A DNA stretch of 64,000 bases from a virus. Numbering within the stretch: the first letter of the stretch is position 1; the number at the start of each line of letters is the position of its first letter. The stretch is from IMG/VR virus record IMGVR_UViG_3300014137_000003. One strand, written 5' to 3'. Made by a program: the position numbers and the translations under genes. Shown in pieces: positions 1 to 64,000 of the stretch. The notes beneath the pieces were generated by a model. That model was not told where the DNA came from and searched no databases. It saw only the letters and a list, made by a program, of their open reading frames with translations.

Positions 1-417
1 GAAATCTCTTTCTTAAAGTTAGATTTTTCTTCCCTTAAACCTGAGTGGTTTGACATTGAAAGTAGAGAAATCAGAGAAGACGTTGTCGATGGTATCTTTG
101 AGTATTTCCTTAAACTGGCAATACGCTTAGGGGTAGAGGAGCCTAGTTGCTTAGAACAAGGCAAACTTCTTAGACGAGTTTTCCAAACACCTCAACTTAA
201 GGAGGGTACTTACAGGGCTTTCATTTGGGAGCCAGGCTCCATAATAGTAATACTTCTAACTAAAGATGAGGACTCCATTTATGTTGAATCTTCTGAAGCA
301 TTTACGAAGATACTCTTAGATGGAGAGTACGATTTCAACATTGGCTTTGACCATAGTGGTGGTATGGAGGCTGTGGAGCGTATGCTTAGGTGTGGGTGCG
401 AAGAAGTTATCGTGTAA
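1..417 (+). CDS. 3' end of a CDS entering from upstream (hypothetical protein)
   Basis: Frame 1 is open from nt 1 to TAA at 415-417 (ends ...GMEAVERMLRCGCEEVIV). It is absent from the ORF track because it has no start inside the window. Confidence 0.5.
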   Translation, partial: EISFLKLDFSSLKPEWFDIESREIREDVVDGIFEYFLKLAIRLGVEEPSCLEQGKLLRRVFQTPQLKEGTYRAFIWEPGSIIVILLTKDEDSIYVESSEAFTKILLDGEYDFNIGFDHSGGMEAVERMLRCGCEEVIV

Positions 418-468
418 CTCTTTAGTGCAGTCACTAATTACCGAATGTTTTAAATAGAAAGGCTAAAA

Positions 469-1800
469 ATGACATTTAATCCAAAAAGTAAAATGGACCG
501 AGTCCTAATCGTGGACTTCAATCACATGGCTCACAACTTCTCCTATGGAGGGGTACGGCTAACTAAGCAGATGGCAGTAGGTAATACTATTGAAACGGTA
601 GATACAACTATTGCTAACGGTACTATCAAAAACATCTTTAACTGGTCACGTGGTGGTCAGGTTCCTACGGTAGTTTGTTTTGATAGACCTTGTCCTAGTA
701 GGAAGGCTTACTTCATGACAGAGCAGTCTGAAGGAGTCGACGGTGAGTACAAAGGAAAACGTGAGTCTATGTCTCAGAGTATGTTTTCGGGTGTTGCTTT
801 AGCTCAGGATTACCTTGAGCGAGGAGGGGTATCTTGCCTAGCCCTACATAACTGGGAGGCAGATGACCTAGTTTTCCTAGCAATCCAACAAGCTAAACGA
901 CAGTACCCTAATCATTACATTGATTTGGTAACTAATGATGCTGACATGTTACCTTTGGTAGACGAGCAGGTATCGGTCTTCTTTAGAAGTAAGAAATTTA
1001 CTTGGGCTACAGATAAGTTCTTAGAAAAGAATCGGTATATGCAGGTAACTCCAGAAAATTACCAAGAAGTTATCGAAGGTCTTTCTAGTTTTAAGAACTT
1101 ATATGTTCCTTACAATAGCTTACTCCTTTATAAGGTATTGCGTGGTGACGTTGCTGATGGTATTGTTTCTCCGTTCCCTAAGGGTACGATGACACCTAGA
1201 CGTCTAGCTAGTATTGTATGGCAGTTGGAAAATGGGGTACTCGAAGAAGGTTTCTCATTAGCTTTTAGCGTTGGTTCTAATATTCCAGTTGGTATCAAAA
1301 CTACTAAGCCAAAAGCAATTTATCTCTTCGAAGAGTCTGAATATGCCGATTTTATAGAGTCTGCGTTTAGGCATAATAGTGATGGTAGTAGGGTAACGTA
1401 TGATTTATCGAAATTATTTGTTTATACCCCTAACCAGAAGAGTTACCACTTGTTGGATGGTAGTGAGCTAAGCTTAAAAGAAGCTAAGGCTATCATGGAC
1501 GATTTTAAATCCCAAGAAGGTTGGGAGAACAAGGAACGTCCTATTGAAATCAGGTATAACGACAACCCATTGCTAGACAAAATGGTTGAGGCTTTATCTC
1601 TTGTAGGCTTAACTGAAGAAGAGTGTGCTACTTTTAGAAAGCAATATAGGGGTATGAACTTAGCACAGGCTTTCCCTAACTTACCTCAGAATATTAAAAG
1701 GCTACCGAAGAAGCTTAATAGTATCAGTGGGTATGACGGAAGGGTGCTTAACTCGGTTGTTAATGTGTTGGGAATTAACTTAAATTCCCGTTACCTTTAG
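469..1800 (+). CDS. 5'-3' exonuclease / flap endonuclease (PIN-FEN fold) with extra C-terminal region
   Basis: Motifs LIVDFNHMAH, YKGKR, WEADDLVF and LVTNDADMLPLV match the acidic-site pattern of Pol I 5'-nuclease / phage T5 D15-type FENs. The RBS-like aaagg lies upstream. Confidence 0.75.
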   Translation: MTFNPKSKMDRVLIVDFNHMAHNFSYGGVRLTKQMAVGNTIETVDTTIANGTIKNIFNWSRGGQVPTVVCFDRPCPSRKAYFMTEQSEGVDGEYKGKRESMSQSMFSGVALAQDYLERGGVSCLALHNWEADDLVFLAIQQAKRQYPNHYIDLVTNDADMLPLVDEQVSVFFRSKKFTWATDKFLEKNRYMQVTPENYQEVIEGLSSFKNLYVPYNSLLLYKVLRGDVADGIVSPFPKGTMTPRRLASIVWQLENGVLEEGFSLAFSVGSNIPVGIKTTKPKAIYLFEESEYADFIESAFRHNSDGSRVTYDLSKLFVYTPNQKSYHLLDGSELSLKEAKAIMDDFKSQEGWENKERPIEIRYNDNPLLDKMVEALSLVGLTEEECATFRKQYRGMNLAQAFPNLPQNIKRLPKKLNSISGYDGRVLNSVVNVLGINLNSRYL

Positions 1801-1809
1801 GTAAACAAT

Positions 1810-1835
1810 GAGGTCTTATGACCTCTTTTATTTTT
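1810..1835 (+). terminator. rho-independent terminator
   Basis: GAGGTC-ttat-GACCTC perfect hairpin followed by TTTTATTTTT. Confidence 0.6.
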
Positions 1836-1867
1836 GTTTTCCGAATCTATCATCTCTTCTCTTAAAT

Positions 1868-1876
1868 TGTTATACT
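1868..1876 (+). promoter_or_regulatory. extended -10 promoter element (TGtTATACT) upstream of the adhesin gene
   Basis: TG at 1868-1869 and TATACT at 1871-1876, about 50 nt upstream of the ATG at 1927. Confidence 0.4.
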
Positions 1877-1926
1877 CTTTGTGTATTTCAAAAATACAGT
1901 TTTATATCTATATTTTGAGGTGACTT

Positions 1927-4900
1927 ATGAAAGAAATTAAGTTAGTTAGTAAACAAGGTTTCCGTATGTGGAAATCAGGTAAAATTTGGTTAACTTCTGG
2001 TGCCGTTGCAGGTGTGGCAGTAGTAGCCCTTGCAGGAGGTACTGTTAAAGCGGATGAAAATACTGCAGCAACAACTTCGGGTGCACCGACAACTGCCGTA
2101 ACTGCTCCAGCTCCTGCAGCAACAACTGCACCAGCAGCTCCGGTGGCAGCTACTACAACTCCAGCTCCAGCAGCAACAACTCCAGCTCCAGCAGCAACTG
2201 CTGAAACTCCTGCAGCTACAACAACTGCTCCAGCAACTTCAACTGCTCCATCTGAACCTACTGGCGTAGCCGTAACTGAGGGTTCTATTACAAATGATAC
2301 TGCCACTGGTTTGGCAGCTAATAACCTTAAGGATGCAGCAGCAGGTCGTTCTGAAGAAGGAAAACAAGCTGATTCTAACGCAGGTAAAGTTACTGGTGAA
2401 ACATCAGTATCTATCGACCACAAAGAAGTAACTGACGCAGCTAAAAAGGCTGAAGGTGTTGGTGTAAAAGTGGTTCAAGACCCTACATCTGTAGCTCCTA
2501 CAGCATCAAATGCATCACAAGCTGAAAAATCTAAAGGTTCAATCGTAGCTAAAGAGCATGCAAAAGCAGAAGAATTGAAATCAACTGCTACTGCACATTC
2601 AACTGCAGTGTCTAACTGGACAGCAGAAAAGAATTCTGTAGTTAAAGCAAATGAAGATTTGAATAATGCTCACAAATCAGCAGTCGAAGCTTACAACAAA
2701 TTTGTATCAACTTTAGATGCAGATACTGCAGCAGTAGTTGCAAAACACAAAGATGCTATCATCAAAACTACTGAAAAAGTACAAAACCTTGCTGACGGTT
2801 CTACCGTAGAGGGGTATCAAGCTTACATTAAATCACTCGCTGATCAACAAGCTTTGAACAAACAAGCTATTGCTGATTACTTGGCTAAAAAGGCAGAATT
2901 CGATGCAACTTCTGCTAAAGCTAAAGCAACTGTAGCAGAAAATGCTAGTCTTTCTGCTAGTGTAGTAGCTAAGAACAACAGCCTTTCTGCAAGTGTTGTA
3001 GCTAAAAACAACAGTCTTTCTGCAAGTGCAGTAGCAGAAACTGCTAGTCGTTCTAACTCTGCGAAAGCTGAAAACGAACGTTTGTCTCTATCAGCACAAA
3101 AAGCTACTGATGGTACTAACGCTACTGCATCAAACGCAGCTAAAAAAGTCAATGACGAAGCTAATGCCTACAACAAATCTGTTATGGAAGCAGCAGGTCT
3201 TCAATGGACTGGTGATTACGCTAAAGATAGTGCCACTGTAGAAGCTTACAACTCTAAGAAATCAAAAGAAGCTAACTCTTCTGAAGACCCAGTATTTAAC
3301 GGTGGTTACGACCGTAATCAAGCTCTTCCAGCAGCAGCTAACGGTTACACACCTAGCGGATCTTCAACTATGTTGAGCAAGGTTGAAGTTGCACCAGGTA
3401 TTGAAGCCATCGCAACTGGTGACCTTACACAACACGGTGCTAAAGTTCACTTGCGTGGTGATAATGTTAACCCAGCTAAAATCGTTACAAAAGTAAACTG
3501 GGGTAACGTCGAACTTGAAGGTGATAACAAACGTACTTTCGTACCAGGTGACAACAATGACATTTGGGGTAACACTTATGGATATGCAAGTGGTGGAGCT
3601 AATCGTTTCTACATTGTAAACCAACTTCAATGGTACAAGATTCCTAATGGTGCCACTACAATGGATGGTACAGTTCATGACCTTTGGGTAATGTTCCACA
3701 AAGATGCAACAGGTTTGCACCCAGCTTATCAAACTGGTGAAGTAGCCGTTTGGAACGCAAATGGTGCAGTTAACGCCATTGACGGTGGTACAGAACACCT
3801 TAGCGACCGCCCAGGGGATGGTATTCGTGCAGTCTACTCTCTAGACACACCTGACAACCATGACCCAGAAGTTCTTTGGATGGAATTGATTGCTGACATC
3901 GACGGTGGTCAAATGATGCAAGATATTGGGGGTATGAAGATCCTCGGTGTCGGTGGTGGTTTCGCTACTGACTCTGTAGTTACTAATAACCCTCGTGTAG
4001 ACGAACAACTTGGTTACGAGTATGGTATCGGACGTAACGATAAGTCTGCATTGAATGGTTACAATTCATCACCAGATGGTACTCTCCTTGCAATCGGTTC
4101 AGGTCTCTTCACTTATGTAGTTCGTAACACACCAGGTGGTAACAGTACAGGTGTTGCCCGTGCTGACTTCGGTGGTGATGCAACTACATCAGTAGCACTC
4201 GTTAAGAAGTTTAATCCTATCACTCTTAAACCTTTGACTTCTTACAACCCAGGTAAATCTGAGTACACTCCAGTAACTTTCAAACCTGCTGAGTTTACTC
4301 CAGAGAAGTTCACTCCAGAAAACTTCACTCCGAAAGAAGTTCCTAACGTTCCTCAAGCTCCAACATTGAGCTTGACTAAACTTACTGACCCAGCTAAACC
4401 TAAGCTTAAAGAAGTTCCTAAAGAACCTCAAGCTCCAACAGTTCACTACAATTTGACAGCTTTGAATGTTAACACACCTGTTGACAAGTCTGTTGAAAAT
4501 GAAGATGGCGTTGACATCAATGGTCAGTCTGTTGCTAAAGGTTCTGTAAACGTATTTAAACTTTCTCCAAAAGCTCTTTCAGCTGGTCGTCCTGTTACGG
4601 AATCTATCGTAAACAGCGACTACATCGACAATGGTTTGGAAACTCTTGTTGATAAAGTCAAAGAAGACAACAGCAAGGCTTATGATGTAACTTATGATGC
4701 AACAACTCGTTTGTTGACATTCAAAGCTAACGCATCTGAAATTGCTCGTGCGAATGCTGATCGCTCTAAAGAGTACACACCAACTCCAATCAAAGTTACT
4801 TACAAAGTGCTTAACGATGCAGCAATGTATGAAAATACATTCAAGATGGATGTGAACGGTGGTGCTACTACTGGTAAGGGGTATACATCATATTCTAACA

Positions 4901-6291
4901 AAGTTCGTATTTACACACCAGGTAAACCAAACAATCCTAACGACCCACAAAACCCAAATGGTGGGGGTAACCATAAGATTCAACCAGTTAAGAACAATAC
5001 CAACAAAGAAGGTAAAAATATTAACGGTAAGACTCTCCTCCAAAACGACGTAAACTACTACGTTGCAGAGTGGGATATGGACCAATACATCAATGATAAA
5101 TCTTCTAAATCAGCTATTGCTGAAGGTTTCGGTTATCTTGATAACCCACAAGACGATGCTTTAGAGGGTATCGAAAAAGACTTTAAAGCAGTTGATGCTA
5201 AAGGTAATGATGTTACTAAAGAGTTGAACTTCTACAAAGCTGACTCAGCTAAGTTGTCTGAATTGCCAGAAGAAGCTCAAAAACTAATTAAGAAGAGCGG
5301 TATTGATGTATCTAACTTCGGTACATTCTACGTTTGGACAGCTAAAGATAACCAAGCATTCTACGACAAGTATGTGAAGACTGGTACTGATATCTTCTTC
5401 AACTTACCAATGTCTATTAAAAAAGGCTTTACTGGTGACTACACTAACCAAACATGGCAAATTGACTTCGGTAACGGATACACTGGTAACATTGTTAAAA
5501 ACGACGTACCAGGTTTGACTCCTAAGAAAGATGTCATCGTAGATGGTAAATCTTCTGACGGAGCAACAGTTGCTTACGGTCAAGAGTTCCAATACTTGCT
5601 TAACGGTGCTATCATCCCAGGAAACCGTGGGGAAGCTCTTTGGGAATACAAATACCTCGATGATTACGATCAAACAGGTGACAAATTCCTTGGAACATAC
5701 ACTGTGAAAGCTACTACAGATGTTACTGTAGCACACAAAGTTACTCTTACAGAGGATACAACTTACAAAGAAGATGTTACTCTTGAAGACGGAACTGTTG
5801 TAAAAGCAGGTCAAACTGTTCGTAAGGGTTCTGTAGTGAAAGTGAAAGAAGTACTTGCTAAGGGTACTGACTTGACTAAGTACACTACTATGGAACACAA
5901 TGCTACAGATGGTATCGTAACTATCGCATTCAAGGAAGACTTCCTTGCATCTATCGTAGATGACAGCAAGTTCGGTGCTGATGCAGCTCTTGACTTCAAA
6001 CGTATTGCTTACGGTACTTTTGAAAACACTTACATCAACCGTGTAAACGGGGTAGACTACATCTCTAACACTGTTAAGACAACTACTCCTAAACCAGAAA
6101 CACCAAAACCTAACACACCAACTCCTAACACACCAACTCCTAGCACTCCAACTCCAGCTCCAGCGCCAGAGAAGAAAGTGTTGCCTCATACTGGTGAAGA
6201 AAAATCAGCTATGGGTATTGTAGGTGGATTGATGGCTCTCATGTCTCTTGTTGGTATTGGTATGGGTACTAAACGTACTAAAGAAGACTAA
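1927..6291 (+). CDS. antigen I/II (SpaP/SspB/PAc)-family LPxTG cell-wall-anchored adhesin
   Basis: KxYKxGKxW-type signal peptide (FRMWKSGKIW). Ala/Thr/Pro-rich N-terminus, Ala-rich coiled-coil A-region, globular V-like region, Pro-rich P-region (FTPEKFTPENFTPKEVP...PKEPQAPTVHYN), C-terminal domains and a TP-rich wall spacer. Ends with LPHTGE + TM + KRTKED. Confidence 0.85.
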   Translation: MKEIKLVSKQGFRMWKSGKIWLTSGAVAGVAVVALAGGTVKADENTAATTSGAPTTAVTAPAPAATTAPAAPVAATTTPAPAATTPAPAATAETPAATTTAPATSTAPSEPTGVAVTEGSITNDTATGLAANNLKDAAAGRSEEGKQADSNAGKVTGETSVSIDHKEVTDAAKKAEGVGVKVVQDPTSVAPTASNASQAEKSKGSIVAKEHAKAEELKSTATAHSTAVSNWTAEKNSVVKANEDLNNAHKSAVEAYNKFVSTLDADTAAVVAKHKDAIIKTTEKVQNLADGSTVEGYQAYIKSLADQQALNKQAIADYLAKKAEFDATSAKAKATVAENASLSASVVAKNNSLSASVVAKNNSLSASAVAETASRSNSAKAENERLSLSAQKATDGTNATASNAAKKVNDEANAYNKSVMEAAGLQWTGDYAKDSATVEAYNSKKSKEANSSEDPVFNGGYDRNQALPAAANGYTPSGSSTMLSKVEVAPGIEAIATGDLTQHGAKVHLRGDNVNPAKIVTKVNWGNVELEGDNKRTFVPGDNNDIWGNTYGYASGGANRFYIVNQLQWYKIPNGATTMDGTVHDLWVMFHKDATGLHPAYQTGEVAVWNANGAVNAIDGGTEHLSDRPGDGIRAVYSLDTPDNHDPEVLWMELIADIDGGQMMQDIGGMKILGVGGGFATDSVVTNNPRVDEQLGYEYGIGRNDKSALNGYNSSPDGTLLAIGSGLFTYVVRNTPGGNSTGVARADFGGDATTSVALVKKFNPITLKPLTSYNPGKSEYTPVTFKPAEFTPEKFTPENFTPKEVPNVPQAPTLSLTKLTDPAKPKLKEVPKEPQAPTVHYNLTALNVNTPVDKSVENEDGVDINGQSVAKGSVNVFKLSPKALSAGRPVTESIVNSDYIDNGLETLVDKVKEDNSKAYDVTYDATTRLLTFKANASEIARANADRSKEYTPTPIKVTYKVLNDAAMYENTFKMDVNGGATTGKGYTSYSNKVRIYTPGKPNNPNDPQNPNGGGNHKIQPVKNNTNKEGKNINGKTLLQNDVNYYVAEWDMDQYINDKSSKSAIAEGFGYLDNPQDDALEGIEKDFKAVDAKGNDVTKELNFYKADSAKLSELPEEAQKLIKKSGIDVSNFGTFYVWTAKDNQAFYDKYVKTGTDIFFNLPMSIKKGFTGDYTNQTWQIDFGNGYTGNIVKNDVPGLTPKKDVIVDGKSSDGATVAYGQEFQYLLNGAIIPGNRGEALWEYKYLDDYDQTGDKFLGTYTVKATTDVTVAHKVTLTEDTTYKEDVTLEDGTVVKAGQTVRKGSVVKVKEVLAKGTDLTKYTTMEHNATDGIVTIAFKEDFLASIVDDSKFGADAALDFKRIAYGTFENTYINRVNGVDYISNTVKTTTPKPETPKPNTPTPNTPTPSTPTPAPAPEKKVLPHTGEEKSAMGIVGGLMALMSLVGIGMGTKRTKED
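2941..3039 (+). repeat. 3 x 33-nt in-frame tandem repeat (11-aa units ..SLSASVVAKNN..) inside the adhesin A-region
   Basis: Units at 2941-2973, 2974-3006 and 3007-3039, read directly (NASLSASVVAK / NNSLSASVVAK / NNSLSASAVAE). Confidence 0.8.
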
Positions 6292-6314
6292 CTAACTTAG
6301 TTAATATATTAAGA

Positions 6315-6343
6315 AGCTCGCAGTTACTGTGGGCTTTTTATTT
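6315..6343 (+). terminator. rho-independent terminator
   Basis: AGCTCGCAG-tta-CTGTGGGCT forms a 9-bp stem (two G-U pairs) followed by TTTTATTT. Confidence 0.6.
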
Positions 6344-6546
6344 AATTCTTGTACTGTATATGTTATTAAAGGTTGGGGTAGTTAAATTACTGTGGAAGTA
6401 GTTTAAGTCTTTCAACTTGGGAAGTTACTTGGGGTAGCTTATTCCAGACGGGATTTATTTTAGTATCGTTTTGTTACTATTTTACATTCCTTTGTTTTCT
6501 TATATACAGTTACTTTAAATTTTTTAGGGAATTACTTTGTATTTTT

Positions 6547-6569
6547 TATAAGTTTATAGTAAACTTATA
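6547..6569. promoter_or_regulatory. 10-bp perfect inverted repeat (operator-like) upstream of the PrgA-like gene
   Basis: TATAAGTTTA-tag-TAAACTTATA, about 95 nt upstream of the ATG at 6662. Confidence 0.35.
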
Positions 6570-6661
6570 TTTGTAGTTTGGTAGGTGTGTCGTAGGTTTA
6601 TTACCTATTATATACTTTACCTATTCTTATATTTTATGTTTAACACAAGGAGTTTTATATT

Positions 6662-9600
6662 ATGTTTAAAGACAAAGTTCAAGGGCATGGCTCTATTAAG
6701 AAATTGCGTACTGGTGCAGTTGTGTCAGTACTAACACTATCAGTACTAGGTGGGGTATCTGTTGTAAACGCAGACGAAACAACCTTAACTGAAGCTACTG
6801 CAAATAATGTAGAAGTAGTTGCGAAAGATACTACAGCTGAGGCTACTACCGGTAATGTAGCAGTAGCTTCAACAGAAGCAAAATCTGAAACAACTCCAGT
6901 AGCACAGCCTACTGGAGTCAAAGCTGAAACGGTAGCAGAAACACCTGTTGCCCCAACAGTAACCGCAGATCAAGTTGCTAACGCTAAAGTCGTAGCAAAC
7001 CAAGCTAATCAAGCATTGAACGCTCAAGAGGGTGTTGTTGCTAGTGCTGAAACAGCAGTAACTGAAAACAACAACACTGTTACTGATTTGGGTAATCAAA
7101 TCACGGAAGTTGAAAAGATTACACCTGAGGTAGTTGCCGAAGCTAAATCAGATCAAGCGAAAGCTAAAGAAACACTAGACCAAGCTACAGCAGCTACAAC
7201 AAGTGTTGAGGGTAGCCTTACTGATGCTACAAATAAAGAAGCAACTCAAAAAGGTGTAGTTGCCAAAGCTGAGTCAACTGTTGAAAAGACTGCAAGTGCA
7301 GTTGCTGATGCTGAGAAGAAAGTAGAAGCTCTTTCAGCTACAACAGATACTGCTAAATTGGATCAAGACGTTAAGGACTTGACTACAAAAGTAGCTGAAG
7401 ACACTACTAATGTAAAATCTGCTAAGGACTCTCTTGAGGCAGCTAAGTTGTCTGTAAGTAACAAAGACCAAGCAATCAAGGATCAAAAATCTGTTGTAAC
7501 TACTGCTGAGGGTACTGTTGAAAGCTCTTCTAAAGCGTATGATACTGCTAAAGGCAACCAAGAAGGTACTCAAACAGCTGAAAATTCAACTAAATCTGCT
7601 CTTGACGAAGCTAAGAAAGGTAAAGTTGTAACAGAAACTGTTAAAGCAGGTGAAGTTACAACTGTAACAGCCGATGGGGTATATTTGAACAAAGGTGTTG
7701 CTTATTCAAACTTTACAGAAACTAATGGTATAGTTACAAGCCAAGCTTATTTGGATGCAATCAAAGCCCTTGCTAAAGGTACAGGGTCTGTCCAAGCCGT
7801 TAAGGATGCAATCAAGAAGGGTGACGAAAATGGTAACAACCTAGCTATCGTGTCAGCTCCTACTTCATCTGCATATAATTCATGGGTTAAAAACATGGAT
7901 TTCAACTTTGCTAACACAGATTCAGCAACTAAGTTGGATGTTAACAATTTGTCTGACAGCCAGTTGACTGACTTGGCATTGTTCTACACTGCTTTGCTTA
8001 ACGACCTTCGTTTCAAAGTGGGTACTAACTTGGTAACTGTAACCGATCAAAGTGTCGCTGAAGCTAAGAAGACAGTAACATCTATCTTTGACAAGTTGTT
8101 CCCAGCTTACAAAGGCATGGATGGAGCTCAACTTGAAGCTAATGGTTTTTGGAACTCTATGTCAGATCCTAAGAACCCTTTGAAATACACAGGTACTAGC
8201 TTGCAAGATACTGTTAAGGGTATTGACTCTGAAGATATAACTGTTATCGGGCAAAAACCCGCAAACAACGTAAGCTATGAAAACAATGACGGACGTAAAC
8301 AGACTATGTTCGACTTGAAAGCTAAAATCTTTGCTAACTTGGGTAACCAACTCTATGGTACTTCAGGTATGGGGTATCTTGGTGAAGCTTACGGTGGTGT
8401 TGATGGCAAACGCTCTGACAACTTTGATCTAGCTTTGGAAGTTCTTGGTCTTAAGGGTACTTCTACAACAGCAGGTATTGATTTTGGATTCACAAACACT
8501 TACAATGGTATGATTGACCGTGCACCAAGCACTTACACTGTACTAGGTAATTCTTATGGTAAAGCTATCAACAATCCTTACCAAACACTTGAAAACCCTA
8601 AAGAAACTGTAACTCCAGTCTATAAAGACGTAGAACGTACTATTGTAGATGATGCAGCAGTTGCTAAGGCTCAAACAAACTATAATGCAGCAGTAAAAGC
8701 TAACCAAGACGCTAAATCTAAGGTAGCTACTGCAGAGACTGCCTATAACACTGCAAAAGAAGCTCTTGCAAACGCTCAGAAACGTTTGGCTGACTTGGTA
8801 GGGGGTACTGTAGATATTCCAGCTCTTGAGAAAGCGTTGGCTGAGGCTCAAACTCAACTTGAATCTGATCAGGCTTCTCTTCAAACTGCAAAAGAAACTC
8901 TTGCTTTGGCTAAGGCTAGTGCAACCGACAAGGCTAAGGCTTTGGAAGTAGCTAAGACTGAACTTGCTGAAGCTACAAAATCTAGCGAAACAGCCAAAGG
9001 GGTACTCGCTAAAGAAAAAGAAACTCTTGAAATTCTTGCTAAAGCCGTAGCAGTTGCTCAAACAGCTCTTACAGACGCTCGTACTAAACAAGACGTTGCT
9101 AAAACAAAATTCATTACTGCTAGTGTTAAAGCTGAAGACCTTGCCACTAAATTGGCTAATAAGGCAACAGTATTGGCTGACTTGAATTCTAAGCTTGCTG
9201 ACGCTAAAGCTAAGTCTAGCAAACTCGCTGATGAACTTAAGACTGCTAAAGAGCGTTACGAAACTCTTAAGAAAGACTCAAACGCTAAGAACGTAGAATA
9301 CCTCCGTTTGGCAACTGTAAAAGCTGAACAAGATAAGGCTGAGGCTGAAGTTGCGCGTTTGCAGGCTCTTAAAGATAAGGCTGATGCAATCGTTGCACAA
9401 GGTGGTGTTGTAGTACAGGTAGTTGACGCTGATGGTAATGTTGTTGACGTAGTGGATGGTACTAAAGCAACTAAGAACGCTGACGGCTCTATCGCTATCG
9501 AAGGTAAACAGTATGCTCTTAACAATGATGGTACTGTATCTAGGGTAGTTGTTCCAACAGCTGACACTGGGGTATCTTCTGCTAACGCTAACGGCACAGG

Positions 9601-9805
9601 GGTAGCAAACAATAACTTTGTTACAACTAGCTATGCAAAAGGTTTTGCAACATCTTACTATGCAGGAAGCTACACAGATTCTGCTAATAAGTCTAAATCT
9701 CTACCAAACACTGGTGAGGCTGACTCATCTGTATGGGCTAAGGTGGGTGTAGGGTTGCTTTCAGCTCTTACGCTTGGATACTTTATGAAACGTAAAGAAA
9801 ACTAA
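6662..9805 (+). CDS. LPxTG-anchored coiled-coil surface protein, PrgA/Sec10 surface-exclusion-like architecture
   Basis: YSIRK-like signal peptide (GSIKKLRTG). Two long Ala/Lys/Glu coiled-coil arms flank a central globular region (..NNLSDSQLTDLALFYTALLNDLRFKVGT..) reminiscent of the SEC10/PgrA domain. Ends with LPNTGE + TM + KRKEN. Confidence 0.65.
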   Translation: MFKDKVQGHGSIKKLRTGAVVSVLTLSVLGGVSVVNADETTLTEATANNVEVVAKDTTAEATTGNVAVASTEAKSETTPVAQPTGVKAETVAETPVAPTVTADQVANAKVVANQANQALNAQEGVVASAETAVTENNNTVTDLGNQITEVEKITPEVVAEAKSDQAKAKETLDQATAATTSVEGSLTDATNKEATQKGVVAKAESTVEKTASAVADAEKKVEALSATTDTAKLDQDVKDLTTKVAEDTTNVKSAKDSLEAAKLSVSNKDQAIKDQKSVVTTAEGTVESSSKAYDTAKGNQEGTQTAENSTKSALDEAKKGKVVTETVKAGEVTTVTADGVYLNKGVAYSNFTETNGIVTSQAYLDAIKALAKGTGSVQAVKDAIKKGDENGNNLAIVSAPTSSAYNSWVKNMDFNFANTDSATKLDVNNLSDSQLTDLALFYTALLNDLRFKVGTNLVTVTDQSVAEAKKTVTSIFDKLFPAYKGMDGAQLEANGFWNSMSDPKNPLKYTGTSLQDTVKGIDSEDITVIGQKPANNVSYENNDGRKQTMFDLKAKIFANLGNQLYGTSGMGYLGEAYGGVDGKRSDNFDLALEVLGLKGTSTTAGIDFGFTNTYNGMIDRAPSTYTVLGNSYGKAINNPYQTLENPKETVTPVYKDVERTIVDDAAVAKAQTNYNAAVKANQDAKSKVATAETAYNTAKEALANAQKRLADLVGGTVDIPALEKALAEAQTQLESDQASLQTAKETLALAKASATDKAKALEVAKTELAEATKSSETAKGVLAKEKETLEILAKAVAVAQTALTDARTKQDVAKTKFITASVKAEDLATKLANKATVLADLNSKLADAKAKSSKLADELKTAKERYETLKKDSNAKNVEYLRLATVKAEQDKAEAEVARLQALKDKADAIVAQGGVVVQVVDADGNVVDVVDGTKATKNADGSIAIEGKQYALNNDGTVSRVVVPTADTGVSSANANGTGVANNNFVTTSYAKGFATSYYAGSYTDSANKSKSLPNTGEADSSVWAKVGVGLLSALTLGYFMKRKEN

Positions 9806-9819
9806 TTAAATAGTTAGAT

Positions 9820-9854
9820 AGATAAGTCTAGTTTTCTAGGCTTATCTTTTTTTA
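9820..9854 (+). terminator. rho-independent terminator
   Basis: AGATAAGTCTAG-tttt-CTAGGCTTATCT (12-bp stem, one G-U) followed by a T7 run. Confidence 0.65.
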
Positions 9855-9922
9855 TTTAATAGGTTATTTTACTGCCCCTAAAGACTGTATAGTTGAAAAT
9901 TGGAATGTATGAGGTTTTCAGT

Positions 9923-10399
9923 ATGAGATGTTCTCTAAGTAAGTTTAAGGGGTTGTATTTATCAGCTCTTGGTTTGGTTCTACCAGTAGTTTTTCAGGTA
10001 AGTTTTGTTAGTTTAGCGTTGTACCTATACTACACGGGTATGGGAAGAGACCATTTTGGGGATAGGATTGGTTGGGTTTTGCTCTGTTTGGTAGCTTTGT
10101 CCAGTGATATTTTGTTCTATTGCATTAAGAGAATGAGAGCTGAGGGGTATAGTTCTAGTTATTTATCTGCTAATGCTCTTACTTCTAGGTCGTTCAGAGT
10201 ATTACTTTTCTTGGTAATTTACTTAGTTCCTTTGTTATATTTAGTAACTGTATCTAGTCCAGCCTTTATCTTTTGGTTATTGTTACTTTCAGGGTCTGCA
10301 AGATTGGCAGTTTACTATGTTGTAAGGGAAGCAGAAAGAAGTAAGATTGAAGTAGAGGTTTGGAGCTTACTTAGGAAGAAAGATAAAGAAAGTAACTAA
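9923..10399 (+). CDS. polytopic membrane protein, unknown function
   Basis: ORF-track frame 9893-10399. The ATG at 9923 is preferred because GAGG lies 8 nt upstream. Four or so hydrophobic segments. Confidence 0.45.
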   Translation: MRCSLSKFKGLYLSALGLVLPVVFQVSFVSLALYLYYTGMGRDHFGDRIGWVLLCLVALSSDILFYCIKRMRAEGYSSSYLSANALTSRSFRVLLFLVIYLVPLLYLVTVSSPAFIFWLLLLSGSARLAVYYVVREAERSKIEVEVWSLLRKKDKESN

Positions 10400-10509
10400 T
10401 GAATTAGGTCTTGTTACTTAATTAATTTTAAATTTATAGGCATTGTAGAAGTACAAATTTAGAAGATTAAGGGTCTAGGTATAAGGCTCTTTCTTTATTT
10501 GTTGTTTTG

Positions 10510-10518
10510 TGGTATAAT
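10510..10518 (+). promoter_or_regulatory. extended -10 promoter element (TGgTATAAT)
   Basis: Read directly; about 45 nt upstream of the small ORF at 10562. Confidence 0.4.
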
Positions 10519-10561
10519 ATAGTTTAAGATTATGGTAGTTATTATTTGAAAGGTTAAGATT

Positions 10562-10720
10562 ATGAAATTATTATTCAGTTTGATACTCTTTGCAGTAGCA
10601 TTTATCTTCTTTGTGTGGGCGTTGTCTTACTTAGCTATTGCGTTAGCTATCTTTGGGGTAGTCGTGGTAGGGGGTATCTTATTCTTGGTTATTCGCCTTG
10701 CGTGGTGTCTTACACGGTAG
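10562..10720 (+). CDS. 52-aa strongly hydrophobic peptide (two predicted TM segments); not in the ORF track
   Basis: ATG 10562, TAG 10718-10720, encoding MKLLFSLILFAVAFIFFVWALSYLAIALAIFGVVVVGGILFLVIRLAWCLTR. Has an aaagg RBS-like element and its own -10. Confidence 0.4.
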   Translation: MKLLFSLILFAVAFIFFVWALSYLAIALAIFGVVVVGGILFLVIRLAWCLTR

Positions 10721-10751
10721 TGGTAGGGCTGATATACTAGGTATCGTTTTA

Positions 10752-10789
10752 GGGGCTTTATAGGGGCTATATGGGGCTTGTGTGGGGTG
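10752..10789 (+). repeat. four helically phased G-tract repeats (GGGGCT x3, GGGGTG x1)
   Basis: GGGGCT at 10752, 10763 and 10773; GGGGTG at 10784. Spacings are 11, 10 and 11 nt. Confidence 0.6.
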
Positions 10790-10883
10790 TCGCCTTAAAG
10801 TTGATTGATTATATTGACAATCGTGAGTATATTGAAAATGTTGTAGATTTAGGAAATATTTGTTTGTAGAAAGGGGAAAATGG

Positions 10884-12212
10884 ATGAGACCATGCAAATT
10901 TACTGTTGTTGCACAGTTACACGAAGATCAAAATCATGATTTAATTGAATATGTAGACTCATGTTTTGCAATATACGGTAAAGCAAAGCGTGAAACTTTT
11001 CATGTGCTCAAGCGTAATGCTGACTTTAACAAATCAACCTTTAATACGCACTTACAAACAAAATACAACATCTTAAAACGTACGGCTAATTCTATTATTT
11101 CAGATGCTCAAGGTACATTAAATGCTTTAATAGAGTTGAAGAAGTATGAAAAATCTCAACTTGAACGTAAAATTTCATCATTAGAAAACTTGATTGGTAA
11201 ACTTGAAATGAAGGTTGCTGATAATAAAACTTTGTTACGATTAAATGATAAATCGGTATCTCTGGTTACACATCGCAATTTGAAACGTAAGTTAGTTTCT
11301 AAAAAGAATCAACTGAATAACAAAAAGCAGAGATTAAAAAATCTTCAGTATCAGATTAAACATGGTATTTATAAATTGTGTTTTGGTACAAAATACTTAC
11401 TCAAACGTGATTATAATGAGTTTATAGCTCGTAGAGATAGTCAGTTGTCTTTTGTTGGGACTAAGACTGAAAAAGCCGGGAATCAAGTTCTACAATTATC
11501 GTATAACTATCAAAATAATCAGTTTGATATTCAATTGCGTAAAGATATCGGTGGATTCAAAGACCAACGTGGTTCTTACGTGAATGGTAAAGTTCATTTT
11601 AATCATTACAAACGAGAGTTGACTTTGATTTTAGCTAATCGTAATAGTCCATTATCTTATAAAATTATTAAGAAAAATGGACGTTACTACCTATATTGCA
11701 CTTTTGAGATTCAACGTGATGAATCCTCTTTTACCACTCGTTCTTCAAATGGTGTAATCGGTATTGATTTCAATAAAGGTTTTGTAACCTTAAGTGAGAC
11801 TAATCAATATGGGCACATGGTGGGTATTGATTTAATTAGATACCGTTTCAAAGAAGGTAATGCAACTCAAACCGATTTAGAGTTAATTGCAAATAAGGTT
11901 AAATTACGTGCTCTAGCAACGGGTAAGGACGTTGTAATTGAAGGTCTTAATTTCAAAGACACTAAAGCAAAAACACTAAGCAAGGAAGGTAAGAAATACA
12001 ATGGTATGTTACACTCACTCGCATATCGTAAATTTACAGACGTTATGGAGAATGTTTGCTATCGTAATTGTATTTGGTTGAGGAAAGTCAATCCCGCATG
12101 GACAAGTTGGGTTGCGAAACAAAAGTATTGTCCGAACATGAAATTAAACATCCATACAGGAGCAAGTTTTGTTATTGCTCGCAGAGGTCAAGGTTATACC
12201 GATGCTGTGTAG
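10884..12212 (+). CDS. tnpB: TnpB-like (IS605 OrfB family) protein with apparently degenerate RuvC-III and no zinc finger
   Basis: RuvC-I-like VIGIDFNKGF, RuvC-II-like VVIEGLNF and the PAYTSQ-equivalent VNPAWTSW. The C-terminus reads ..KQKYCPNMKLNIHTGASFVIARRG where canonical TnpB has CxxC..CxxC and ..D.NAA.NIARRG. The ATG at 10884 is preferred over the TTG at 10860. Confidence 0.75.
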   Translation: MRPCKFTVVAQLHEDQNHDLIEYVDSCFAIYGKAKRETFHVLKRNADFNKSTFNTHLQTKYNILKRTANSIISDAQGTLNALIELKKYEKSQLERKISSLENLIGKLEMKVADNKTLLRLNDKSVSLVTHRNLKRKLVSKKNQLNNKKQRLKNLQYQIKHGIYKLCFGTKYLLKRDYNEFIARRDSQLSFVGTKTEKAGNQVLQLSYNYQNNQFDIQLRKDIGGFKDQRGSYVNGKVHFNHYKRELTLILANRNSPLSYKIIKKNGRYYLYCTFEIQRDESSFTTRSSNGVIGIDFNKGFVTLSETNQYGHMVGIDLIRYRFKEGNATQTDLELIANKVKLRALATGKDVVIEGLNFKDTKAKTLSKEGKKYNGMLHSLAYRKFTDVMENVCYRNCIWLRKVNPAWTSWVAKQKYCPNMKLNIHTGASFVIARRGQGYTDAV

Positions 12213-12447
12213 TGTGAAATAACCTAATCCTTGTCGTATAAAGATGTATTAGATGCAAGACAATCTAGCATTTCCCTTTACGACATTGTAATCAAATTAG
12301 AAGTTCAAACAACAGAAATTGTTGAATGGTTAAGAATTGAAACAATTTGAGTTTGGATGGAAGAGGTTAGCCGTATGACTTTGTGTTGAAAAACACTAAA
12401 AACAATCTCGAATGGCAATTTCTAAAATTTCGTTATTTTGAGTTACG
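12213..12447 (+). ncRNA. candidate omega-RNA/guide-RNA-like structured transcript downstream of the tnpB-like gene
   Basis: Non-coding and dense in short hairpins: TGTCGTA 12233-39/TACGACA 12280-86 enclosing TAGAT 12251-55/ATCTA 12264-68; CAACA/TGTTG 12311-25; AATTG/CAATT 12336-48; GTGTT-GAAA-AACAC 12384-97. The position matches where TnpB omega-RNAs are encoded. No covariance model was run. Confidence 0.3.
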
Positions 12448-12491
12448 GCTTATATGGGCTTGTATTTTATTTTGTAGGAGGTATTTATTAG

Positions 12492-12665
12492 ATGGTTAAA
12501 GCACACAGAATGAGTTATGATGTTGTTTTGGGTGGTTTCAGTTACGATGATATTAAAAGAATAGCTAAAGACTTCGAACTAACTATAGAGGAAGTTACTA
12601 ATCTATATAAGAAAAGTAAGACTGCCACTGATTTTGAGAAGGGGTTTGTAAGGTTAGTGGGATGA
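12492..12665 (+). CDS. 57-aa hypothetical protein (below the ORF-track cutoff)
   Basis: AGGAGG RBS 7 nt upstream of the ATG at 12492. Its stop overlaps the next start (ATGA at 12662-12665). Encodes MVKAHRMSYDVVLGGFSYDDIKRIAKDFELTIEEVTNLYKK... Confidence 0.45.
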   Translation: MVKAHRMSYDVVLGGFSYDDIKRIAKDFELTIEEVTNLYKKSKTATDFEKGFVRLVG

Positions 12666-13195
12666 AGAAACTATATCTAGACATGGATGGGGTAGTGTTT
12701 GATACCTATGGTACTTTAGGGGAAGTTAAACAGTACCTAAAAAACAATAAAGAAGAATTAGGGATAGATGGTAAAGATATTTCTGATGCAGCGTGGCTTT
12801 ACCTATATTCTAATTATGATAAGATAAAAACAATGCCCTATTTTACGGAGGTTTTGGGTTTACTTAAGGGCTCTTTTGATATTACTTTTGTTTCGATGTA
12901 TGTATCCGAGGAAGAGTATGCTTATAAGGAGTACTTTGCTAGGTCTTTGAATTTGCCTATAATTTTATTAGACTCTAAGAAGCACGAAGATAAGTCTAGT
13001 GTAGACATGTCTGAGGGGTACTTTATCGATGATAACCCTAACTATCTTAAATCTAGTAACGCTAGTAAAAAATTCTTAATGGCTAAGGGGTTAGCTTACT
13101 ATCTTAGTATCTTACAGAGTAAGTCCTCTCACATAGTAGTCCAGGATTGGGTAGATGTGGGGATTAGACTGGGGGTATTAAATGGCAAAGAATAA
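12662..13195 (+). CDS. HAD-superfamily hydrolase, 5'(3')-deoxyribonucleotidase (NT5C)-like
   Basis: N-terminal LYLDMDGVVFDT (HAD motif I, DxDG) and a late YFIDDNPNYL (motif IV). Size is about 177 aa, as in NT5C-type enzymes. Confidence 0.55.
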   Translation: MKKLYLDMDGVVFDTYGTLGEVKQYLKNNKEELGIDGKDISDAAWLYLYSNYDKIKTMPYFTEVLGLLKGSFDITFVSMYVSEEEYAYKEYFARSLNLPIILLDSKKHEDKSSVDMSEGYFIDDNPNYLKSSNASKKFLMAKGLAYYLSILQSKSSHIVVQDWVDVGIRLGVLNGKE

Positions 13196-13973
13196 CTTAA
13201 AAGCTCGAAGGTTAAAAGAAAAGGGTAGCAGGCGTGTCTCGGCTATAATTTTAACTTTCTGTATAGGTTTAGCATCTATTTTCCTCTTTGGGGGTAGTAT
13301 TGGTTCTTACCACGTCAAGGGGTATTTACCTAAGATTGAGCATTGGACAAAAGGCAAGACTGCACCTGTACGGTCTACTAAGCAGGCAAATAGTGGTCTG
13401 TATTTTTCTGACGGAAGTGCTATACCAGCTTATAGTGGTAAGCAGTCCATAGACATAAACGGTGGAGTTCCCTTCTTTACGGTTGAGGAAAAGAACTTAA
13501 CAAATAGCCCAACTTTTACAAAATATTCAGGTAATGACTATTTAGGTAGGGCAACAGGTGTTGTATCTGTGTTTTCTAGGAAAGATTTAATATCATCCAA
13601 GGGTAGACCTGAGTTACCTAATCCTCCAGGTTGGGTTAGTAGGTCTAAAGGGGGTATCTATGACCGCTCTCATTTGAAGGCATATACCTTTGCGGGCAGT
13701 AATAACTTAGAAAACCTTATTACTGGTACTATCTCGTTAAACCAGAAGTATATGGTAGAGGTTGAGAACGCTACTCGAGACTTCTTAGAAAAAAGCAATC
13801 AGTCTGTAATTTACCGTGTAACTCCTTATTACTTAGGCGATGAGTTAGTTCCACGTGGCGTGTTGATGGAGGTTTATTCCTCTACAGGAAGTTTGAGTAT
13901 TTGTAAGTACATTTATAATGTACAAGATGGTTTTACAATAAACTATAAAGATGGAAGTGTAGTAGCGGACTGA
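13182..13973 (+). CDS. membrane-anchored DNA/RNA non-specific endonuclease (EndA / DNA-entry-nuclease-like)
   Basis: N-terminal TM anchor, then GGIYDRSHLKAYTFAGSNNLENLITGT...VIYRVTPYYLGDELVPRGVLMEVYS. This matches the streptococcal EndA pattern (DRGH-type active site; the YRVTP..G.ELV.RGV.MEA block). Confidence 0.8.
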   Translation: MAKNNLKARRLKEKGSRRVSAIILTFCIGLASIFLFGGSIGSYHVKGYLPKIEHWTKGKTAPVRSTKQANSGLYFSDGSAIPAYSGKQSIDINGGVPFFTVEEKNLTNSPTFTKYSGNDYLGRATGVVSVFSRKDLISSKGRPELPNPPGWVSRSKGGIYDRSHLKAYTFAGSNNLENLITGTISLNQKYMVEVENATRDFLEKSNQSVIYRVTPYYLGDELVPRGVLMEVYSSTGSLSICKYIYNVQDGFTINYKDGSVVAD

Positions 13974-14024
13974 TTGTATTAGTCTCAGTTAGAATTTAAT
14001 TTATTTATAGGGGGGTTTTGGTGT

Positions 14025-14720
14025 ATGGTTTCACAGCAAAGTTTAGGGAAATTGAGGCTTTTAAATAACTTAGCCAGTCGTGGGTTTTTGAATAAAGATA
14101 TGGTCTTTTATGTAGACCGTCTTATCCCTTTAGGAGACTTGCTTTCTTGCCTCACCGACAGACAAAAATATGTTGTTTCTTTACTTTATGGGCTAGGTAA
14201 TAGCCCCCTTTTATCTGCTAACAGTTTGGCAAATAGTCTTACAGTAACAAAGACTAGAATTTTACAAATAGAGTCTAAGGCTCTTAGAGACTTGGGTATT
14301 AGTATTAATGCTCATCTTAAAGATGTTGAGAGAAAAGATTCTGAGTTCTTTGTTTCTCCTACTACTTTTGAGGCAATGACTCCTAGCATTACCACTGGTG
14401 TAAGCATGCCTATTTTAAGAACTATAACTATCGATAGTTTGGGATTGAGGGAACGTGCTTGTAATATCCTAAAGTCTCATAAACTTACAACTGCGTATGA
14501 ACTTATATATGACTTACCTACTCTACCAAGCTTAAGGAATGTAGGCGAGGAAACAACTAGAAATGTTATTGGTGTCCTAGCTTCGCTTGTAGGAGGGGTA
14601 TCTGGAATAACTGATATTTACATAACTGTAAGAAACCCCCAAACAAAATTAGAACTAGGTCAATACCTTTCTGATGTTTGGTGGGAAGATAATGCAAAAA
14701 GAAGATACGGGGTGCGGTAA
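14025..14720 (+). CDS. sigma-70 region-4-like HTH fused to an RNA polymerase alpha-CTD-like helix-hairpin-helix domain
   Basis: LTDRQKYVVSLLYGLGNSPLLSANSLANSLTVTKTRILQIESKALRDLG resembles sigma region 4. ITIDSLGLRERACNILKSHKLTTAYELIYDL..LRNVGEETTRNV resembles the RpoA CTD. No region 2 is visible. Confidence 0.55.
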   Translation: MVSQQSLGKLRLLNNLASRGFLNKDMVFYVDRLIPLGDLLSCLTDRQKYVVSLLYGLGNSPLLSANSLANSLTVTKTRILQIESKALRDLGISINAHLKDVERKDSEFFVSPTTFEAMTPSITTGVSMPILRTITIDSLGLRERACNILKSHKLTTAYELIYDLPTLPSLRNVGEETTRNVIGVLASLVGGVSGITDIYITVRNPQTKLELGQYLSDVWWEDNAKRRYGVR

Positions 14721-15526
14721 TGGCAACACTAGACGAAATATTTAAGAGTGAATTTAACAAAACTAGAAATAACTTAAAGGGGTATATTTCAATATACGAT
14801 TTAGGTATTAAACCGAAGTCTCTACCTAAAAACGACTTCTATAACGTTAAGGGTGTTGAGGTAGAGTATTACAAGAAACTAAACGACAGTAATGTAATGC
14901 TTGTACCTCGTGGTTTTGAGCTACGAAGACGTCTATTAAAGGCTAAAGATGAGGGTGGTTTCCGTAGAGATAAGGACGGAAATATTAGGACTGTAGAGGT
15001 AAGCGTCCCTAGAGGTTCTGTTGCAGTTATGTCTCCTATGCCTTTAGGGTTGCCTTTCTCGTTTAAGGCAGAGGGGTATGATTATGTAGATTATATAGAA
15101 GAGGGTGGTAAGCGTAGATATATCTATATACTTCCAACTTCTGTTCTCTATAAGACTAATTTTAACGCCTTAGCAATTTCTACAAAGAAGATGAAATGCT
15201 TTTCAGGGGTAGCTATAAAGACATGGAATATGGGTATTCTAAATATCTGTGTTGTACCGTATAAGGTAGGAAGAACTTATGAAAGCACCATAATTTTAAA
15301 GGTAAAACAAAGCTTAGACTTTACCAAAGACGTAGCCCAGTTAACTAAAGTTTTAGAGTCTAAAGGTGTTATCTCTAATCCTGTAGACTATATGACAGAA
15401 GAGGGCGAAAATATAGGAGTTACACCTATAGTTCCTGCTTATGACTCAATAGAGTATAACCCAGTAGAAATTTCTTCTTTGGCAGACGCTAACATTAAAG
15501 GAATCGAGGACATAATAGATGTTTAA
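14720..15526 (+). CDS. hypothetical protein
   Basis: Long ORF, start overlaps the preceding stop (TAATG); no recognisable motif. Confidence 0.6.
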   Translation: MATLDEIFKSEFNKTRNNLKGYISIYDLGIKPKSLPKNDFYNVKGVEVEYYKKLNDSNVMLVPRGFELRRRLLKAKDEGGFRRDKDGNIRTVEVSVPRGSVAVMSPMPLGLPFSFKAEGYDYVDYIEEGGKRRYIYILPTSVLYKTNFNALAISTKKMKCFSGVAIKTWNMGILNICVVPYKVGRTYESTIILKVKQSLDFTKDVAQLTKVLESKGVISNPVDYMTEEGENIGVTPIVPAYDSIEYNPVEISSLADANIKGIEDIIDV

Positions 15527-16001
15527 GAAAGCGTTTAAGACGGTATTAAAGTTTTGTTTAGCTCTTACCCTAGTGTTTGTAGTAGGGGTATTTATTGGAA
15601 GGAACTCTTATTCTAGGGTAGTTGTTAGTGGTCATTCTATGGACTACACTTTACAGGATGGTGAGCACTTGTGGGTTGAAAACTTCCCTTGGGGTAAGTA
15701 CAAGCAGGGGAGTGTTGTTGTTCTAAAGGAATCCGACAAGCGTATGGTTAAACGAATTATCGGTACGCCAGGAGATACTTTGGTCTTTAAGGGTGATACC
15801 TTATATCGAAATGGAAAGGCTTTAGACGAGCCCTATGTTACGGATAGTGGGTATGAAAAAGGTCTATTAAAGGGCGAAGTCACTCTAGCTAAAGATGAGT
15901 ATTTTGTTATGGGGGATAATAGGGATGTCTCTAATGACTCTCGTTACTTCGGTGCAATCAAGAAGAATGAATTACAAGGTAGGGTAGTAGGTTATGAGTA
16001 A
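15519..16001 (+). CDS. signal peptidase I (S26 family)
   Basis: N-terminal TM, then VVSGHSMDYTL (catalytic Ser box), VKRIIGTPGDTL (catalytic Lys box) and GDNRDVSNDSRYFG. Confidence 0.85.
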   Translation: MFKKAFKTVLKFCLALTLVFVVGVFIGRNSYSRVVVSGHSMDYTLQDGEHLWVENFPWGKYKQGSVVVLKESDKRMVKRIIGTPGDTLVFKGDTLYRNGKALDEPYVTDSGYEKGLLKGEVTLAKDEYFVMGDNRDVSNDSRYFGAIKKNELQGRVVGYE

Positions 16002-16359
16002 TTATAAATTAGCAAGGGTTGGTGGAGGTTCTGTACTAGCAGACTTTGACACTAAGGTAGTAAAGACTTTTAATTCATCGGGAAGGTTTGTTTCTAACGG
16101 TTTTAGTGGGACTCCTAAGTTTTCAGAATGTTATGTTATCTCTTTAGTACAGGTAGGCACAGGGGCATGCTTATACGATGGGGTATCTGAGAAGGAAGTT
16201 ACCTCTGCTCCAAAAGTTTTAGCGACTTTAATGAAAAGTCCATTTTCTGTGTACCCTCTTCAAGTAGATGGGGTATCTCCTAAGGGTATTCGCTACAAGC
16301 AGTATATTTTCTGTTATAGTTCTAAAGAATCTCAATCTACAGCTTTAGCTAGTCTATAA
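15994..16359 (+). CDS. hypothetical protein
   Basis: ORF overlapping the previous stop (ATGA); no motif recognised. Confidence 0.5.
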   Translation: MSNYKLARVGGGSVLADFDTKVVKTFNSSGRFVSNGFSGTPKFSECYVISLVQVGTGACLYDGVSEKEVTSAPKVLATLMKSPFSVYPLQVDGVSPKGIRYKQYIFCYSSKESQSTALASL

Positions 16360-16371
16360 GAGAAGGTTATT

Positions 16372-16400
16372 AGGCAGTCTTAATTTGACTGTCCTTTTTT
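16372..16400 (+). terminator. rho-independent terminator
   Basis: AGGCAGTC-ttaattt-GACTG(T)CCT bulged hairpin followed by a T-run. Confidence 0.55.
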
Positions 16401-16409
16401 ATATTTTTG

Positions 16410-16418
16410 TGTTATAAT
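16410..16418 (+). promoter_or_regulatory. extended -10 promoter element (TGtTATAAT)
   Basis: Read directly, about 40 nt upstream of the ATG at 16459. Confidence 0.45.
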
Positions 16419-16458
16419 ATATAATAAATATTTACTAGAGACTAGGGGGAGTATTCCG

Positions 16459-17718
16459 ATGCTTGAAGAGCTACTTAGCTTAACTAATAACAAATATACT
16501 TTACGTCCAGAGAGGTTTTACGAAGTAAAAAGAAAGTACATGGGTCTATATCAGGCTCAATTGCTAAAGATGTGGGACTTGGGTTATACAATGGAGGTGT
16601 CTGTCTTTAAAGAAGAGGACTTTTTAGCATCTTATTCAGACGAAGGTATTAACCTAAAATTCCGAAATGGCAAAGTAAAATTAGAACCTTGGGTTTTCTA
16701 TACTGAGTGGTTGTTATCAGGTCGTAAGAGCGAATTTTACTATGATATGTACCAACTCTTGGAGTATAGAGAGGCTTGTATTACGATTGATCTTATCTAC
16801 GATAACTCTAAAATGTATAAAGCTAAATCAACCAAGCCTTTCCAATGGGGTATCTCTTATTCTTATTCAGGTATGAGGGGTACTTCTAGGGCGACGCAGC
16901 TTGGTCGAGTGGGGTATGAGTTACTTATTTCTGAAGATAAGTATATCCGAGAAGTGGAGATTTCTTCTTTGGTAAGTCTTGTTATTGCTAAGGAGTTAGG
17001 TTTCTCTATGGAAGCTATTACTGTGTTAGATGGTATCAGTTTATATGATTTAGGTTCTTATGCTGAGGACCTCTTGACTGGAGGTGTTGTTCTCGATAAT
17101 GATTTCCTTACTCGACTTTTAGGGGTAGGTGGTTCGGTAGTTGAGTCTATTTCTAACCTACTACATAAGCATAAAGATGTAGTAGAGAAGCACCTTTCTG
17201 AATATGATTTATCTCGTTATGGGGTTTTTATGGGTGTAAGTAATACCCATCTTTACTTCTCTGTGGATAAGGATACAGGTTATCGTGAGAAGTTGCCTTT
17301 TGGTGCGTTTAGCGTAGACTATGATAGTGGTAAAGTTTTATCATCTCTAAATAATTACTATGGTATCACCGGAGATTTTGTTACTTTTAGTAGTTCTCTA
17401 TTTAGTGAGGATGGACTCAATTTTGTGGGTTGTCCTATATATTTATTTGATGAGAATGGCGAGAAGTCTCTATATGTCAGCGTAGAGCAAGTTGAGGGGT
17501 TAGGTGAGTCATCACTAATCTATGATCTTGGGTTGGAGTTATCATTTAGACCTAGTGGCACTTACTCGTTACGGGAGGAGATGAGCTTGGTTGATTATTA
17601 TGTAAATAGTCATGAATTAGCAGAGGAAGGTTTATTCTTCCGATTCCTAACGGGGTATTATAGCTCCGACGAAAGAGACCTCGCAATTAAAAAAGCTAAT
17701 AGCTTACTTGGAGGGTAA
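16459..17718 (+). CDS. hypothetical protein
   Basis: 419-aa ORF with an AGGGGGA RBS; first gene after the promoter/terminator pair. Confidence 0.65.
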   Translation: MLEELLSLTNNKYTLRPERFYEVKRKYMGLYQAQLLKMWDLGYTMEVSVFKEEDFLASYSDEGINLKFRNGKVKLEPWVFYTEWLLSGRKSEFYYDMYQLLEYREACITIDLIYDNSKMYKAKSTKPFQWGISYSYSGMRGTSRATQLGRVGYELLISEDKYIREVEISSLVSLVIAKELGFSMEAITVLDGISLYDLGSYAEDLLTGGVVLDNDFLTRLLGVGGSVVESISNLLHKHKDVVEKHLSEYDLSRYGVFMGVSNTHLYFSVDKDTGYREKLPFGAFSVDYDSGKVLSSLNNYYGITGDFVTFSSSLFSEDGLNFVGCPIYLFDENGEKSLYVSVEQVEGLGESSLIYDLGLELSFRPSGTYSLREEMSLVDYYVNSHELAEEGLFFRFLTGYYSSDERDLAIKKANSLLGG

Positions 17719-17720
17719 CA

Positions 17721-18248
17721 ATGAAAATGAAAATCCGTAAAGGAGATAGTAATCTCTGGTCTTTTGTCGAAGTTTGGGATAGGAAGTACAAGTACTCAGG
17801 TTATGGGGTAGTTAAAGCCTTGTTTGGGGTAAGATTAACCCAAGATGGCTTTACTTCTTTACCTTTGGTCTTAAAGGGTAATGATTTCTTACCTTTAAGT
17901 GATAGCTTGAAATCTTATGATTTGCCTACTTGGTTGAACTCTAAGAAGCCTATTTATTCTAGTATCTCTCAAAGCATTGTTAGATTCTTGGTTAGGTATG
18001 ATTTGAAGACGTTAGAACCAGATTTCGAACATAGTTCTTTTGAGTTATATCAGCCTATTATGGATTTAGCAACTGAAGAGTATGTACCCCTAACAAGGGT
18101 ATTTAATCTACCCTCTGAGCTTGAGGAACGTCTTAACGATATTATGCATCAATTATTTGAGGGTAGCGTTGATAGGAAAACGTTTCTAGAAAGGAGGATA
18201 TCTATTAGTGAAAGTATTGAAGATAACCAACAAAAACGGACGGACTGA
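17721..18248 (+). CDS. hypothetical protein
   Basis: GGAGGG RBS 5 nt upstream; 2-nt gap from the previous gene. Confidence 0.6.
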   Translation: MKMKIRKGDSNLWSFVEVWDRKYKYSGYGVVKALFGVRLTQDGFTSLPLVLKGNDFLPLSDSLKSYDLPTWLNSKKPIYSSISQSIVRFLVRYDLKTLEPDFEHSSFELYQPIMDLATEEYVPLTRVFNLPSELEERLNDIMHQLFEGSVDRKTFLERRISISESIEDNQQKRTD

Positions 18249-18879
18249 TTTCTTAATTACTGAGTCTTATGGTCATAGTGGTAAGTTTTTTGAAACTAGT
18301 TCTAAGCATATTGTACAGGTAAAGAGTCGTCCTTTCCTTTATTCTTTAGAAGAGAGTAAGGCAGGAAAGAGGTTAGAATACCTAGAGGCTTTACAGTTTG
18401 ATGGGAGTGTAGGTGTTTCCAACCTTGAGGGGTATGCTAGTGTAGGTTTTGTAATGGGCTTGCTAGATAAGTTAGGGCTAGTCAAGGACAAGGGTTATGT
18501 ACCTTATCGCTTACGGGATTACTCTTATGCCATAACCTATGGAGAATTGGGGTATCTTTTAGCTTACGCTTGTAAGCGTGAGGAAGACTTCCCAGCATTA
18601 GGTAAGTATAAACCTAGTGACCCTAAAATGAAGATTTCTATAATTAGTGTAGAATCGGAAGGTCAAAGGGTACCAGAATTTAGGCTTGGGCAGTATAGCT
18701 CGGATACTTTATTTAGTAAGTATCTAGAGGACATTAGGTTAGGTAGTCGCCCAGTACCGTTACCTTTATTCTATGGGTTCAGGGAGTATTTCTCTGAAGA
18801 GGATGTAACTCTTTTAGGTCAGGTACCGAGGGGAAAAGTTTTAGATTTATTGGGTGTTGATTATTTAGAAGACAAATAG
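18208..18879 (+). CDS. hypothetical protein (GTG start, overlaps upstream gene by 41 nt)
   Basis: AGGAGG at 18192-18197 precedes the GTG at 18208. The start is uncertain. Confidence 0.5.
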   Translation: MKVLKITNKNGRTDFLITESYGHSGKFFETSSKHIVQVKSRPFLYSLEESKAGKRLEYLEALQFDGSVGVSNLEGYASVGFVMGLLDKLGLVKDKGYVPYRLRDYSYAITYGELGYLLAYACKREEDFPALGKYKPSDPKMKISIISVESEGQRVPEFRLGQYSSDTLFSKYLEDIRLGSRPVPLPLFYGFREYFSEEDVTLLGQVPRGKVLDLLGVDYLEDK

Positions 18880-18897
18880 ATAGCAGGGTAGTAGTAA

Positions 18898-20151
18898 ATG
18901 AGTAAGTTTTTTGATGTAGAAGAAGTAGATTTCGACCTATTGGGTGCTAAGAACCCTTTGAGGTCGATACTAGAGGGGTATGTAAGCACTCTAGCTGAAG
19001 AAGGAAGAGGTTTCACCTTTGGGAGAAGGGTAGACGATCGACAGGTAGATGTCTTAAAATTAGAGGATAATGTAGGTCAAGTTTTGGGTAATAAACTTAA
19101 AATGTTTTATCCAAATGTATCTCCTTACCTAGCAGCAGCTAAGTATTTCTTAAGGGATTTCCTTTGTTATATTGAGGTTCCTACGTTCCATACTGAGCGT
19201 GAGACTGGTCTTAAGAAAGCTAGTTATACTAAGTTTTTAGCGACTGCAAATTTGGAAGTAGCTAACTTTTGGGTAGATGGTGACTTATCTGAGACTGTTT
19301 CTAAGTATGAAAAATCAGTAATCCATTTTGATGAAGTAGAAACAGACGACTATGAAGTACCTATTCTTAAGCTAGGTTCAAACAAGAATGGTAGAAGTAT
19401 TACAAGACCTCGTTCTTACTTAGATTTATCTAAGAAGGGAACTAGGGTAGTACCTGTGTTCGCTCTTAAGTCTTATGTAGACACTTTGTATAAACGTATT
19501 CATTCGAACGTAGCTAGGGTAACCTTTATTAAAGATAATGGTACTTTACGAGAGTTGGATACTTGTATGTCTGAGGAGTTATTGGTAGACCTTTACAAAG
19601 ATTCTTCTTTTGTAGCAGGAATGCTTGAGAGTGCTTACGATGGTGACTTCCTTGGCTCTAAGGTTATAGACAGGGGGTATATCCGAGTGCCAGAGGTTGG
19701 CTCTAGTATCTACGATGGTTCAGGTATCAGGGCTATCTCTTATACTAGGATTGCCGAAATTCAGTATGGGGTAGAGCCGGACATGGAGTTTGCAAGGGTA
19801 GACTTGGATGGAGTTGTTTTTTCTTTCTCTTCTAAGCTTTCAAAACTTACATTGGATGAAGTAGGTCGTGTAGCTAATGCACTTGTTGCTGATGGTTTCG
19901 ATGTATCTAGCTTGATTGATTCTGAAGGACGTCACAAGTTCCAGATTGATTCTTATCAACTTGAGAATTGGGCTGACTTGATGAACCGAGTTCTATCTAC
20001 TACATTCCAACGTAATTTATATTTATTTATGGTATCTAATCCTCAGTGGTTCGGTGGTTACACTGGAGAGAGGGTTAGTCTTGCGAGTGAGGTTAATCTA
20101 GGTGGCTTTAATTCTGCAAGTATCTTGGATGACCTAGATGATTTAGAATAG
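18898..20151 (+). CDS. hypothetical protein; shares a short beta-rich module with the next ORF
   Basis: VARVTFIKDNGTLRELDTCMSEELLVDLY ... RGYIRVPEVGSS..GIRAISYTRIAEI resembles segments of the 20165-21793 product. Confidence 0.65.
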   Translation: MSKFFDVEEVDFDLLGAKNPLRSILEGYVSTLAEEGRGFTFGRRVDDRQVDVLKLEDNVGQVLGNKLKMFYPNVSPYLAAAKYFLRDFLCYIEVPTFHTERETGLKKASYTKFLATANLEVANFWVDGDLSETVSKYEKSVIHFDEVETDDYEVPILKLGSNKNGRSITRPRSYLDLSKKGTRVVPVFALKSYVDTLYKRIHSNVARVTFIKDNGTLRELDTCMSEELLVDLYKDSSFVAGMLESAYDGDFLGSKVIDRGYIRVPEVGSSIYDGSGIRAISYTRIAEIQYGVEPDMEFARVDLDGVVFSFSSKLSKLTLDEVGRVANALVADGFDVSSLIDSEGRHKFQIDSYQLENWADLMNRVLSTTFQRNLYLFMVSNPQWFGGYTGERVSLASEVNLGGFNSASILDDLDDLE

Positions 20152-20164
20152 CTAAGGAGTTAGC

Positions 20165-21793
20165 ATGAAAGATAAAGATTTATGGGGTATTCCTTCTCCC
20201 TTTAGTGGAATGGTTGATATCATTCAATCAGAAATAGTATCTACGGTTGGCGTAGGGAAGGTTCTTACTTTACCGACTGTAGCCAGCTTGCTTAATTCTC
20301 ATAAGGGGTTACGAGACTTAGTACAGGAAAAGTTCGAGTCGACTGAGGCAAAGACTGGTAAATATGGTGATGTAGCTTATGACATCCAGTTGCTCCAAGG
20401 GGTACTTCTTACAAGCCTAGTGTTTGGGTATCATAAGCCTAGTGGAAAGGTAGCTCTTTATACTGCTTGCGAGAAAGTATTTACTGCTATTACCCCAGAC
20501 TACAATTTTAACAATAGTAAAACTTATGAATGGAATGTAGAAGGGGTACTAAACGCAGCAAGGGTTGATATTGATTACACTTCCCAAAATACTTTTAATG
20601 CTAAGTTAACTAAGTTGACTGTTAGAACTAAGTTAGTTGCAGATGATTACATTTTTGTACCTTTGGAGAGTGTATCTGCTTTAGTGGGTATTATTAAAGA
20701 CCAACTATCCAAGGGTAGGATTGCTTATACGCAACAGATTGTATCAGGCTTAGTAAAGGAACGATATATCACCATGAACGCTACTGTACTTCGTAAGTAC
20801 TCTGATTCTGAGGGGTTTGCCTCTGATGTATCTTCTAAATCTTTACTACAGTTGGCTAGGCACAAGGCTTATTTCCCAGTAGTTGGTGCTACGTCTAATA
20901 CAGTGGGTATGACCTCTGTGGATTTGCTTTTGCTTGAGAAACTTGGTTTTGTAAAAGACAATGGTTCTCTTGTTGAAGTAAGTGATTTTGGTGGAGCAAT
21001 TCGTTTAGTTGTTACAAGTTTGCTTAGTAATGAACTTGCACGTAACTATTCTGAAGAGTTGCAATCTAAATATAACGATTATATTAGTGGTATCGTAGAT
21101 ATCATTACCCAAGAGAAGTTCTTGGAAGTTGTAGATGACATCGTTACACCAAAAGATATGCCAAGCGATGCTATTGTATCTTTGGAAGCAGCTAACTTAA
21201 TCTTACGAGATATGACAGACCAACAACTCCAAGATACTTGGTTAATGTTTAGGGAAAGGGGTATGCAATCTGAGAACCCTCAAGAGTTGGTTAAGTTGAT
21301 TAGTAGTTCTTATGAGCAGTTACCTACAAATATCTCTACAGAAGAACTTAGGGACTTGCTTAATAATAGTGTTCTCAAGGTAGTTACCACTAAGAAGAAT
21401 GGTTCATTCTCTACTATGTATGTAACTAACAACGAAGACGTCTTATCTCAAGTTTATGGTGCAGATTACCGTAAGAACCTTGAGTCTATTGGGGTACGCA
21501 TTAGGGAAGCTAAAAAATACCTTGGTCAGGGTGAGCTTACTTTCGATGAAGTAATGGAATACTTAGGGTTTGATAGCTTTATTGGTAGGGGACCTGAGTT
21601 ACCTAAGGATAACTTAGCAACTTTTGAAGAGTTAGTGGCTACGGAAAGCAACTACAAACCTAGAAAATCAAATTCTAATGAGAACTTAGTTCAAGGTAGG
21701 CGTCTGTTTGGGGTAGTAACTCCGAAAGGTGTAGATGGTTATTACTGTAATATCGACACAACACGTATTTATCAAATCGTTAAATTAGCATAA
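20165..21793 (+). CDS. hypothetical protein (two copies of the module seen in the previous ORF)
   Basis: AAGGAG RBS. Contains VLKVVTTKKNGSFSTMYVTNNEDVLSQVY ... GRRLFGVVTPKGVDGYYCNIDTTRIYQIV. Confidence 0.65.
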   Translation: MKDKDLWGIPSPFSGMVDIIQSEIVSTVGVGKVLTLPTVASLLNSHKGLRDLVQEKFESTEAKTGKYGDVAYDIQLLQGVLLTSLVFGYHKPSGKVALYTACEKVFTAITPDYNFNNSKTYEWNVEGVLNAARVDIDYTSQNTFNAKLTKLTVRTKLVADDYIFVPLESVSALVGIIKDQLSKGRIAYTQQIVSGLVKERYITMNATVLRKYSDSEGFASDVSSKSLLQLARHKAYFPVVGATSNTVGMTSVDLLLLEKLGFVKDNGSLVEVSDFGGAIRLVVTSLLSNELARNYSEELQSKYNDYISGIVDIITQEKFLEVVDDIVTPKDMPSDAIVSLEAANLILRDMTDQQLQDTWLMFRERGMQSENPQELVKLISSSYEQLPTNISTEELRDLLNNSVLKVVTTKKNGSFSTMYVTNNEDVLSQVYGADYRKNLESIGVRIREAKKYLGQGELTFDEVMEYLGFDSFIGRGPELPKDNLATFEELVATESNYKPRKSNSNENLVQGRRLFGVVTPKGVDGYYCNIDTTRIYQIVKLA

Positions 21794-21809
21794 TTAGTAG
21801 GAGTAGGAA

Positions 21810-23237
21810 ATGAATGGGTATCAATTATATTTAGAGAATATTATAAACGCTCTAGCTAGGGTTGGTATTCATTACCCTCTCAAACTAGAAAGCTATGAGG
21901 ACTTATTTTACACTTCAGAATCTCTAGGTTCGTTCCTAGAGATTAACTCATTTTTACAAAGAGTTGGTGAAGGTTATAGTATTGCAGGCTTAGATGAGTC
22001 TGTAACTTATAGGTCTTACTGGTATTCTGAGTTTTATTTAGAGTTTCAGGAACGTGTCTTGACTACTGATTTCTATAAGGCTTTAGAGTCTGAGGAAGAA
22101 AGCATAGAGGACGTAGAAGACTTAGAAAGTACAGAAGACGTAAAAGAAGAACAAACAAACTCAGAAGAAAAAGAAGTTGCTTCTATAGTTTCACCTTTTG
22201 GTAAGTATTCTAGTATAGTTGGTACCACGTTAGATGGGTTTGACTCTTATGGTGTCCCATTCGATGTTGAGGAGGAAGATGATGGCTCTGAAACGAAAGA
22301 AGAAAACACTGATAGGGAAAAAGAAGATGTTTCTAATTACTCAGGTTTAACTGGTACTAATTCGGATGGTCTAGATGTCTATGGGGTAGATTTGGAAGAA
22401 GAAGTTCCAGACGAAGATGTCTCAAACAAAGGAGAATCGGAAGAAAAAGACTCGGAAGAAGTTGAAGACAAAGACGAAGTATCTGAACCTACTGAATTTG
22501 TTTCTACAGACTTTGATTTTCCAGAGGAAAACGTTGAGGATATAGTAAGTACTGTTGAAGTGCCGACTAGCGAGACTGTGTCTTCTGACGGTTTTGACCT
22601 TTATGGTGTTGAGTTGGAGGATTTCGATGAAGAAGACTCTGAAGATTATAACGAAGAGGACGATCCGAACAATCCAGAAAGTGGAGTAGTGGTTGACTTG
22701 GTAGGTAATGAGTCTGAGGGGTATGTAGAGAACTTCGAAGAGTACGACGAAGAAAACGACCCAGATAACCCAGATAGTGGTTCTTATGTTGATTTAGCAA
22801 CTCCTAGCTTTGAAGAGTATGACGAAGAAAACGACCCCGACAATCCAGATAATGGTAACTATCAGGATTTAGTAGGTGAGGGGTACGAAGAGAACTTCGA
22901 AGAGTACGACGAAGAAAACGACCCAGATAATCCCGACAATGGTAATTATCAGGATTTAGTATCTTCTAGCTATGATGACGAAGATGAAGATTATGAAAAT
23001 GACCCCGATAACCCAGAAAATAGTATTTATCGGGATGTTGTTGAATCCTCTAGCACCCAAGGTTACGTTGAGTCCCCACAACAAACACAAGTTGCCCCTA
23101 ATCCTCCACAAGCTAAACCTAAGCAGGTTAAATCTCCAGTAAATAAAAACATGGAAAGTACGCAAAATATGTTGAACTTTTTAGGAAGGTTTGAAAAAAC
23201 TATACTAGGAAAGGTGAAGAAAAATGGTAAAAACTAA
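21810..23237 (+). CDS. extremely acidic repeat protein
   Basis: Roughly half of the central 300 residues are D/E. Three DG(F/L)DxYGV(D/E/P).. motifs and five (E)EYDEENDPDNPDxGxYxDLV repeats. Basic/Pro-rich C-terminus. Confidence 0.7.
   Translation: MNGYQLYLENIINALARVGIHYPLKLESYEDLFYTSESLGSFLEINSFLQRVGEGYSIAGLDESVTYRSYWYSEFYLEFQERVLTTDFYKALESEEESIEDVEDLESTEDVKEEQTNSEEKEVASIVSPFGKYSSIVGTTLDGFDSYGVPFDVEEEDDGSETKEENTDREKEDVSNYSGLTGTNSDGLDVYGVDLEEEVPDEDVSNKGESEEKDSEEVEDKDEVSEPTEFVSTDFDFPEENVEDIVSTVEVPTSETVSSDGFDLYGVELEDFDEEDSEDYNEEDDPNNPESGVVVDLVGNESEGYVENFEEYDEENDPDNPDSGSYVDLATPSFEEYDEENDPDNPDNGNYQDLVGEGYEENFEEYDEENDPDNPDNGNYQDLVSSSYDDEDEDYENDPDNPENSIYRDVVESSSTQGYVESPQQTQVAPNPPQAKPKQVKSPVNKNMESTQNMLNFLGRFEKTILGKVKKNGKN
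22644..23043 (+). repeat. in-frame degenerate tandem repeats encoding D(Y/E)..E(E/N)DP(D/N)NP(D/E)(S/N)G.Y.DLV
   Basis: Five copies read directly, e.g. gaagagtacgacgaagaaaacgacccagataa recurring at about 22738 and 22899, with variants at 22812 and 22990. Confidence 0.75.
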
Positions 23238-24108
23238 ATTAGATTTACTAACAAAGGCAGAATTCGAAGAGTCTGTTGCTTTGTATCAAGAGGAGGTAGC
23301 TAGACTACCTAAGATAGTACCTCTTATCTATACTGCAAGCGAACTTCGTAAGTCTCTTTTAGAGAGGGACGAGATGTTACGAAAGGCTTTATCTCAGTTT
23401 GGTAAAACTCCTAAGTTGGGGTATCTTGTATCGTCTGAAGGGGGTAGCTTTTTAGTAACTATTGTAAGAAAATCTAGAGAAGACAGTTTAACAAGCAGTT
23501 TTGCTTTTAGGTTTTCGGTAAAGAGTGTTCACTCTTTGTCTAGCTTACAGGATTTCCAAGATGGCGTGTTCTCTCGACTTTTAAAGGAGTTGCTTCTTGC
23601 TCGTAATTTAGAGTATGTCAACTCATTGCTAGAGAGTCAACTAGTAGAAAATAGTTTTTCTATCGAGTTCATGCCTGACATCTTTACGTCAGGATATGTA
23701 TCTTATATCTCTAATTCTAGCTTGGTCTTAGTAGCAGACACAGTTAGTTTGTTTTCATTGGTTGACGCCCTAAAGAACTCAGACATTGAACGTGTTAAAG
23801 AGTTAGAGTATAATAGTCTGAGTGTTTGTCAATCTACTGTAGAGGCTTTAGGTGTCAAATCTCCAATTATTAAATATCTATTGAATAGTGGTAAGCTTGG
23901 TCTTAAGAAGTTACTTAAACCTATTTATAACAAAACAGTTAAGCAATTAAGAACTTACCCTACAGCTTTAGGGTATGGGTATTACTTAGAGGGAAACTCA
24001 TTTGGGGTACTACATCGTAGCGAGTATGGTTTGGAAGTAGTTTTGGATGTATATAATCTAGATACTTTTGAAAAAGAGGATTTAGATTTGCTTGAGGAGG
24101 TTGTTTAG
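23224..24108 (+). CDS. hypothetical protein
   Basis: ORF overlapping the end of the acidic-protein gene by 14 nt. Confidence 0.6.
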   Translation: MVKTKLDLLTKAEFEESVALYQEEVARLPKIVPLIYTASELRKSLLERDEMLRKALSQFGKTPKLGYLVSSEGGSFLVTIVRKSREDSLTSSFAFRFSVKSVHSLSSLQDFQDGVFSRLLKELLLARNLEYVNSLLESQLVENSFSIEFMPDIFTSGYVSYISNSSLVLVADTVSLFSLVDALKNSDIERVKELEYNSLSVCQSTVEALGVKSPIIKYLLNSGKLGLKKLLKPIYNKTVKQLRTYPTALGYGYYLEGNSFGVLHRSEYGLEVVLDVYNLDTFEKEDLDLLEEVV

Positions 24109-24109
24109 T

Positions 24110-24721
24110 ATGAAACCAGAGAAGTCAGAGAAACCAGGGAAACCTATGAAACCGTGGAAAGCAGTTTGCTTTGTCTGTTTCCTTGGGTTTATTGGATTAG
24201 TGGTAGCTTATGCTCTAGGGGGTGTAGGTGTTACGAAGAGGGATGAATCTGCTAAACCAGCAACTTCATCTTCTGTCGCTAAGTCTTCGGATAACCCCTT
24301 GAAGGGTTATGCTACTAAGCCCAAGAAGGTAGAAGACTCTTCGTCTTCGAGTAGTTCTTCTACTAAGGAATCTAGTTCTAGTAAAAAACCTAGTTCCTCT
24401 AGTAGCAGTTCCGAAACAAAAGGTAAGGAATCTAAGACTGAATCAGGGTCTTCGGACCTTCCTCAAGTAAACTACCCTAGCATTAAGTCAGAAGATAAAT
24501 CTACTGCCGTTGTTAGTGCTAAAAAGGTTTACAAGAAAGGTGATACTTTAGTCTTTGCTCTAGAACTTACTTTGCCAACAAAAGAGTTAGGAACAGTAAC
24601 AGTTGAGTACTTTACTTCAGGTGTAAATTACAATACTGTGAAAGTGGGTGACCTCCTATCCGTAGAATATGGGGTATCCTCTGATGGCTCCGTTGCTTTG
24701 GCAGTTGTTAACACGATTTAG
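24110..24721 (+). CDS. membrane-anchored protein with Ser-rich linker
   Basis: ATG 24110 has a GAGGAGG RBS (24094-24100) and is preferred over the track start at 24092. One TM, then an SSSSSSSSTKESSSSKKPSSSSSSSE linker and a C-terminal globular part. Confidence 0.6.
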   Translation: MKPEKSEKPGKPMKPWKAVCFVCFLGFIGLVVAYALGGVGVTKRDESAKPATSSSVAKSSDNPLKGYATKPKKVEDSSSSSSSSTKESSSSKKPSSSSSSSETKGKESKTESGSSDLPQVNYPSIKSEDKSTAVVSAKKVYKKGDTLVFALELTLPTKELGTVTVEYFTSGVNYNTVKVGDLLSVEYGVSSDGSVALAVVNTI

Positions 24722-24750
24722 AAAATTTTTGAACGATTCTTAAATAGCAG

Positions 24751-24834
24751 ATACCTTTAAGCCAGTTGTACTATTGTTAGTGTTATTTAGTTAACATTAG
24801 TTTATTCCCCTAGCTTGAAGGTATTTTTCCTTTG
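24751..24834 (+). terminator. long-range stem (12 bp, about 50-nt loop) plus T-run; possible terminator or RNA structure
   Basis: ATACCTTTAAGC 24751-24762 pairs with GCTTGAAGGTAT 24813-24824 (one G-U), followed by TTTTTCCTTT. Confidence 0.3.
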
Positions 24835-24900
24835 GTTTCGGAGGTGGTTGCAGTATTTCTGAAGGATTTATAAATTTTTTATATTTTATTCGTTAATCGC

Positions 24901-24929
24901 TTGCAATCTAAAAATACTTATGTTATACT
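24901..24929 (+). promoter_or_regulatory. sigma-A-type promoter (TTGCAA-17 nt-TATACT)
   Basis: -35 at 24901-24906, 17-nt spacer, -10 at 24924-24929. Gives a ~70-nt leader to the ATG at 25002. Confidence 0.55.
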
Positions 24930-25001
24930 TATATCAGAAAGTTGGTAGGGGAGGTTTTCCCTATTGATCACCTAAAAATAAAATTTAATGGAGGTGTCCT
25001 T

Positions 25002-25820
25002 ATGGCACTTAATGACACAAAAGTATTGGGAGCAGAACAAGCCCCAGTTGAAGCACCAGAAGAAGTAAAAGCTCCTGCAACAGACGCACAAGCACCACAA
25101 CATGAAGAAGTTGTAGAAAACTTCAATCCTGAAGAACTTGGTTCACTCTCTGACAAGTGGGCTTACGTTGCCGCAATTACTGATGATTCAGTAAAAGACA
25201 ACAACACTATCAAAGATCCTAAGACTGGTAAAGAAAAAGATATCTCTACTGGTAAAATCATTGGTTATGTCTTGAAAGCCCTTGAAGATGGTCTTGAATA
25301 CCCACAAACTAAGATTAACTCTTACTACCGTGACAACATGTTCCGTTTCGAAGGTAATGTTGAATACAAAGTAGCTAAGAAAGGTGAAGAAGTTCAATTT
25401 ACTGTTGCAGAAGCACTTGGTTTGGCAGCGGATCCTAAATTGAATGGTGTTATCTCTGGTGGTAAAGTTTCTGTTAACGCATCTTACACTATTCCTAAAG
25501 CAGGCGGAGATTTGAACTCTAACCCAGAAATTCTTCCAGCTCGTGGTTTCTTGAAACCAGGTAAAGGTGGACCATCTCTTAAAGAATTGGAATTGCGTAC
25601 AGCTATTACTTCTGAATCTAAACCAAATCCTAAGAATCCAAAATTCCCAATCGTTACTCGTAAGATTGTTAAAGGGTTTGAACGTTTTGAACCAGCTATC
25701 GCAGAAAAACCTCGTAAGGCTTCAACAGCATCTGCAGGTGCACTTGAAGATACTTACAAAACTACACGTAATGCGAAAGCAGCAGCCTTCGCAGCAGCAT
25801 TCAATGCTCGTCGTGGTTAA
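25002..25820 (+). CDS. hypothetical protein, monocistronic, probably abundant
   Basis: GGAGG sits 7 nt before the ATG at 25002 (the track start 24942 has no RBS). Own promoter and strong terminator. Codon choice resembles the adhesin genes (ggt/gct/gaa/aaa-rich, no ggg). Confidence 0.7.
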   Translation: MALNDTKVLGAEQAPVEAPEEVKAPATDAQAPQHEEVVENFNPEELGSLSDKWAYVAAITDDSVKDNNTIKDPKTGKEKDISTGKIIGYVLKALEDGLEYPQTKINSYYRDNMFRFEGNVEYKVAKKGEEVQFTVAEALGLAADPKLNGVISGGKVSVNASYTIPKAGGDLNSNPEILPARGFLKPGKGGPSLKELELRTAITSESKPNPKNPKFPIVTRKIVKGFERFEPAIAEKPRKASTASAGALEDTYKTTRNAKAAAFAAAFNARRG

Positions 25821-25841
25821 TAGTTTCTGTAATCTTGGAGG

Positions 25842-25875
25842 ACAGGTCGGGCAGTTTGCCCCCTGTTTTTCTTTT
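25842..25875 (+). terminator. rho-independent terminator
   Basis: ACAGG-tc-GGGCA-gtt-TGCCC-CCTGT followed by TTTTTCTTTT. Confidence 0.7.
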
Positions 25876-25926
25876 GTCTTAAATTGTAGTAGTATTTTTA
25901 GTTAATTTGGTAGGAGTGTGAACTTA

Positions 25927-27228
25927 ATGGTAGAAGAGAGAACGTTTGCTAGGTACTATCGTCCGAATTCTTTGGGTACATACGTTGGTAACCAGCAAGT
26001 AAAGGATACTGTTCGTAATGTAATTAGTAGGGGTCGACGCCCTCAGGTAGTTCTTATTACAGGGTTTACTGGTAGTGGGAAGACCACCTTGTCTCGTATT
26101 TTGATGAAGGAGTATGAGTGTACTGGTCGCAAGAAGGGTGAAGATGCATGTGGGGTATGTGAGTCTTGTAGAGAGTTTGATGAATACATTAAGACTGGCG
26201 TATTAGATAATTTGCCAGATGTTAATGAAATTAACGTTGCCGAAAACTCAGGTAAGGGTGATGTTGTTGACCTCTTAGAAGATAGGGTATATGCTCCAAA
26301 CTATGGAAAGTATAAATATTATTACTTTGACGAAGTGCATAAGGCATCTGACGCTTTGCAGAACTACTTGCTAAAACCTATTGAAGAACCTGAAGAGCAT
26401 GTTGTTTATATTCTAGCTACAACTGACCCAGATAAGTTATTGCCTACTATTAGGAATAGGGCACAGCTTGTACTAAACATTAAGAAGGCTAGTGAGCGAG
26501 ATATTCTAACCTTGTTAGGTTCTATCTGTAAGCAAGAAGAAATCAAATTCGAAGAAGAAGCACTTCGTATGATTGCAACTCGAGCCGATTATATTATTCG
26601 TGAATCTTTAAACTATCTACAACAGGTAGTGGACGCTAATGGCGAATGTATGGCTGAACAGGTATCTAAAGAGTTCGACTTAGTTACAGACTCTGTTATT
26701 TTTAACTTCTATAATGCTTATATCCAACGAGATTATATGCGTTATATGACTGTTTTACACAATATAAAGACAACCATGACTTTTGAGTCTTTCTTAATCT
26801 CTCTAAGGAACTTCACTACTAGGGGTATCTATATCCTTAATGGAATCGAAGTAGAGGGTATGCACAAGGAAGAAATTCGTAAGTTCTCTGAGTTGTTTGG
26901 TAGATTTGATGTAACTCAGTTATCTCTGTTGTTATCTAGGTTACTAACTCTAGGTAATGGTGATATTGAAGCTAACTTACTTAACTTCATTTATCGCCAG
27001 AACTTAGAGGATGGTATTGCTACTAAATATAGTGCTGAAGAGGAACTGGAAGTTGCTCCTAAGGTAGCTATCTCTAAGAAAGAAGAGATTTCTCAACGAA
27101 ACCATAATAAGGAAGTTGCTCGTGAAGAAGCAGAACTTAAAGGACAGTTGGCTTTATCTTCTGAGGTAGAGAGGGTATCTCTCTTGGACAATTTGGACAG
27201 TTTCCAAGTACAGAAAGTAATAAAATAA
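25927..27228 (+). CDS. DNA polymerase III gamma/tau (DnaX)-like AAA+ clamp-loader subunit
   Basis: FARYYRPNSLGTYVGNQQVKDTV.., Walker A GFTGSGKTT, a Zn module C..C..C.SC, Walker B YYYFDEVH, and a sensor-1-like ILATTDP..LLPTIRNR. Confidence 0.8.
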   Translation: MVEERTFARYYRPNSLGTYVGNQQVKDTVRNVISRGRRPQVVLITGFTGSGKTTLSRILMKEYECTGRKKGEDACGVCESCREFDEYIKTGVLDNLPDVNEINVAENSGKGDVVDLLEDRVYAPNYGKYKYYYFDEVHKASDALQNYLLKPIEEPEEHVVYILATTDPDKLLPTIRNRAQLVLNIKKASERDILTLLGSICKQEEIKFEEEALRMIATRADYIIRESLNYLQQVVDANGECMAEQVSKEFDLVTDSVIFNFYNAYIQRDYMRYMTVLHNIKTTMTFESFLISLRNFTTRGIYILNGIEVEGMHKEEIRKFSELFGRFDVTQLSLLLSRLLTLGNGDIEANLLNFIYRQNLEDGIATKYSAEEELEVAPKVAISKKEEISQRNHNKEVAREEAELKGQLALSSEVERVSLLDNLDSFQVQKVIK

Positions 27229-27238
27229 GAGGTTGATT

Positions 27239-28078
27239 ATGAAGAAAAGATTGTACACATCTTTGGTTTGTGGGGCTATGCTATTAGGGGTAGGTTTCAC
27301 CCCAGTGGTTAGTCATTTTGTCAATAACGATACTAATATTGTATATGCTCTTGACAATTTTGGTAATAGTAGTGATAATAGTAATTCCACTAAAGAAAAT
27401 ACAACTAATTCTGCTGAAACAAATAGTGGAACTACTGGTGATGTAAATACAGGTACTGGGCAACGTCAAGGAAGCGATGTTTCTGACACCTTAAAGGGTT
27501 TTAAACCTGTAACTAAGGAAGACATGGCTAAGGCTAGGCAAAGTTCGTCATGGTTAACTGACATCATTGGTTATGCTATTAGTCTCCTTGTAATCTTAAC
27601 GTTCTTGGGTATTGGACTTATAACTGCGTTAGATGTTCTTTATATGGCTTTCCCACCAGTTCGTAGCTTTTTATACACTGCAGGAACAGATGGTGCAGGC
27701 GGTATGTCAGGTATGAATATGTCAGGTAATAGCTCTATTGGTGGTCGTCAGTGGGTATCTGATGAAGCTGTTCAGGTAGCATCTATGCTTGGTGGTTCTG
27801 CTCAAGCTACTGGTCATGCTCCAGGAATGGGTATGGGAATGCCAATGGGTATGATGGGAATGCCGGGAGCTCAAAGCCCTCAGAAACAACAAGGTGGTGG
27901 ACGTGTAGCTATCGGGGTATATCTACAGAAAAGGGTTGTATTCCTATTCTTCCTTGGTTTAGCGAGTGTATTGCTCTTCACTTCAGCATTCACCGACTTT
28001 GGTATTAACGTAGGTGGCATGGTATTAGAGTTGGTGAGTATGCTCGTTGAGAAGATGTCTAATATCCACTTCGGGTAG
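27239..28078 (+). CDS. secreted two-TM protein, paralog 1 of a four-member family
   Basis: Signal peptide and variable ectodomain, then a conserved C-terminal module (..TM..LDVLYMAFPPVRSFL..WVSDEAVQV..GVYLQKRVVFLFFLGL..) with a Gly/Met/Pro-rich loop. Confidence 0.7.
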   Translation: MKKRLYTSLVCGAMLLGVGFTPVVSHFVNNDTNIVYALDNFGNSSDNSNSTKENTTNSAETNSGTTGDVNTGTGQRQGSDVSDTLKGFKPVTKEDMAKARQSSSWLTDIIGYAISLLVILTFLGIGLITALDVLYMAFPPVRSFLYTAGTDGAGGMSGMNMSGNSSIGGRQWVSDEAVQVASMLGGSAQATGHAPGMGMGMPMGMMGMPGAQSPQKQQGGGRVAIGVYLQKRVVFLFFLGLASVLLFTSAFTDFGINVGGMVLELVSMLVEKMSNIHFG

Positions 28079-28101
28079 AATTTTAGAAAGTTGGTTTATG
28101 T

Positions 28102-28386
28102 ATGAATGAAGTTCTTGAAGTTATAAAAGATAAGTATTTCTCTAAAGGTAAATCAGCTGCAACTAATCAATTACAGAGGGTGAGGGTTAGGAACGCAATT
28201 CTTAAGTTGTGTGAAGACCAGTTAAGTTCACCTGACGATATTCTAGTATTCGAGGTAATGAGTGATTCATTACCTTTTGCAGTTGCAGTTTTAGAGGATG
28301 AACTATTAGTTTCTCAGTTTGATGTAGTACAGATTTCTGAGACACTATTCGAAGCCAGGATGGTAACATTGGAAGGGGTAATTTAA
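28102..28386 (+). CDS. hypothetical protein (94 aa)
   Basis: ORF only; the stop overlaps the next start (TAATG). Confidence 0.5.
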   Translation: MNEVLEVIKDKYFSKGKSAATNQLQRVRVRNAILKLCEDQLSSPDDILVFEVMSDSLPFAVAVLEDELLVSQFDVVQISETLFEARMVTLEGVI

Positions 28387-28847
28387 TGGCAAGTGTTTTA
28401 TATTCATCAAATTTGATTTTGTCCTCTTCTTGGTGGACTGGTAGTTCTCAGACTTTGGTAAAGTCAATCGTTGACGAGTACAATAATTTAGTAGTAGAGG
28501 AAGTATCTAATGGAAATTCTGTAAATTACTTAGATTTAGCAATAATCACAGTTGACGGTTCTAGGAATTCAACTCCCTTGGGGTATTATTACTATGCAGT
28601 AGCTAAACGTTTAAGTTTGGAGTACATTGTAGTAGAAAATATTTTATCAAGGTATGCTGAACTTATTAAAAACAATTTACTTTCAAAAAATATTGTGGTT
28701 GTTTATGGCATTCTTAAGTTCTCTCCTAGAGACTCGTATAAGGTTAGTGTTAAAAGTTCTTCTCGAATTAGTTCGTTAAGGGAAAACGTTAGGGTTAAAC
28801 TTAATCCATATTGGAAATATGAGATAGAAAAGTTGCCCTTTAGATAG
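28386..28847 (+). CDS. hypothetical protein (153 aa)
   Basis: ORF only; translationally coupled to the previous ORF. Confidence 0.5.
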   Translation: MASVLYSSNLILSSSWWTGSSQTLVKSIVDEYNNLVVEEVSNGNSVNYLDLAIITVDGSRNSTPLGYYYYAVAKRLSLEYIVVENILSRYAELIKNNLLSKNIVVVYGILKFSPRDSYKVSVKSSSRISSLRENVRVKLNPYWKYEIEKLPFR

Positions 28848-28856
28848 GAGTTTCTT

Positions 28857-29564
28857 ATGGAAGGTAAGTCTCACCGAGTGGGTGGAGTTCTAGCAGCACT
28901 TGGCGGATACTATATGTTAAAGGAGCAGGGTTACTTGATAGAAGGGGTTACTCCCTTAGTTCAGTTAGCTATCATCTATCCTTTCAGTATTGTAGGTTCT
29001 TTGTTACCAGACCAAGACCATCATGAGGAGTCAGCTCCTATGAAGGATGTAATCTCTTTAACATTCTGTAAGATATTACACTTAACAACCAAACTAAGAA
29101 AAAGAATGAAGGCTCAGGGGGTTAGCGAGAAAAGTACGTTGTATCGGGTCTTAGGGGTATTTGATGCCAAGCATAGGTCTTGGCAAACTCACTCCGACTT
29201 ATCCTTTTTCTTAACTTGTTGGATGTTGTTAGGGGTAATGAGCTCTAGTGGTGGGTTACTTACTGCTCAAGGAATTATCATCAAACTAATTTCTATAGGA
29301 CTTATATTAGGATTGTTGTCACACCTTATACTAGATAGTTTAACCCCTAGTGGTGTATGGTGTCTGTCGTTCGTAGGGTTAAATAAGTTGATAGGGAGAA
29401 AGGTATTCCCCGAAAAGATTCACTTCGTACCAAATCGTAAGTTCTTCTCAACAGGAGGAACTTGGGAAAGTTGGTGGCGATGGGGTATGGGGGTAGTAAG
29501 TTTCTTGTTATTCTTCTACATTATATATACTATGTTACCATATCAACTAATATTCAAATTTTAA
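28857..29564 (+). CDS. membrane-bound metal-dependent hydrolase, YdjM/DUF457-like
   Basis: Polytopic. His/Asp pattern SHRVGG..LLPDQDHHEES..HRSWQTHSD..SHLILDSLTPSGV is typical of the YdjM family. Confidence 0.6.
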   Translation: MEGKSHRVGGVLAALGGYYMLKEQGYLIEGVTPLVQLAIIYPFSIVGSLLPDQDHHEESAPMKDVISLTFCKILHLTTKLRKRMKAQGVSEKSTLYRVLGVFDAKHRSWQTHSDLSFFLTCWMLLGVMSSSGGLLTAQGIIIKLISIGLILGLLSHLILDSLTPSGVWCLSFVGLNKLIGRKVFPEKIHFVPNRKFFSTGGTWESWWRWGMGVVSFLLFFYIIYTMLPYQLIFKF

Positions 29565-29588
29565 AATAACTAAGGAGTTTTATAAGTT

Positions 29589-30443
29589 ATGAAGAGAAAA
29601 GCTAAAAAGTCTTTATACGGCATAGTTTTACTTAGTGCCATGGCACTTGGTGGTCTTTCAAGCACTATTGTTGGTGCAGTAACTACCGAACAAGCAGAGT
29701 CAAACTTAACAACAGGTATCTATAATAAGATGGCAGAGCAAGAATACACCCTTGAGGGTGGTGGTTCTGTAGACGGTAAGCAGTTGTTTAACAAAGAAAA
29801 CAACGGTTCTAGTGGTACTAATTACGATGTAAACGAAGCTCAGTTCCAGGACTTAACTAAAGCAGAACAACAACGTTTTACAACTGAGTTGGTAGAACAC
29901 GCTAACGAACAGGTTGGTGAAAATGGTGTTACTAACTCTACTGTAACAGGTTTGTTGCAAAAACTTCAAACCAAGAAGGGTATGGGTTCTAAGCTCTTAA
30001 CAGAAATTCTTAAGAATACCAAACCTGACTTCGTTAGGGGTAACGCTATCTATCAACCATTTAGTGGTTTGGTTGGTACAGTTTTAGGTTTGGGAGCAAT
30101 CCTTATCCTAGCTTTCCTTGGTATCATCATGGTATCAGACTTGGCTTACATCACTCTTCCTCCATACCGTGCTTTAATGGGTGGTGGTGAAGGTGAAGGT
30201 GGTAAACGTGACGGAGCAGCTAAATTCTTAGTATCTCACGAAGCGGTATCAGCAGTAATCGAGTCAGAAGGAAGCAGCGAAGGTAGTCAGGGTGGCTACA
30301 AGTACGCAGTAGGGATTTACTTGAAACGTCGTGCTATTGCTTTGATTTTATTAGGATTAGCCTTACTTTACTTGGTACAAGGTCAAATCTATACACTAGT
30401 AGGTTACATCATGGACTTGGTACAAGGTTTCCTCGGATTTTAA
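29589..30443 (+). CDS. secreted two-TM protein, paralog 2
   Basis: Signal peptide; C-terminal module ..YQPFSGLVGTVLGLGAILILAFLGIIMVSDLAYITLPPYRAL..LVSHEAVSAV..GIYLKRRAIALILLGL..GQIY. Confidence 0.7.
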   Translation: MKRKAKKSLYGIVLLSAMALGGLSSTIVGAVTTEQAESNLTTGIYNKMAEQEYTLEGGGSVDGKQLFNKENNGSSGTNYDVNEAQFQDLTKAEQQRFTTELVEHANEQVGENGVTNSTVTGLLQKLQTKKGMGSKLLTEILKNTKPDFVRGNAIYQPFSGLVGTVLGLGAILILAFLGIIMVSDLAYITLPPYRALMGGGEGEGGKRDGAAKFLVSHEAVSAVIESEGSSEGSQGGYKYAVGIYLKRRAIALILLGLALLYLVQGQIYTLVGYIMDLVQGFLGF

Positions 30444-30463
30444 GCCAGTGGTCGGTCAATGCA

Positions 30464-30494
30464 GCTTGGGGGTAGCCTCAAGCTTCTTTTATTT
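30464..30494 (+). terminator. rho-independent terminator (possibly partial/attenuating, inside the T4SS-like cluster)
   Basis: GCTTGGGG-gtag-CCTCAAGC followed by TTCTTTTATTT. Confidence 0.55.
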
Positions 30495-30515
30495 AGAGTG
30501 GAGAGTTGAAGAACT

Positions 30516-31955
30516 ATGAGTAAGAAGGAAGAATATTTAGATATATTTGGTAGTAGTTCAAAACCCAAAAATAAGAAAAAAGTTAGCAAAGGATTGATAC
30601 TTGTCTTAACTCTCCTTACTTTAGGGGTAGTAGGGGGTGTTGGTGCTTTTGCATATAATTCTTATATGACGGTAAGTACTACTAACATTGTTGTAAAAGC
30701 CGATACTTTAGGTCAACAAAAGGCAAGGGCTTCTAAGTTGAAGAAAGAACGTTTAGATCTTCAAAGAACCTTAAATAAGAAAAAGAAAGAAAAGGAGAAG
30801 AATAACGATATTCTTCACCCTATCAAGGAAGCTAAATTAAATAGAGCTATAAAAGATCTTGAGAGCAGTATTAAAAAACACGATAAGGCTATTGCAGAGT
30901 TAGATAAGAAGATTTCCTCCAACCCAAATCAAAAGAAAATTGCAGAACATGAACGTTCTAGAGCTCTCAACCGTAGAGATGGTGGTAAAGAGTTCGCTGA
31001 TAAGGAGTGGGACCGTACTAGTAAGGCTGAAGTAGATGCTCTTAACGGTGCAGATACTTCAGGTAACTCCAGTGATTCAGGTAAGTCAGGTTCTGATGGA
31101 GAAGGTGGCAAATCTAAAGCTAAGTCTAAAACCAAGGAAAAGAAGAAGGGTGGTAAGACTTCTGCAAACTGGAACGGTGGTAAAAACCAGGGGGTAAACA
31201 CTGACAAGGTTGAGCGTACTTACGTTGAAGATTCTAGAAGACATAAGACAGATGCTATTAGGTTTATCTCTAATGACCCAGCAACTGGAGCTTTAATGAA
31301 TAGTATCATGAATACTATTAACTCTTCTGTAGGTGGCAAGTACTTAGTAGTTTATTCTTCTGATGGTATGTTCTCTTTCAGTAACACCATTTATAAGCCT
31401 ATGGCTCAGGAAGATAAACGTAAAGTTATGGAGCTTGCCTTAAAGACTATCAAAGAGTCACAATTACCTACAAAGGTAAAAAACAAGGTAACTAACTTTA
31501 TTGCAGACCAAGATAATGCTACTGCAGATGCCATTCAGGCTCTTAACTCTGATACTTCTTGGGAACTATCTAAGGGGTACGCTTGGTTCAGACCTTTTAG
31601 TGGGGGTATTTCTACTGTATTTGGTTTCTTGGCAATTGTTATCTTTGTATTTCTTTCAGCGTCTATTGTATTTGACCTAGCTTACTTAACTATCGGTGGT
31701 TTTAGAACATTACTCGATAATAAGGATGGTAAACCTAACCTAATTACTGGAGAAGCTTGGGAGACTGCAAAAGAAGTTGACCTTAGTTTGCAATCGGGTA
31801 CTTATCGTGAGTACATTAGTGTATATTTTGGAAAGAGGGTCGGAATTTTTATCTTTACGGCTATTGTATTGATTTACTTAATTAGTGGTCAAATCTACGA
31901 TATCTCGTCTTGGTTCTTGAAGGTCTTCGAAGAAGTATTTCAGATTAGAGGTTAG
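30516..31955 (+). CDS. membrane-anchored two-TM-module protein, paralog 3 (long Lys-rich coiled-coil ectodomain)
   Basis: N-terminal TM, K/E-rich coiled coil, then ..WFRPFSGGISTVFGFLAIVIFVFLSASIVFDLAYLTIGGFRTL..ITGEAWETAKE..SVYFGKRVGIFIF..GQIY. Confidence 0.7.
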   Translation: MSKKEEYLDIFGSSSKPKNKKKVSKGLILVLTLLTLGVVGGVGAFAYNSYMTVSTTNIVVKADTLGQQKARASKLKKERLDLQRTLNKKKKEKEKNNDILHPIKEAKLNRAIKDLESSIKKHDKAIAELDKKISSNPNQKKIAEHERSRALNRRDGGKEFADKEWDRTSKAEVDALNGADTSGNSSDSGKSGSDGEGGKSKAKSKTKEKKKGGKTSANWNGGKNQGVNTDKVERTYVEDSRRHKTDAIRFISNDPATGALMNSIMNTINSSVGGKYLVVYSSDGMFSFSNTIYKPMAQEDKRKVMELALKTIKESQLPTKVKNKVTNFIADQDNATADAIQALNSDTSWELSKGYAWFRPFSGGISTVFGFLAIVIFVFLSASIVFDLAYLTIGGFRTLLDNKDGKPNLITGEAWETAKEVDLSLQSGTYREYISVYFGKRVGIFIFTAIVLIYLISGQIYDISSWFLKVFEEVFQIRG

Positions 31956-31957
31956 GT

Positions 31958-32782
31958 ATGAAAATAAGAAAACTAATCGTGCTAGGGGGTGTTATATGCT
32001 CCTTAGCTTTCTCTTGTATAGGGGTAGTAACTCCTACAGTTCATGTTAGAGCAGAAACCCAAACTAGTTTCAGTTCTGACACTATAAAGATCAAATCTTC
32101 TTCCTACTTAGGTGATGAGTCTGCAATGTCCTTATTTATGCAGGTTGCTAAGGAGAGTAACGCTCACTCAGGTAGGGAAGTTCTATCTTACGATGGAAAG
32201 AGCAAGGTCATCTACTTTGACAACGCAGTTTATCAGGATATGTACCTAGAGGAGCGACAAGACTTTATGAAGTTTGCTCTTAAAATGGTAAACGATTCTA
32301 AGATAGATTCGAAAGGGAAGAATAAAATCTACAATTTTTTAACTTCCCAGGATAACGGTTCTGCTAAAATATTGAGAAACCTAAAAGATGATGTGTCTGC
32401 CGATATTGCAAGTGGTCGTGAGTGGTGGGAACCCTTTAACGGACCAGTTACAACTATCTTAGGTCTTGTAGCCTTAGCTGTTTTTATTGGTACAGGTATT
32501 TCATTTGTAATAGATATAGCTTATATGGTACTTCCTATGGTTAGAACTATGATAGATAATAACCATAACGGCAAGTTACCTAAGCTTGTCTCATCTCAAG
32601 CTTACTTTGTAACAAGAGACCAAGACATGATGGGTAAAGGAAAGTATATGGGTAGTTACTTCATGAAGCGTATATGGGTTGTTGCTCTATTATTCATAGC
32701 CTTGGGGTATTTGAATAGTGGGTTTATCTTTGATATTATTAGTAGATTCATGCAAGTATTCTCGGATGCTTTTGCAGAGTAG
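31958..32782 (+). CDS. secreted two-TM protein, paralog 4
   Basis: Signal peptide; ..WWEPFNGPVTTILGLVALAVFIGTGISFVIDIAYMVLPMVRTM..LVSSQAYFVTRD..SYFMKRIWVVALLFIALG.. Confidence 0.7.
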   Translation: MKIRKLIVLGGVICSLAFSCIGVVTPTVHVRAETQTSFSSDTIKIKSSSYLGDESAMSLFMQVAKESNAHSGREVLSYDGKSKVIYFDNAVYQDMYLEERQDFMKFALKMVNDSKIDSKGKNKIYNFLTSQDNGSAKILRNLKDDVSADIASGREWWEPFNGPVTTILGLVALAVFIGTGISFVIDIAYMVLPMVRTMIDNNHNGKLPKLVSSQAYFVTRDQDMMGKGKYMGSYFMKRIWVVALLFIALGYLNSGFIFDIISRFMQVFSDAFAE

Positions 32783-32799
32783 TAGGAAAGGATTGGCAA

Positions 32800-35700
32800 A
32801 TGTTTAGAAAATTTGTTAATAGGTTATTAAGTTTAGGGTTAATCTTTATACTGTTAGGTGGTACTATAGTACCTAGCCTTAACAGTGTTGTTTTTGCGGA
32901 TGATGATAGTTCAGTAGTTACCTCTGACGAAGAGGATACTGGTTCAGATAAGTCAGATAGCAAAAAAGAGGACAGTAAGAAAGACAGCAAGAAAGATAGC
33001 GAAGGTAACGAAAAGGGTGCAAAGTCTGACACTAAGGGTGCATCTTCTGACGGCTCTGCTAATAGTAGGGTTTCTACTTATATTAACTTCGCAGAAGGTA
33101 AGACTTTAGATTCGGCTTTAGTTAAGAGCTTGAATACTGAGCAACTCCGTTTTATGGGGGTATTCCTCAGTAACTTCTATACTCCATGGATGACTGACCT
33201 CGGTAGTGGTAGTGATAAGACTTCTAAGGCAGCTCAAGAAGCTATGCAAACTGCCCTCAAAGACTATGCAGGTTTCGATGAAACTACTGCTAAAACCTTT
33301 GCAAACTACTTGCAGGGTATTACTAGGGCATCAGCTCAAAAGTTAACTCTTCGCTTTAAAGGTAAGCAGTCTGATGCTAAAACTGTAGACGCCCCTAAAG
33401 ATTCTAAGATTAAAGGAAAAGAGTTTACTTATGCTGACTTACTTCTTATGGCTAGTGGGTATGTTTATGAGCATAAGAAAGATCCAAGTTTTGAATCTTA
33501 TGGTGGTAAGGACTACGGTGAAGGTGATTACCGTTATGGTTATCTAGGTTTTGAGAACTCTGACGGTTTCCAACCCGTATTTAGTTTCGATACTCAAGCT
33601 AAAGATAATACAGCATCTATGGTAGCTTTCCTTAAAGCTATGGAAATGGTGGATACTGACAAAGGTTACGGTTTCGCAGCCTTAGACTTTAAGGACAAAG
33701 AGATTGATGTAACTGCAGAAGGCTTTAAAAAGTTGCTAGAGACTGTAGGAGAGAAGAACTTACAAAGTGGTTCCATCTATGGTGCACCCCTTAAGGTTTC
33801 TGCCTTTGGTGATATCATTTGGATGGGAGCAAACCACCAATATGTAATTCTTCCAGGTGCGATGAATCCCTTTACTTGGCAACGTACCGACAAGGATGGT
33901 AAAGATTACGGTAAGGCAGGTAATGCTCTTAACGTAGCAAATGCTCAAATGTTAGCCCATATTGGTAACAACTCGTTGGGTAGTGTGAGCAAGGAAGAAG
34001 AAAAAAAGAGGGGTACGTTCTATGAACTATCACCACAAAACGGTGATCCTTTCCCTATGTCGAAGAGGGGCGAGGTTACTGACCTTAGGTTGGTAATTGG
34101 TTCTTCTGTCACTGATACCCAGCACTGGGGGGATACCTTGGCAGGTGCCTTTGGTAACAACAGCTCAGCTCAAGATAAACTCGGTCAGGCAATTAAGAAG
34201 GACTTCTTAAAACAACGTGGTCTAGACCTTAATGATAAAACTAAATTCTCTGGTGAGTATAATTCCCTTTATGATATCTTTAGGGACGACAGTACAAAGC
34301 TACCTACTTTGGGGTATTCAGATGGCAAGGTTAATGTAATGGGTGGTCTTGCCTTACTTGATAGCTCAGGTTCTTATGGTTCTAAAAGCGATACTGGTGA
34401 CTCATCTGAAGACTCTTATGGTAAAACTGATGATGAAGGTGGTAAATATAACCTAGTCCAAAAAGCAGATATCATCAACGAAGCAGGAGATGGCTTTGAA
34501 AGTGCGTTTGGTAGTGCTAACGTTTCAGGAAATACTTGGGGTAACTCCTACAAAGAAACAAAAGACCAAGGTTATGCAAAATTAGATTCTTCAGGAACTG
34601 CTAAAACTACTTGGAAATATCTCTACACTACTTATCTTGTTGCAGGGTTAACAGATAACGGTAAGTTTGCAGGTGGCGACTACTTGGGGTATCGTATTAA
34701 CTACCCAGCATCAGGGAATGGTAAAAATAAAGGTTTGCCAGATATCACAGGTGAATCTATTAACCTCTCAAAAGAAGATGAAGATGACTCAGTAACTAAA
34801 GCAATTCGTGACTGGTTGTATTACTTGTTACACCCTACAGACGGGTTTAAATATTTTGTAACTTGGATTACTAATAAAATCAAGGCTTTCATTATCGGTT
34901 GGCACAATGACATGGCTGGTACAGAAGGTGTTGGTGTACTTCCAGGTACTACTAAATATATTGGTTTTAGTGGGTATGTAACTACACCAGAACTTCAAGA
35001 TATGTCTTGGACGAACGCCATGTTAAACTGGTATAAGTCAATCATTATTTACCTTATCATTGGTTTCTTTGTAATTATGATGGCTTATACACTACTAGGA
35101 ATTTTAACATTCCAGAAATCAATACTTGGATTAGTTCTGTTTTCTGTGCTTGTATATACTCCTATCATAGTTGTAACTCAGTCTGTTAACTTGTCTAACA
35201 GGTTTGCAAACTTTGTATTTGGTGACAAGTTCGCCTATTGGGGTATCGTTCAGCAACAATCTTACTTCGCAGACTTGGCTGACTCTATTGACTCATCTAA
35301 TTCAACTTATAAGAATTACTTGTTAAATCTTTATAACGAGAATGCAAAAGAGTCAGGAAATCAGGGTGGCGACAACATTGTACTTAGGTGGCAAGCTCCT
35401 AAGAAGATGGCAAACTTGGTTATGTCTAAAAATGAAGAGAACATCTACTCGGATGACTTCAAGCAAATGATTCAAGTGGTTACTGGTGGTAAGAACTCGG
35501 TTGAACACTTTACTGGTAATACATCTTCTACATATCTATATCGTTCATATACGGATATTGCAAACGTTTCAATGTTTATGTATGGGGATCTCGTTTCTAA
35601 CGGTCAAGCACGTGAAGGTGTAGACACTAAGACGGATACTTCTAACACTACTAGATGGTCTAAGGGTCTTAAAGACAACTGGGCTAACTTCACAACTAGG

Positions 35701-37671
35701 TATACAGACGATAGGAAAGACGGATATGGGGTAAAAGACTCTGAGGGTTCTACCGATGGTAGCCAAGCTTACCGTGTAAGGTTGCCACTTGCAGGTAATA
35801 TCTACTCAGATGCAGCGGATGTTGCAAAACAAGGTACGATTAAAGACTTAACACTAGGTAAGTATGTGGGTATCGACCAAAGGATGTTTAAGTTCTCTAT
35901 TGCACAACTTAACAGTAACCAAGATTTGGTTCAAGAGTTGTCTAATGAAGATTTTGATGCAACTAACGGTGGTACTTACACTAACGAAGATATTAAATCT
36001 TTAGCAGCATACGGTGTTATGTCTGAGAACCCGTTCTATTACTTCTCTTGGAACTTGTACGACCAGGGATTAGCGTCAAACCCTAACCCTAACGGTGGTT
36101 TCAAGGATCTTCTCCTTAGTAAGTCCGACTCAGGTTACTTCTACAATGTAGAACATAACAATGAGATGCGTGACTACTTGGATATGCGAACTTTATTCAC
36201 TTATGTAATCCCTTATCTAAAACAAGGTAATGATTTAGTTCGTGAATGGGATAAAACTTATGGAATTTTCTTCTACGATGGGGTAACCTACGAGGAAGGG
36301 CATGAGAAGGACGAAGATATTACTTCTAACCCAGAGTTAGCTCAGAAATATTGGCATAACGTTAACGTTGCTAGGTTGTATAACATCTATACTCCATGGG
36401 TAGACTTGATGTATGATGCAAGCTACGCTAAACAAGAAAAGATTAGTTTCCAAGGTAAGTCTTATACAATTTCTGACCCAATTGACCCAGCGTCTTACCC
36501 TAAAGAACGTCCGATGGTGTTCTCTAAGTCAGAGATGTATGACTACGGTCTTACAGAAGACCAACTTACTAGTGTTGAACGTAAAATTATGAATGTTTCT
36601 GAAAAGACAATGAAACGTTGGTTCGATTTGTTAAACTACTACAATTTTACTGACGTAGCTCTTAATACTTCAGCGTCAATGGAAGCAGCCTTTATCTTCA
36701 ACCAAGAGTTCTCTCAAACTAAGTTGTTGGGTGATTCTATCAACTTGTATCCTCAGTCCTTTGAGCTTAAGAACTTCACCTACGATGCCTTTCTTCGTAT
36801 GATTATTGCTAATTCAACTGGTGAAAGTCTTACTGCTGATGAGGGTGAGCATGGAAGTGTTTACGAGAGGGTTATGAAGGGTAGCTCCTTAACAACGGGT
36901 ATCTTCCTCTTAATTCTAGATGTTCTAGCTATCTATGTTATTCCTTTGCTTAAGGTAGCTATTATCATTGCTATGTTTATTAGTGCTATTATGGTAATCA
37001 TTTACATTGCCTTATCTGTAAATGAAGATATCGGTAAGGAAACAGTTAAGAAAGTAGCCAAGTCGGTATTCTTACCAGCTATTAAATTCTTAGCAGTCTC
37101 GATAGCAATGTCTTGGGCTGTATCTCTCTTTATGGGTAAAGGTTCTACAGCCGTAACAGGTGATACGGGAACTTCTATTGTTTTAGGAGACCCAGCTATG
37201 ACTCTGTTTGCAATGGTTGTACTTAATGCAGTAGTCTTTGTAGCATATTGGAAAGTATTTAAGTCTATTTGGGGTTCTCTCCAAACCCACGGTAAAGCTC
37301 TTCTGTCTCACATAGGAGGGGTACTCGGAGGAGCAGCACTTGTAGGTGCAGCCTCTTTAGGTATCGGTGGAGCAGTTGTTAAATCAGCTGCAGGTGGTGT
37401 TGCTAAAGCTACTAAAGCTACAGCCTCAGGTGTAGCTAAGGCAAGCCAGGCTATTGATGATAGGGTTGGTGTTACTAAGAAAGGTGCTAGTCGAGCTCAT
37501 AAACGTGCTGAAGAAAAAGCAAGGCTCCGTGAAGAACGTAAAGCTCTTTGGAGGGAGCGTCGTGAGAGTGCTAGTCAACGCTACTCTAACTTTAATAGTT
37601 GGTTAAAACGTAATAAGACCAAAGGTTCTGACAGTGGTAAAGATAAACACAATGTTAGTGGTAGGTCTTAA
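32800..37671 (+). CDS. 1623-aa polytopic membrane protein; candidate channel (VirB6/PrgH/TcpH-analogous) component
   Basis: Signal/anchor segment, about 650-aa extracytoplasmic region, TM clusters around residues 660-780 and 1370-1540, and a basic C-terminal tail. The VirB6-like role is inferred only from size, topology and position next to the wall hydrolase. Confidence 0.7.
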   Translation: MFRKFVNRLLSLGLIFILLGGTIVPSLNSVVFADDDSSVVTSDEEDTGSDKSDSKKEDSKKDSKKDSEGNEKGAKSDTKGASSDGSANSRVSTYINFAEGKTLDSALVKSLNTEQLRFMGVFLSNFYTPWMTDLGSGSDKTSKAAQEAMQTALKDYAGFDETTAKTFANYLQGITRASAQKLTLRFKGKQSDAKTVDAPKDSKIKGKEFTYADLLLMASGYVYEHKKDPSFESYGGKDYGEGDYRYGYLGFENSDGFQPVFSFDTQAKDNTASMVAFLKAMEMVDTDKGYGFAALDFKDKEIDVTAEGFKKLLETVGEKNLQSGSIYGAPLKVSAFGDIIWMGANHQYVILPGAMNPFTWQRTDKDGKDYGKAGNALNVANAQMLAHIGNNSLGSVSKEEEKKRGTFYELSPQNGDPFPMSKRGEVTDLRLVIGSSVTDTQHWGDTLAGAFGNNSSAQDKLGQAIKKDFLKQRGLDLNDKTKFSGEYNSLYDIFRDDSTKLPTLGYSDGKVNVMGGLALLDSSGSYGSKSDTGDSSEDSYGKTDDEGGKYNLVQKADIINEAGDGFESAFGSANVSGNTWGNSYKETKDQGYAKLDSSGTAKTTWKYLYTTYLVAGLTDNGKFAGGDYLGYRINYPASGNGKNKGLPDITGESINLSKEDEDDSVTKAIRDWLYYLLHPTDGFKYFVTWITNKIKAFIIGWHNDMAGTEGVGVLPGTTKYIGFSGYVTTPELQDMSWTNAMLNWYKSIIIYLIIGFFVIMMAYTLLGILTFQKSILGLVLFSVLVYTPIIVVTQSVNLSNRFANFVFGDKFAYWGIVQQQSYFADLADSIDSSNSTYKNYLLNLYNENAKESGNQGGDNIVLRWQAPKKMANLVMSKNEENIYSDDFKQMIQVVTGGKNSVEHFTGNTSSTYLYRSYTDIANVSMFMYGDLVSNGQAREGVDTKTDTSNTTRWSKGLKDNWANFTTRYTDDRKDGYGVKDSEGSTDGSQAYRVRLPLAGNIYSDAADVAKQGTIKDLTLGKYVGIDQRMFKFSIAQLNSNQDLVQELSNEDFDATNGGTYTNEDIKSLAAYGVMSENPFYYFSWNLYDQGLASNPNPNGGFKDLLLSKSDSGYFYNVEHNNEMRDYLDMRTLFTYVIPYLKQGNDLVREWDKTYGIFFYDGVTYEEGHEKDEDITSNPELAQKYWHNVNVARLYNIYTPWVDLMYDASYAKQEKISFQGKSYTISDPIDPASYPKERPMVFSKSEMYDYGLTEDQLTSVERKIMNVSEKTMKRWFDLLNYYNFTDVALNTSASMEAAFIFNQEFSQTKLLGDSINLYPQSFELKNFTYDAFLRMIIANSTGESLTADEGEHGSVYERVMKGSSLTTGIFLLILDVLAIYVIPLLKVAIIIAMFISAIMVIIYIALSVNEDIGKETVKKVAKSVFLPAIKFLAVSIAMSWAVSLFMGKGSTAVTGDTGTSIVLGDPAMTLFAMVVLNAVVFVAYWKVFKSIWGSLQTHGKALLSHIGGVLGGAALVGAASLGIGGAVVKSAAGGVAKATKATASGVAKASQAIDDRVGVTKKGASRAHKRAEEKARLREERKALWRERRESASQRYSNFNSWLKRNKTKGSDSGKDKHNVSGRS

Positions 37672-37722
37672 GGATATTTGGTAGGTCGAAAGATTATGGG
37701 GGTTCGATTCCCCCATATCCTA
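37671..37722 (+). ncRNA. tRNA-like element (7-bp acceptor stem + canonical T-arm, no D/anticodon arms)
   Basis: AGGATAT 37671-77 pairs perfectly with ATATCCT 37715-21. T-arm is GGGGG-TTCGATT-CCCCC at 37698-37714. Only 20 nt lie between (possible GTC-GAAA-GAT mini-hairpin). Discriminator is A; no CCA is encoded. Confidence 0.45.
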
Positions 37723-37745
37723 TATTTTTAGGTGGAAGGTGAGTT

Positions 37746-39602
37746 ATGGGAGTAGTAATTCTATTCATTTTAAACGTAATATTTTTTATCTTAGGCATTG
37801 TTTTACGTCTAGCTTTATATAGTGCTAAGCTTACCCTATCAATGATGTCTGTTCCAGCGGCATTCATGCAAAGGGGTATGAAATCTTTAGGCAAATCTAA
37901 GAATGTTGTTGTTAAGGCATCTTCTTTAGCCGTATATATTTCATTAAAGGCACTTATTGCTTTATTAAATCTTCTTATTATAGTCGTAGATATTATTACA
38001 TTTTTAATATCCACATTAGGTATCTTATTAGGGGTTGTTGTTTCTCTGTTAATTCTTACTGTAATTATGGCAGGAGCTTACATCCTTATCCTTAATGATT
38101 GTTCTGTTGGTTCTTCTAAAAAGTCTGATACTAGCACACAACAGGGTACTAACGAGAATAAGAAAGTTGGTACTAGTGAGACTGCAGGTCAGGGACCAAT
38201 TACTGAAGAAGCAAAGAACTGGGCAAAAAGTTGGGAACTTACCTATATTGGTGACTCCCTTGGTGCAGGTTCAGCTAGTCAATTCCAAAGTGCATTTCCT
38301 AATGCAGTGTATGATTCTGACCCATCTAGGGGTTTAATTTCTATCCGAGGTCAGCAGACTGGTGAAACTGCAATAGACACTCTGAAAAAGTTGGCAGGTG
38401 AAAATAAAGTTAAGGAGAACTTGGTTGTAGCTATCGGTACTAACAACGATATGTCAACTGACGCTTTACAGGAGTTCTACTCTAATATCCCTAGTAGTGT
38501 TAAAACTATCACATGGGTATTAACAGCTTCTGAGGGTGGGGTAGATAACGGAACTATAAACTCTACAATCAAAAACTTCGTAAACTCTCATGATAACATG
38601 AGGTATCTTGATTGGAAAACTTACGTTGATAATAACGGCGGTTGGTCTAGCTATCAGGGTGGTGATAATATCCATATGAGTGCTGAGGGGTATGCGAAAT
38701 ATGTAGACTTCCAGACTCAGGGCTTATACGACCTCTATGGAGGTGGTTCTAGCTCTAAATCTAGCTCTAGTTCTGATTCCACTTCTGACTATTCTGTTAC
38801 AGCAGCTGGTGGTGGTGAAATTCATTATGTGAACGGTTTATTCCATTTAGCAAGTTCTAAAGTTAACGAAGCACTTGACGCTAAAGTTAATGCAGATGAC
38901 AAGAAGAAAAAAGAAGGCAAACATGGTTGTAATTTTTCAACTAGCAAAGTTTCTTCTAAGGATTCTGATTCTTCGGATAAGAAAACAGGTGGAGGTAACC
39001 TAGAGCAGGACGGTAGTGGTTCTCATGGTCTTTCTGTTAACCCAGCAGGTAACTATTACACGAAAGATGAGTTACCAGATGAGTTGAAGAAGTATGCAAT
39101 AGATCCAGAGTCTATTGGTATGAAGTATGGAGCTCCTTGGGAGGGTGGTATCACTGGACCGAATAGCAACGGATGGATAGACTTTGTAGGGGTATTTGAT
39201 GCAGGATGGGCTGGTCAGTGTACTGAGCTTTCAGCCTCAATGTTATATAACCTTTGGGAGAAAGGTGGAGAACACTTCGTAAATGCTCAAGGTAATGGTA
39301 ACGAGGTAGCAGGCATTGTTGCTCAGAAGTCTGGGGCTAAGGTTACAAATAGTCCTAAGATGGGTTCAGTATTTAGTGAGTCTAGTATACATACTGGTAT
39401 TGTATCTCATGTTTTCGAGAATGGCGATATTCTAGTTATCGAGCAAAATACTCCTAAGTCAGGGAATACTATTGGAAAACCTAATACTTGGAACTATAGG
39501 TTGATAGCAGCAAAAGATATACCTACACATTGTGGAAATGGTTTCACTAATTTAGGTGATGCAGGTTACACTATAGTAGGTAGTGTTAAGGCAATGGGGT
39601 AG
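37746..39602 (+). CDS. membrane-anchored bifunctional cell-wall hydrolase: SGNH/GDSL esterase domain + CHAP domain
   Basis: Three or four N-terminal TMs. GDSL block YIGDSLGAG, GxND block VVAIGTNND and DxxH block GGDNIHMSAEGY. Ser-rich linker. CHAP Cys box WAGQCTELSASM and His box IHTGIVSHVFENGDILVIEQN. Confidence 0.85.
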   Translation: MGVVILFILNVIFFILGIVLRLALYSAKLTLSMMSVPAAFMQRGMKSLGKSKNVVVKASSLAVYISLKALIALLNLLIIVVDIITFLISTLGILLGVVVSLLILTVIMAGAYILILNDCSVGSSKKSDTSTQQGTNENKKVGTSETAGQGPITEEAKNWAKSWELTYIGDSLGAGSASQFQSAFPNAVYDSDPSRGLISIRGQQTGETAIDTLKKLAGENKVKENLVVAIGTNNDMSTDALQEFYSNIPSSVKTITWVLTASEGGVDNGTINSTIKNFVNSHDNMRYLDWKTYVDNNGGWSSYQGGDNIHMSAEGYAKYVDFQTQGLYDLYGGGSSSKSSSSSDSTSDYSVTAAGGGEIHYVNGLFHLASSKVNEALDAKVNADDKKKKEGKHGCNFSTSKVSSKDSDSSDKKTGGGNLEQDGSGSHGLSVNPAGNYYTKDELPDELKKYAIDPESIGMKYGAPWEGGITGPNSNGWIDFVGVFDAGWAGQCTELSASMLYNLWEKGGEHFVNAQGNGNEVAGIVAQKSGAKVTNSPKMGSVFSESSIHTGIVSHVFENGDILVIEQNTPKSGNTIGKPNTWNYRLIAAKDIPTHCGNGFTNLGDAGYTIVGSVKAMG

Positions 39603-39607
39603 TTAAT

Positions 39608-40321
39608 ATGGGAAATAAGAAAGTTATAGTTATGATTTCAACAGTTATTTTATTGATTGCGTTTGTATGTTCTTTGGTACTCTTTTATAGGAGTCAGGTA
39701 GCTAGTAAAAATGCACCAAAAGAAGCTCCTAAAGAGGTTTTACAGCAGAAGAAGACAGAAGATTTAGTCGATGACTTCTCTTACGAAGGGGTAGAGCTAA
39801 ATCCTGACTACAGTTCTCAAGGAGTTCAAGGTGTAAAGACTGTTGAGCAGTATCAAGCCTTAATCTTAGACAACTCAACTGTAGCTGAGGAAGGTGTAAA
39901 ACGCTTAAAGGGTGACAAATTAGTAGATTATCAGACTTACCTAAAAGAGGCTATCTCTTCAATCGTGAAAGAAGAGTACTTGAAGTCTACTACTAGTGGT
40001 GCTAAGACAGCTTTTAAGGAAACTCTCTCAAAATATTTTGGGGGTAGCAAAGATAATCCTTTGTTACTAGCAGAGTTTGTACTTATTGCTAATGATTTAA
40101 AAATAGATAGTGGAAATTTCTACACCACAGACGAAGAGGGTATTTATGCTTTCGAGTTTGTAGTAAGTGATAAGGAAGGTCATCAGTTGGTATATGTAAC
40201 TGGTTACTTGAATGATTCTAGTATGCAGTTTAGACCAAGCTATGTATTATTGTTGGGGTACGGTCAAGGTTTTCTTAATGAGAACTTACCGAAGTCGACT
40301 CCCCCAAGAACAGGTTTATAA
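39608..40321 (+). CDS. bitopic membrane protein (VirB8/TcpC-like topology; function inferred only)
   Basis: Single N-terminal TM plus an ~200-aa external domain; directly downstream of the hydrolase gene. Confidence 0.55.
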   Translation: MGNKKVIVMISTVILLIAFVCSLVLFYRSQVASKNAPKEAPKEVLQQKKTEDLVDDFSYEGVELNPDYSSQGVQGVKTVEQYQALILDNSTVAEEGVKRLKGDKLVDYQTYLKEAISSIVKEEYLKSTTSGAKTAFKETLSKYFGGSKDNPLLLAEFVLIANDLKIDSGNFYTTDEEGIYAFEFVVSDKEGHQLVYVTGYLNDSSMQFRPSYVLLLGYGQGFLNENLPKSTPPRTGL

Positions 40322-40333
40322 GGAGACAAAGTT

Positions 40334-41431
40334 TTGGAAAGTTTACGAGATTTTATCCAACCACAGTTGGGTGATGATACTGTAAGGTTGCCCGTAACCT
40401 TTGACTACAACGGTGGTAGGTCGGAGTCAAATAAGACACGTAGGGTTTTATCTTGGATGTTTGGGGTAATTGGTTTCCTTTTAGGGTTACTTATCTTGTT
40501 TAGTAAAGGAGACCGTAGTTTCTTTGTTAAGTTTATTATAGTTTCTGTACTATATGCAGCCCTCATCTATGGGATACGGTTCTTACTCTTAAGAGAAGGT
40601 CGCTTAAGAAAGCAATATTACGAACAACTAGATAATGATTACAAATTATCTACCGATGAAATTTGGGGTATCTACGATATAGATGGTGAAGAATTAAAGG
40701 TTGCTCATTATCGTAACGGAAAGATTGGGATTGCTTTTGGTCTTGAGAAAGATGTTATCGTAGGGTTAGATTCAAAAGCAGAATTTAACCATTATGAGTC
40801 TATTGCGGATGCATATAACGAGTGTGCAAAACACAAAGTAGCCCTTTACCATATTGATTACATGGCTCACGTTGGTAAAGATAAGCGAATTAATACGTTA
40901 TATGCACAGGCAGGTAAATCACCTAACCCAGATATGAGGGCAGTACTTAACGGTATGTATTCTCACTTGGAAGAAGACATGGTACACGAAATAAGTACTT
41001 TCGATACTTACTTTCTTATTATGCCTGCAACAGAAGTACAGGCTGTAGCAATTGCTCAACGTATTATTGAGAAATTCTTAGAAGGCAATTATGTGGGGTA
41101 TTACTCCCTTGATGAGGAAGGTCTTAGGTCTATTACAGCTGAGTTGTTTAACTTAAATAGTTTCTCAGTAGTAGATGCTCAGCGTAGTGCTTTAGTATCA
41201 ACAACTTCAAGTATTGCCGTTCCTATTACTTTGGAACGTAGGGGAGTAGTTACTAAGCTTAATAAAACTGTTGCTGAACGTAGGCAAGAGGCTGAAGAGC
41301 AACGTGAACTTCAAAAGTTCATTAAGCAAGAGAAACAGCGTAGGCTTAAAGAGCAAAGAAACAACAGGAAGAAAAATAAAAACAAAAATAAAAAGGTAGA
41401 AGAAAGCGATGAAGAAATCATCGAATTATAA
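40334..41431 (+). CDS. two-TM membrane protein with cytoplasmic domain and Lys/Arg-rich tail
   Basis: TTG start with a GGAG RBS. TM hairpin at residues ~40-85. C-terminus is ..RRQEAEEQRELQKFIKQEKQRRLKEQRNNRKKNKNKNKK. Confidence 0.55.
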   Translation: MESLRDFIQPQLGDDTVRLPVTFDYNGGRSESNKTRRVLSWMFGVIGFLLGLLILFSKGDRSFFVKFIIVSVLYAALIYGIRFLLLREGRLRKQYYEQLDNDYKLSTDEIWGIYDIDGEELKVAHYRNGKIGIAFGLEKDVIVGLDSKAEFNHYESIADAYNECAKHKVALYHIDYMAHVGKDKRINTLYAQAGKSPNPDMRAVLNGMYSHLEEDMVHEISTFDTYFLIMPATEVQAVAIAQRIIEKFLEGNYVGYYSLDEEGLRSITAELFNLNSFSVVDAQRSALVSTTSSIAVPITLERRGVVTKLNKTVAERRQEAEEQRELQKFIKQEKQRRLKEQRNNRKKNKNKNKKVEESDEEIIEL

Positions 41432-41444
41432 GGGGTATAATTAA

Positions 41445-42974
41445 ATGAAAGTAGCATTTTTATCAACTAAATCAGAAGGCGTAGTCACAACTCTTAAATC
41501 TATTAAAGATAGCTTAGATCTAGTAGGTGGGGTAGCTTTAGTAGACTTCCTATCTGAAACTAGTGAGCGTAGCGAGTTTTTCGATAGGTTGGTTATTGCA
41601 GAGAATGCTTTAAATTTAGGTAGTGAGGAAAAAGATTTTATCTTTTTGAAAGACTATATCGAGTCTTACTCTCCAAATCTTGAAGTAGTAATGGCTATTT
41701 CACGGGAAAGTGGTTCTGCCTTAGCTGATACATTTGTTAATGTTTTTTCTGCCCCTATGTACACGGTAGCGTATTTACCAGAAAAGACTTCTACAGGTGT
41801 TCTAATCGAAATGGTAGAAAAACCTATCCTCGAGATTAAAGCTAAGTATTTCTCTATAGATGATAGTCAAGTTAAAGCTAAAGAAGCTCTTGAGAAAACA
41901 AATAAAGATAACCCAAAGAAACAAAAAACTGGTTTCTTTAGTAAGTTGTTTGGTGGTAAAAAGGAAGCTAATAAAAAGGTAGAGGAGAAAGAGGAAGTTG
42001 TAGAAAGTAAGGTTGAACAACCAACTCCAATTCCTACTGTATCTAACCCTACACCAATTACTCCGTCTGTTGACCCTGCAGGTTTGGTAAGTCCAGTAGT
42101 TTCTGTTAGTAGTTCGGAGGTACAGGAATCTATCAACAAGTTGTTTGGGGGTACTACAGAAGTTGAACCTCAAGAACCTACAGGTGATTTATCCTTGAAC
42201 TTTAGTGATTTTGGTGAAAGCCATTATCAGACTGGTTTCATTCCAGAGGATGACTTAGAGGATGACGCAGTAAATGAGCAATCTAAAGAGGAAAGCAATT
42301 GGTTGCCTGTGGATTCGGGTGAATCTTTGAATCCAGCTAGTGAATTTCCGGAGTCTTCAGAATTTTCGGAAATTTCTAGGGTAGCTGATTTAGGTACTCC
42401 AGTAGAGCAAAAATTTGGCTCTCCAAATTCTAATTTTTCGGAGGATTTACTTCAAAAATCAGGTGGAGTTTTACCTACTTTGGGTATTACCTTAGTTGTG
42501 GGTGACGAGTCCTCTAGTTTTATTGCTAAAGAGTTAAAGACTTCTAGTGGTTATTACATTGTAGATATCCGTCGTTCCTTTGATTTATCTCCTTACATTG
42601 ACGAATCTTTATATTTGAATTCTGACAGTGAGTTTTATGAAGAAGGTGGTAACTTCTACATTCTTAATGCAACTGTAAAAGATTTACCTAACTTGTTGTC
42701 AGGTAAGGAAAAAGTTATTGTGAATGCTTCAACAGATTTATTAAATTCTTTGGAGTCTCAGTTAGGGTTGTTCGACCATATTATCCCAGTATTTAGTAAT
42801 GATATCGCAAGGTTAGAATATCAACTCTTAAAATATGAAGATGTTTCTCCAACTCTGGCTAGGGGTATCGCTAAGAGTTCTCCAGTTGTTAATGGTTTTA
42901 TCTCAGAAGAAGTTCATTCTTTGTTGTCTAGGGCAGTATTCTCTAGGATTAATTGGAAAGGTCTAATTAAATGA
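41445..42974 (+). CDS. hypothetical protein; flavodoxin/receiver-like N-terminal fold, acidic disordered centre
   Basis: Alternating beta-alpha pattern MKVAFLST..LVIAEN..VVMAISRE. No P-loop found. Confidence 0.55.
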   Translation: MKVAFLSTKSEGVVTTLKSIKDSLDLVGGVALVDFLSETSERSEFFDRLVIAENALNLGSEEKDFIFLKDYIESYSPNLEVVMAISRESGSALADTFVNVFSAPMYTVAYLPEKTSTGVLIEMVEKPILEIKAKYFSIDDSQVKAKEALEKTNKDNPKKQKTGFFSKLFGGKKEANKKVEEKEEVVESKVEQPTPIPTVSNPTPITPSVDPAGLVSPVVSVSSSEVQESINKLFGGTTEVEPQEPTGDLSLNFSDFGESHYQTGFIPEDDLEDDAVNEQSKEESNWLPVDSGESLNPASEFPESSEFSEISRVADLGTPVEQKFGSPNSNFSEDLLQKSGGVLPTLGITLVVGDESSSFIAKELKTSSGYYIVDIRRSFDLSPYIDESLYLNSDSEFYEEGGNFYILNATVKDLPNLLSGKEKVIVNASTDLLNSLESQLGLFDHIIPVFSNDIARLEYQLLKYEDVSPTLARGIAKSSPVVNGFISEEVHSLLSRAVFSRINWKGLIK

Positions 42975-44212
42975 TAGTAATTGTTTCTAGTAAGGATTTA
43001 GGTTTGGTCGAAGATTATGATATTTTGGTTGTAGGTTCTTTATTAGAAGCAACCAAGGTAGTAGGTACTATCTCAGACCTCATCTATTATGAAAGTAATG
43101 AAGATACAAATGAATTCGCAGCGAATTTATCTGTACTTAAAGGTAAGGGTGTTGGTTCTTTGTGGTATGTGCATGAGGAGTCAACAAAAGACGATTTAGT
43201 AGAAATGGCGATTATAGGTAGTGGGGGTACTTATATTTCCGATGAGTTCTTCTTGGAAGATGTAGATTTAGTTAAATCTCTTGTATCTTCAAAAGATGGG
43301 AACGGAGAATTAGTAGCGTTAGGGGGTATGGGAGTTCTTAATGACTTCCTATCTCGCTATCTAGTGGGGGGCGATGACTCTCCTATACCTGCCAATTATT
43401 TAAAAGTATTAAATAATGCCGTAAATCAGATTAGTGAGGGCTATTCAGAAAAATCTAAACAGTTAGTAGTATTATCAGAAAAGGCTACTAGCGTTATAGA
43501 AGACACCTCTATTGGTTTAAGAAACATTCAAGATGAACGTGCAAACTTAGCAAAACTTTTGGAAGATATTAAGACTTCCGTTGAGGAGACTACTCCTCAA
43601 GTGGGGAGGGGTGCTAGTGTATCGTTCTTCCCTCGTGTTTCTTTCCGTAAAGAGAAGGATATTATTAGGGTAAAGGATATTGGAAGAACTCCTTACCTTT
43701 TCTCTTTTATGCTAGGTTTACAAGTGTTCTGCGAGAAGGTATTAAACCGACGTCCAAGACTAATAGTTTTAGAACCAGTTGGTAAGGTATATGAGGATAT
43801 GTATTCAAGTTATACTTGGATCACAGCAAATAATCAAAAAGATTCTGCTAAGTATCAGCATAGTATAGTTATGACGAACTACCCCACCCAAGGGGTATTG
43901 TTAAAATTGTTAGAGGATATCTCTTACGATACTTGCATTGTATTGGATAGAACTAGTAACTCTAAAGAACATTTACTTAATTGTAGGGCTACTAGGTCTG
44001 TTCATTATGCTTTATCTAGTCCTAGCATGGTAGATAGGTTAGGGTTGAAGAAAGTGTCACCTAAATTTAAGTTCTTTAGTTCTGTTGTAAGTGACCCTAA
44101 TGCAGAGTTTTCTATTCCTGTCTTAGATTACCCTAAGAATAGGTTTGAGCGAGAGAATTTATATTTAAACTCTTGTATGGAAATGTATAAATTACTGGTT
44201 AAGCGAGGTTAG
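42971..44212 (+). CDS. hypothetical protein; receiver-like N-terminal fold
   Basis: MIVIVSSKD..DILVVGS..; start overlaps the previous stop (ATGA). No P-loop found. Confidence 0.55.
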   Translation: MIVIVSSKDLGLVEDYDILVVGSLLEATKVVGTISDLIYYESNEDTNEFAANLSVLKGKGVGSLWYVHEESTKDDLVEMAIIGSGGTYISDEFFLEDVDLVKSLVSSKDGNGELVALGGMGVLNDFLSRYLVGGDDSPIPANYLKVLNNAVNQISEGYSEKSKQLVVLSEKATSVIEDTSIGLRNIQDERANLAKLLEDIKTSVEETTPQVGRGASVSFFPRVSFRKEKDIIRVKDIGRTPYLFSFMLGLQVFCEKVLNRRPRLIVLEPVGKVYEDMYSSYTWITANNQKDSAKYQHSIVMTNYPTQGVLLKLLEDISYDTCIVLDRTSNSKEHLLNCRATRSVHYALSSPSMVDRLGLKKVSPKFKFFSSVVSDPNAEFSIPVLDYPKNRFERENLYLNSCMEMYKLLVKRG

Positions 44213-44214
44213 TA

Positions 44215-46296
44215 ATGAATTTATTAAGTTTACCTAAGATTAGAGAAAAGGAGAGCAGGCTTTCCCTTCTTGAGGTTTGGAAGAAAAGGTATCTCGGAGA
44301 GGCATATAAAGACTTATCCTTAAAAGGGGTAACTAAGAACTATAACTTCTATTCGGATGGTTATGGGACTTACTCAGGAAAGGACGATGTAGTTTATTAC
44401 TACACGTTTGATGGTCTTCCTAGTGAGTTACCGATAGCTTTTGTAGATGAGTTTCGTTCGGTAACTAGAGTAGGTGTTAAAGTTTCTTTTGTATCTTATA
44501 TCGAGCCTACAGTAATTGACTGGGATAGTCCAGCGTTGCAAAACAAACTAAAGATTTGGAAGAAGGTATCCGAAGAGGCAGAAGATGTCGATGAGTTTAC
44601 TTTCAGGGAAAACGTTAGGATGTTGGATTTGGATACTTTAAGAAGGCAATCCTTGGTTTACCTTTCTTCTGCTGAAATTAGGCGTAAACGTAAGCTATTT
44701 AAGTATAGGACAATGATGTTAATATCAGGAAAAAGGGGTACTAGCTTTGATGATACTATTCAGGATTGTATGACGGTAGCTAAAAACTTGGGTATCACTG
44801 CAGTTCGAGTTACCGAAGATATAGGTATTTTTCTTAAAGCCTTTAGTCCTATGTCTGCAGAAATGTCAGAAAAAGCGAAAAAGTTGGTGGGTAATACTAC
44901 ACTAACTGACGAAGTTATTTCACGGTTTAATACTTATGACCAAGGTAAGATAGGTGAGCGTGGAATTTATATAGGTAGTGATATCTATTCAGGTTTCCCA
45001 GTATTAAAGATTTTCAAAAAGACTTCTGAAACAGCTGAAAATATCTTAATAACGGCGGAAACTGGTCATGGTAAGTCCTTTATAGAAAAGGGTTGGATTG
45101 TACAACTCATAGCAGACCCCAAATATACAGGAACTATCATGGATATTGAAGGTTTCGAGTATTTACCTCTTGCGGATTTCTTGTCGGCTAGCGATAAGGT
45201 TGTAGTTCTTAACATGGCTGAAGGTCAGGGGCAGTATTATGACCCTGTTCCTATTACCTTAACAGGTATTGAGAAGTTAGATAAAGACATGCTTAATTCC
45301 TCTATTCGCTTCACTAAAGCAATCTTGAAGGTACTTATCGGAGACTTTAAAGATAATAAAAAAGACTCTGAGTGGGTTTCTTCTATCTTATCTGAGTCTG
45401 TTTCTCGTACTTATGCCGAGGCAGGGGTATCGGAAGACATGGCAACTTGGGATAGGTCTAGGAATCTAACTCTTAGGGATGTCTACGATAAATTTATGCA
45501 ACTATATGAAGAAGCAGTTCAGTACAAATATGACGTAGAGAACGGTGTAGAAAAACCTAACGCAAGAGATAATTATAAATTAAACAAGTCTTACATATCT
45601 GCCATTGACTCAGCAGCATCTTCTTTAAGAACTTATTTTGAAACCTTCGAAAATGGAGGGGTAAACTCTCATATCTTTAAACAAAAGATTTCATTAAAGG
45701 ACTTGGTAGATGCTAAGTTGGTTGTATGTTCATTTGGTTTGGCAGGTAAGTCTGAAGCAGATATAGACTTAACTCAGTTAGCTTTATCTCAATCCTATGC
45801 AGCCATTATCTCTCAAATTAGGTCTATGTATGCTAAGGCTCAAGGTAGGTATAACTTCAAGGTTTGGGAAGAGTTCCAACGTTGGGGTAGGATGGAAGGT
45901 TCTGAGGCAATTCTAAACTCAGCCCTTACTGGTGGTCGTAAGAATGGTGATGTTAACTTCATCGTAACCAATAAGGTTTCTGAGATGCTGGGAGAACATG
46001 ATAAGTTTGGTATCTTCCAGAATACAACATCTTTTGCTATTGGAGCAATTGGTGATGCTGATGTTCGTAAAAACTTATGTAGAGCTCTTTCAATAGAGGA
46101 CCTAGCCTTTGAGTTGGATAAGTTAGTTATAAATCATAAACAAGGCTCTAGTAAGGTAAATACTGTTTCCTCTATTTATGATAAGGCATTCTTAGTCAAA
46201 TTAGATAAGTCGGTTGTTTCTTTGGTAAAAATGAACTTACCAGAGGAGCTTGCTCAATCTGATATCTTTAGAACGGGTATCGATCTTGTAGAATAG
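44215..46296 (+). CDS. VirB4/TrsE/PrgJ-like type IV secretion ATPase
   Basis: Walker A ITAETGHGKSF, a Walker-B-like YNFKVWEEFQRWG (cf. iDEaW of VirB4) and a VNFIVTNKVSEM late motif. Size is 693 aa. Confidence 0.7.
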   Translation: MNLLSLPKIREKESRLSLLEVWKKRYLGEAYKDLSLKGVTKNYNFYSDGYGTYSGKDDVVYYYTFDGLPSELPIAFVDEFRSVTRVGVKVSFVSYIEPTVIDWDSPALQNKLKIWKKVSEEAEDVDEFTFRENVRMLDLDTLRRQSLVYLSSAEIRRKRKLFKYRTMMLISGKRGTSFDDTIQDCMTVAKNLGITAVRVTEDIGIFLKAFSPMSAEMSEKAKKLVGNTTLTDEVISRFNTYDQGKIGERGIYIGSDIYSGFPVLKIFKKTSETAENILITAETGHGKSFIEKGWIVQLIADPKYTGTIMDIEGFEYLPLADFLSASDKVVVLNMAEGQGQYYDPVPITLTGIEKLDKDMLNSSIRFTKAILKVLIGDFKDNKKDSEWVSSILSESVSRTYAEAGVSEDMATWDRSRNLTLRDVYDKFMQLYEEAVQYKYDVENGVEKPNARDNYKLNKSYISAIDSAASSLRTYFETFENGGVNSHIFKQKISLKDLVDAKLVVCSFGLAGKSEADIDLTQLALSQSYAAIISQIRSMYAKAQGRYNFKVWEEFQRWGRMEGSEAILNSALTGGRKNGDVNFIVTNKVSEMLGEHDKFGIFQNTTSFAIGAIGDADVRKNLCRALSIEDLAFELDKLVINHKQGSSKVNTVSSIYDKAFLVKLDKSVVSLVKMNLPEELAQSDIFRTGIDLVE

Positions 46297-46306
46297 GTGG
46301 TAGAAG

Positions 46307-47254
46307 ATGGAAATTCTAAGAAATGTTTGGGAGTGGGTGAAAGAGCATAAGAAGGCTACGTTCGCAATAGTTGGTGTTGTACTTTTGATTTTCTTAATGG
46401 TGCAAGCTAATAAGCATGCTCAACAGAAAAATAAGGTTTCTGTACCGAAGACTGAAGTAAAGAGCTCTAGTAAAGATGATAACTATGTCGAAGGTACTGA
46501 CGCTTACTTGATGGATATGCAACCTGAGTTAAGAAAGTCTTTCGGTACTCCCCCAAAAGGGTTTATTTGGGATTTGGATGGTAAGACGATTTCTCTAGGT
46601 AATAAGTCAATGTCTAGTGAAGACGTGTTATATTCCTATGTGAGAGCTTTATCTACGTTAGATTTTGCTACAGCGGAGAAATACTCTAGGGGTACCAAAG
46701 TTGTGGAAACCTACAATGATTATTTCTCTTCTAAGACGGCAGCTCAGGCAGATTATCAAGAGCAGTTTCTTCGTAATATGTATAAGGTAGCCTTAACGTC
46801 CATGGAAATTAAAGGGGTAGAATCTAGTGCAACTTTTGCTAATAATAAGGTAGTTTATACTGTTCAGGTTAGTATGCTTGACTTAACAAGTAAAGATTTT
46901 TGGCAAGAAGATAAAGATAACTTGTTCAAGAATATGTCCCTCTATGAAACCCAAGAAAATGACTCTACTAAGCTTGATATTTTCTTATACGATTATATCT
47001 TGAATTACTATAAGTCAAAAGACGCAGTTAAACGTGATATTTCTTTCGATATTACTTTGGAACGCTATCCAGATATTGACTCAGGTTGGTTGGTAAGTAT
47101 CGACAAGGACGTTGATGATGCAGCTAAATATAGTAATGGTAAATTGGTAACAAATTATATTGTAGAGCAGTTTAGGGATTATGCTATAAATAAGCAACAA
47201 GAGTCCAAAGGTACAGGGGTACCTAAGAAAGTTACTGAGGAGGACGACCAATAA
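46307..47254 (+). CDS. bitopic membrane protein (VirB8-like topology; inferred)
   Basis: One N-terminal TM plus an ~270-aa external domain; follows the VirB4-like gene. Confidence 0.55.
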   Translation: MEILRNVWEWVKEHKKATFAIVGVVLLIFLMVQANKHAQQKNKVSVPKTEVKSSSKDDNYVEGTDAYLMDMQPELRKSFGTPPKGFIWDLDGKTISLGNKSMSSEDVLYSYVRALSTLDFATAEKYSRGTKVVETYNDYFSSKTAAQADYQEQFLRNMYKVALTSMEIKGVESSATFANNKVVYTVQVSMLDLTSKDFWQEDKDNLFKNMSLYETQENDSTKLDIFLYDYILNYYKSKDAVKRDISFDITLERYPDIDSGWLVSIDKDVDDAAKYSNGKLVTNYIVEQFRDYAINKQQESKGTGVPKKVTEEDDQ

Positions 47255-47412
47255 TGAGTGGGATGTTACTATTATTTTTCTTTACATTGTTTTTAGATTC
47301 ATACGTTGGAGCTATTGACAAGTATAACGGCACAGTAGAAAACACGGTTCATGCAGTTGTATGGACTCCTTTGTTTATCTATGTATTAGTGAATATTATT
47401 TTTGGAGGTTAA
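47254..47412 (+). CDS. 52-aa two-TM peptide (not in the ORF track)
   Basis: ATG overlaps the previous stop (TAATG). Encodes MSGMLLLFFFTLFLDSYVGAIDKYNGTVENTVHAVVWTPLFIYVLVNIIFGG. The stop at 47410-47412 is 1 nt before the next ATG. Confidence 0.4.
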   Translation: MSGMLLLFFFTLFLDSYVGAIDKYNGTVENTVHAVVWTPLFIYVLVNIIFGG

Positions 47413-47413
47413 T

Positions 47414-49597
47414 ATGGCTAATTTTTTCGATGAGTTTGGTTCAGAAGAAGAAGCTCTAGAGAACCACCGAGCTAAATCTAACCCACCGGAGTTTGGTGCA
47501 GGACAGGATGATGATTGGTTTATGGGATTGCAGTCTGAAGGTTCCCACATGGATGTAGATAGTTTTGCAGGTTTAAGCAACCCAGGAGGTGGGGGAGGTA
47601 TGCCACCTTTTGGAGGTATGCCGTCTGATAACAATCTACAAAATAACATGAATATGTCTAAGGAAGAGGTAATCTTAGGTCATGTTTGGAAAGGTTTTGT
47701 AGCGTTTTGTAAGCTAATGGGTTCTTTCCTAGCTAATTTGTTTAGCACTATTAAGATTACAAGCCCAGTGGGTTGGAACAATACTTTCGTAATGTTTTCA
47801 AGATATGGTGTCGGTTTGGCAGCTTTTGGGTTATTCTTATATGTTCTAGGGTTCTTTATTACCAGTATTTCCTCTGCTATGTGGTTAGTGGTATTAGGGG
47901 TACTCTGTAGTGTAGTTGGTTTTTCAGGTCGTTTTCTCCTAGTAGGTAAGGCTCTAGCTTGGGTAGAGGAGACTGGTTCACATGCTACAACAACCGATGA
48001 GATTGAAAATAAACCTGCCGATTTCAGTAGTGAGGATTTTCAACCTGAAGAGTCTTTCGAGGAAGAAGAGTTTGATGAAGTTCCTTATTCTGAGGATGAC
48101 TTTGGTGATTACGAAGAATACCCAGAAGAAGATGACGGGGAGTATATTTCACTAGCAGACGTAGCTGATGAGGGGTATACACCTTTAGAGGTAGAAGAAC
48201 CAGAAAGCGTGGACGATGCTATACAGGAACTTGATATGGCTCAACCAGGTATGCAGAGTAGGTTATATTTGCACGAGCAGTTCTCTAAAATTTTACGCTC
48301 TATGACACCAAACTTTTATGATATGGTTGAGATTTATGAAGATACTGAAGTATTTCGTCATTATAACTTCTTACTATCTAATGCAGCTAGTCGTGAAGGT
48401 TTCAATGATGAGGACTATAGGCTTTTAAAAATATATGAAAATAGTTTCATGTATAAGTTAGTTGTAGCAGCCAATGGTAAGTTTAAAGCAGATAAAGTCG
48501 GTAAATCAATTGAAAATCAAGAACGTTACGATGATATGGGTAACGAGGTTGCTCCTAACGTCATGGTTATGACGAAGGAAATTGGGGGTAACGTTCATAT
48601 AGACATACTTAAAAACGAACCACCTAGCTTTAGTGTTAAGGATGTTTGGTCATCTGACCTAAGTTTTATCCAAAATTCAGAAGTTACTATGCCAGTAGCT
48701 TTGGGTTCTGATGAAATGGGTAAACCTATTCTACTTGATTTTTATAATGTAGATGCCGTTGCCTTGAGTGGTATGAAGGGTACTGGTAAATCTTGGTTAG
48801 CTTTGTCGATTATATGTCAGCTTTCTATGTTTAATAGCCCTAACAAGGTGCAGTTTATTATCTCAGACCCTAAGGGGTATCAGGGTGATTTCTTCTCTAT
48901 GGACTTCCCCCACATTATTCAAAAGGTTCAATCTACTGAAGATACTATGAAGGTATTGAGGTGGTTAATGAATGAAGAGGTTCCAAGGCGTAGGGCATTA
49001 CTTGGACAATATAAAATGAGTAATATAAAAGAGTTGCACAAGTTACATCCTGATGTAAATATGCCGTTCCTTTATATCTTCATGGAAGAAATGATGTCTT
49101 TAGGTAACCATCTCCAAAAGAACAACATGGATGAATACAAAGAGTATCGTATGATTATTAGTGAAATAATCAACAACTTGCGTTATATTGGGGTACGCTT
49201 ATTCGGTTTGAGTCAGCGTCTTGTAGACAGTGCTATACCAAAAGACGTTAAAGTGGGTATCGATTTGCGTATGGTAGCAGGTGCGGATGCATCAGAGATT
49301 GAACAAGCTACTGAGACTAAACCAAGGGACTTCCCATACAATATTTCAGGTAAAATTGGTAGGTATGCTATCCGTACACCAGAATATAGGGGTGGTAAGA
49401 CTTCGTTTATGATTGGTGCAATCCTTGGTAGAGATGTTGTAGATAACGGTAATACTTATAGATATATCGAAGCTTTATGGAATAAACTAGAACCTCGTAA
49501 AGAGGAATTAGATGTTAAAGAGGCAGTTTCTCAGGAAATTAAAGATGCAAGTCCTAGTGAGATGGACGATATTCTCAACATGGTAATTGATATCTAG
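47414..49597 (+). CDS. FtsK/SpoIIIE-family DNA translocase / type IV coupling-protein-like ATPase (TcpA/Orf21 type)
   Basis: ATG 47414 has a GGAGG RBS. Gly/Pro/Met-rich N-terminus, three or four TMs and an acidic linker. Then VALGSDEMGKPILLDFYNVDAVALSGMKGTGKSW (Walker A), FIISDPKG, a Walker-B-like PFLYIFMEEMMSL, and GVRLFGLSQR. Confidence 0.8.
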   Translation: MANFFDEFGSEEEALENHRAKSNPPEFGAGQDDDWFMGLQSEGSHMDVDSFAGLSNPGGGGGMPPFGGMPSDNNLQNNMNMSKEEVILGHVWKGFVAFCKLMGSFLANLFSTIKITSPVGWNNTFVMFSRYGVGLAAFGLFLYVLGFFITSISSAMWLVVLGVLCSVVGFSGRFLLVGKALAWVEETGSHATTTDEIENKPADFSSEDFQPEESFEEEEFDEVPYSEDDFGDYEEYPEEDDGEYISLADVADEGYTPLEVEEPESVDDAIQELDMAQPGMQSRLYLHEQFSKILRSMTPNFYDMVEIYEDTEVFRHYNFLLSNAASREGFNDEDYRLLKIYENSFMYKLVVAANGKFKADKVGKSIENQERYDDMGNEVAPNVMVMTKEIGGNVHIDILKNEPPSFSVKDVWSSDLSFIQNSEVTMPVALGSDEMGKPILLDFYNVDAVALSGMKGTGKSWLALSIICQLSMFNSPNKVQFIISDPKGYQGDFFSMDFPHIIQKVQSTEDTMKVLRWLMNEEVPRRRALLGQYKMSNIKELHKLHPDVNMPFLYIFMEEMMSLGNHLQKNNMDEYKEYRMIISEIINNLRYIGVRLFGLSQRLVDSAIPKDVKVGIDLRMVAGADASEIEQATETKPRDFPYNISGKIGRYAIRTPEYRGGKTSFMIGAILGRDVVDNGNTYRYIEALWNKLEPRKEELDVKEAVSQEIKDASPSEMDDILNMVIDI

Positions 49598-49605
49598 GGG
49601 GTATT

Positions 49606-50457
49606 ATGGTAGAAGTTTTATTAGAAACGAGTATAGGTCAGTTGTCTAACGACCTATATTCTTCTATAAATTGGTCTAAGGTTGGTCTTAAGAGTTTTAA
49701 GGAGTTTAAAAACTCTATATTTCGAGAATTTGAAGAACGGGAACTTAGGTTCAATATTCAATATGAAAAAGTTACTCCTTTTGCTAATCAGCAAATAGAG
49801 ATTGAATACATCAATGAGGTACAGTTTGTCGGAGAAGAGGAAGAGTTCAACCTTGATATGTTTAATCTCTTCGACGAGGAAAATACTTCCGACGATGCTC
49901 TTTCTGTAGAAAATCTTAAGATAGAAAAGTCTCAAGTAGAAAATTTAGTTCTAAAGACTACCGAAGACGGTTTCGATTACTATGGGGTAGATTTGGAAGA
50001 CGGGGAAGACGAAGATGATACTTTTGATAATTCGATTGAGGAAGGTGTCTCAGAAGTTTCCGCCCCAGAAGAGGTTGTTTATGTAGAAGAGGAAAAGATG
50101 ATAGAAGAGGAAGAGTTGGTAAATGAACCATCTTCTAACATCGTTTTGGAGGAACCAACTAAGATTGTTTCCTCAGTTAAAGATGACCCTTTCTCTTCTG
50201 TAGACGACTTGTTAAACTCTGTAGATGAGTCAACTATTATGGGTACTAAATCAGTAGTATCTAAACGTGCTCCTACTAAGGAGAGACCTAGAACTCGTGA
50301 AATCACTTATCACGAGGGTATGTCATTAAGGCAATTCTTAAGAGAAAATCCTAGGTCAACTATGGAAGTTGCAGAAAAGTATTTCACTAGACGTGATATT
50401 ATGAAAGAGATACAGCTTGGTCGTGTTATAAAACGTGGTCAGAAGCTATTTATTTAA
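49606..50457 (+). CDS. acidic protein with C-terminal basic helix-turn-helix-like region
   Basis: Contains DGFDYYGVDLEDGEDEDD (the same motif as in the 21810-23237 product). The C-terminus MSLRQFLRENPRSTMEVAEKYFTRRDIMKEIQLGRVIKRGQKLFI looks winged-helix-like. Confidence 0.6.
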   Translation: MVEVLLETSIGQLSNDLYSSINWSKVGLKSFKEFKNSIFREFEERELRFNIQYEKVTPFANQQIEIEYINEVQFVGEEEEFNLDMFNLFDEENTSDDALSVENLKIEKSQVENLVLKTTEDGFDYYGVDLEDGEDEDDTFDNSIEEGVSEVSAPEEVVYVEEEKMIEEEELVNEPSSNIVLEEPTKIVSSVKDDPFSSVDDLLNSVDESTIMGTKSVVSKRAPTKERPRTREITYHEGMSLRQFLRENPRSTMEVAEKYFTRRDIMKEIQLGRVIKRGQKLFI

Positions 50458-50475
50458 TTTTGAAGGTATGGTATA

Positions 50476-50775
50476 ATGGAAGTTACAAAAATAAAATATT
50501 TTCCTATTGAGAGGACGTCTGAGACTCATCCTCTAGTTGCTTGTTCAATTACTTTTGACGATGTATTCATGATACATGATGTCAAGGTGTTCTCTGGGGG
50601 TATTGTTGTAATGCCACAGAGGGGTAGGGATAAGTCATCTAGTAACAGTAGGTCTAGCAGGGACTTGTGTCACCCCATTGATAGGGATTTCTTCTTCAAG
50701 TTGAAGGGTATCGTTATTGAGGGGTATAATTCTTATTTGGAGACAGGGGAAGCATGTTTCTTCCCTAGTAAGTGA
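50476..50775 (+). CDS. spoVG: SpoVG-family protein
   Basis: MEVTKIKYFPIERTSETHPLVACSITFDDVFMIHDVKVFSGGIVVMPQRG...DLCHPIDRDF matches the SpoVG pattern (..A.ASITFDD.FV.HD.KV..G..v.MPsR....fRDi.HPi). Confidence 0.8.
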   Translation: MEVTKIKYFPIERTSETHPLVACSITFDDVFMIHDVKVFSGGIVVMPQRGRDKSSSNSRSSRDLCHPIDRDFFFKLKGIVIEGYNSYLETGEACFFPSK

Positions 50776-50776
50776 T

Positions 50777-50923
50777 ATGTATAAGTATTCATGTCCACGG
50801 TCTAGTTTAAAAGAAGACCGTATATGTTTGTCGTGTAAGGAAGAGTACACAGCTATAATAGAGGATTTAAATGCAGGTGTTTGTCCTAATTGCTTTAGCG
50901 AAAATACAGATATTTTAGAGTAG
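50777..50923 (+). CDS. 48-aa zinc-ribbon protein
   Basis: The ATG at 50777 lies 1 nt after the spoVG-like stop. Encodes MYKYSCPRSSLKEDRICLSCKEEY..GVCPNCFSE (C..CxxC..CxxC). Confidence 0.5.
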   Translation: MYKYSCPRSSLKEDRICLSCKEEYTAIIEDLNAGVCPNCFSENTDILE

Positions 50924-50934
50924 GAGTTGTTATT

Positions 50935-52518
50935 TTGGGTAGAAGAAAAGAAGTAAAATATTATGGAAACCATTTGATTGGTGATTATCTCACCGAGCGT
51001 CAGGCTCAGATGTTGTTAAAACTGCAACAAGTGTCTGAGGGGCAAGGGGGTATCGAAGAACTTAGGCACATGGCTGATGAGCTAACAGATGAACAAGTCG
51101 ATGAAATCATCGAAGCTAGGGATTCTGATGTTGTTGCTCCAGAGGATAGAAAGCAAGGAACTCTGACAGACCTTCAAACGGTGGGGGTATCTTTTATGTA
51201 CGTTTCTAAGCGTATGATTTTAGGGGATTCAGTTGGTATGGGTAAGACGGTACAAGTTTCTAGTCTTATTAAGTACCTTACTATGAAGGCTGAGGAAAAA
51301 GGTTTTTCTTTTAATGTATTGTATCTGACAGAAAAGAACCTTACTAGGCAATCTACTAGGGAGTTAATTAAGTTTAGTGGTCTTTACTTTGAGGAGCTTG
51401 GTGGGGAGAAGGATAAAATTCTTAAATTTAGCCAACGTAATGAGCTTATGTCTGTAAATGTCTGTGGAAATCACTCACTAATGAGTCACCCTCTATTCCA
51501 TGCTTGGTGTGACCAGTACGAAGATTACTATGGGTATTTCCCATTTGATATGATTGTTGTAGATGAGTCAGGTTCTGTTCTAACTAATGATAAAACTACA
51601 AAGTTCAAGTCGGGTAGGCTTTTGGCTGATAAGGCTGATTATGTTATTTTAATGAATGCAGGGTCTTTCGAGAATGCTTTAGATAAGTTTAGAGCTCAAT
51701 TAGACTTTGTAGATCCTACTTTCTTATTTACTAAGACGGAGTTTCAGAGAAGGTACCAGGAGTTAGATTGGTCGTTTGGTCGCCCTCAGTTTAGGGGTAA
51801 GTACAAAAATGCCGAAGATTTTCGTGAAAAGATAGCTTTAAGGTATTTAAAACGTACTCGTGAGGGTCAAGGAGCTCAGATGATTGGTTGTACTGCAGAA
51901 TTAATAGAGGTGGGTACTTCTAAAATTCAGAAGCAAATACTTCGTAAATCATCTATGCCTCATATGGCATTGGATTGTCCTTCTTATTGGGATGATCATA
52001 TTGAGTACAATGCTGAAAATGTTCCAAAAGCAGGAGCATTACTAGACTTGTTGAACGGAAAGCTCAAAGGGGTAGAACAAGTTCTTATTTACACCACCTT
52101 GAAAGAACCTCATAAGCATCTAAAACGTTTCCTAGAAGCTAACGGATTTAAGTCTGAGATTATGAATGGTAGTACACCTATTAATGTTAGAAATGAAATT
52201 ATCGATGCCTTTAAACGTAAGGATATTCGTATCTTGATTACTAATGTTCAGCGTGGATTGAACTTTGGGGCTTGTAACCATTGTATCTTCTACAACTATG
52301 ATGGCAACCCTAATAATATGGTTCAGTTCGAAGGTCGTATTACACGGGACTTTAATATTGTAGATAAGCACGTTTATATGATTGTAACTAGGGGTGATGA
52401 GAAGCGTAAGCTATTATCTGAAATCTCTAGACGTGCTGAGGCAAGTAGTGAGTTTGCAGGTAGGGACTTCTCCATGGTATTGGATTTGCTTAAAGAACAT
52501 GCAAATAAGAAGAAATAG
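50935..52518 (+). CDS. SNF2/RAD54-family helicase-like ATPase
   Basis: LTDLQTVGVSFM (Q-like), ILGDSVGMGKTVQ (motif I), MIVVDESGS (motif II), and a helicase-C region ..ILITNVQRGLNFGACNHCIFYNYDGNPNNMVQFEGRITR. TTG start with a TAGGAG RBS. Confidence 0.8.
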   Translation: MGRRKEVKYYGNHLIGDYLTERQAQMLLKLQQVSEGQGGIEELRHMADELTDEQVDEIIEARDSDVVAPEDRKQGTLTDLQTVGVSFMYVSKRMILGDSVGMGKTVQVSSLIKYLTMKAEEKGFSFNVLYLTEKNLTRQSTRELIKFSGLYFEELGGEKDKILKFSQRNELMSVNVCGNHSLMSHPLFHAWCDQYEDYYGYFPFDMIVVDESGSVLTNDKTTKFKSGRLLADKADYVILMNAGSFENALDKFRAQLDFVDPTFLFTKTEFQRRYQELDWSFGRPQFRGKYKNAEDFREKIALRYLKRTREGQGAQMIGCTAELIEVGTSKIQKQILRKSSMPHMALDCPSYWDDHIEYNAENVPKAGALLDLLNGKLKGVEQVLIYTTLKEPHKHLKRFLEANGFKSEIMNGSTPINVRNEIIDAFKRKDIRILITNVQRGLNFGACNHCIFYNYDGNPNNMVQFEGRITRDFNIVDKHVYMIVTRGDEKRKLLSEISRRAEASSEFAGRDFSMVLDLLKEHANKKK

Positions 52519-52575
52519 GACTGGCTCAGGTCAGTTCTTTTCTATATAATGTCTATTTATTTTATTTATGGGGTA

Positions 52576-52584
52576 TGTTATAAT
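52576..52584 (+). promoter_or_regulatory. extended -10 promoter element (TGtTATAAT)
   Basis: Read directly, about 25 nt upstream of the small ORF at 52610. Confidence 0.4.
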
Positions 52585-52609
52585 AGTACAAAAGTTATGG
52601 AGTAGTATT

Positions 52610-52690
52610 ATGCCTATAAAATTTAAAATGTTGAAGATGGGCATATGTGCCACAGGTGGGTATGTGGGAGGCTTAGGGGGTATATCCTAA
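52610..52690 (+). CDS. 26-aa Gly-rich peptide (speculative)
   Basis: GGAG RBS. Encodes MPIKFKMLKMGICATGGYVGGLGGIS; sits between a promoter and the next operon. Confidence 0.25.
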   Translation: MPIKFKMLKMGICATGGYVGGLGGIS

Positions 52691-52708
52691 CTGTTAAGAA
52701 AGGTTAAA

Positions 52709-52954
52709 ATGAAATTATCGTTAAAATATGTGAAAGTTATTATGGATTTCTTGTCTAGTAGTGGTCAGGGTCTTGAAGTAGTAAATGATTTGCTTATTGT
52801 CTCTCCTAAAGAGTGGCATTTTTCTTACACTGACTTAGATGGGAAAATCTATGATTGTGTGGTATTAGAGAAGAAGGCAGACTTATCGGATTTAAGTGTT
52901 ATCTTTAGCTCTGATATTTACAACCTAGTTATAGCTCTAAGGAAGGAGGGGTAG
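52709..52954 (+). CDS. hypothetical protein (81 aa)
   Basis: ORF with an aaagg RBS. Confidence 0.5.
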   Translation: MKLSLKYVKVIMDFLSSSGQGLEVVNDLLIVSPKEWHFSYTDLDGKIYDCVVLEKKADLSDLSVIFSSDIYNLVIALRKEG

Positions 52955-52958
52955 TTAG

Positions 52959-53747
52959 ATGAAACTACATTTCGAAGAATGTCCTCATAATTGTAATGCT
53001 AATGGTCAACTTTTTGATAGGGCATTAGGTCGTTTTATAAATTGTCCTTACTGTGAGGAAAAACGTAAAGAAGCTATCGAGAGCGGAGTTGTAGATGAGA
53101 GTGAAGAAAGTAAAAGTATTCACGAGGAGTTAGGTTTTTCTGATAAATACTTAACTTCTTATTTTGATTTCGATTTACTAATTCCAGACATGGAAAAACC
53201 TTTAATCGACCAAGAGTCTTATGCTAGTGTTAGGGATGCTCTTAATGACCTTCGTGGTACGTTATCAAGGGGTGAGATGCCTAGTAAGTCTATGTGTTTT
53301 GGCTTGGCTAGGAAGGGGTATGCTGATAGATTAGCTTTCCCTATGTTAGCTTTAGCTTACGAGAAGGGGCTAGGAAGTGGTAAGTTCTTATCCAGTAGGG
53401 TATATTATTCCTATTACATTAAAGACAAGGACTTACAGGAGTACTATGATTTAGACCTTTTGTTTGTACTAGTTAATTCAGGTTCATCTTATAAGGAGCT
53501 AATGTGTATTCGTGGGCTGATGGAGGCTCGAGCGGTAGCTAATAAACCTACTATTTTTGTAACAAATAACGACATCGATGAGTGTTTGCTACTGTTGGGT
53601 AGTGTTGATGATGAAAGCTATTATTTAGCAAGTCCTTACTTTATTGAACGTACCAAAACTAAAGATAGTCACTCTTATGCATCCGATAATCTAAGGGGTA
53701 CGGGCGTAGGCTTGGGTATCTCTATGGATGATTTGCATGACCTATAG
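52959..53747 (+). CDS. zinc-finger protein with DnaI/DnaC-loader-like layout but degenerate P-loop (speculative)
   Basis: N-terminal CPHNC..CPYC. Later, SMCFGLARKGYADRLAFPMLALAY sits where a loader would carry GxxGxGKT, and DLLFVLVNSG where it would carry DLLILDDLG. Confidence 0.55.
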   Translation: MKLHFEECPHNCNANGQLFDRALGRFINCPYCEEKRKEAIESGVVDESEESKSIHEELGFSDKYLTSYFDFDLLIPDMEKPLIDQESYASVRDALNDLRGTLSRGEMPSKSMCFGLARKGYADRLAFPMLALAYEKGLGSGKFLSSRVYYSYYIKDKDLQEYYDLDLLFVLVNSGSSYKELMCIRGLMEARAVANKPTIFVTNNDIDECLLLLGSVDDESYYLASPYFIERTKTKDSHSYASDNLRGTGVGLGISMDDLHDL

Positions 53748-53820
53748 GGTTTGTAGCGACTGTTTATGGCTACACACTTTTAGACGAGTCATCTTATAAA
53801 AAGTAAATCTACAATAAGCA

Positions 53821-53844
53821 AAAGCACTTAATTGGTGCTTTTTT
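53821..53844 (+). terminator. rho-independent terminator
   Basis: AAAGCAC-ttaattg-GTGCTTT followed by further T residues. Confidence 0.6.
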
Positions 53845-53929
53845 CTATTACCAGATACTTGTTTTATTCCTCGATATTTTATATACTATTTATAGGTCTT
53901 TTATATTTTATATTTTGAAAGGAGTTTTT

Positions 53930-55969
53930 ATGTCCAATAAAAACTTAGATAGCTATGGTATTGATAGCTTGAAGAAGCTGAAGGGTGCAGAACCTATTCG
54001 TAAACGTCCAGCCTCTATGTTAGGTAGTGAAGGTCTTGATGGTGCGAAACACACCTTTTGGGAAATTGTAGGTAATGCTTTCGATGAAGTTTCATCGGGG
54101 TATGGTGACCGAATTGAAATTAGGTTTTACCCAGAAGATGGCTCGATTTCTGTACGAGATTTCGGTCGTGGTGTTCCTCTTACTTGGTCTGAGAAGGAAC
54201 AGGACTGGGGTTGGTCTATCGTTTATAACACTCTCTATGCAGGGGGTAAAATGGATGACCCTAAAACAGTGCTTATCGGTTTCGATGACTGGGACAACTT
54301 TAAATTCTCTAACTATTCTTATCTAGCATCTATTGGATTGAATGGGGTAGGGGCAGCTTGTTCTCAGTTTACTTCAGAATACTTTGATGTAGTTTCTTAC
54401 CGTGATGGGAAAGAGTACTCTATGCACTTTGAGAAAGGTTATCCAGCTTGGGAAGAGTTGCATGTTGCTGAACAAACCCAACCAAATGGTACATTTGTAA
54501 AATGGAAACCTGATGCAGAGGTATTTACGGATGTAAACATTACTTTTGCTTGGCTTAAGTCTGTATGTGAGGATATGTCTTATGTGTCAGGGGTAGATGT
54601 AATTCTGTCTGACGGCAAGAAAGAAATCACTTATTCTGCATCAAACATTAAGGAACATTTAGCAAGTCGTGTTGGTTCTTTTGTTGCTGAGTCTTCTTAT
54701 CTACACCATGAAGACCTTGAAGATAAGGAAGGGAATGTAGTAGGTGTCCTTGTCTGTGAGGCTAATGTAGTAATGTCAGGAAAAGGTGCAGGAGTTCGTT
54801 ACTTCAACAACCAGGTTAAGGTTGTAGGAGGGGTACACGAGGATTATTCTCGTTCTGCTATCGTGAATTTCTATAAAGCTAAAGGTAAAGAACAAGGAAT
54901 CAAATTGCTTGATGGGGATATTCTAGGGCAGTACTCTATGATTATCACAACTTTGGCTAATGAAAAATCTTATCGTGGTCAAACTAAGGACTCTATTGAT
55001 AACCCTTATATTGGTGATGCAATTTACTATGCAATTAACAAATTGCTTAGTAATTCTTGGTTAAAAGAAGAAGACTGGTGTAAGAAAATCCTTGAACGTG
55101 CTATCACTTCTGCTACAATTAGGGAAGCAGCTAAGGCAGCTGAAGCTCAAATCAAGGAAGCAAACAAAAAGATTAACAAACCTACTATGCCAGACAAGTT
55201 CGTATCTTGTGAGGCATCACTTAAAGGTAATTATAAAGAAGTTGAACTTTACATTGTAGAGGGGGACTCAGCTAAAGGTTCAACAGTAGCAGCCAGGGAC
55301 TCTAGATTTCAGGCAGTTCTTCCAGTTAGGGGTAAAACTCTGAATACAGCTAAGGCTACAGTTGAAAAGGTGCTTAACAACAAAGAAGCAGTTGAAATTA
55401 TGAATGTTGTTGGGGCTGGTATGACTGTAGAGGAAGAAGGGTACAGTCTCTTCAATTTAGATAATTTAAAAGTTGGTAAGGTTATCCTCATGACCGATGC
55501 CGATGAAGATGGTAAGCACATTAAGGCTTTGCTAGTTACTTTTATTTACAAGTATATGCGTCCTCTCTTGGAAGAAGGTTTAGTTTATCTTGCTAACCCT
55601 CCGAAATACCATGCGAACGGGGTATATTACTATACTGAGGAAGAATTCCAAAAAGCCCGAGAAGAAGGTAAGGTAGGTAAGAAATATGACCGTTATAAAG
55701 GGTTAGGGCAGATGGACCCTCAACCTCTTTGGGATACTACTATGAATCCTGAGACTCGTATCTTAACTCAAGTTAAAATTGATAAGGATGATTTTGAGGC
55801 TGAAAGAGCTATTGAAATCATGTCAGGTTCTGATGCATCCATCCGTAAACAATTTGTACTGGAAGCATTAATGGACGGGGATTACGAGGATTCTTTAGAG
55901 GCGTTAAACGAAGTACTAAAGGAAATGGAGTTCGAGGATGAACTTGAAATCGAAGAAATCTACTACTAG
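53930..55969 (+). CDS. type IIA DNA topoisomerase, ATPase/Toprim subunit (GyrB/ParE-like)
   Basis: GHKL motifs WEIVGNAFDE, VRDFGRGVP and GLNGVGAA. Toprim motifs ELYIVEGDSAKGS, QAVLPVRGKTLN and ILMTDADEDGKHI. Tail YKGLGQMDPQPLWDTTMNPETR. The ATG at 53930 has an AAAGGAG RBS. Confidence 0.85.
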   Translation: MSNKNLDSYGIDSLKKLKGAEPIRKRPASMLGSEGLDGAKHTFWEIVGNAFDEVSSGYGDRIEIRFYPEDGSISVRDFGRGVPLTWSEKEQDWGWSIVYNTLYAGGKMDDPKTVLIGFDDWDNFKFSNYSYLASIGLNGVGAACSQFTSEYFDVVSYRDGKEYSMHFEKGYPAWEELHVAEQTQPNGTFVKWKPDAEVFTDVNITFAWLKSVCEDMSYVSGVDVILSDGKKEITYSASNIKEHLASRVGSFVAESSYLHHEDLEDKEGNVVGVLVCEANVVMSGKGAGVRYFNNQVKVVGGVHEDYSRSAIVNFYKAKGKEQGIKLLDGDILGQYSMIITTLANEKSYRGQTKDSIDNPYIGDAIYYAINKLLSNSWLKEEDWCKKILERAITSATIREAAKAAEAQIKEANKKINKPTMPDKFVSCEASLKGNYKEVELYIVEGDSAKGSTVAARDSRFQAVLPVRGKTLNTAKATVEKVLNNKEAVEIMNVVGAGMTVEEEGYSLFNLDNLKVGKVILMTDADEDGKHIKALLVTFIYKYMRPLLEEGLVYLANPPKYHANGVYYYTEEEFQKAREEGKVGKKYDRYKGLGQMDPQPLWDTTMNPETRILTQVKIDKDDFEAERAIEIMSGSDASIRKQFVLEALMDGDYEDSLEALNEVLKEMEFEDELEIEEIYY

Positions 55970-56468
55970 TTTCCGTGAGAGGGTTAAGGGTTGGCAAGTT
56001 AATCTTGGCACTCTTATTCTTCCAATGGTTATTATTATGTTACTTTTGTCTCTGTACTTGGTAGGAAGAGGTAATCACGCTTTATTCTACAATACTAAGT
56101 ATTTTGAGTCAACTGAGTTGTTGTATAAGAAACCAGATACTTACTCCTTATCTGATATGAAGGTAGACATCAAAAGCACATATTACACAATTAAAGAAGT
56201 TGTTTATGTCTTTAGGTCTGTCGGAACTAAGTTCAATGTATCTGAAGGAATTCTCACTCAGGGGTATTACTTGGGCATGTACGGACCAGTTCTTTGGGTG
56301 GTAGGTGTTTCTTTCCTATACATTGTTTGGGAATTGTTTAAGTGTTTCGCTTATGCGAAAGGAATAAGAGCAAAAATCAAAGAAAATAAATGGTGGGGGC
56401 GTGGATTTGTTCTAGCTTGTATCCTATTTGTAATTCTTGTATTGCAGTTACTCTTCCCTTTACTATAA
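55938..56468 (+). CDS. membrane protein (three TMs), unknown function, between the two topoisomerase genes
   Basis: ORF overlapping the end of the B-subunit gene by 32 nt; hydrophobic segments at the N-terminus, middle and C-terminus. Confidence 0.5.
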   Translation: MNLKSKKSTTSFRERVKGWQVNLGTLILPMVIIMLLLSLYLVGRGNHALFYNTKYFESTELLYKKPDTYSLSDMKVDIKSTYYTIKEVVYVFRSVGTKFNVSEGILTQGYYLGMYGPVLWVVGVSFLYIVWELFKCFAYAKGIRAKIKENKWWGRGFVLACILFVILVLQLLFPLL

Positions 56469-56617
56469 ATAAGTATAGTTCAGAATTTTCGTTAATTTCA
56501 CTAACACTTATTTTAGTATCTTGATTCGTTTTATTTTTAGCCCTTAAAATAGCTATATTTTGGTAGGAATTACTTACATTTTTAGTAGTTAATTCCTTTG
56601 TTTTATAGTTGGTTTAG

Positions 56618-56626
56618 TGGTAAAAT
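56618..56626 (+). promoter_or_regulatory. extended -10 promoter element (TGgTAAAAT)
   Basis: Read directly, about 30 nt upstream of the topoisomerase A-subunit start. Confidence 0.45.
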
Positions 56627-56654
56627 GTAGTATAGAATATTTTTGGAGGTCGTT

Positions 56655-58865
56655 TTGGCTAATTTATATAATGGTAGTTCAGAAGGATTAAAACAAGTAA
56701 TAGAAGGTTTTCGTGACTACTCTATCGAGGTAGCTATTAACCGTTCTTTTCCTAGTATCGTCGATGGTCTTAAGACTTCTCAGAGACGTATTCCTTATGT
56801 ATTATACAAAGAAAAGGTATTTTCTCTAACTAAGTCTAATAAAGTAGTTGGGTATATCATGGCTTATCACCCCCATGGGGATGGTGCAATTTATGATACA
56901 GCAGTCCGTATGGTTGACTCCAACGGCTCTATTACTCCCCCTATGCTTAAAGGGGAGGGAAATCTAGGACTATCTTATTCTGATGCAAGTGCAGCTCATC
57001 AACGTTACACTAGTATGTGTCTTTTGGATTCTGCTAAAGACTTGTTCTTAAGAGATTTGGACGGTGTTCCTTGGAAGCCTACTGAGACTGATGAAGGTCT
57101 TGAACCAGTTTATCTTCCAGCTCGATTCCCTATGGCTCTTACAGCCTCTGTACAGGGTTTGGGAGTGGGTATCGCTAATAAGATTCCATCTTTTAACTTT
57201 GGGGATGTAGTGAAGCTCACTAAAGAGTACATTGCTGACGGTTGTCAATTCAATAATCAAATTATTTACCCAGACCTTCCAAATGGGGGTGTCGTGGTAG
57301 CTAATAATAGCGAGATGGCTAAGGTTATGGCAACTGGTCGTGGTAAGATTAAATCTAAGTCACGTATTTCGGTGAATAAGCGTGATGTTCTTATTGAAGA
57401 GTTACCTTACATTATGACTGACGGCAAGGTAATAGATAAGATTAAATCTCTTATTCGCTCAAGTAAAACTAAGAAACTTAATAATGGGGAACTAAATCCT
57501 TATTATGGAAAGTTTCCTTATGTAACTTCGGAGAACCAGGTTATTCTTACTTCTGACCTAAAAGGTTTCGGTATTAAAATTACTTGTCGTAAGGCAGCAG
57601 ACGTAGAACCTATGTTGTTAGAGTTGGCACGTAGGAATATCACTCAAAATAATTACACTTCTAACATGATTTTCACAAATGGTGATAGACTTGTGATGAC
57701 TGGTGTCTATGGGGTAATCAGGGAGTGGTTTGCCAAACGCAAGGAGATTTTGACTCGTAAGTTTAACAAACAGATTGATGCCCTCTCAAAAGAGTTGCCT
57801 ATCTTAGATTACTTTATCCGTCTAATTTCAAATGATGAGCATAAAAACAAGTATTTGGATATTATCGCCAACGAAGGGGTATATGCAGCTAACGAGTACT
57901 TAGAAGAAATCTTTGAAGGTATTTCGAGTGAAGCTTGTGATTGGATTTCTAAGCGACGTGCTAATGCATTCCTTAATGGTGGTAAATATGCCAAACGTTT
58001 TGAGGATATCACAAATACAATTGAGCTTTACAAAGGTTACTTGGCTGACCTTAATACTTATATTTACGACGACTTAACAGAAATCGAAAATAAGTATGCT
58101 CATCTTTACCCTCGTAAGACTGAGATTACGTTTAAAGACTATAAGTTTGTTAAACGTGAAGAAGTTGTAGAAGTAGACGATTCTTACTGTGGTTATGTCT
58201 TGTATAAGGACGGAACTATTCAAAAAGCCTCATCAGTTGAAGGCTTTAAGGACATGGAAAGCGTAGCTCAGATTATTGAAGGTCGTGCTAATAGCTTGTT
58301 GGTAGGTTTCGATTATGTGGGTAATCTTCTCCGTATTTATGGTGATGAGTTGCCTTATGGTAAGACTAACTTACAAACTTATCTAGGGGTAGCAGGGCTT
58401 GTAGAAGACTACAAAGTCATGTACTTAACTGTAGCTGATGGTAGCGTTAAGCGTTTGTTGTACCGTGATGGTAAGATGTCTGTACTAGACACTAACGAGT
58501 TTCTTCGTAAAAAACAACGTAAACGTTTCGTTCGAAATGGGGTACCAGAGGATGTTAATACTAACTTGGTAGAAGTCTTCAATGAAGAAGATTTGGACGA
58601 GTATTTGTATGTTGCTGATGAGACGAAAGACCTCAAACTAGGGGTAGTAGCTTGGAAGAACTTACCAGTGAAATCTCGTCTAGGTAAGACACGTGCCTTT
58701 AGTGGTAGCAAGGATATGAATATCACTCAATATGGTACTTGTGACTTAGAAGCTTGCCACTCTTACTTTACAAATATGGAAAGTTTTGAAGGTAAGTTGC
58801 GTAAGGTGAAAGAAGGAGACGTTTCCTTTGATGGAACTGAGTTTGAGAAAGGTAGGTTCGTATAA
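56655..58865 (+). CDS. type IIA DNA topoisomerase, DNA breakage-reunion subunit (GyrA/ParC-like)
   Basis: NRSFPSIVDGLKTSQRRIPYVL, YHPHGDGAIYDTAVRMV and the catalytic-Tyr context AAHQRYTSMCL. The TTG at 56655 (GGAGG 5 nt upstream) is preferred over the TTG at 56643. No ATG is available. Confidence 0.85.
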   Translation: MANLYNGSSEGLKQVIEGFRDYSIEVAINRSFPSIVDGLKTSQRRIPYVLYKEKVFSLTKSNKVVGYIMAYHPHGDGAIYDTAVRMVDSNGSITPPMLKGEGNLGLSYSDASAAHQRYTSMCLLDSAKDLFLRDLDGVPWKPTETDEGLEPVYLPARFPMALTASVQGLGVGIANKIPSFNFGDVVKLTKEYIADGCQFNNQIIYPDLPNGGVVVANNSEMAKVMATGRGKIKSKSRISVNKRDVLIEELPYIMTDGKVIDKIKSLIRSSKTKKLNNGELNPYYGKFPYVTSENQVILTSDLKGFGIKITCRKAADVEPMLLELARRNITQNNYTSNMIFTNGDRLVMTGVYGVIREWFAKRKEILTRKFNKQIDALSKELPILDYFIRLISNDEHKNKYLDIIANEGVYAANEYLEEIFEGISSEACDWISKRRANAFLNGGKYAKRFEDITNTIELYKGYLADLNTYIYDDLTEIENKYAHLYPRKTEITFKDYKFVKREEVVEVDDSYCGYVLYKDGTIQKASSVEGFKDMESVAQIIEGRANSLLVGFDYVGNLLRIYGDELPYGKTNLQTYLGVAGLVEDYKVMYLTVADGSVKRLLYRDGKMSVLDTNEFLRKKQRKRFVRNGVPEDVNTNLVEVFNEEDLDEYLYVADETKDLKLGVVAWKNLPVKSRLGKTRAFSGSKDMNITQYGTCDLEACHSYFTNMESFEGKLRKVKEGDVSFDGTEFEKGRFV

Positions 58866-59323
58866 TGTCAGAACTTTTAATTGAAGGTAGCTCAGAAGTA
58901 AGACTCGTGGAAGGGGAGATTTCGAGTGTTAGCAAAAATGATTTGAAGTTTCTCTTCGAGGTAGCAGAACTTAAACAGGATTTTACGATTTATTGTAGGG
59001 GTATTGAATTCTATCTTCAAAGGAAGGACTCTAATTTGTATGATAGTCCAGGTTCGATAGTTTTTACCACTATCCACGAAGATGCGTCTTTGTCTCTTAA
59101 CTACATTGGGCAAGAAGAAGTAAGTATGGAGAATATCTCTGATAAGTCCATCAAAGATGTATACGAATTACTTACTACGGTTAATGATGCTCTTAAGGTA
59201 GATGAGGATTGTATTAGGGTTTTCGTCATTCATAACTTTAAAGAATTATTTAAGGATGCGGATTTGTTATCTAAGTTTATGGATTATGTTAATCAAAACA
59301 ACATTTATGTAGCAGTAGATTAG
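58865..59323 (+). CDS. acidic hypothetical protein (152 aa)
   Basis: Start overlaps the previous stop (TAATG). Confidence 0.55.
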   Translation: MSELLIEGSSEVRLVEGEISSVSKNDLKFLFEVAELKQDFTIYCRGIEFYLQRKDSNLYDSPGSIVFTTIHEDASLSLNYIGQEEVSMENISDKSIKDVYELLTTVNDALKVDEDCIRVFVIHNFKELFKDADLLSKFMDYVNQNNIYVAVD

Positions 59324-59333
59324 GGGGTATATC

Positions 59334-60827
59334 TTGCCAGAGGATTATGTAGTTCTTTCTCCCGAGCAAAGGCTGAAGAGTTTTGGGGATATTCTTCTTG
59401 CGAGTGCTTTAGGAAAAAGTGAAACAGCAATAAAAAATAGGCAATTTCTTTTCGGTAATGCTAGAACTGAGTTATTTAGGGACGAGTGTTTCATTATTTA
59501 CTCTCTTCTATATAAGTTCAAGGATAGGAATATTTCTATCGACGAAGAGTTTGTTAAACTTTCTCTTATGCACCAGCAGGATATTATTGAGACTGCCTCT
59601 AACATAAGGAAGATTGACATTAACTCCTACGGTGATATAGATGACTCACCTGCATTGGGGTATATTGGTGGGGTAATGAAGTACTTCGCTAATCTATCGA
59701 AGATGGACAAGGTACTCCCAGATGAATTTCAACTTGTATTTGAGAAATATCTCATTGAATACAAGGCGATTGAAACTTCACAGGTTTACGCTGATAGTCT
59801 TCAGATTATTGGTGATGGTCTAAAAGTAGGTCGTAAGACCTTACAAGGTTTTGAAGCAAGTCGTGACTACGTTAAGAATAACTTAGCTAGAATTGAGGGA
59901 GTCGTAGACCAAAACAAGGGTGTAGGGTTTGTAAATATGTCCGAGGTCATCCTAAATCCTAAACAAGAAAGTCAGTCTGTTAAAATCTCCGACTTTGGTG
60001 CTATTGAAGAGCTTAACAACCACTATGGGGGTATCTATACGGGTAACCTTTACACTGTAATGGCTCCATCTAAGTCAGGTAAGTCTAAGTTTTGTGCTAG
60101 ACTTTCCCACACTGCAATGGTTAACTACGGTGTAAACGTATCTGTTTGGGCTTTCGAGGGTGGTTTCGAGGCATGGACAGCTCAGATGAGGGCTATCCAC
60201 TTCGACTACACTTATAATACAGGGGCGTCTGCAACTGAGGTTAAGGTTGGGGTAACTCAGGGGGCTATCTTACACGACAAGTTTCCAGAGGGTAGCCCAT
60301 ATCGTGAGTTGGAAGCTACTTCTAAGCTAGACTTAGCTAGTAATTCGGCTTATGGTAGTATGCACTTTATCGATAGACCTTTTAAGGTTGAGACTTTCCT
60401 AGATGAGATTGACGCATCTATTAAAGCTAACAATTCTCAAATGCTTGTAATTGACTATCTTCAACTTATTGACTCTGAGAAGTCTATGAGTGAACGTGAG
60501 CGTATTGCTACGGCATACCCCCGTTTGTTGGAGTATTGTAAGAAAAACAATATTGCAGTAGTTTCTCCAGCCCAGTACAAACAGGATGTTGTTGATGAGT
60601 TGCAACGCAAAAAAGAGGGTGAGTCTCGTGATATGCGTACAGCAGGTGGTGGTTCTTATGAGATTATTAAGACTTCCGATGTTATCTTTGCTCTTTGGGC
60701 AAGCACGGAGGACCTTACTAATAACAAGATGACCATTATGCCTATGCCAACTCGTTTTTACGATGCAATTCCAGAGTTTGACATTTATGTAGACTTGGGG
60801 TATTGCCAGTTTAGGTCGCTTAATTAA
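59334..60827 (+). CDS. DnaB-like replicative helicase (RecA-fold hexameric helicase family)
   Basis: Walker A VMAPSKSGKSKF, Walker B/DnaB signature MLVIDYLQLI, and ..AVVSPAQYKQ.. TTG start preceded by GGGGG. Confidence 0.8.
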   Translation: MPEDYVVLSPEQRLKSFGDILLASALGKSETAIKNRQFLFGNARTELFRDECFIIYSLLYKFKDRNISIDEEFVKLSLMHQQDIIETASNIRKIDINSYGDIDDSPALGYIGGVMKYFANLSKMDKVLPDEFQLVFEKYLIEYKAIETSQVYADSLQIIGDGLKVGRKTLQGFEASRDYVKNNLARIEGVVDQNKGVGFVNMSEVILNPKQESQSVKISDFGAIEELNNHYGGIYTGNLYTVMAPSKSGKSKFCARLSHTAMVNYGVNVSVWAFEGGFEAWTAQMRAIHFDYTYNTGASATEVKVGVTQGAILHDKFPEGSPYRELEATSKLDLASNSAYGSMHFIDRPFKVETFLDEIDASIKANNSQMLVIDYLQLIDSEKSMSERERIATAYPRLLEYCKKNNIAVVSPAQYKQDVVDELQRKKEGESRDMRTAGGGSYEIIKTSDVIFALWASTEDLTNNKMTIMPMPTRFYDAIPEFDIYVDLGYCQFRSLN

Positions 60828-60924
60828 TTATATTAGAAGGGGTAGTAGCAGTTATTGTTACTGCCTTTTGCAATTTCTGTATATTTTTAAGTTTCTTTTG
60901 AATATTGTACTGGAGGTTATTTAG

Positions 60925-61050
60925 ATGATTAGTGGATTCGCTAGGTTTGTCGTAGGATTGTTTTTAGGTATCCTTATAATTGCGATTACTTTCTTGTTTT
61001 CATATATTGCTTTGAAGTTATTGGGGGTAAACTTATGGATAAACGGATAA
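60925..61050 (+). CDS. 41-aa hydrophobic peptide (speculative)
   Basis: GGAGG RBS 7 nt upstream. Encodes MISGFARFVVGLFLGILIIAITFLFSYIALKLLGVNLWING. Overlaps the next start. Confidence 0.35.
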   Translation: MISGFARFVVGLFLGILIIAITFLFSYIALKLLGVNLWING

Positions 61051-61895
61051 AAGCCCTTGTTCTTGGGGTAGTAGTTTTCTTATCAGTTCTTATTGCACTG
61101 TTAGCTAATTTCTTGATATCTAAAACTAAGATAAAGGAAGAACCTACTAAACCTAAGGTAGAGCATGTTTCTAAGAAGGAAAGCGATATCTCTGTTAGCT
61201 TTGGTAAGGATATCAGTAGCTTAAGAGACTTAGATAAGAGTTCTATATCTAAGCGTATCCAAGTCTTTAACAAAACTTATGGTCTTGGTATCAAGGATAC
61301 AACTGTTTCTTCTTTGGATTGGAAGTCTAGTGGTGTTGTTGTTACAGACTCTGTAGGTGGGTTTGAGTTCATTACAGATTATTATGGAACTCTTTTAGGT
61401 TTTACTAGCAGGTCTACTCTTTCTGATGCAACTTTGAAAAAAGTTAGTAAGAGTTTTTCAACTATTTCTTTAGGTGATGGGCGAGTGCTTTATTTAGGCT
61501 CTATCACAAATGGTTTAGTTAATAAGGATAAACCTCTTATAAAGGTAAATCAGTTAACTACTTCTAATATCCCTAAAGATACAGACGTTGAATTAGAAAA
61601 ATTACCGTCTATTTGGAAAGGGTTAGGGGTATCTGAGGATAGCCTTAAGTTTTCTAGGTTTGTAAAATCTCCTAGTGGGGTAGATTTAGCTGAATATAAG
61701 GACGGAGAAGGCAATTATTTGTATTATAGCTTGTATTCTGTTCCGAGCGATGAAGGTCAAAGCATTCGAGGTAAGTTCTTTGGTATTATGAAGTCTAAGT
61801 ATGACTCTAAGATTACTGACTTGTTTATTAAGAACGTTGCTCAGTTTGGTATATTCGAGGTTAAAGGTGGTGGTATTCTTTGGATAACTTACTAA
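61035..61895 (+). CDS. bitopic membrane protein, unknown function
   Basis: N-terminal TM and a ~250-aa external domain. Confidence 0.6.
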   Translation: MDKRIKALVLGVVVFLSVLIALLANFLISKTKIKEEPTKPKVEHVSKKESDISVSFGKDISSLRDLDKSSISKRIQVFNKTYGLGIKDTTVSSLDWKSSGVVVTDSVGGFEFITDYYGTLLGFTSRSTLSDATLKKVSKSFSTISLGDGRVLYLGSITNGLVNKDKPLIKVNQLTTSNIPKDTDVELEKLPSIWKGLGVSEDSLKFSRFVKSPSGVDLAEYKDGEGNYLYYSLYSVPSDEGQSIRGKFFGIMKSKYDSKITDLFIKNVAQFGIFEVKGGGILWITY

Positions 61896-63124
61896 TAACA
61901 GGAAATATCCTATGGGTAAACTTCTTAATAGCTCAAGAGGATTTACGAATAAAGGTTAAGAAGAATTTAAAGTCTCTCTTTGTGGGGTTATTGGTACTTT
62001 GTCAGTTCCTATTTCCCCTTATTGCTCAGGCGGGGTATGATTCTTGGGCACAAATTGTTTCAGGTGGAGCGGAATCTACCGTTATAGATATTGGTAATGC
62101 AGCCATGAAGCAGGGCTTTAACTATGAATCTACAATAGGTTTGTTAGCGAATATCAACTCTGAGTCAGGTTTTGATACCTCTACCATTGAAGCAGGAAAT
62201 GGTATTGGTAGGGGGTTGATTCAGTGGTCTTTCGAAAGACGTACTGCTATGGAAAAATTCATCCAAGAAAAGTATAACGGTGATTTCTCATCAATGGAAG
62301 GTCAAATGGCTTACTTGAACTATGAAATCACTGAAACTTCTTGGAAGGGTGAAATGAATGAGGCTACAGTAAACTCTCAGTTAGCAGCTTATGGCTTATC
62401 AATCTCTTCAAAAGCACCTAATTCTTGGGACGAGTTCAAACAAATGACTAACGCAGAAGACGCAGCTAAAATCTTCATGGTAGTAATGGAACGTCCGTCT
62501 TATGCTCCTAGCATTAACCACTGGGAACAACGTGTTAGGTTGGCAAAAGAAATGGCTGAGGCTCTTAAAGGTAAACTTAATGGTTCTCCGTCATCAGACA
62601 ATAAAGGTGATGAGAAATCTGCAAAAGATATTAAAGACTCTGGACCAGGAGCTCCCGATGAGTGGGAACTTGTGGGTATGACTAAACGTAACTATATGTA
62701 CGATAAGCAAAATGATGTAGCATTACCTAATAATGATGGTTTAACTATCGCACAAGGGGCTGCAGTAGCTAGTCTAAAAGAGGATATCCACGGTAGAGAC
62801 CGTTTTGCTTTAGTAAACTTCTTACGAACTGTTGTTGCTTTTGTGGGAATTTGGTTCTTTGTTTGGGCAATTGCTTTGATTGTGGCATATCTGTTTGATA
62901 GGAGTAATGTTTACTTTGAGTTTAGTTTAGTATCAATGCTTACTTTTGGCTCTGTAACTGTTTTAGCTTTAGAAGATGGTAAGGAACGGAGCGAGTCAAG
63001 GTCTAAGGTTCTGAAGAGGGTAGGTCTTGCTCTTATTATAGGATTTATACTTGTGTCGGGATCTATCTATGTTGGCTTAAGCAATGTAATTTATTATATT
63101 GATAAGTTCTTGAACGGATTTTAA
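61880..63124 (+). CDS. secreted lysozyme-like (phage-tail-lysozyme-type) peptidoglycan hydrolase with C-terminal TM anchors
   Basis: Signal-peptide-like KKNLKSLFVGLLVLCQFLFPLIAQA. Then GLLANINSESGFDTSTIEAGNGIGRGLIQWSFERR..MEGQMAYLNYEI (ES..G.GL.QW..R pattern). Three C-terminal TMs. The start codon is uncertain (TTG 61880 per the track; no in-frame ATG). Confidence 0.55.
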   Translation: MDNLLITGNILWVNFLIAQEDLRIKVKKNLKSLFVGLLVLCQFLFPLIAQAGYDSWAQIVSGGAESTVIDIGNAAMKQGFNYESTIGLLANINSESGFDTSTIEAGNGIGRGLIQWSFERRTAMEKFIQEKYNGDFSSMEGQMAYLNYEITETSWKGEMNEATVNSQLAAYGLSISSKAPNSWDEFKQMTNAEDAAKIFMVVMERPSYAPSINHWEQRVRLAKEMAEALKGKLNGSPSSDNKGDEKSAKDIKDSGPGAPDEWELVGMTKRNYMYDKQNDVALPNNDGLTIAQGAAVASLKEDIHGRDRFALVNFLRTVVAFVGIWFFVWAIALIVAYLFDRSNVYFEFSLVSMLTFGSVTVLALEDGKERSESRSKVLKRVGLALIIGFILVSGSIYVGLSNVIYYIDKFLNGF

Positions 63125-63189
63125 GTTGTAAGTCTTAAATTGCTTTATTTTTAGTATCTTTTATTTATATTTTGGAGGAAAATTATTTT

Positions 63190-63807
63190 ATGGCTACAAA
63201 AGATGAAATTTTATTAAATCGTTTCCTAGCTCGTATGGAGAGGGAACCGGATGACGTTCAACATTCTGTTGTACGTTATGCAGAAAACTTAATGAACGGT
63301 TGTAACTGGGCGTTTATCTCGTCTAAGTCTGCAACTTACACTTTAGAAACTAAGGCTTTTGAAAAGTCTAACTTGGTAACTGTTTATAAAGTTAAGAATG
63401 GGGTACTTATCACTACCCCTATCGAAACTATCTTTAGTATCTTGACTCGTGTAAGTCCAGAACTTTACGACAATAAAGCTAAAGAGGCAGCCCTGGAATT
63501 CCGTAGGAAGTCTGTAGAAAACTTTGTAAGTTTCTTACGTTCAGGTGTTAAGCAAGCGAAAATTGGTATCTTCAACCTAAATGATAGCCCGAACATCACA
63601 ATTAGTGGTCAGGTTTATAAGGCTTTCAACATGGATTTGGCAAATGTCGCCATGTTCTTGCGTGATGCGGGGTACTCATTAGTTATTGGTGGTCGTAAGG
63701 TTCCAGCATCTTACGCTCTAATTCAAGCAAACTATCCTAAATTGCTTTCTCAGCTTGAGCTTGCTCCTAGTGGGAATGGTTTGATGCTAGATATCGTTAA
63801 GGGGTAA
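63190..63807 (+). CDS. hypothetical protein
   Basis: ATG 63190 downstream of GGAGG (63174-78); the track start TTG 63172 lacks an RBS. Confidence 0.6.
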   Translation: MATKDEILLNRFLARMEREPDDVQHSVVRYAENLMNGCNWAFISSKSATYTLETKAFEKSNLVTVYKVKNGVLITTPIETIFSILTRVSPELYDNKAKEAALEFRRKSVENFVSFLRSGVKQAKIGIFNLNDSPNITISGQVYKAFNMDLANVAMFLRDAGYSLVIGGRKVPASYALIQANYPKLLSQLELAPSGNGLMLDIVKG

Positions 63808-63845
63808 TTATCTAAGTCCTATTTAGTACTTCCTTTATTGTCTGT

Positions 63846-63873
63846 AATTCCCTTGTATTTCAAGGGAATTTTT
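63846..63873 (+). terminator. rho-independent terminator
   Basis: Perfect 10-bp hairpin AATTCCCTTG-tattt-CAAGGGAATT followed by TTT. Confidence 0.7.
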
Positions 63874-63881
63874 GGTAAAAT
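63873..63881 (+). promoter_or_regulatory. extended -10 promoter element (TGgTAAAAT)
   Basis: Overlaps the terminator T-tail; about 30 nt upstream of the ATG at 63913. Confidence 0.4.
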
Positions 63882-63912
63882 AGTTTAAAAGAATTTAGTA
63901 AGGATTTTGTAC

Positions 63913-64000
63913 ATGACAAATTTCAGCATATTTGAGTCCAATTTAAGTGGATATTTTGGTGGAAACGTTAAAAGGTCCCACATTGAAGACCTAGTAGAAG
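63913..64000 (+). CDS. 5' end of a CDS running out of the window
   Basis: ATG 63913 with an AAGGA RBS. Open to the window end (MTNFSIFESNLSGYFGGNVKRSHIEDLVE..). Confidence 0.4.
   Translation, partial: MTNFSIFESNLSGYFGGNVKRSHIEDLVE

Follow-up and report, generated by a model that had tools for sequence, protein, structure and literature searches.

A polar GGGGTA word in a giant element related to plasmid pXO16 and its possible role in priming

The window, meaning the whole 64,000-nt stretch that was analysed, is by sequence comparison part of a giant conjugative plasmid of the pXO16 family, and a distant relative of pXO16 itself. Its coding, G-rich strand carries a dense array of the hexamer GGGGTA. 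It is a family-specific signal acting at the level of DNA or RNA; other co-oriented elements, and plasmids sharing the FtsK-like and VirB4-like genes, are without it. The best explanation (probability roughly 0.4) is that the word may tell the split DnaG-type primase of the element where to prime the displaced or transferred strand. A GGGGTA-type word of this plasmid family appears to be undescribed so far; the reviews of pXO16 that were covered mention the common gene orientation and not the word.

Exact counting gave 164 copies of GGGGTA on the + strand and 6 of TACCCC; the original prediction had put them at about 160 and about 6, and its observation is correct and stronger than it stated. 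GGGGTA ranked first when all hexamers of the window (G+C 38%) were counted. Markov models, which had been proposed as a check, gave 15, 24, 37, 57 and 122 expected copies at order 0, 1, 2, 3 and 4. TACCCC was at the chance level of these models (about 4 expected), and the signal is thus enrichment of one orientation and not avoidance of the other.

1..64000, + strand: GGGGTA array, 164 copies by exact count
1425, 18085, 20491, 43880, 60516 and 63414: the six TACCCC reverse copies, at chance level

The copies were distributed 73/43/37 by reading frame, with a further 11 in 3.4 kb of non-coding DNA. Against 154 copies observed in genes, synonymous-codon shuffling of each gene gave 38.4±5.0 (z=23) and codon permutation 21.6±4.8, and all three frames were separately enriched over the shuffles. 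Codon-preserving shuffles, named beforehand as a control, therefore fail to reproduce the count. The claims that the word is no artefact of codons or composition, and that selection acts at the level of the nucleotide sequence, are upheld by the shuffles, the Markov models and the enrichment in all frames and in non-coding DNA. The excess over synonymous shuffles and the enrichment in all frames and in non-coding DNA were seen in four lineages. The single-base variants GGGGTT, GGGGTG, GGGGTC and GGGGAA showed no enrichment. The mean gap in the window was 391 nt. Copies of the word were spaced more evenly than chance (coefficient of variation of the gaps 0.71-0.79, vs 1.0 for random placement).

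Stretches with few or no copies, and copies lying in a hairpin loop or near start codons, were located as follows.

10675..12689, + strand: tnpB-like insertion without GGGGTA (ORF 10860-12212; flanking copies at 10655, 10671 and 12689)
24677..26151, + strand: second motif-free stretch, 1.48 kb, spanning ORF 24942-25820 and the start of the DnaX-like gene
1927..6291, + strand: antigen I/II-type LPXTG adhesin gene of atypical composition (G+C 0.40-0.44, GC skew ~0)
30463..30486, + strand: terminator-like hairpin agcttg-GGGGTAgcctc-aagctt followed by a T-run, with the motif in the loop
41432..41447, + strand: GGGGTA in Shine-Dalgarno position, 7 nt upstream of the ATG at 41445
59324, + strand: similar copy near a start, 4 nt upstream of the TTG at 59334

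The tnpB-like ORF was the sole window ORF of at least 400 aa without the word. As predicted, this recent insert (10671-12689) and the second stretch (24671-26152) were motif-free, and the word was sparse in the adhesin gene, where 7 copies in 4.4 kb are still above chance. The copy said to lie in a terminator loop (30469) and the ribosome-binding copies before the starts at 41445 and 59334 were likewise seen in the sequence, and some short-spacer copies have, we infer, been co-opted as Shine-Dalgarno sequences. Several positions given earlier required correction: the non-coding copy from 6430 to 6431, the loop copy from 30470 to 30469, one TACCCC from 1435 to 1425, and the ribosome-binding copies from 41421, 49567 and 59326 to 41432, 49598 and 59324.

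The element had been treated as isolated; this view was abandoned, as it belongs to the pXO16 family, throughout which the word is conserved. pXO16 (pBTHD789-1 / pAM65-52-2-350K) is a 350-kb aggregation-mediated conjugative plasmid of Bacillus thuringiensis sv. israelensis. The two have a common gene order, namely AAA ATPase, metal-dependent hydrolase, giant membrane protein, VirB4-like, FtsK-like, hypothetical, SpoVG, helicase, GyrB-like, GyrA, DnaB-like, CHC2 zinc finger, non-specific endonuclease, NAD ligase, PolA and Toprim. Their proteins are 26-38% identical, both have all their genes on a single coding strand, and both carry the polar word. They differ in host (Bacillus for pXO16, an uncultured oral host for the window element), G+C (33% vs 38%), element size, adhesins and flanking preference (A-GGGGTA-G/T in pXO16 vs GGGGTA-T in the window). 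The following genes of the window were identified.

469..1800, + strand: 5'-3' exonuclease (FEN-like, Okazaki primer removal)
25918..27228, + strand: DnaX-like clamp-loader ATPase
32800..37671, + strand: 1623-aa membrane protein of the transfer-gene block (36% identity to pXO16, E=2e-178)
44215..46296, + strand: 693-aa ATPase-like protein (38% identity to pXO16, E=5e-151), with more distant Bacillus plasmid homologues annotated DUF87
47414..49597, + strand: FtsK/SpoIIIE-family ATPase, motor domain only (26% identity to the pXO16 protein), probably serving the Tcp/pCW3-like T4SS as coupling ATPase
50476..50775, + strand: SpoVG-family nucleic-acid-binding protein, its position after the FtsK-like gene kept in pXO16
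53915..58865, + strand: type II topoisomerase genes, GyrB-like (53915-55969) and GyrA-like (56643-58865), of the element's own replication module
59334..60827, + strand: DnaB-like replicative helicase (37% identity to the pXO16 protein)

On the complete 350-kb pXO16 circle GGGGTA was divided 657:5 between the strands, with 12-27 copies in each 10-kb bin, a longest gap of 2.1 kb and positive GC skew in all bins. Polarity was constant round this complete circle, without a switch point; the word does not form a two-replichore pattern of KOPS or Chi type. On a plasmid co-resident with pXO16 the division was 6:7. The word is specific to the element family and not to the host, as the original prediction had supposed. 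A 4.4-kb ORF-free, hairpin-rich region of pXO16 held 8 copies, all on the + strand; because this is normal density, the word does not depend on translation. GC skew in that region was near 0, with the word still enriched. Transfer of pXO16 is reported to be as ssDNA and to take about 4 minutes (PMC6199540).

Across the family the word occurs about once per 400-500 nt, as GGGGTA[T] in the window and AGGGGTA[G/T] in pXO16, while sister oral clades have GGGTAT[C] and [C/G]GGTATC. The GGTA core is invariant and the information shifts stepwise along GGGGTATC. Since the word is kept in Bacillus and oral hosts while shifting around this core, the pattern suggests a drifting, element-encoded protein reader. 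In a 232-kb oral relative the polarity held through at least 149 kb; the best-covered oral relative was covered in all but about 36% of its length. No such word was found in other co-oriented giant elements, comprising oral elements at 24%, 30-32% and 39% G+C and a 215-kb B. velezensis plasmid, on which GGGGTA reaches 27:1 by skew alone. Bacillus plasmids with FtsK-like and VirB4-like homologues were also without the word, and in these no DnaB-like or Toprim homologue was detectable. In PLSDB, homologues of both the DnaB-like helicase and the Toprim primase were present in 10 pXO16 records only, all carrying the word; this co-occurrence is to be read within few, related records, tblastn thresholds and 34-41 kb covered of the motif-less plasmids.

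A phage-like replisome is encoded by the element: family-A polymerase, DnaB-like helicase, primase, clamp-loader-like ATPase, ligase, FEN-type exonuclease and type II topoisomerase. The CHC2 zinc-finger protein matches DnaG zinc-binding domains (1d0q, 2au3) and the Toprim/DnaG-core protein matches primase (5vaz); these two and the DnaB-like protein are 34-38% identical between pXO16 and the oral elements. The CHC2 protein and the separate Toprim protein would make up a split primase acting with the DnaB-like helicase, for which the word would be the template recognition and start signal. Replication is probably unidirectional or rolling-circle. Replication and ssDNA transfer would then displace the same strand, which would need repeated priming to become double-stranded, and for this reason selection would place evenly spaced start sites on that strand only. 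By the T7 parallel the predicted primer is pppACC(CC), begun opposite the T of the word. Even spacing would be expected if long unprimable stretches were selected against, and the one-polarity circle fits a single displaced strand. A putative cognate reader (CHC2, Toprim and DnaB-like) that is encoded and conserved, its apparent co-occurrence with the word in PLSDB, the high specificity of the word against its single-base variants, and ssDNA transfer of pXO16 were all counted in favour of priming, as were selection on the sequence in four lineages, persistence of the word in the ORF-free region and its conservation across such different hosts. Counted against it were that no primase is known to have a genome-wide hyper-abundant recognition site, that known DnaG enzymes need a triplet only, in place of the six to eight bases under selection here, and that about 15% of pXO16 copies stand exactly at Shine-Dalgarno distance, so that the word has a role at the RNA level as well. 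Because all genes are co-oriented, the polarities of replication, transfer and transcription are inseparable in the sequences covered.

In very long co-directional transcription units the word might instead be read in the mRNA or on the non-template strand of the DNA. It could there recruit an antitermination or processivity factor repeatedly (ops-RfaH-like), bind the conserved plasmid-encoded SpoVG or a sigma-like protein, or offer ribosomes/30S subunits distributed binding sites and so stabilise the mRNA. We regard this as possible though rather unlikely. The word is on the sense strand of all genes, and about 95 of the 657 pXO16 copies stand 3-7 nt before plausible start codons. At -20..-4, GGGGT/GGGTA is as common as AGGAG (22-24% of pXO16 genes, 10 of 50 window genes), and GGGGU is able to pair with the anti-SD sequence. 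The pXO16 AGGGGTAG is similar to the core of ops, GGCGGTAG; genes for SpoVG and for a sigma70-region-4 / alpha-CTD-like protein are present; and a universal reader such as the ribosome would account for conservation across hosts. Against this, canonical SD words are depleted in ORFs (GGAGG 0.36-0.53x, AGGAGG 0.15-0.35x) and other GGGG-containing words are unenriched, so that generic anti-SD pairing is selected against. The clade C word (C/G)GGTATC is not SD-like, ops occurs as single leader-region sites and not as arrays every 400 nt, no NusG/RfaH-type domain was found in the roughly 55 window ORFs scanned, and the other co-oriented giant elements listed above lack the word.

It is doubtful that the word is a Chi-like or protective self-mark, by which the DNA would be spared or repaired by a helicase-nuclease or by a non-specific endonuclease or exonuclease that the element itself encodes, or a private identity tag distinguishing the plasmid from host and competitor DNA. 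Absence from foreign inserts and from co-resident or unrelated elements would agree with such a mark, as would the conservation in the family of a DNA/RNA non-specific endonuclease, a 5'-3' exonuclease and several helicases; even spacing would also cap DNA loss from any break. However, no AddAB/RecBCD-type enzyme was found in the covered parts of the elements. An orienting sequence of KOPS, SRS or TraB-clt type, read by the FtsK/SpoIIIE-family ATPase for directional pumping in transfer or segregation, had been the favoured idea; a dense, strictly polar word and such an ATPase do occur in one element, and 350-kb pXO16 moves within minutes. This ATPase is nevertheless unlikely as the reader, and the idea as a whole very unlikely. 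Only its motor domain was found, with no gamma or winged-helix reader domain detected in a search in which true FtsK proteins showed PF09397. Because the word never changes strand in pXO16, there is no ori/dif convergence of KOPS type, and no such word occurs in the Bacillus plasmids that have homologues of the FtsK-like and VirB4-like genes. pXO16 is also reported to send ssDNA via a Tcp-like T4SS, with direction set by the relaxase-bound 5' end (PMC6199540). Finally, it is scarcely credible that the word is a side effect of base composition, of codon or dipeptide usage or of mutation bias in a replicon with strong GC skew and one coding strand. A GC skew of about +0.2 and purine-rich sense strands do skew many G-rich words, GGT and GTA are among the preferred codons, and the B. 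velezensis relative reaches its bias by skew alone. This account is already contradicted by counts 4-5 times those of synonymous shuffles in each frame (z=23-53), by enrichment in non-coding DNA and in the ORF-free region, by the unenriched neighbouring words and by the over-regular spacing, and equally skewed co-oriented elements lack the word.

Among known systems, Inocles are giant elements resembling plasmids, found in oral Streptococcus (Kiguchi et al. 2025, PMC12340149). Like them, the word-bearing oral elements come from HMP and oral metagenomes, are giant, are absent from isolate genomes, have distinct oligonucleotide usage, and encode gyrase, exonuclease, DNA polymerase, S26 signal peptidase, LPXTG proteins and VirB4/VirD4-like genes. 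Inocles are reported to have 32% or 24% G+C and ORF orientation that switches at ori and ter (PMC12340149), whereas the window element has 38% and one coding strand. The window showed no InoC marker (PF13814), and contigs of 24% and 30-32% G+C having one gene in common with the word-bearing family were without the word.

KOPS, SRS and AIMS are likewise over-represented, strongly skewed G-rich oligomers of the G-rich strand, and an FtsK-family ATPase is encoded here too. The word is 10-30 times denser, unrelated in sequence, without inversion at an origin or convergence at dif, and missing from relatives that retain the ATPase; no gamma domain was detected in the ATPase here. Chi sites (E. coli GCTGGTGG, B. 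subtilis AGCGG, L. lactis GCGCGTG) are also short and G-rich, occur in excess and point along the presumed direction of replication. The word equals none of these, nor any known KOPS or SRS, as originally stated; at 1 per 400 nt, for a word of six or more bases, and a strictness of about 130:1 it is far denser and stricter than known Chi distributions, it is kept across hosts whose Chi differ, and no cognate helicase-nuclease was found for it in the covered parts of the elements.

Primase sites are short template words on the strand that needs priming, as the word would be. The Firmicute DnaG initiation triplet, to which the form of the word is a further parallel, is 5'-(C/T)TA-3' (5'-CTA/TTA-3'), and that of E. 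coli DnaG is 5'-CTG-3', skewed to the lagging-strand template. To our knowledge, no known primase site shows the hyper-abundance, the even spacing or the near-absolute strand bias of the word. The putative primase of the element differs from known enzymes in that zinc finger and Toprim domain are separate proteins; as in DnaG/T7-type systems, a DnaG-type zinc finger and a Toprim domain are encoded beside a DnaB-like helicase, here with a family-A polymerase. The T7 gp4 sites are 5'-GGGTC/TGGTC-3', and at 5'-GGGTC-3', whose 3' base is cryptic, the primer made is pppACCC; in its form of a G-run, a T and one 3' base, the T7 site is nearly identical to the word.

GGGGTA was the most abundant hexamer of the window, with 164 copies against 6 of its reverse complement TACCCC (a strand ratio of 27:1; counts are given as sense:reverse below), in agreement with the one-stranded abundance proposed from the sequence alone. 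Under Markov models of increasing order the expected number of GGGGTA was 15 (order 0), 24, 37, 57 and 122 (maximal order), the last value being high because GGGGT and GGGTA are themselves inflated. TACCCC matched its Markov expectation of about 4, and the effect is therefore an enrichment of one orientation. Coding DNA makes up 95% of the window, with all credible ORFs on the + strand; G+C is 38%, and the GC skew stays at about +0.2 from end to end.

The word (GGGGTA and close variants with a GGTA core) was found, as had also been claimed, in all reading frames and in intergenic DNA, with 73, 43 and 37 copies by frame and 11 copies in 3.4 kb of non-coding DNA. When synonymous codons were shuffled within genes, 38.4±5.0 copies were expected against 154 observed (z=23), each reading frame being separately enriched over the shuffles; permutation of codons in the window genes gave 21.6±4.8. 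The spacing was over-regular, with a coefficient of variation (CV) of the gaps of 0.79, or 0.73 without the tnpB-like insert, against 0.99±0.08 for a Poisson process. Extension into the flanks gave a sole preference, for a 3' T (GGGGTAT 75:2), and otherwise no longer fixed word in the window clade. (The window clade and clades B and C are related oral metagenome elements in which the register of the word is shifted.) The coordinates in the original prediction held approximately, several being a few bases off and two ribosome-binding-site positions being wrong by 11 and 31 bases.

In the window CDS the Arg codon AGG (223) was commoner than AGA (129), and GGG was used 268 times, though GGT is the dominant Gly codon. 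Usage of AGG and GGG appears to be inflated by the word, which falls in the frames AGG-GGT-A and GGG-GTA and therefore shapes codon usage and some dipeptides.

No near match to the window was obtained in PLSDB or INPHARED by megablast with 20-kb window pieces. Window proteins recurred on metagenome contigs of 150–190 kb, and the FtsK-like protein had 77 close relatives, all on metagenome contigs of 100–254 kb, many of them HMP oral. The best plasmid tblastn matches of the window proteins were to pXO16, the 350-kb conjugative plasmid of Bacillus thuringiensis israelensis (NZ_CP013277.1), with 26% identity for the FtsK-like protein; four further proteins were 36–38% identical by BLASTP (E 1e-24 to 2e-178). 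Gene order, read from annotation, was common to both over the transfer and replication blocks (T4SS-like block, FtsK-like, SpoVG, helicase, type II topoisomerase, DnaB-like, CHC2 zinc finger). The shared order and protein identity thus place the window, as a distant relative, within the pXO16 family. The following genes were recognized.

Window and flanks: 5'-3' exonuclease
Window and flanks: antigen I/II adhesin and other LPXTG proteins
Window and flanks: S26 signal peptidase
Window and flanks: non-specific endonuclease
Window and flanks: DnaX-like ATPase
Window and flanks: CHAP hydrolase
Window and flanks: 1623-aa membrane protein; 693-aa ATPase-like protein
Window and flanks: FtsK/SpoIIIE-motor protein; SpoVG
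Window and flanks: SNF2 helicase
Window and flanks: GyrB-like and GyrA-like proteins; DnaB-like helicase
Immediately downstream of the window: stand-alone CHC2 (DnaG-type) zinc-finger protein; NAD ligase
In relatives: family-A DNA polymerase; separate Toprim/DnaG-core protein

The family also encodes an MPTase-PolyVal metallopeptidase domain (L150:1-404, a family locus) and HipA-like kinases. Long tandem arrays of small paralogous ORFs were seen in the relatives' loci L014/L018 and L054, and pXO16 has been reported to be paralogue-rich too.

Oral relatives whose FtsK-like proteins were 42–78% identical to that of the window had GGGGTA or GGGTAT as their top skewed hexamer, and a more distant clade had GGTATC (35–39 vs 0–2 per 20 kb). 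GGTA was the invariant part across all lineages. The word of every clade exceeded synonymous shuffles in all three frames: GGGGTA by 4.0x in the window clade, GGGTAT by 4.3x and GGGTATC by 6.6x in clade B, and GGTATC by 5.0x and GGGTATC by 7.9x in clade C, where the heptamers CGGTATC, GGGTATC and GGTATCC stood at 66:1, 66:0 and 66:0. In 125 kb of one clade B element, GGGTAT stood at 315:3 and GGGTATC at 144:0, with a mean gap of 398 nt (CV 0.78). In complete pXO16, GGGGTA reached 657:5 (131:1) and AGGGGTA 460:2, and AGGGGTAG, at 232:0, was its commonest octamer. Each 10-kb bin of the plasmid contained 12–27 copies and had a positive GC skew; the gap CV was 0.71 and the largest gap 2,071 nt. 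The pXO16 ORFs contained 494 copies, where shuffling gave 115±11 (z=34). Among elements that share 70% amino-acid identity, word positions were only modestly better conserved than those of other preferred-codon hexamers, a difference that is not decisive.

Genome contigs were searched for the host chromosome with the GyrA-like protein, which gave no match, and with antigen I/II, which gave irrelevant weak matches only. The host control relied on surrogates: a Lactococcus contig, a plasmid co-resident with pXO16, and unrelated elements drawn from comparable metagenome assemblies. GGGGTA stood at 6:7 in a 50-kb piece of the co-resident plasmid pBtic360 and at 2:2 in the Lactococcus chromosomal contig. 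Control giant oral elements (24%, 30–32% and 39% G+C), which are co-oriented and skewed and share one membrane-protein gene with the family, had about 0.1 GGGGTA per kb per strand and no bias. In a 215-kb B. velezensis plasmid with homologous transfer genes every gene points the same way and the GC skew is 0.35; its sampled part gave 27:1 with 18 expected, that is, skew without enrichment. The sampled part of a 143-kb B. subtilis plasmid, the one relative with minus-strand blocks, gave 3:1 and thus no word. By these counts the word is not a host trait, nor does it follow from co-orientation or GC skew. A compositional artefact is excluded as its origin.

Two other skewed words were observed. 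GAAGAAG, the reported FtsK-orienting word of Lactococcus/Streptococcus, stood at 43:3 in the window and 282:18 in pXO16; its count was not over the maximal-order Markov expectation, and its skew is probably driven by Glu-Glu/Lys codons. Another co-oriented family (39% G+C, negative GC skew) has its own very abundant polar heptamer, AGAAAGG/GAAAGGA; its loci L085, L087, L094, L104, L129 and L135, which overlap in part and total 124 kb, gave 121:7 and 127:1. It occurs about once per gene and is therefore probably the ribosome-binding site of that family.

The original prediction had proposed looking for a switch point of the skew (ori, dif-like site or oriT); the pXO16 circle, complete at 349.6 kb, showed no inversion. 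Every pXO16 CDS is on the + strand, and no credible minus-strand gene turned up in the window or in about 1 Mb of loci from the family. A 232,299-bp IMG/VR contig of an oral relative (the 239-kb ENA scaffold) was walked with chimeric protein queries over 208,997–232,299 plus 1–125,466 (64% of the contig; relatives extend to about 135 kb), and genes and word were all on a single strand over at least 149 kb. A second contig was of uniform polarity over 133 of 180 kb. Such uniformity differs from the pattern of KOPS, AIMS or Chi, which follows two replichores. The common orientation of all pXO16 CDS has been described, as have the transfer of ssDNA by a T4SS distantly related to that of pCW3 and a transfer time of 3.5–4 minutes (PMC6199540).

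Some copies of the word appear to double as Shine-Dalgarno (SD) sequences. About 95 of the 657 pXO16 copies were located 3–7 nt before plausible start codons, with about 85% elsewhere; upstream of pXO16 genes GGGGT/GGGTA was as common as AGGAG, and about 10 of 50 window genes had word-type sequence in the SD region. Canonical SD words were depleted inside ORFs relative to synonymous shuffles (GGAGG 0.36–0.53x, AGGAGG 0.15–0.35x; GGAGG, AGGAG and AGGAGG jointly 0.15–0.72x). Single-base variants of the word showed no enrichment there; part of their depletion is produced by the shuffling itself, since the word concentrates GGG codons. An ORF-free 4.4-kb region of pXO16 directly 3' of the Toprim gene (L154:39822-44258, NZ_CP013277.1 162,887-167,323) held 8 copies, all on the + strand, despite a GC skew near 0. 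The depletion of SD words and the copies in ORF-free DNA indicate that the signal is neither generic anti-SD pairing nor translation-dependent. GGGGUAUC can pair with the 16S rRNA 3' tail given one bulged base, which is probably coincidental because perfect SD words are depleted. The ORF-free region, which Rfam did not match, is also dense in hairpin-type repeats of about 40 nt (TAGCATAGA...TTGTATGGTGTT) and other inverted repeats. An origin, an oriT or a cluster of single-strand initiation sites are candidate roles for it.

Both stretches in which the motif had been reported as absent were real (tnpB-like insert, 10671-12689; 24671-26152). The tnpB-like ORF was the sole window ORF of at least 400 aa without the word, so that the word could serve as a residence-time clock for DNA in the element. 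Directly before the insert (window 10655-12694) the motif occurs twice at a distance of 16 nt (ctttGGGGTAgtcgtggtagGGGGTAtc); it recurs only at the far end, 12689. Matches of the tnpB-like protein were confined to the identical context, with no link to a host or to other parts of the element. The antigen I/II adhesin gene (window 1927-6291) is of atypical composition (G+C 0.40–0.44, GC skew about 0), and the species-representative genomes of GTDB contained no close relative. With 7 GGGGTA copies present already, the gene looks as if it were gradually gaining the signature of the element. A membrane-protein gene of about 450 aa, sampled at L061:~10000-11300 and at the centres of L070-L149 (loci of its carriers), was shared at 74–92% identity by many giant oral elements and by further oral metagenome contigs of otherwise unrelated appearance (24–40% G+C). 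In motif-poor contexts GGGTATC was 8:0 in 10 kb of regions centred on this gene vs 3:4 in 113 kb of flanks, which suggests that the gene was horizontally exported from the GGGGTA family.

The replication module includes a CHC2 zinc finger (PF01807; matches to 1d0q and 2au3), a Toprim/DNAG_N protein (match to 5vaz) and a DnaB_C helicase. The DnaG-type primase appears to be divided between two proteins, a CHC2 zinc finger that stands alone and a Toprim protein of about 262 aa, whose genes are separated by tens of kilobases (by about 128 kb in pXO16). Both pXO16 and the oral elements have this arrangement (L007:14406-14927 and L042:19096-19884 in relatives, L152:10635-11207 and L154:39036-39821 in pXO16). 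The pXO16 proteins are WP_000365721 (CHC2), WP_000389279 (Toprim) and WP_001162832 (DnaB-like helicase). In PLSDB the VirB4-like protein matched 10 pXO16 records and 11 Bacillus plasmids of 136–216 kb, and the DnaB-like and Toprim proteins matched the 10 pXO16 records only, no homologue of either being detected in those 11 plasmids. The two of these 11 that were sampled, with FtsK-like and VirB4-like genes, had no word. In this small sample the presence of the word goes with the replication module and not with the transfer ATPases.

The reading that best fits the data, to which we give a probability of roughly 0.4, is that the word is a putative strand-specific priming signal. Within a phage-like replisome a zinc-finger protein would act as the reader and the Toprim protein as the catalytic part of the primase, and one strand alone would be loaded with evenly spaced start sites. 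If replication runs with transcription, the G-rich sense strand that carries the word would be the lagging-strand template or displaced strand. The T7 primase site is GGGTC and the Firmicute DnaG triplet is (C/T)TA, both of which the form GGGG-T-A parallels. From clade to clade the information moves from the 5' G-run to a 3' TC, as would be expected of a drifting zinc-finger reader. Uniform polarity in the priming model would imply unidirectional or rolling-circle replication, priming of the transferred strand after ssDNA conjugation, or both. A more far-reaching version, which we regard as rather doubtful, is a replication code private to the pXO16 family and written genome-wide on one strand, in which the evenly spaced GGTA-core word would be both obligatory primase-helicase start and tag of self DNA. 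The transferred or displaced strand of a 200–350-kb plasmid could then become duplex within minutes in any host, the replisome would act on self DNA only, newly acquired genes would have to gain the word gradually, and its register would co-evolve with the zinc-finger reader.

Ranked behind priming are three possible alternatives. The leading one is a signal at the level of transcription or RNA; with no credible minus-strand gene in about 1 Mb, the polarities of replication, transfer and transcription are not separable by sequence alone. A recruitment element of the ops/RfaH type has a single leader site and a NusG paralogue; GGGGTA sites occur every 400 nt, and no NusG/KOW domain was matched among the window ORFs scanned. 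Next comes a self-marking signal similar to Chi. Published Chi words of Bacillus and Lactococcus differ from GGGGTA, as had been pointed out, and GCGCG was present once in the window; GGGGTA is kept in both Bacillus and oral hosts. Ranked third is the orientation of a translocase, for which the element has an FtsK-like ATPase, initially suggested as the reader. In a sequence-level Pfam search, however, only the motor PF01580 was found (PF01935 in some relatives), although PF09397 was present in the true FtsK matches P0078-81 of the same search, and the gamma domain was absent from all 77 close relatives.

Priming would be a concrete mechanism, testable in B. thuringiensis: with sequence-programmed priming of a single strand, it could become clear how 350 kb of pXO16 ssDNA is established in a recipient in so few minutes. 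Were a transcription factor or nuclease the reader instead, the phenomenon would be just as new. The commonest word of a 200–350-kb replicon is here a hexa- to octamer, evenly spaced and uniform around the circle at about 130:1, and is conserved, with sliding register, from a Bacillus plasmid tractable in the laboratory to uncultured giants abundant in human oral metagenomes. It unites two sets of 'terra incognita' elements as one family, provides a simple signature by which members can be recognized and foreign inserts dated, and the kinship ties the abundant oral elements to the accessible pXO16. Full-text literature searches returned no description of GGGGTA-type words or of primase-site strand bias in plasmids; reviews of pXO16 note the common gene orientation and not the word, the original 2015 paper being outside this comparison.

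Among known systems, the Inocle elements of oral Streptococcus live in the same habitat and have many gene types in common with the window element; they are reported with a G+C of 32% or 24%, an ORF orientation that switches at ori and ter, and the marker InoC with a replication-relaxation domain, PF13814 (PMC12340149). The window has 38% G+C and no PF13814 match within its ORFs, although InoC may lie outside it, and no switch was seen in the covered parts of its relatives. An uptake sequence was rejected because DUS/USS are not strand-biased, being about equal on both strands, whereas GGGGTA is 27:1 in the window and 131:1 in pXO16. Evasion of type III restriction was rejected since it would mean avoidance of one orientation, yet TACCCC is at expectation; a G-quadruplex, which would have no TA specificity, was rejected as well. 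We rate the word as belonging among the polar recognition oligomers. Like KOPS/SRS it is a skewed, over-represented oligomer (164:6), but the polarity of those words inverts at the origin and converges on dif, and that of the pXO16-family word did not invert around the pXO16 circle or over at least 149 kb of the oral relative. The strand-polar words known to us (KOPS, Chi, skewed primase triplets) occur once per several kb with a bias of 70–90% and an inversion at ori/ter; to our knowledge the density, strictness, topology and phylogenetic breadth of the present word are without precedent.

Follow-up and report, generated by a model that had tools for sequence, protein, structure and literature searches.

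The closest described system is pXO16 of Bacillus thuringiensis sv. israelensis, a 350-kb conjugative plasmid whose aggregation-mediated transfer is experimentally established and whose 25-kb tip locus encodes two ATPases and the hydrolase TipB; according to two reviews, neither a relaxase nor an oriT has been found to date (PMC9673590, PMC6199540). Its common gene orientation and paralogue families had prompted mention of a "phage-like nature" in PMC6199540, which also states that plaques were never obtained. Giant elements have likewise been described from the human mouth. Yahara et al. 2021 reported from saliva sample 2 a 223,995-bp "plasmid-like element" assigned to Streptococcus, with a VirSorter phage call, no hallmark genes, and T4SS homologues (PMC7782811). 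Kiguchi et al. 2025 describe the Inocles, giant plasmid-like circles that oral Streptococcus salivarius carries and that isolate genomes lack (PMC12340149).

The window analysed here is the whole 64,000-nucleotide stretch of IMG/VR record IMGVR_UViG_3300014137_000003. All 50 of the 50 ORFs taken as genes lie on the + strand, with a coding density of 94%. The initial annotation had seen one co-oriented element that combines T4SS-like transfer genes with a phage-like replication and topology set, and profile searches upheld this view together with nearly all of its gene assignments. The genes, one per line, are as follows.

469..1800, +, FEN / 5'-3' exonuclease (Pfam PF02739, 56.5 bits)
1927..6291, +, antigen I/II-family (SspB-like) LPXTG adhesin (AgI_II_C2 107 bits, Antigen_C 88 bits)
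6662..9805, +, PrgA/Sec10-type surface-exclusion protein, an LPXTG-anchored coiled coil (TIGR04320 108.5 bits, cut-off 70)
10860..12212, +, TnpB-related insertion-sequence gene (NF040570 E 3.4e-9, TIGR01766)
13182..13973, +, DNA/RNA non-specific endonuclease (PF13930, 72 bits)
14025..14720, +, small regulator with sigma-70 region 4 and alpha-CTD-like domain (weak Pfam/NCBIfam matches, E 1e-4 to 1e-6)
15519..16001, +, type I signal peptidase, S26 (PF10502, 123.6 bits)
16459..25820, +, nine ORFs without known family, including an acidic repeat protein (21810-23237)
25918..27228, +, DnaX-like AAA+ clamp-loader-type ATPase (PF13177 DNA_pol3_delta2, 90 bits, plus lid domain)
starts 27233, 29589, 30516, 31958, +, four paralogous 3-TM membrane proteins (hydrophobic segments)
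28857-29564, +, YdjM-type membrane hydrolase (PF04307, 49 bits)
32800..37671, +, giant polytopic membrane protein, 1623 aa (about 7 hydrophobic segments)
37746..39602, +, membrane-anchored SGNH/GDSL + CHAP wall hydrolase (PF05257, PF13472)
39608..44212, +, four ORFs, three conserved (365, 509, 413 aa; pXO16 homologues in the same order)
44215..46296, +, VirB4-class transfer ATPase (pXO16 homology, family profile against PDB, predicted fold)
46307..47254, +, bitopic membrane protein between the two ATPases (one N-terminal TM segment)
47402..49597, +, FtsK/SpoIIIE-type coupling ATPase, TcpA-like (PF01580 FtsK_SpoIIIE, 58.8 bits)
50476..50775, +, SpoVG-family nucleic-acid-binding protein (PF04026, 46 bits)
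50935..52518, +, SNF2-family helicase (PF00176 SNF2, PF00271 Helicase_C)
53915..55969, +, type IIA topoisomerase B subunit, ATPase/Toprim (Pfam GyrB, Toprim, GyrB_C domains)
56643..58865, +, type IIA topoisomerase A subunit, cleavage (PF00521 DNA_topoisoIV, 215 bits)
59334..60827, +, DnaB-like replicative helicase (PF03796 DnaB_C, 36.8 bits)
61880..63124, +, membrane-bound lysozyme-like hydrolase (PF18013, 87 bits; four hydrophobic segments)

The element fills the entire window, running past both ends of the span 469-60827, and, as had been suspected, is much larger than it. IMG/VR contig 3300008274_000007, 97% identical to the window in nucleotide sequence, closes on itself, its last 79 bases repeating its first 79, and the window's own contig (ENA ERZ27314187 k119_53718; 100% identity to the window over 11.8 kb) runs uninterrupted over that end junction; the overlap and the bridged junction therefore indicate a circle of ~180.8 kb (~181 kb), about one-third of which is the window. 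We examined ~131 kb of this circle (72%), and a relaxase, a Rep gene, or a switch of strand may lie in the remaining ~50 kb, at roughly 110.6-160 kb of 3300008274_000007. Within the ~131 of 181 kb examined, none of the minus-strand ORFs was accepted as a gene, and GC skew is ~+0.2 nearly throughout, approaching zero only across the adhesin gene; in the window itself it is positive in 30 of 32 intervals of 2 kb and near zero only at 2-6 kb. The GC content is 37-38%. A 95-98% identical stretch occurs on BNJU01004314.1 (186,893 bp), whose accession range belongs to the long-read assembly of human saliva by Yahara et al. 2021 (sample 3). Because of this salivary copy, and because the nearest named homologues of the adhesin are streptococcal, the host is most likely an oral Streptococcus. 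Gene order is the same in a relative with 32% GC whose topoisomerase A is 37% identical, and in a clade of 210-255-kb contigs topoisomerase A is about 58% identical to that of the window.

A GC of 38%, close to that of oral streptococci, and an adhesin and signal peptidase resembling streptococcal chromosomal genes are also what would be expected of a chromosomal fragment of a bacterium, whether an integrated conjugative element or a region carrying the housekeeping gyrase, dnaB, and dnaX. We regard this origin as largely refuted and hardly credible: a 79-bp overlap closes the circle, and an independent contig spans the junction; neither an integrase nor a tRNA nor any chromosomal flank was found; the best match of topoisomerase A is only 31% among the 185,579 species genomes of GTDB, which sets these genes apart from host housekeeping genes; and relatives sit on contigs up to about 170-270 kb, not megabases.

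Comparison with pXO16, represented by pBTHD789-1 (NC_018516.1), showed that 35 of 123 element proteins have a match there at E < 1e-4 and that their order is nearly conserved, running FEN, surface proteins, DnaX-like, YdjM, giant protein, VirB4-like, FtsK-like, SpoVG, and SNF2, followed by topoisomerase B, topoisomerase A, DnaB, DnaG, ligase, ParB/HNH, PolA, HD, and toprim. The collinear backbone of at least 35 proteins common to both includes tip-type transfer genes (the giant membrane protein and the VirB4-like and FtsK-like ATPases), the SpoVG-SNF2 pair, the DnaX-like protein, a two-subunit topoisomerase II, DnaB-like and DnaG parts, NAD ligase, ParB/HNH, PolA, and FEN. In both, surface-protein genes stand directly after FEN, Ser/Thr kinase and PP2C genes and many paralogue families are present, and a recognisable relaxase is absent (for the element, from the ~131 kb examined). 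The single gene strand and near-uniform positive GC skew of these ~131 kb are also found in pBTHD789-1, where 454 of 454 annotated CDS point the same way and skew stays at +0.16 to +0.24 around the full circle. On the other hand, the element is half the size (181 kb versus 350 kb) and higher in GC (38% versus 33%), protein identity is low (23-39%), and for 88 of the 123 proteins no pXO16 match was detected. Its adhesion genes are streptococcal in type (antigen I/II plus PrgA/Sec10), where pXO16 has isopeptide/VaFE/S-layer-linked proteins; the wall hydrolase has CHAP and SGNH domains, unlike pXO16, and the probable host is an oral coccus, not a spore-former of the soil. Conjugation is experimentally established for pXO16 and predicted for the element. 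The element can be placed in the same lineage as pXO16, as a backbone version about half the size, and this link of an oral element to pXO16 appears unreported.

Among the transfer genes, the VirB4 call was weak with standard models (DUF87, E 0.004; VirB4 model, 24.6 bits) and was settled by a family profile and a structure model, so that the T4SS assignments hold. The profile found VirB4 (4ag5) as its best PDB match (E 1.4e-4), and the ten best Foldseek matches of an AlphaFold2 model (pLDDT 67.5) were all VirB4/TrwK, with 4ag5 at E 1.6e-10 and TM 0.69. The protein has the Walker A motif AETGHGKS and is 37.6% identical to its pXO16 homologue over 99% of its length (E 3e-128); a search of 1.84 billion representatives with it yielded only 238 sequences at E <= 0.001. 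Profile and predicted fold thus support assignment of the 44215-46296 product to the VirB4 class. The FtsK-like ATPase has an N-terminal membrane segment, the Walker A motif GMKGTGKS, and a PDB FtsK match at E 4e-8. It is syntenic with the pXO16 FtsK/SpoIIIE protein, to which its sequence match is weak (E 0.002), and the SGNH/CHAP hydrolase, which occupies the position of TipB, matches the pXO16 protein there weakly and in the N-terminal membrane region only (E 0.007), both being equated with their pXO16 counterparts mainly via domain content and position. The bitopic protein between the ATPases has no PDB match and is 37.5% identical to a pXO16 homologue (E 5e-61). The giant polytopic protein, kept in metagenomic relatives, is 35.7% identical over 1027 aa to a 1834-aa pXO16 protein (E 1.6e-172) and is a candidate VirB6/TcpH-like channel scaffold. 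The ORFs of 39608..44212 gave no Pfam or PDB match, the three conserved ones match pXO16 at E 1.7e-48, 4.5e-5, and 3.4e-12, and they may be transfer components of unknown function. The four 3-TM paralogues, the YdjM-type hydrolase, and two small ORFs form a + strand block (27233..32782). Its pXO16 homologues lie at 121-125 kb (E 1e-17 to 6e-43), and its proteins are candidates for channel or pilin-like parts.

The replication genes follow pXO16 as well, with identities of 30.7% for FEN (E 2.6e-55, collinear position), 36.7% for the DnaX-like protein (E 7e-88), 39.5% for the SNF2 helicase (E 5e-113), 34.8% for topoisomerase B (E 9e-128), 29.6% for topoisomerase A (E 1e-86), and 36.9% across the full length of the DnaB-like protein (E 3e-99). 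SpoVG keeps its position in pXO16, as it does in relatives whose VirB4-like protein is ~50% identical. Topoisomerase A has its active-site RY motif at residues 121-122, and PF00521 is its only Pfam family, with no GyrA C-terminal repeat detected. In both elements the DnaX-like gene immediately precedes the transfer genes; its role is uncertain because no sliding-clamp gene was seen in the ~131 kb examined. The element also encodes a family-A polymerase with 3'-5' exonuclease, a split DnaG-type primase, RNase HII/HIII, and an NAD-dependent ligase.

Just after FEN, where pXO16 has its surface-protein (agr) region, lies the adhesin, with LPHTG at residue 1419 and Streptococcus anginosus SspB-related adhesins (about 42%) as its nearest named homologues; it is a candidate mating-aggregation adhesin. 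The PrgA/Sec10-type protein carries LPNTG at residue 1014. The TnpB-related gene sits in an AT-rich insert of about 2.3 kb, where GC drops to 0.33, and the FEN-to-topoisomerase distance is, by inference, 2.3 kb shorter in the 97% relative. The non-specific endonuclease has a pXO16 homologue (34% identity, E 5e-23) at a position that is not collinear. The nine-ORF block 16459..25820 gave no Pfam or PHROGs match, and its 18898-20151 ORF has a collinear pXO16 homologue (E 2e-12).

Single orientation, paralogue families, and phage-like replication genes (PolA, DnaB, primase, ligase, FEN, topoisomerase II) could instead be viral traits of a jumbo phage or phage-plasmid, whose VirB4/FtsK-type ATPases would act in the virion or in DNA delivery. 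IMG/VR lists seven contigs of the family among its viral genomes, a Phage_lysozyme2 domain is present, the "phage-like nature" comes from the pXO16 literature itself (PMC6199540), and phage genes could lie in the ~50 kb beyond the ~131 of 181 kb examined. We nevertheless find this reading quite unlikely. As the initial annotation had it, the window shows no relaxase, integrase, Rep, capsid, or terminase family in any ORF at Pfam E <= 0.01; nor does it show a portal family, and Pfam found no capsid, portal, terminase, tail, or baseplate family in about 131 kb. Ten ORFs without a firm Pfam family had no meaningful PHROGs match, none of 50,697 phages matched the VirB4-like protein, and megablast of 22 kb of the window found no phage. 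Hallmarks of conjugation are present in the surface-exclusion protein, the LPXTG adhesin, and ArdC, and pXO16 conjugates and has never formed plaques (PMC6199540). The 224-kb salivary "plasmid-like element", likened here by description only, has zero phage hallmark genes (PMC7782811). The evidence supports one plasmid-like element, distinct from phages and from ordinary ICEs and plasmids.

That the element is an Inocle has more in its favour and is still improbable, judging from published descriptions (PMC12340149). Habitat and probable host genus are the same, the 32%-GC relative has the same gene order, and the genes published for Inocles show a striking overlap: VirB4, VirD4, exonuclease, "gyrase", RecD-like helicase, NrdH, sigma factor, S26 signal peptidase, LPXTG proteins, IS elements, and the Inocles' own "DNA repair/replication" genes. 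However, Inocles measure 245-395 kb (181 kb here) with 32% or 24% GC (37-38% here) and have an origin/terminus switch in gene orientation, of which none was seen in ~131 kb; no PF13814 (InoC) protein occurs in 131 of 181 kb; the polymerase is of family A, not Pol III alpha; and the InoC-based screen of circular saliva contigs by those authors yielded no taxon at 38% GC. The 223,995-bp element of Yahara et al., known by description only, fits in size the 210-255-kb clade and would be a different, larger member if related at all, whereas sample 3 of that study contains a copy of the window's own element type (BNJU01004314.1). The Firmicutes T4SSs with an FtsK-type coupling protein (pCW3 Tcp) and the pCF10 Prg/Pcf system share with the element two ATPases, one of the VirB4 class and one an FtsK/TcpA-like coupling ATPase, as well as a wall hydrolase, a large polytopic protein, and, upstream of the channel genes, an adhesin with a PrgA-type exclusion protein, but differ in that no relaxase was found in the element (~131 kb), its VirB4-like protein is too divergent for standard models, and it has a full replication set, which plasmids of the pCW3/pCF10 type are without. 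The proposed giant, unusual plasmid-like replicon class is thus real but not without precedent, because pXO16 is a described prototype and giant oral streptococcal elements had already been reported (PMC7782811; PMC12340149).

Judging from sequence, the window is most likely about one-third of a circular, extrachromosomal, conjugative giant plasmid of ~181 kb from human saliva, of the pXO16 lineage. By homology and by analogy with the pXO16 experiments, such a plasmid would provide most of its own replication fork, made up of the family-A polymerase with 3'-5' exonuclease, DnaB-like helicase, split DnaG-type primase, and DnaX-like AAA+ ATPase, with FEN, RNase HII/HIII, and NAD-dependent ligase as further parts, and relaxation and decatenation of the large circle would probably fall to the type IIA topoisomerase, in which no GyrA C-terminal domain is recognisable. 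The shared strand of all genes seen, together with a skew that is almost everywhere positive and never clearly reverses, suggests single-direction replication co-oriented with transcription. In transfer, the antigen I/II-type LPXTG adhesin would join donor to recipient, and the PrgA/Sec10-type protein would restrict donor-donor mating. The SGNH/CHAP hydrolase may open the cell wall for a channel formed by the giant polytopic protein, the four paralogous small membrane proteins, and the conserved unknown proteins; the VirB4-class ATPase would power this channel, the membrane-anchored FtsK-type coupling ATPase would feed DNA into it, and an ArdC-like anti-restriction protein, whose gene lies in another part of the element, may protect the incoming DNA. 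To our knowledge, pXO16 was previously believed to be without relatives. With this element, pXO16 would gain a compact streptococcal relative, and the class to which the element belongs would have a known prototype.

All 50 of the ORFs credited as genes in the window lie on the plus strand, at a coding density of 94% and a GC content of about 38%, and the GC skew is about +0.2 almost everywhere, falling to about zero at 2-6 kb only. No tRNA genes are present in the window, and Pfam families were matched by fewer than half of its ORFs. The initial annotation had described a Gram-positive transfer module joined to a phage-like private replisome on one strand, and this observation is confirmed by the genes listed below, with the replication and topology set borne out by profile searches and the transfer and surface set upheld by profile or sequence analysis.

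Replication, topology, transfer and surface genes of the window (coordinates, strand, assignment, basis)
469-1800, +, FEN, Pfam profile
1927-6291, +, antigen I/II-type adhesin with LPHTG, profile and sequence
6662-9805, +, SEC10/PrgA surface-exclusion protein, 108.5 bits against a curated cut-off of 70
25918-27228, +, DnaX-like AAA+ ATPase, Pfam profile
32800-37671, +, polytopic protein of 1623 aa, sequence
37746-39602, +, SGNH and CHAP hydrolase, profile
44215-46296, +, VirB4-class ATPase, initially DUF87 at E 0.004 only
47402-49597, +, FtsK/SpoIIIE ATPase with N-terminal membrane segment, profile and sequence
50476-50775, +, SpoVG, Pfam profile
50935-52518, +, SNF2 helicase, Pfam profile
53915-55969, +, type IIA topoisomerase, first subunit, Pfam profile
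56643-58865, +, type IIA topoisomerase, second subunit, Pfam profile and catalytic RY motif, no GyrA C-terminal repeat
59334-60827, +, DnaB-like helicase, Pfam profile

The VirB4 assignment was strengthened at the level of the family. Single-sequence searches with this protein gave no match in PDB or PHROGs; a profile built from 28 family members, on the other hand, had the VirB4 structure 4ag5 as its best sequence match in PDB (E 1.4e-4), and the ten best Foldseek matches of an AlphaFold2 model (pLDDT 67.5) were all VirB4/TrwK, in line with the original call. Among 1.84 billion representative sequences, the family numbers 238 members at E <= 0.001 and 92 at E <= 1e-30, and by this measure it is small and clearly set apart from ordinary VirB4. 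Family profiles of two further conserved proteins, of 315 and 413 aa, returned only noise against PDB.

The window is part of a circular, plasmid-like replicon, hereafter the element. It is 100% identical, over the 11.8 kb compared, to ENA contig ERZ27314187 k119_53718 (152,811 bp), and a 97%-identical relative is available as IMG/VR contig 3300008274_000007 (180,840 bp), of which positions 1-110,586 and 169,932-180,840 were read; about 160-170 kb was covered through the equivalent stretch of a related contig, bringing the total to about 131 of 181 kb (72%). The final 79 bases of the IMG/VR contig repeat its first 79, and the ENA contig is continuous across this junction; together these two findings close the element into a circle of about 180.8 kb, in agreement with the earlier expectation of a replicon much larger than the window. 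A 232-kb relative is likewise circularly permuted. The absence from the 97% relative of a 331-aa upstream protein was considered as an argument against circularity and ruled out, because the next gene down is present at the contig end and the absence thus reflects strain variation in a paralogue region. Every ORF accepted as a gene in the roughly 131 kb read lies on the plus strand, and the skew there is positive nearly throughout. The contig has no dispersed repeats, its commonest 16- to 24-mers occurring only 2-3 times. Outside the window, the element encodes a DnaG zinc ribbon with the Toprim on a separate protein, a family-A polymerase of 1220 aa that includes a 3'-5' exonuclease, an NAD-dependent ligase, RNase HII/HIII, a ParB/HNH protein and an NrdH-like glutaredoxin, together with an ArdC-like anti-restriction protein, GtfA-type glycosyltransferases, and a Ser/Thr kinase with a PP2C phosphatase.

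The possibility that the topoisomerase, DnaB and DnaX genes are host housekeeping copies on an ordinary chromosome, or that the element is an ICE, was rejected on the closed circle and on the low identity in GTDB (185,579 species, each represented by a single genome), where the best of 589 matches to topoisomerase A reached 31%, the level of ordinary gyrA/parC. Canonical plasmids and ICEs of the pCF10, pIP501, Tn916, ICEBs1 and pCW3 types have a VirB4 ATPase, a coupling ATPase and a peptidoglycan hydrolase, and all three are also found in the element. On the other hand, the canonical systems also have a MOB relaxase with an oriT, and no relaxase family turned up in the window or in the further 67 kb read. 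The original remark that the window has no recognizable relaxase, integrase, Rep, capsid or terminase gene agrees with the Pfam search of its ORFs, which matched none of these families and no portal family. A tailed jumbo phage or phage-plasmid is an unlikely identity for the element, since no major capsid protein, portal or large terminase was detected by Pfam in the 131 kb read, the portion read outside the window held no virion genes, and a PHROGs search of ten window ORFs yielded nothing to favor a phage.

A translated search of PLSDB with the VirB4-like protein returned matches in Bacillus plasmids only, and no match was found in phage records. The ten best matches were all copies of pXO16, the 350-kb conjugative plasmid of Bacillus thuringiensis sv. 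israelensis (pBTHD789-1, NC_018516.1, and equivalents), at 37.6% identity over 99% of the query (E 3e-128); PLSDB labels these copies 'non-mobilizable'. In pXO16 the annotated genes around this match follow the order seen in the window: AAA ATPase, metal-dependent hydrolase, giant protein, VirB4-like ATPase, FtsK/SpoIIIE, SpoVG and DEAD/SNF2 helicase. The FtsK/SpoIIIE ATPase and the wall hydrolase have the expected domains and order at the corresponding positions of the pXO16 tip locus, with weak direct similarity (E 0.002 and 0.007, respectively, in the N-terminal regions only). Of 123 proteins taken from the window and the regions flanking it, 35 have a pXO16 match at E < 1e-4, and the match positions rise monotonically, with three exceptions, from FEN at 53 kb to the toprim protein at 304 kb. 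All 454 annotated CDS of pXO16 lie on one strand and its GC skew stays between +0.16 and +0.24 round the entire circle, and the element, over the 131 of 181 kb read, resembles it in both single orientation and near-uniform skew. Kinase and PP2C genes are also common to the two, pXO16 having in addition an FHA protein. The 35 matches in nearly pXO16 order indicate that the streptococcal element is a condensed pXO16 backbone, and we regard it as a new representative of the pXO16 kind from a human-associated and probably streptococcal source. The description given at the outset, of a transfer module with a private replisome on one strand, amounts to a description of the pXO16 plasmid type, and the interpretation as an unusual giant plasmid-like replicon is likewise supported.

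According to two reviews of pXO16 (PMC9673590; PMC6199540), this plasmid conjugates very efficiently with cell aggregation by means of a 25-kb tip locus of 16 genes, including two ATPases and the hydrolase TipB. The reviews also report that neither a relaxase nor an oriT is known from it, that it mobilizes mob-/oriT-less plasmids as well as stretches of chromosome as long as 791 kb, and that it is said to move single-stranded DNA by a pCW3-like mechanism distantly related to T4SSs. Its one gene orientation and many paralogues had hinted at a 'phage-like nature', and no plaques were obtained; it was believed to be almost confined to serovar israelensis, and its conjugation system is termed 'rather unique' in the review literature (PMC9673590; PMC6199540). 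Among the papers searched, pXO16 occurs alongside metagenomes and Streptococcus in two general reviews only.

The habitat of the element is documented by BNJU01004314.1 (186,893 bp), which carries a stretch 95-98% identical to it and whose accession range is that of saliva sample 3 of Yahara et al. 2021. The nearest named homologues of the adhesin are SspB-related adhesins of S. anginosus (about 42%), and this streptococcal-type adhesin points to Streptococcus as the likely host. In another saliva sample, the same study described a 223,995-bp high-coverage 'plasmid-like element' assigned to Streptococcus, which VirSorter called a phage and which was yet without hallmark genes, T4SS homologues being present (PMC7782811).

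Human saliva is also the habitat of the Inocles, giant circular plasmid-like elements of Streptococcus salivarius (Kiguchi et al. 2025). Membership of the element in this family would account for the shared habitat, much of the published gene list including VirB4 and VirD4-type genes, and the streptococcal-type adhesin of an element with a copy in a saliva assembly and a presumed streptococcal host. However, the published description of Inocles sets them apart in several defining features: a size of 245-395 kb versus about 180.8 kb, a GC content of 32% or 24% versus 0.37-0.39, a Pol III alpha polymerase versus one of family A, and two replichores with a switch at origin and terminus versus no ORF-orientation switch in the 131 kb read, contig junction included. 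The Inocle paper gives as single-copy marker InoC, of about 454 aa with an N-terminal PF13814 replication-relaxation domain (PMC12340149), and this domain was matched by no ORF of the 131 kb scanned (72% of the element), the portion outside the window included. We regard this membership as improbable. The marker domain was also not among the best 25 of 35 families matched by 32 mid-sized and larger pXO16 proteins (29 of them hypothetical); pXO16 and Bacillus go unmentioned in the Inocle paper (PMC12340149).

Beyond these systems, topoisomerase A has hundreds of close relatives, found in metagenome assemblies only, on contigs that form a 99% cluster reaching about 180-190 kb and a clade at about 58% identity of 210-255 kb. 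Seven contigs of the family are filed in IMG/VR as viral genomes, and megablast of a 22-kb stretch (40,000-62,000) found no match in PLSDB or GenBank phages. The core giant protein, the VirB4-like and FtsK-like ATPases, SpoVG and SNF2 recur, with identities of about 50%, in a deposited assembly on contigs of 174 kb and 209 kb, and one homologue is deposited under Clostridium baratii. A more distant IMG/VR relative (3300045988_187936; L089), with a topoisomerase A 37% identical, keeps the gene order topoisomerase B, topoisomerase A, DnaB, DnaG and ParB/HNH, and its GC content of 32% is that reported for Inocle alpha, beta and gamma. Further lineage members may be plasmids of 143-216 kb in Bacillus subtilis, B. 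velezensis and B. amyloliquefaciens, whose DUF87 proteins share 24-27% identity with the VirB4-like protein. We propose tentatively, at somewhat less than even confidence, that pXO16, the element, its metagenomic relatives (contigs to about 170-270 kb) and possibly the Inocles form one old Bacillota lineage of single-strand-coded giant replicons with their own replication fork, which would start transfer free of a conventional relaxase through some of the conserved core genes of unknown function near the VirB4-like and FtsK-like ATPases, SpoVG and SNF2.

For the element itself, we infer a scheme of replication and transfer. Its own fork proteins would replicate it, probably in one direction, which would account for the single coding strand and the lack of a clear skew reversal both here and in pXO16, and the two-subunit topoisomerase would handle topology and decatenation. 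The antigen I/II adhesin would keep mating cells attached, the PrgA-type protein would restrict donor-donor mating, and the SGNH/CHAP hydrolase would breach the cell wall. The channel would be made up of the giant protein, four paralogous 3-TM proteins and conserved unknown proteins, with the VirB4-class and FtsK-type ATPases pushing DNA through it, and ArdC would shield the DNA in the recipient.

Several other genes are of note. The four 3-TM proteins (27233-28078, 29589-30443, 30516-31955 and 31958-32782) have a common layout of a signal/TM segment and two C-terminal TM segments; they make up a small set of paralogues immediately before the giant membrane protein, and two of them match the same pXO16 gene. 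The ArdC-like gene (ArdcN and zincin domain) is intact, at 340 aa, in the saliva long-read contig, whereas in the IMG/VR contig a frameshift or an assembly error has left it as two ORFs (contig stretches L195, 474-1515, and L196, 9761-10783). Upstream of it, L196 (3615-9108) encodes a PP2C-like phosphatase, a Ser/Thr kinase-like protein of 655 aa and a secreted surface protein of 809 aa that has a membrane segment at its C-terminus, all three called from sequence alone. In contig stretch L174 (10762-13648), an ORF of 420 aa comes after a GtfA-type glycosyltransferase that carries the GtfA extended beta-sheet domain, and the two together recall the GtfA/GtfB pair that glycosylates serine-rich-repeat adhesins in oral streptococci. 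A TnpB-related gene (10860-12212) lies in an AT-rich stretch (10400-12660, GC 0.33) flanked by long intergenic gaps, and the FEN-to-topoisomerase distance in the 97% relative is 2.3 kb less than in the window; because the insert size corresponds to this difference, the stretch is probably a recent IS insertion. Two acidic proteins (21810-23237, 29% D+E; 49606-50457, 23% D+E) have in common the short motif [FL]DxYGVxLE, present once in the second and twice in the first; repeated 'EENDPDNPD' units are a further feature of the first. The 231-aa protein at 14025-14720 has weak matches to sigma-70 region 4 and the RNA polymerase alpha-CTD and may be the counterpart of the 'RpoS' annotated in the Inocle paper. 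Tandem paralogues with a conserved N-terminal 'WDEVNWQW' and runs of small 'LNLK..GF' proteins occur in L173 (8-3086, upstream of the window) and L176 (8813-12316), recalling the many paralogue families of pXO16; the two intact paralogues are missing from the 97% relative, marking a strain-variable region.

From a broader point of view, pXO16 has so far been treated as a curiosity of one B. thuringiensis lineage, and a collinear relative of half its size in human saliva implies that the type is widespread and old. The comparison also flags a systematic error, IMG/VR filing such elements as viruses and PLSDB MOB-typing calling pXO16 'non-mobilizable'. With the common backbone reduced to about 35 genes, there are fewer places to look for the missing functions in transfer initiation and at the replication origin, and uncultivable oral giant elements gain an experimentally tractable model. 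The main value lies in the link itself, through which pXO16 gains a compact relative for comparison and the giant elements of the oral cavity gain a model.
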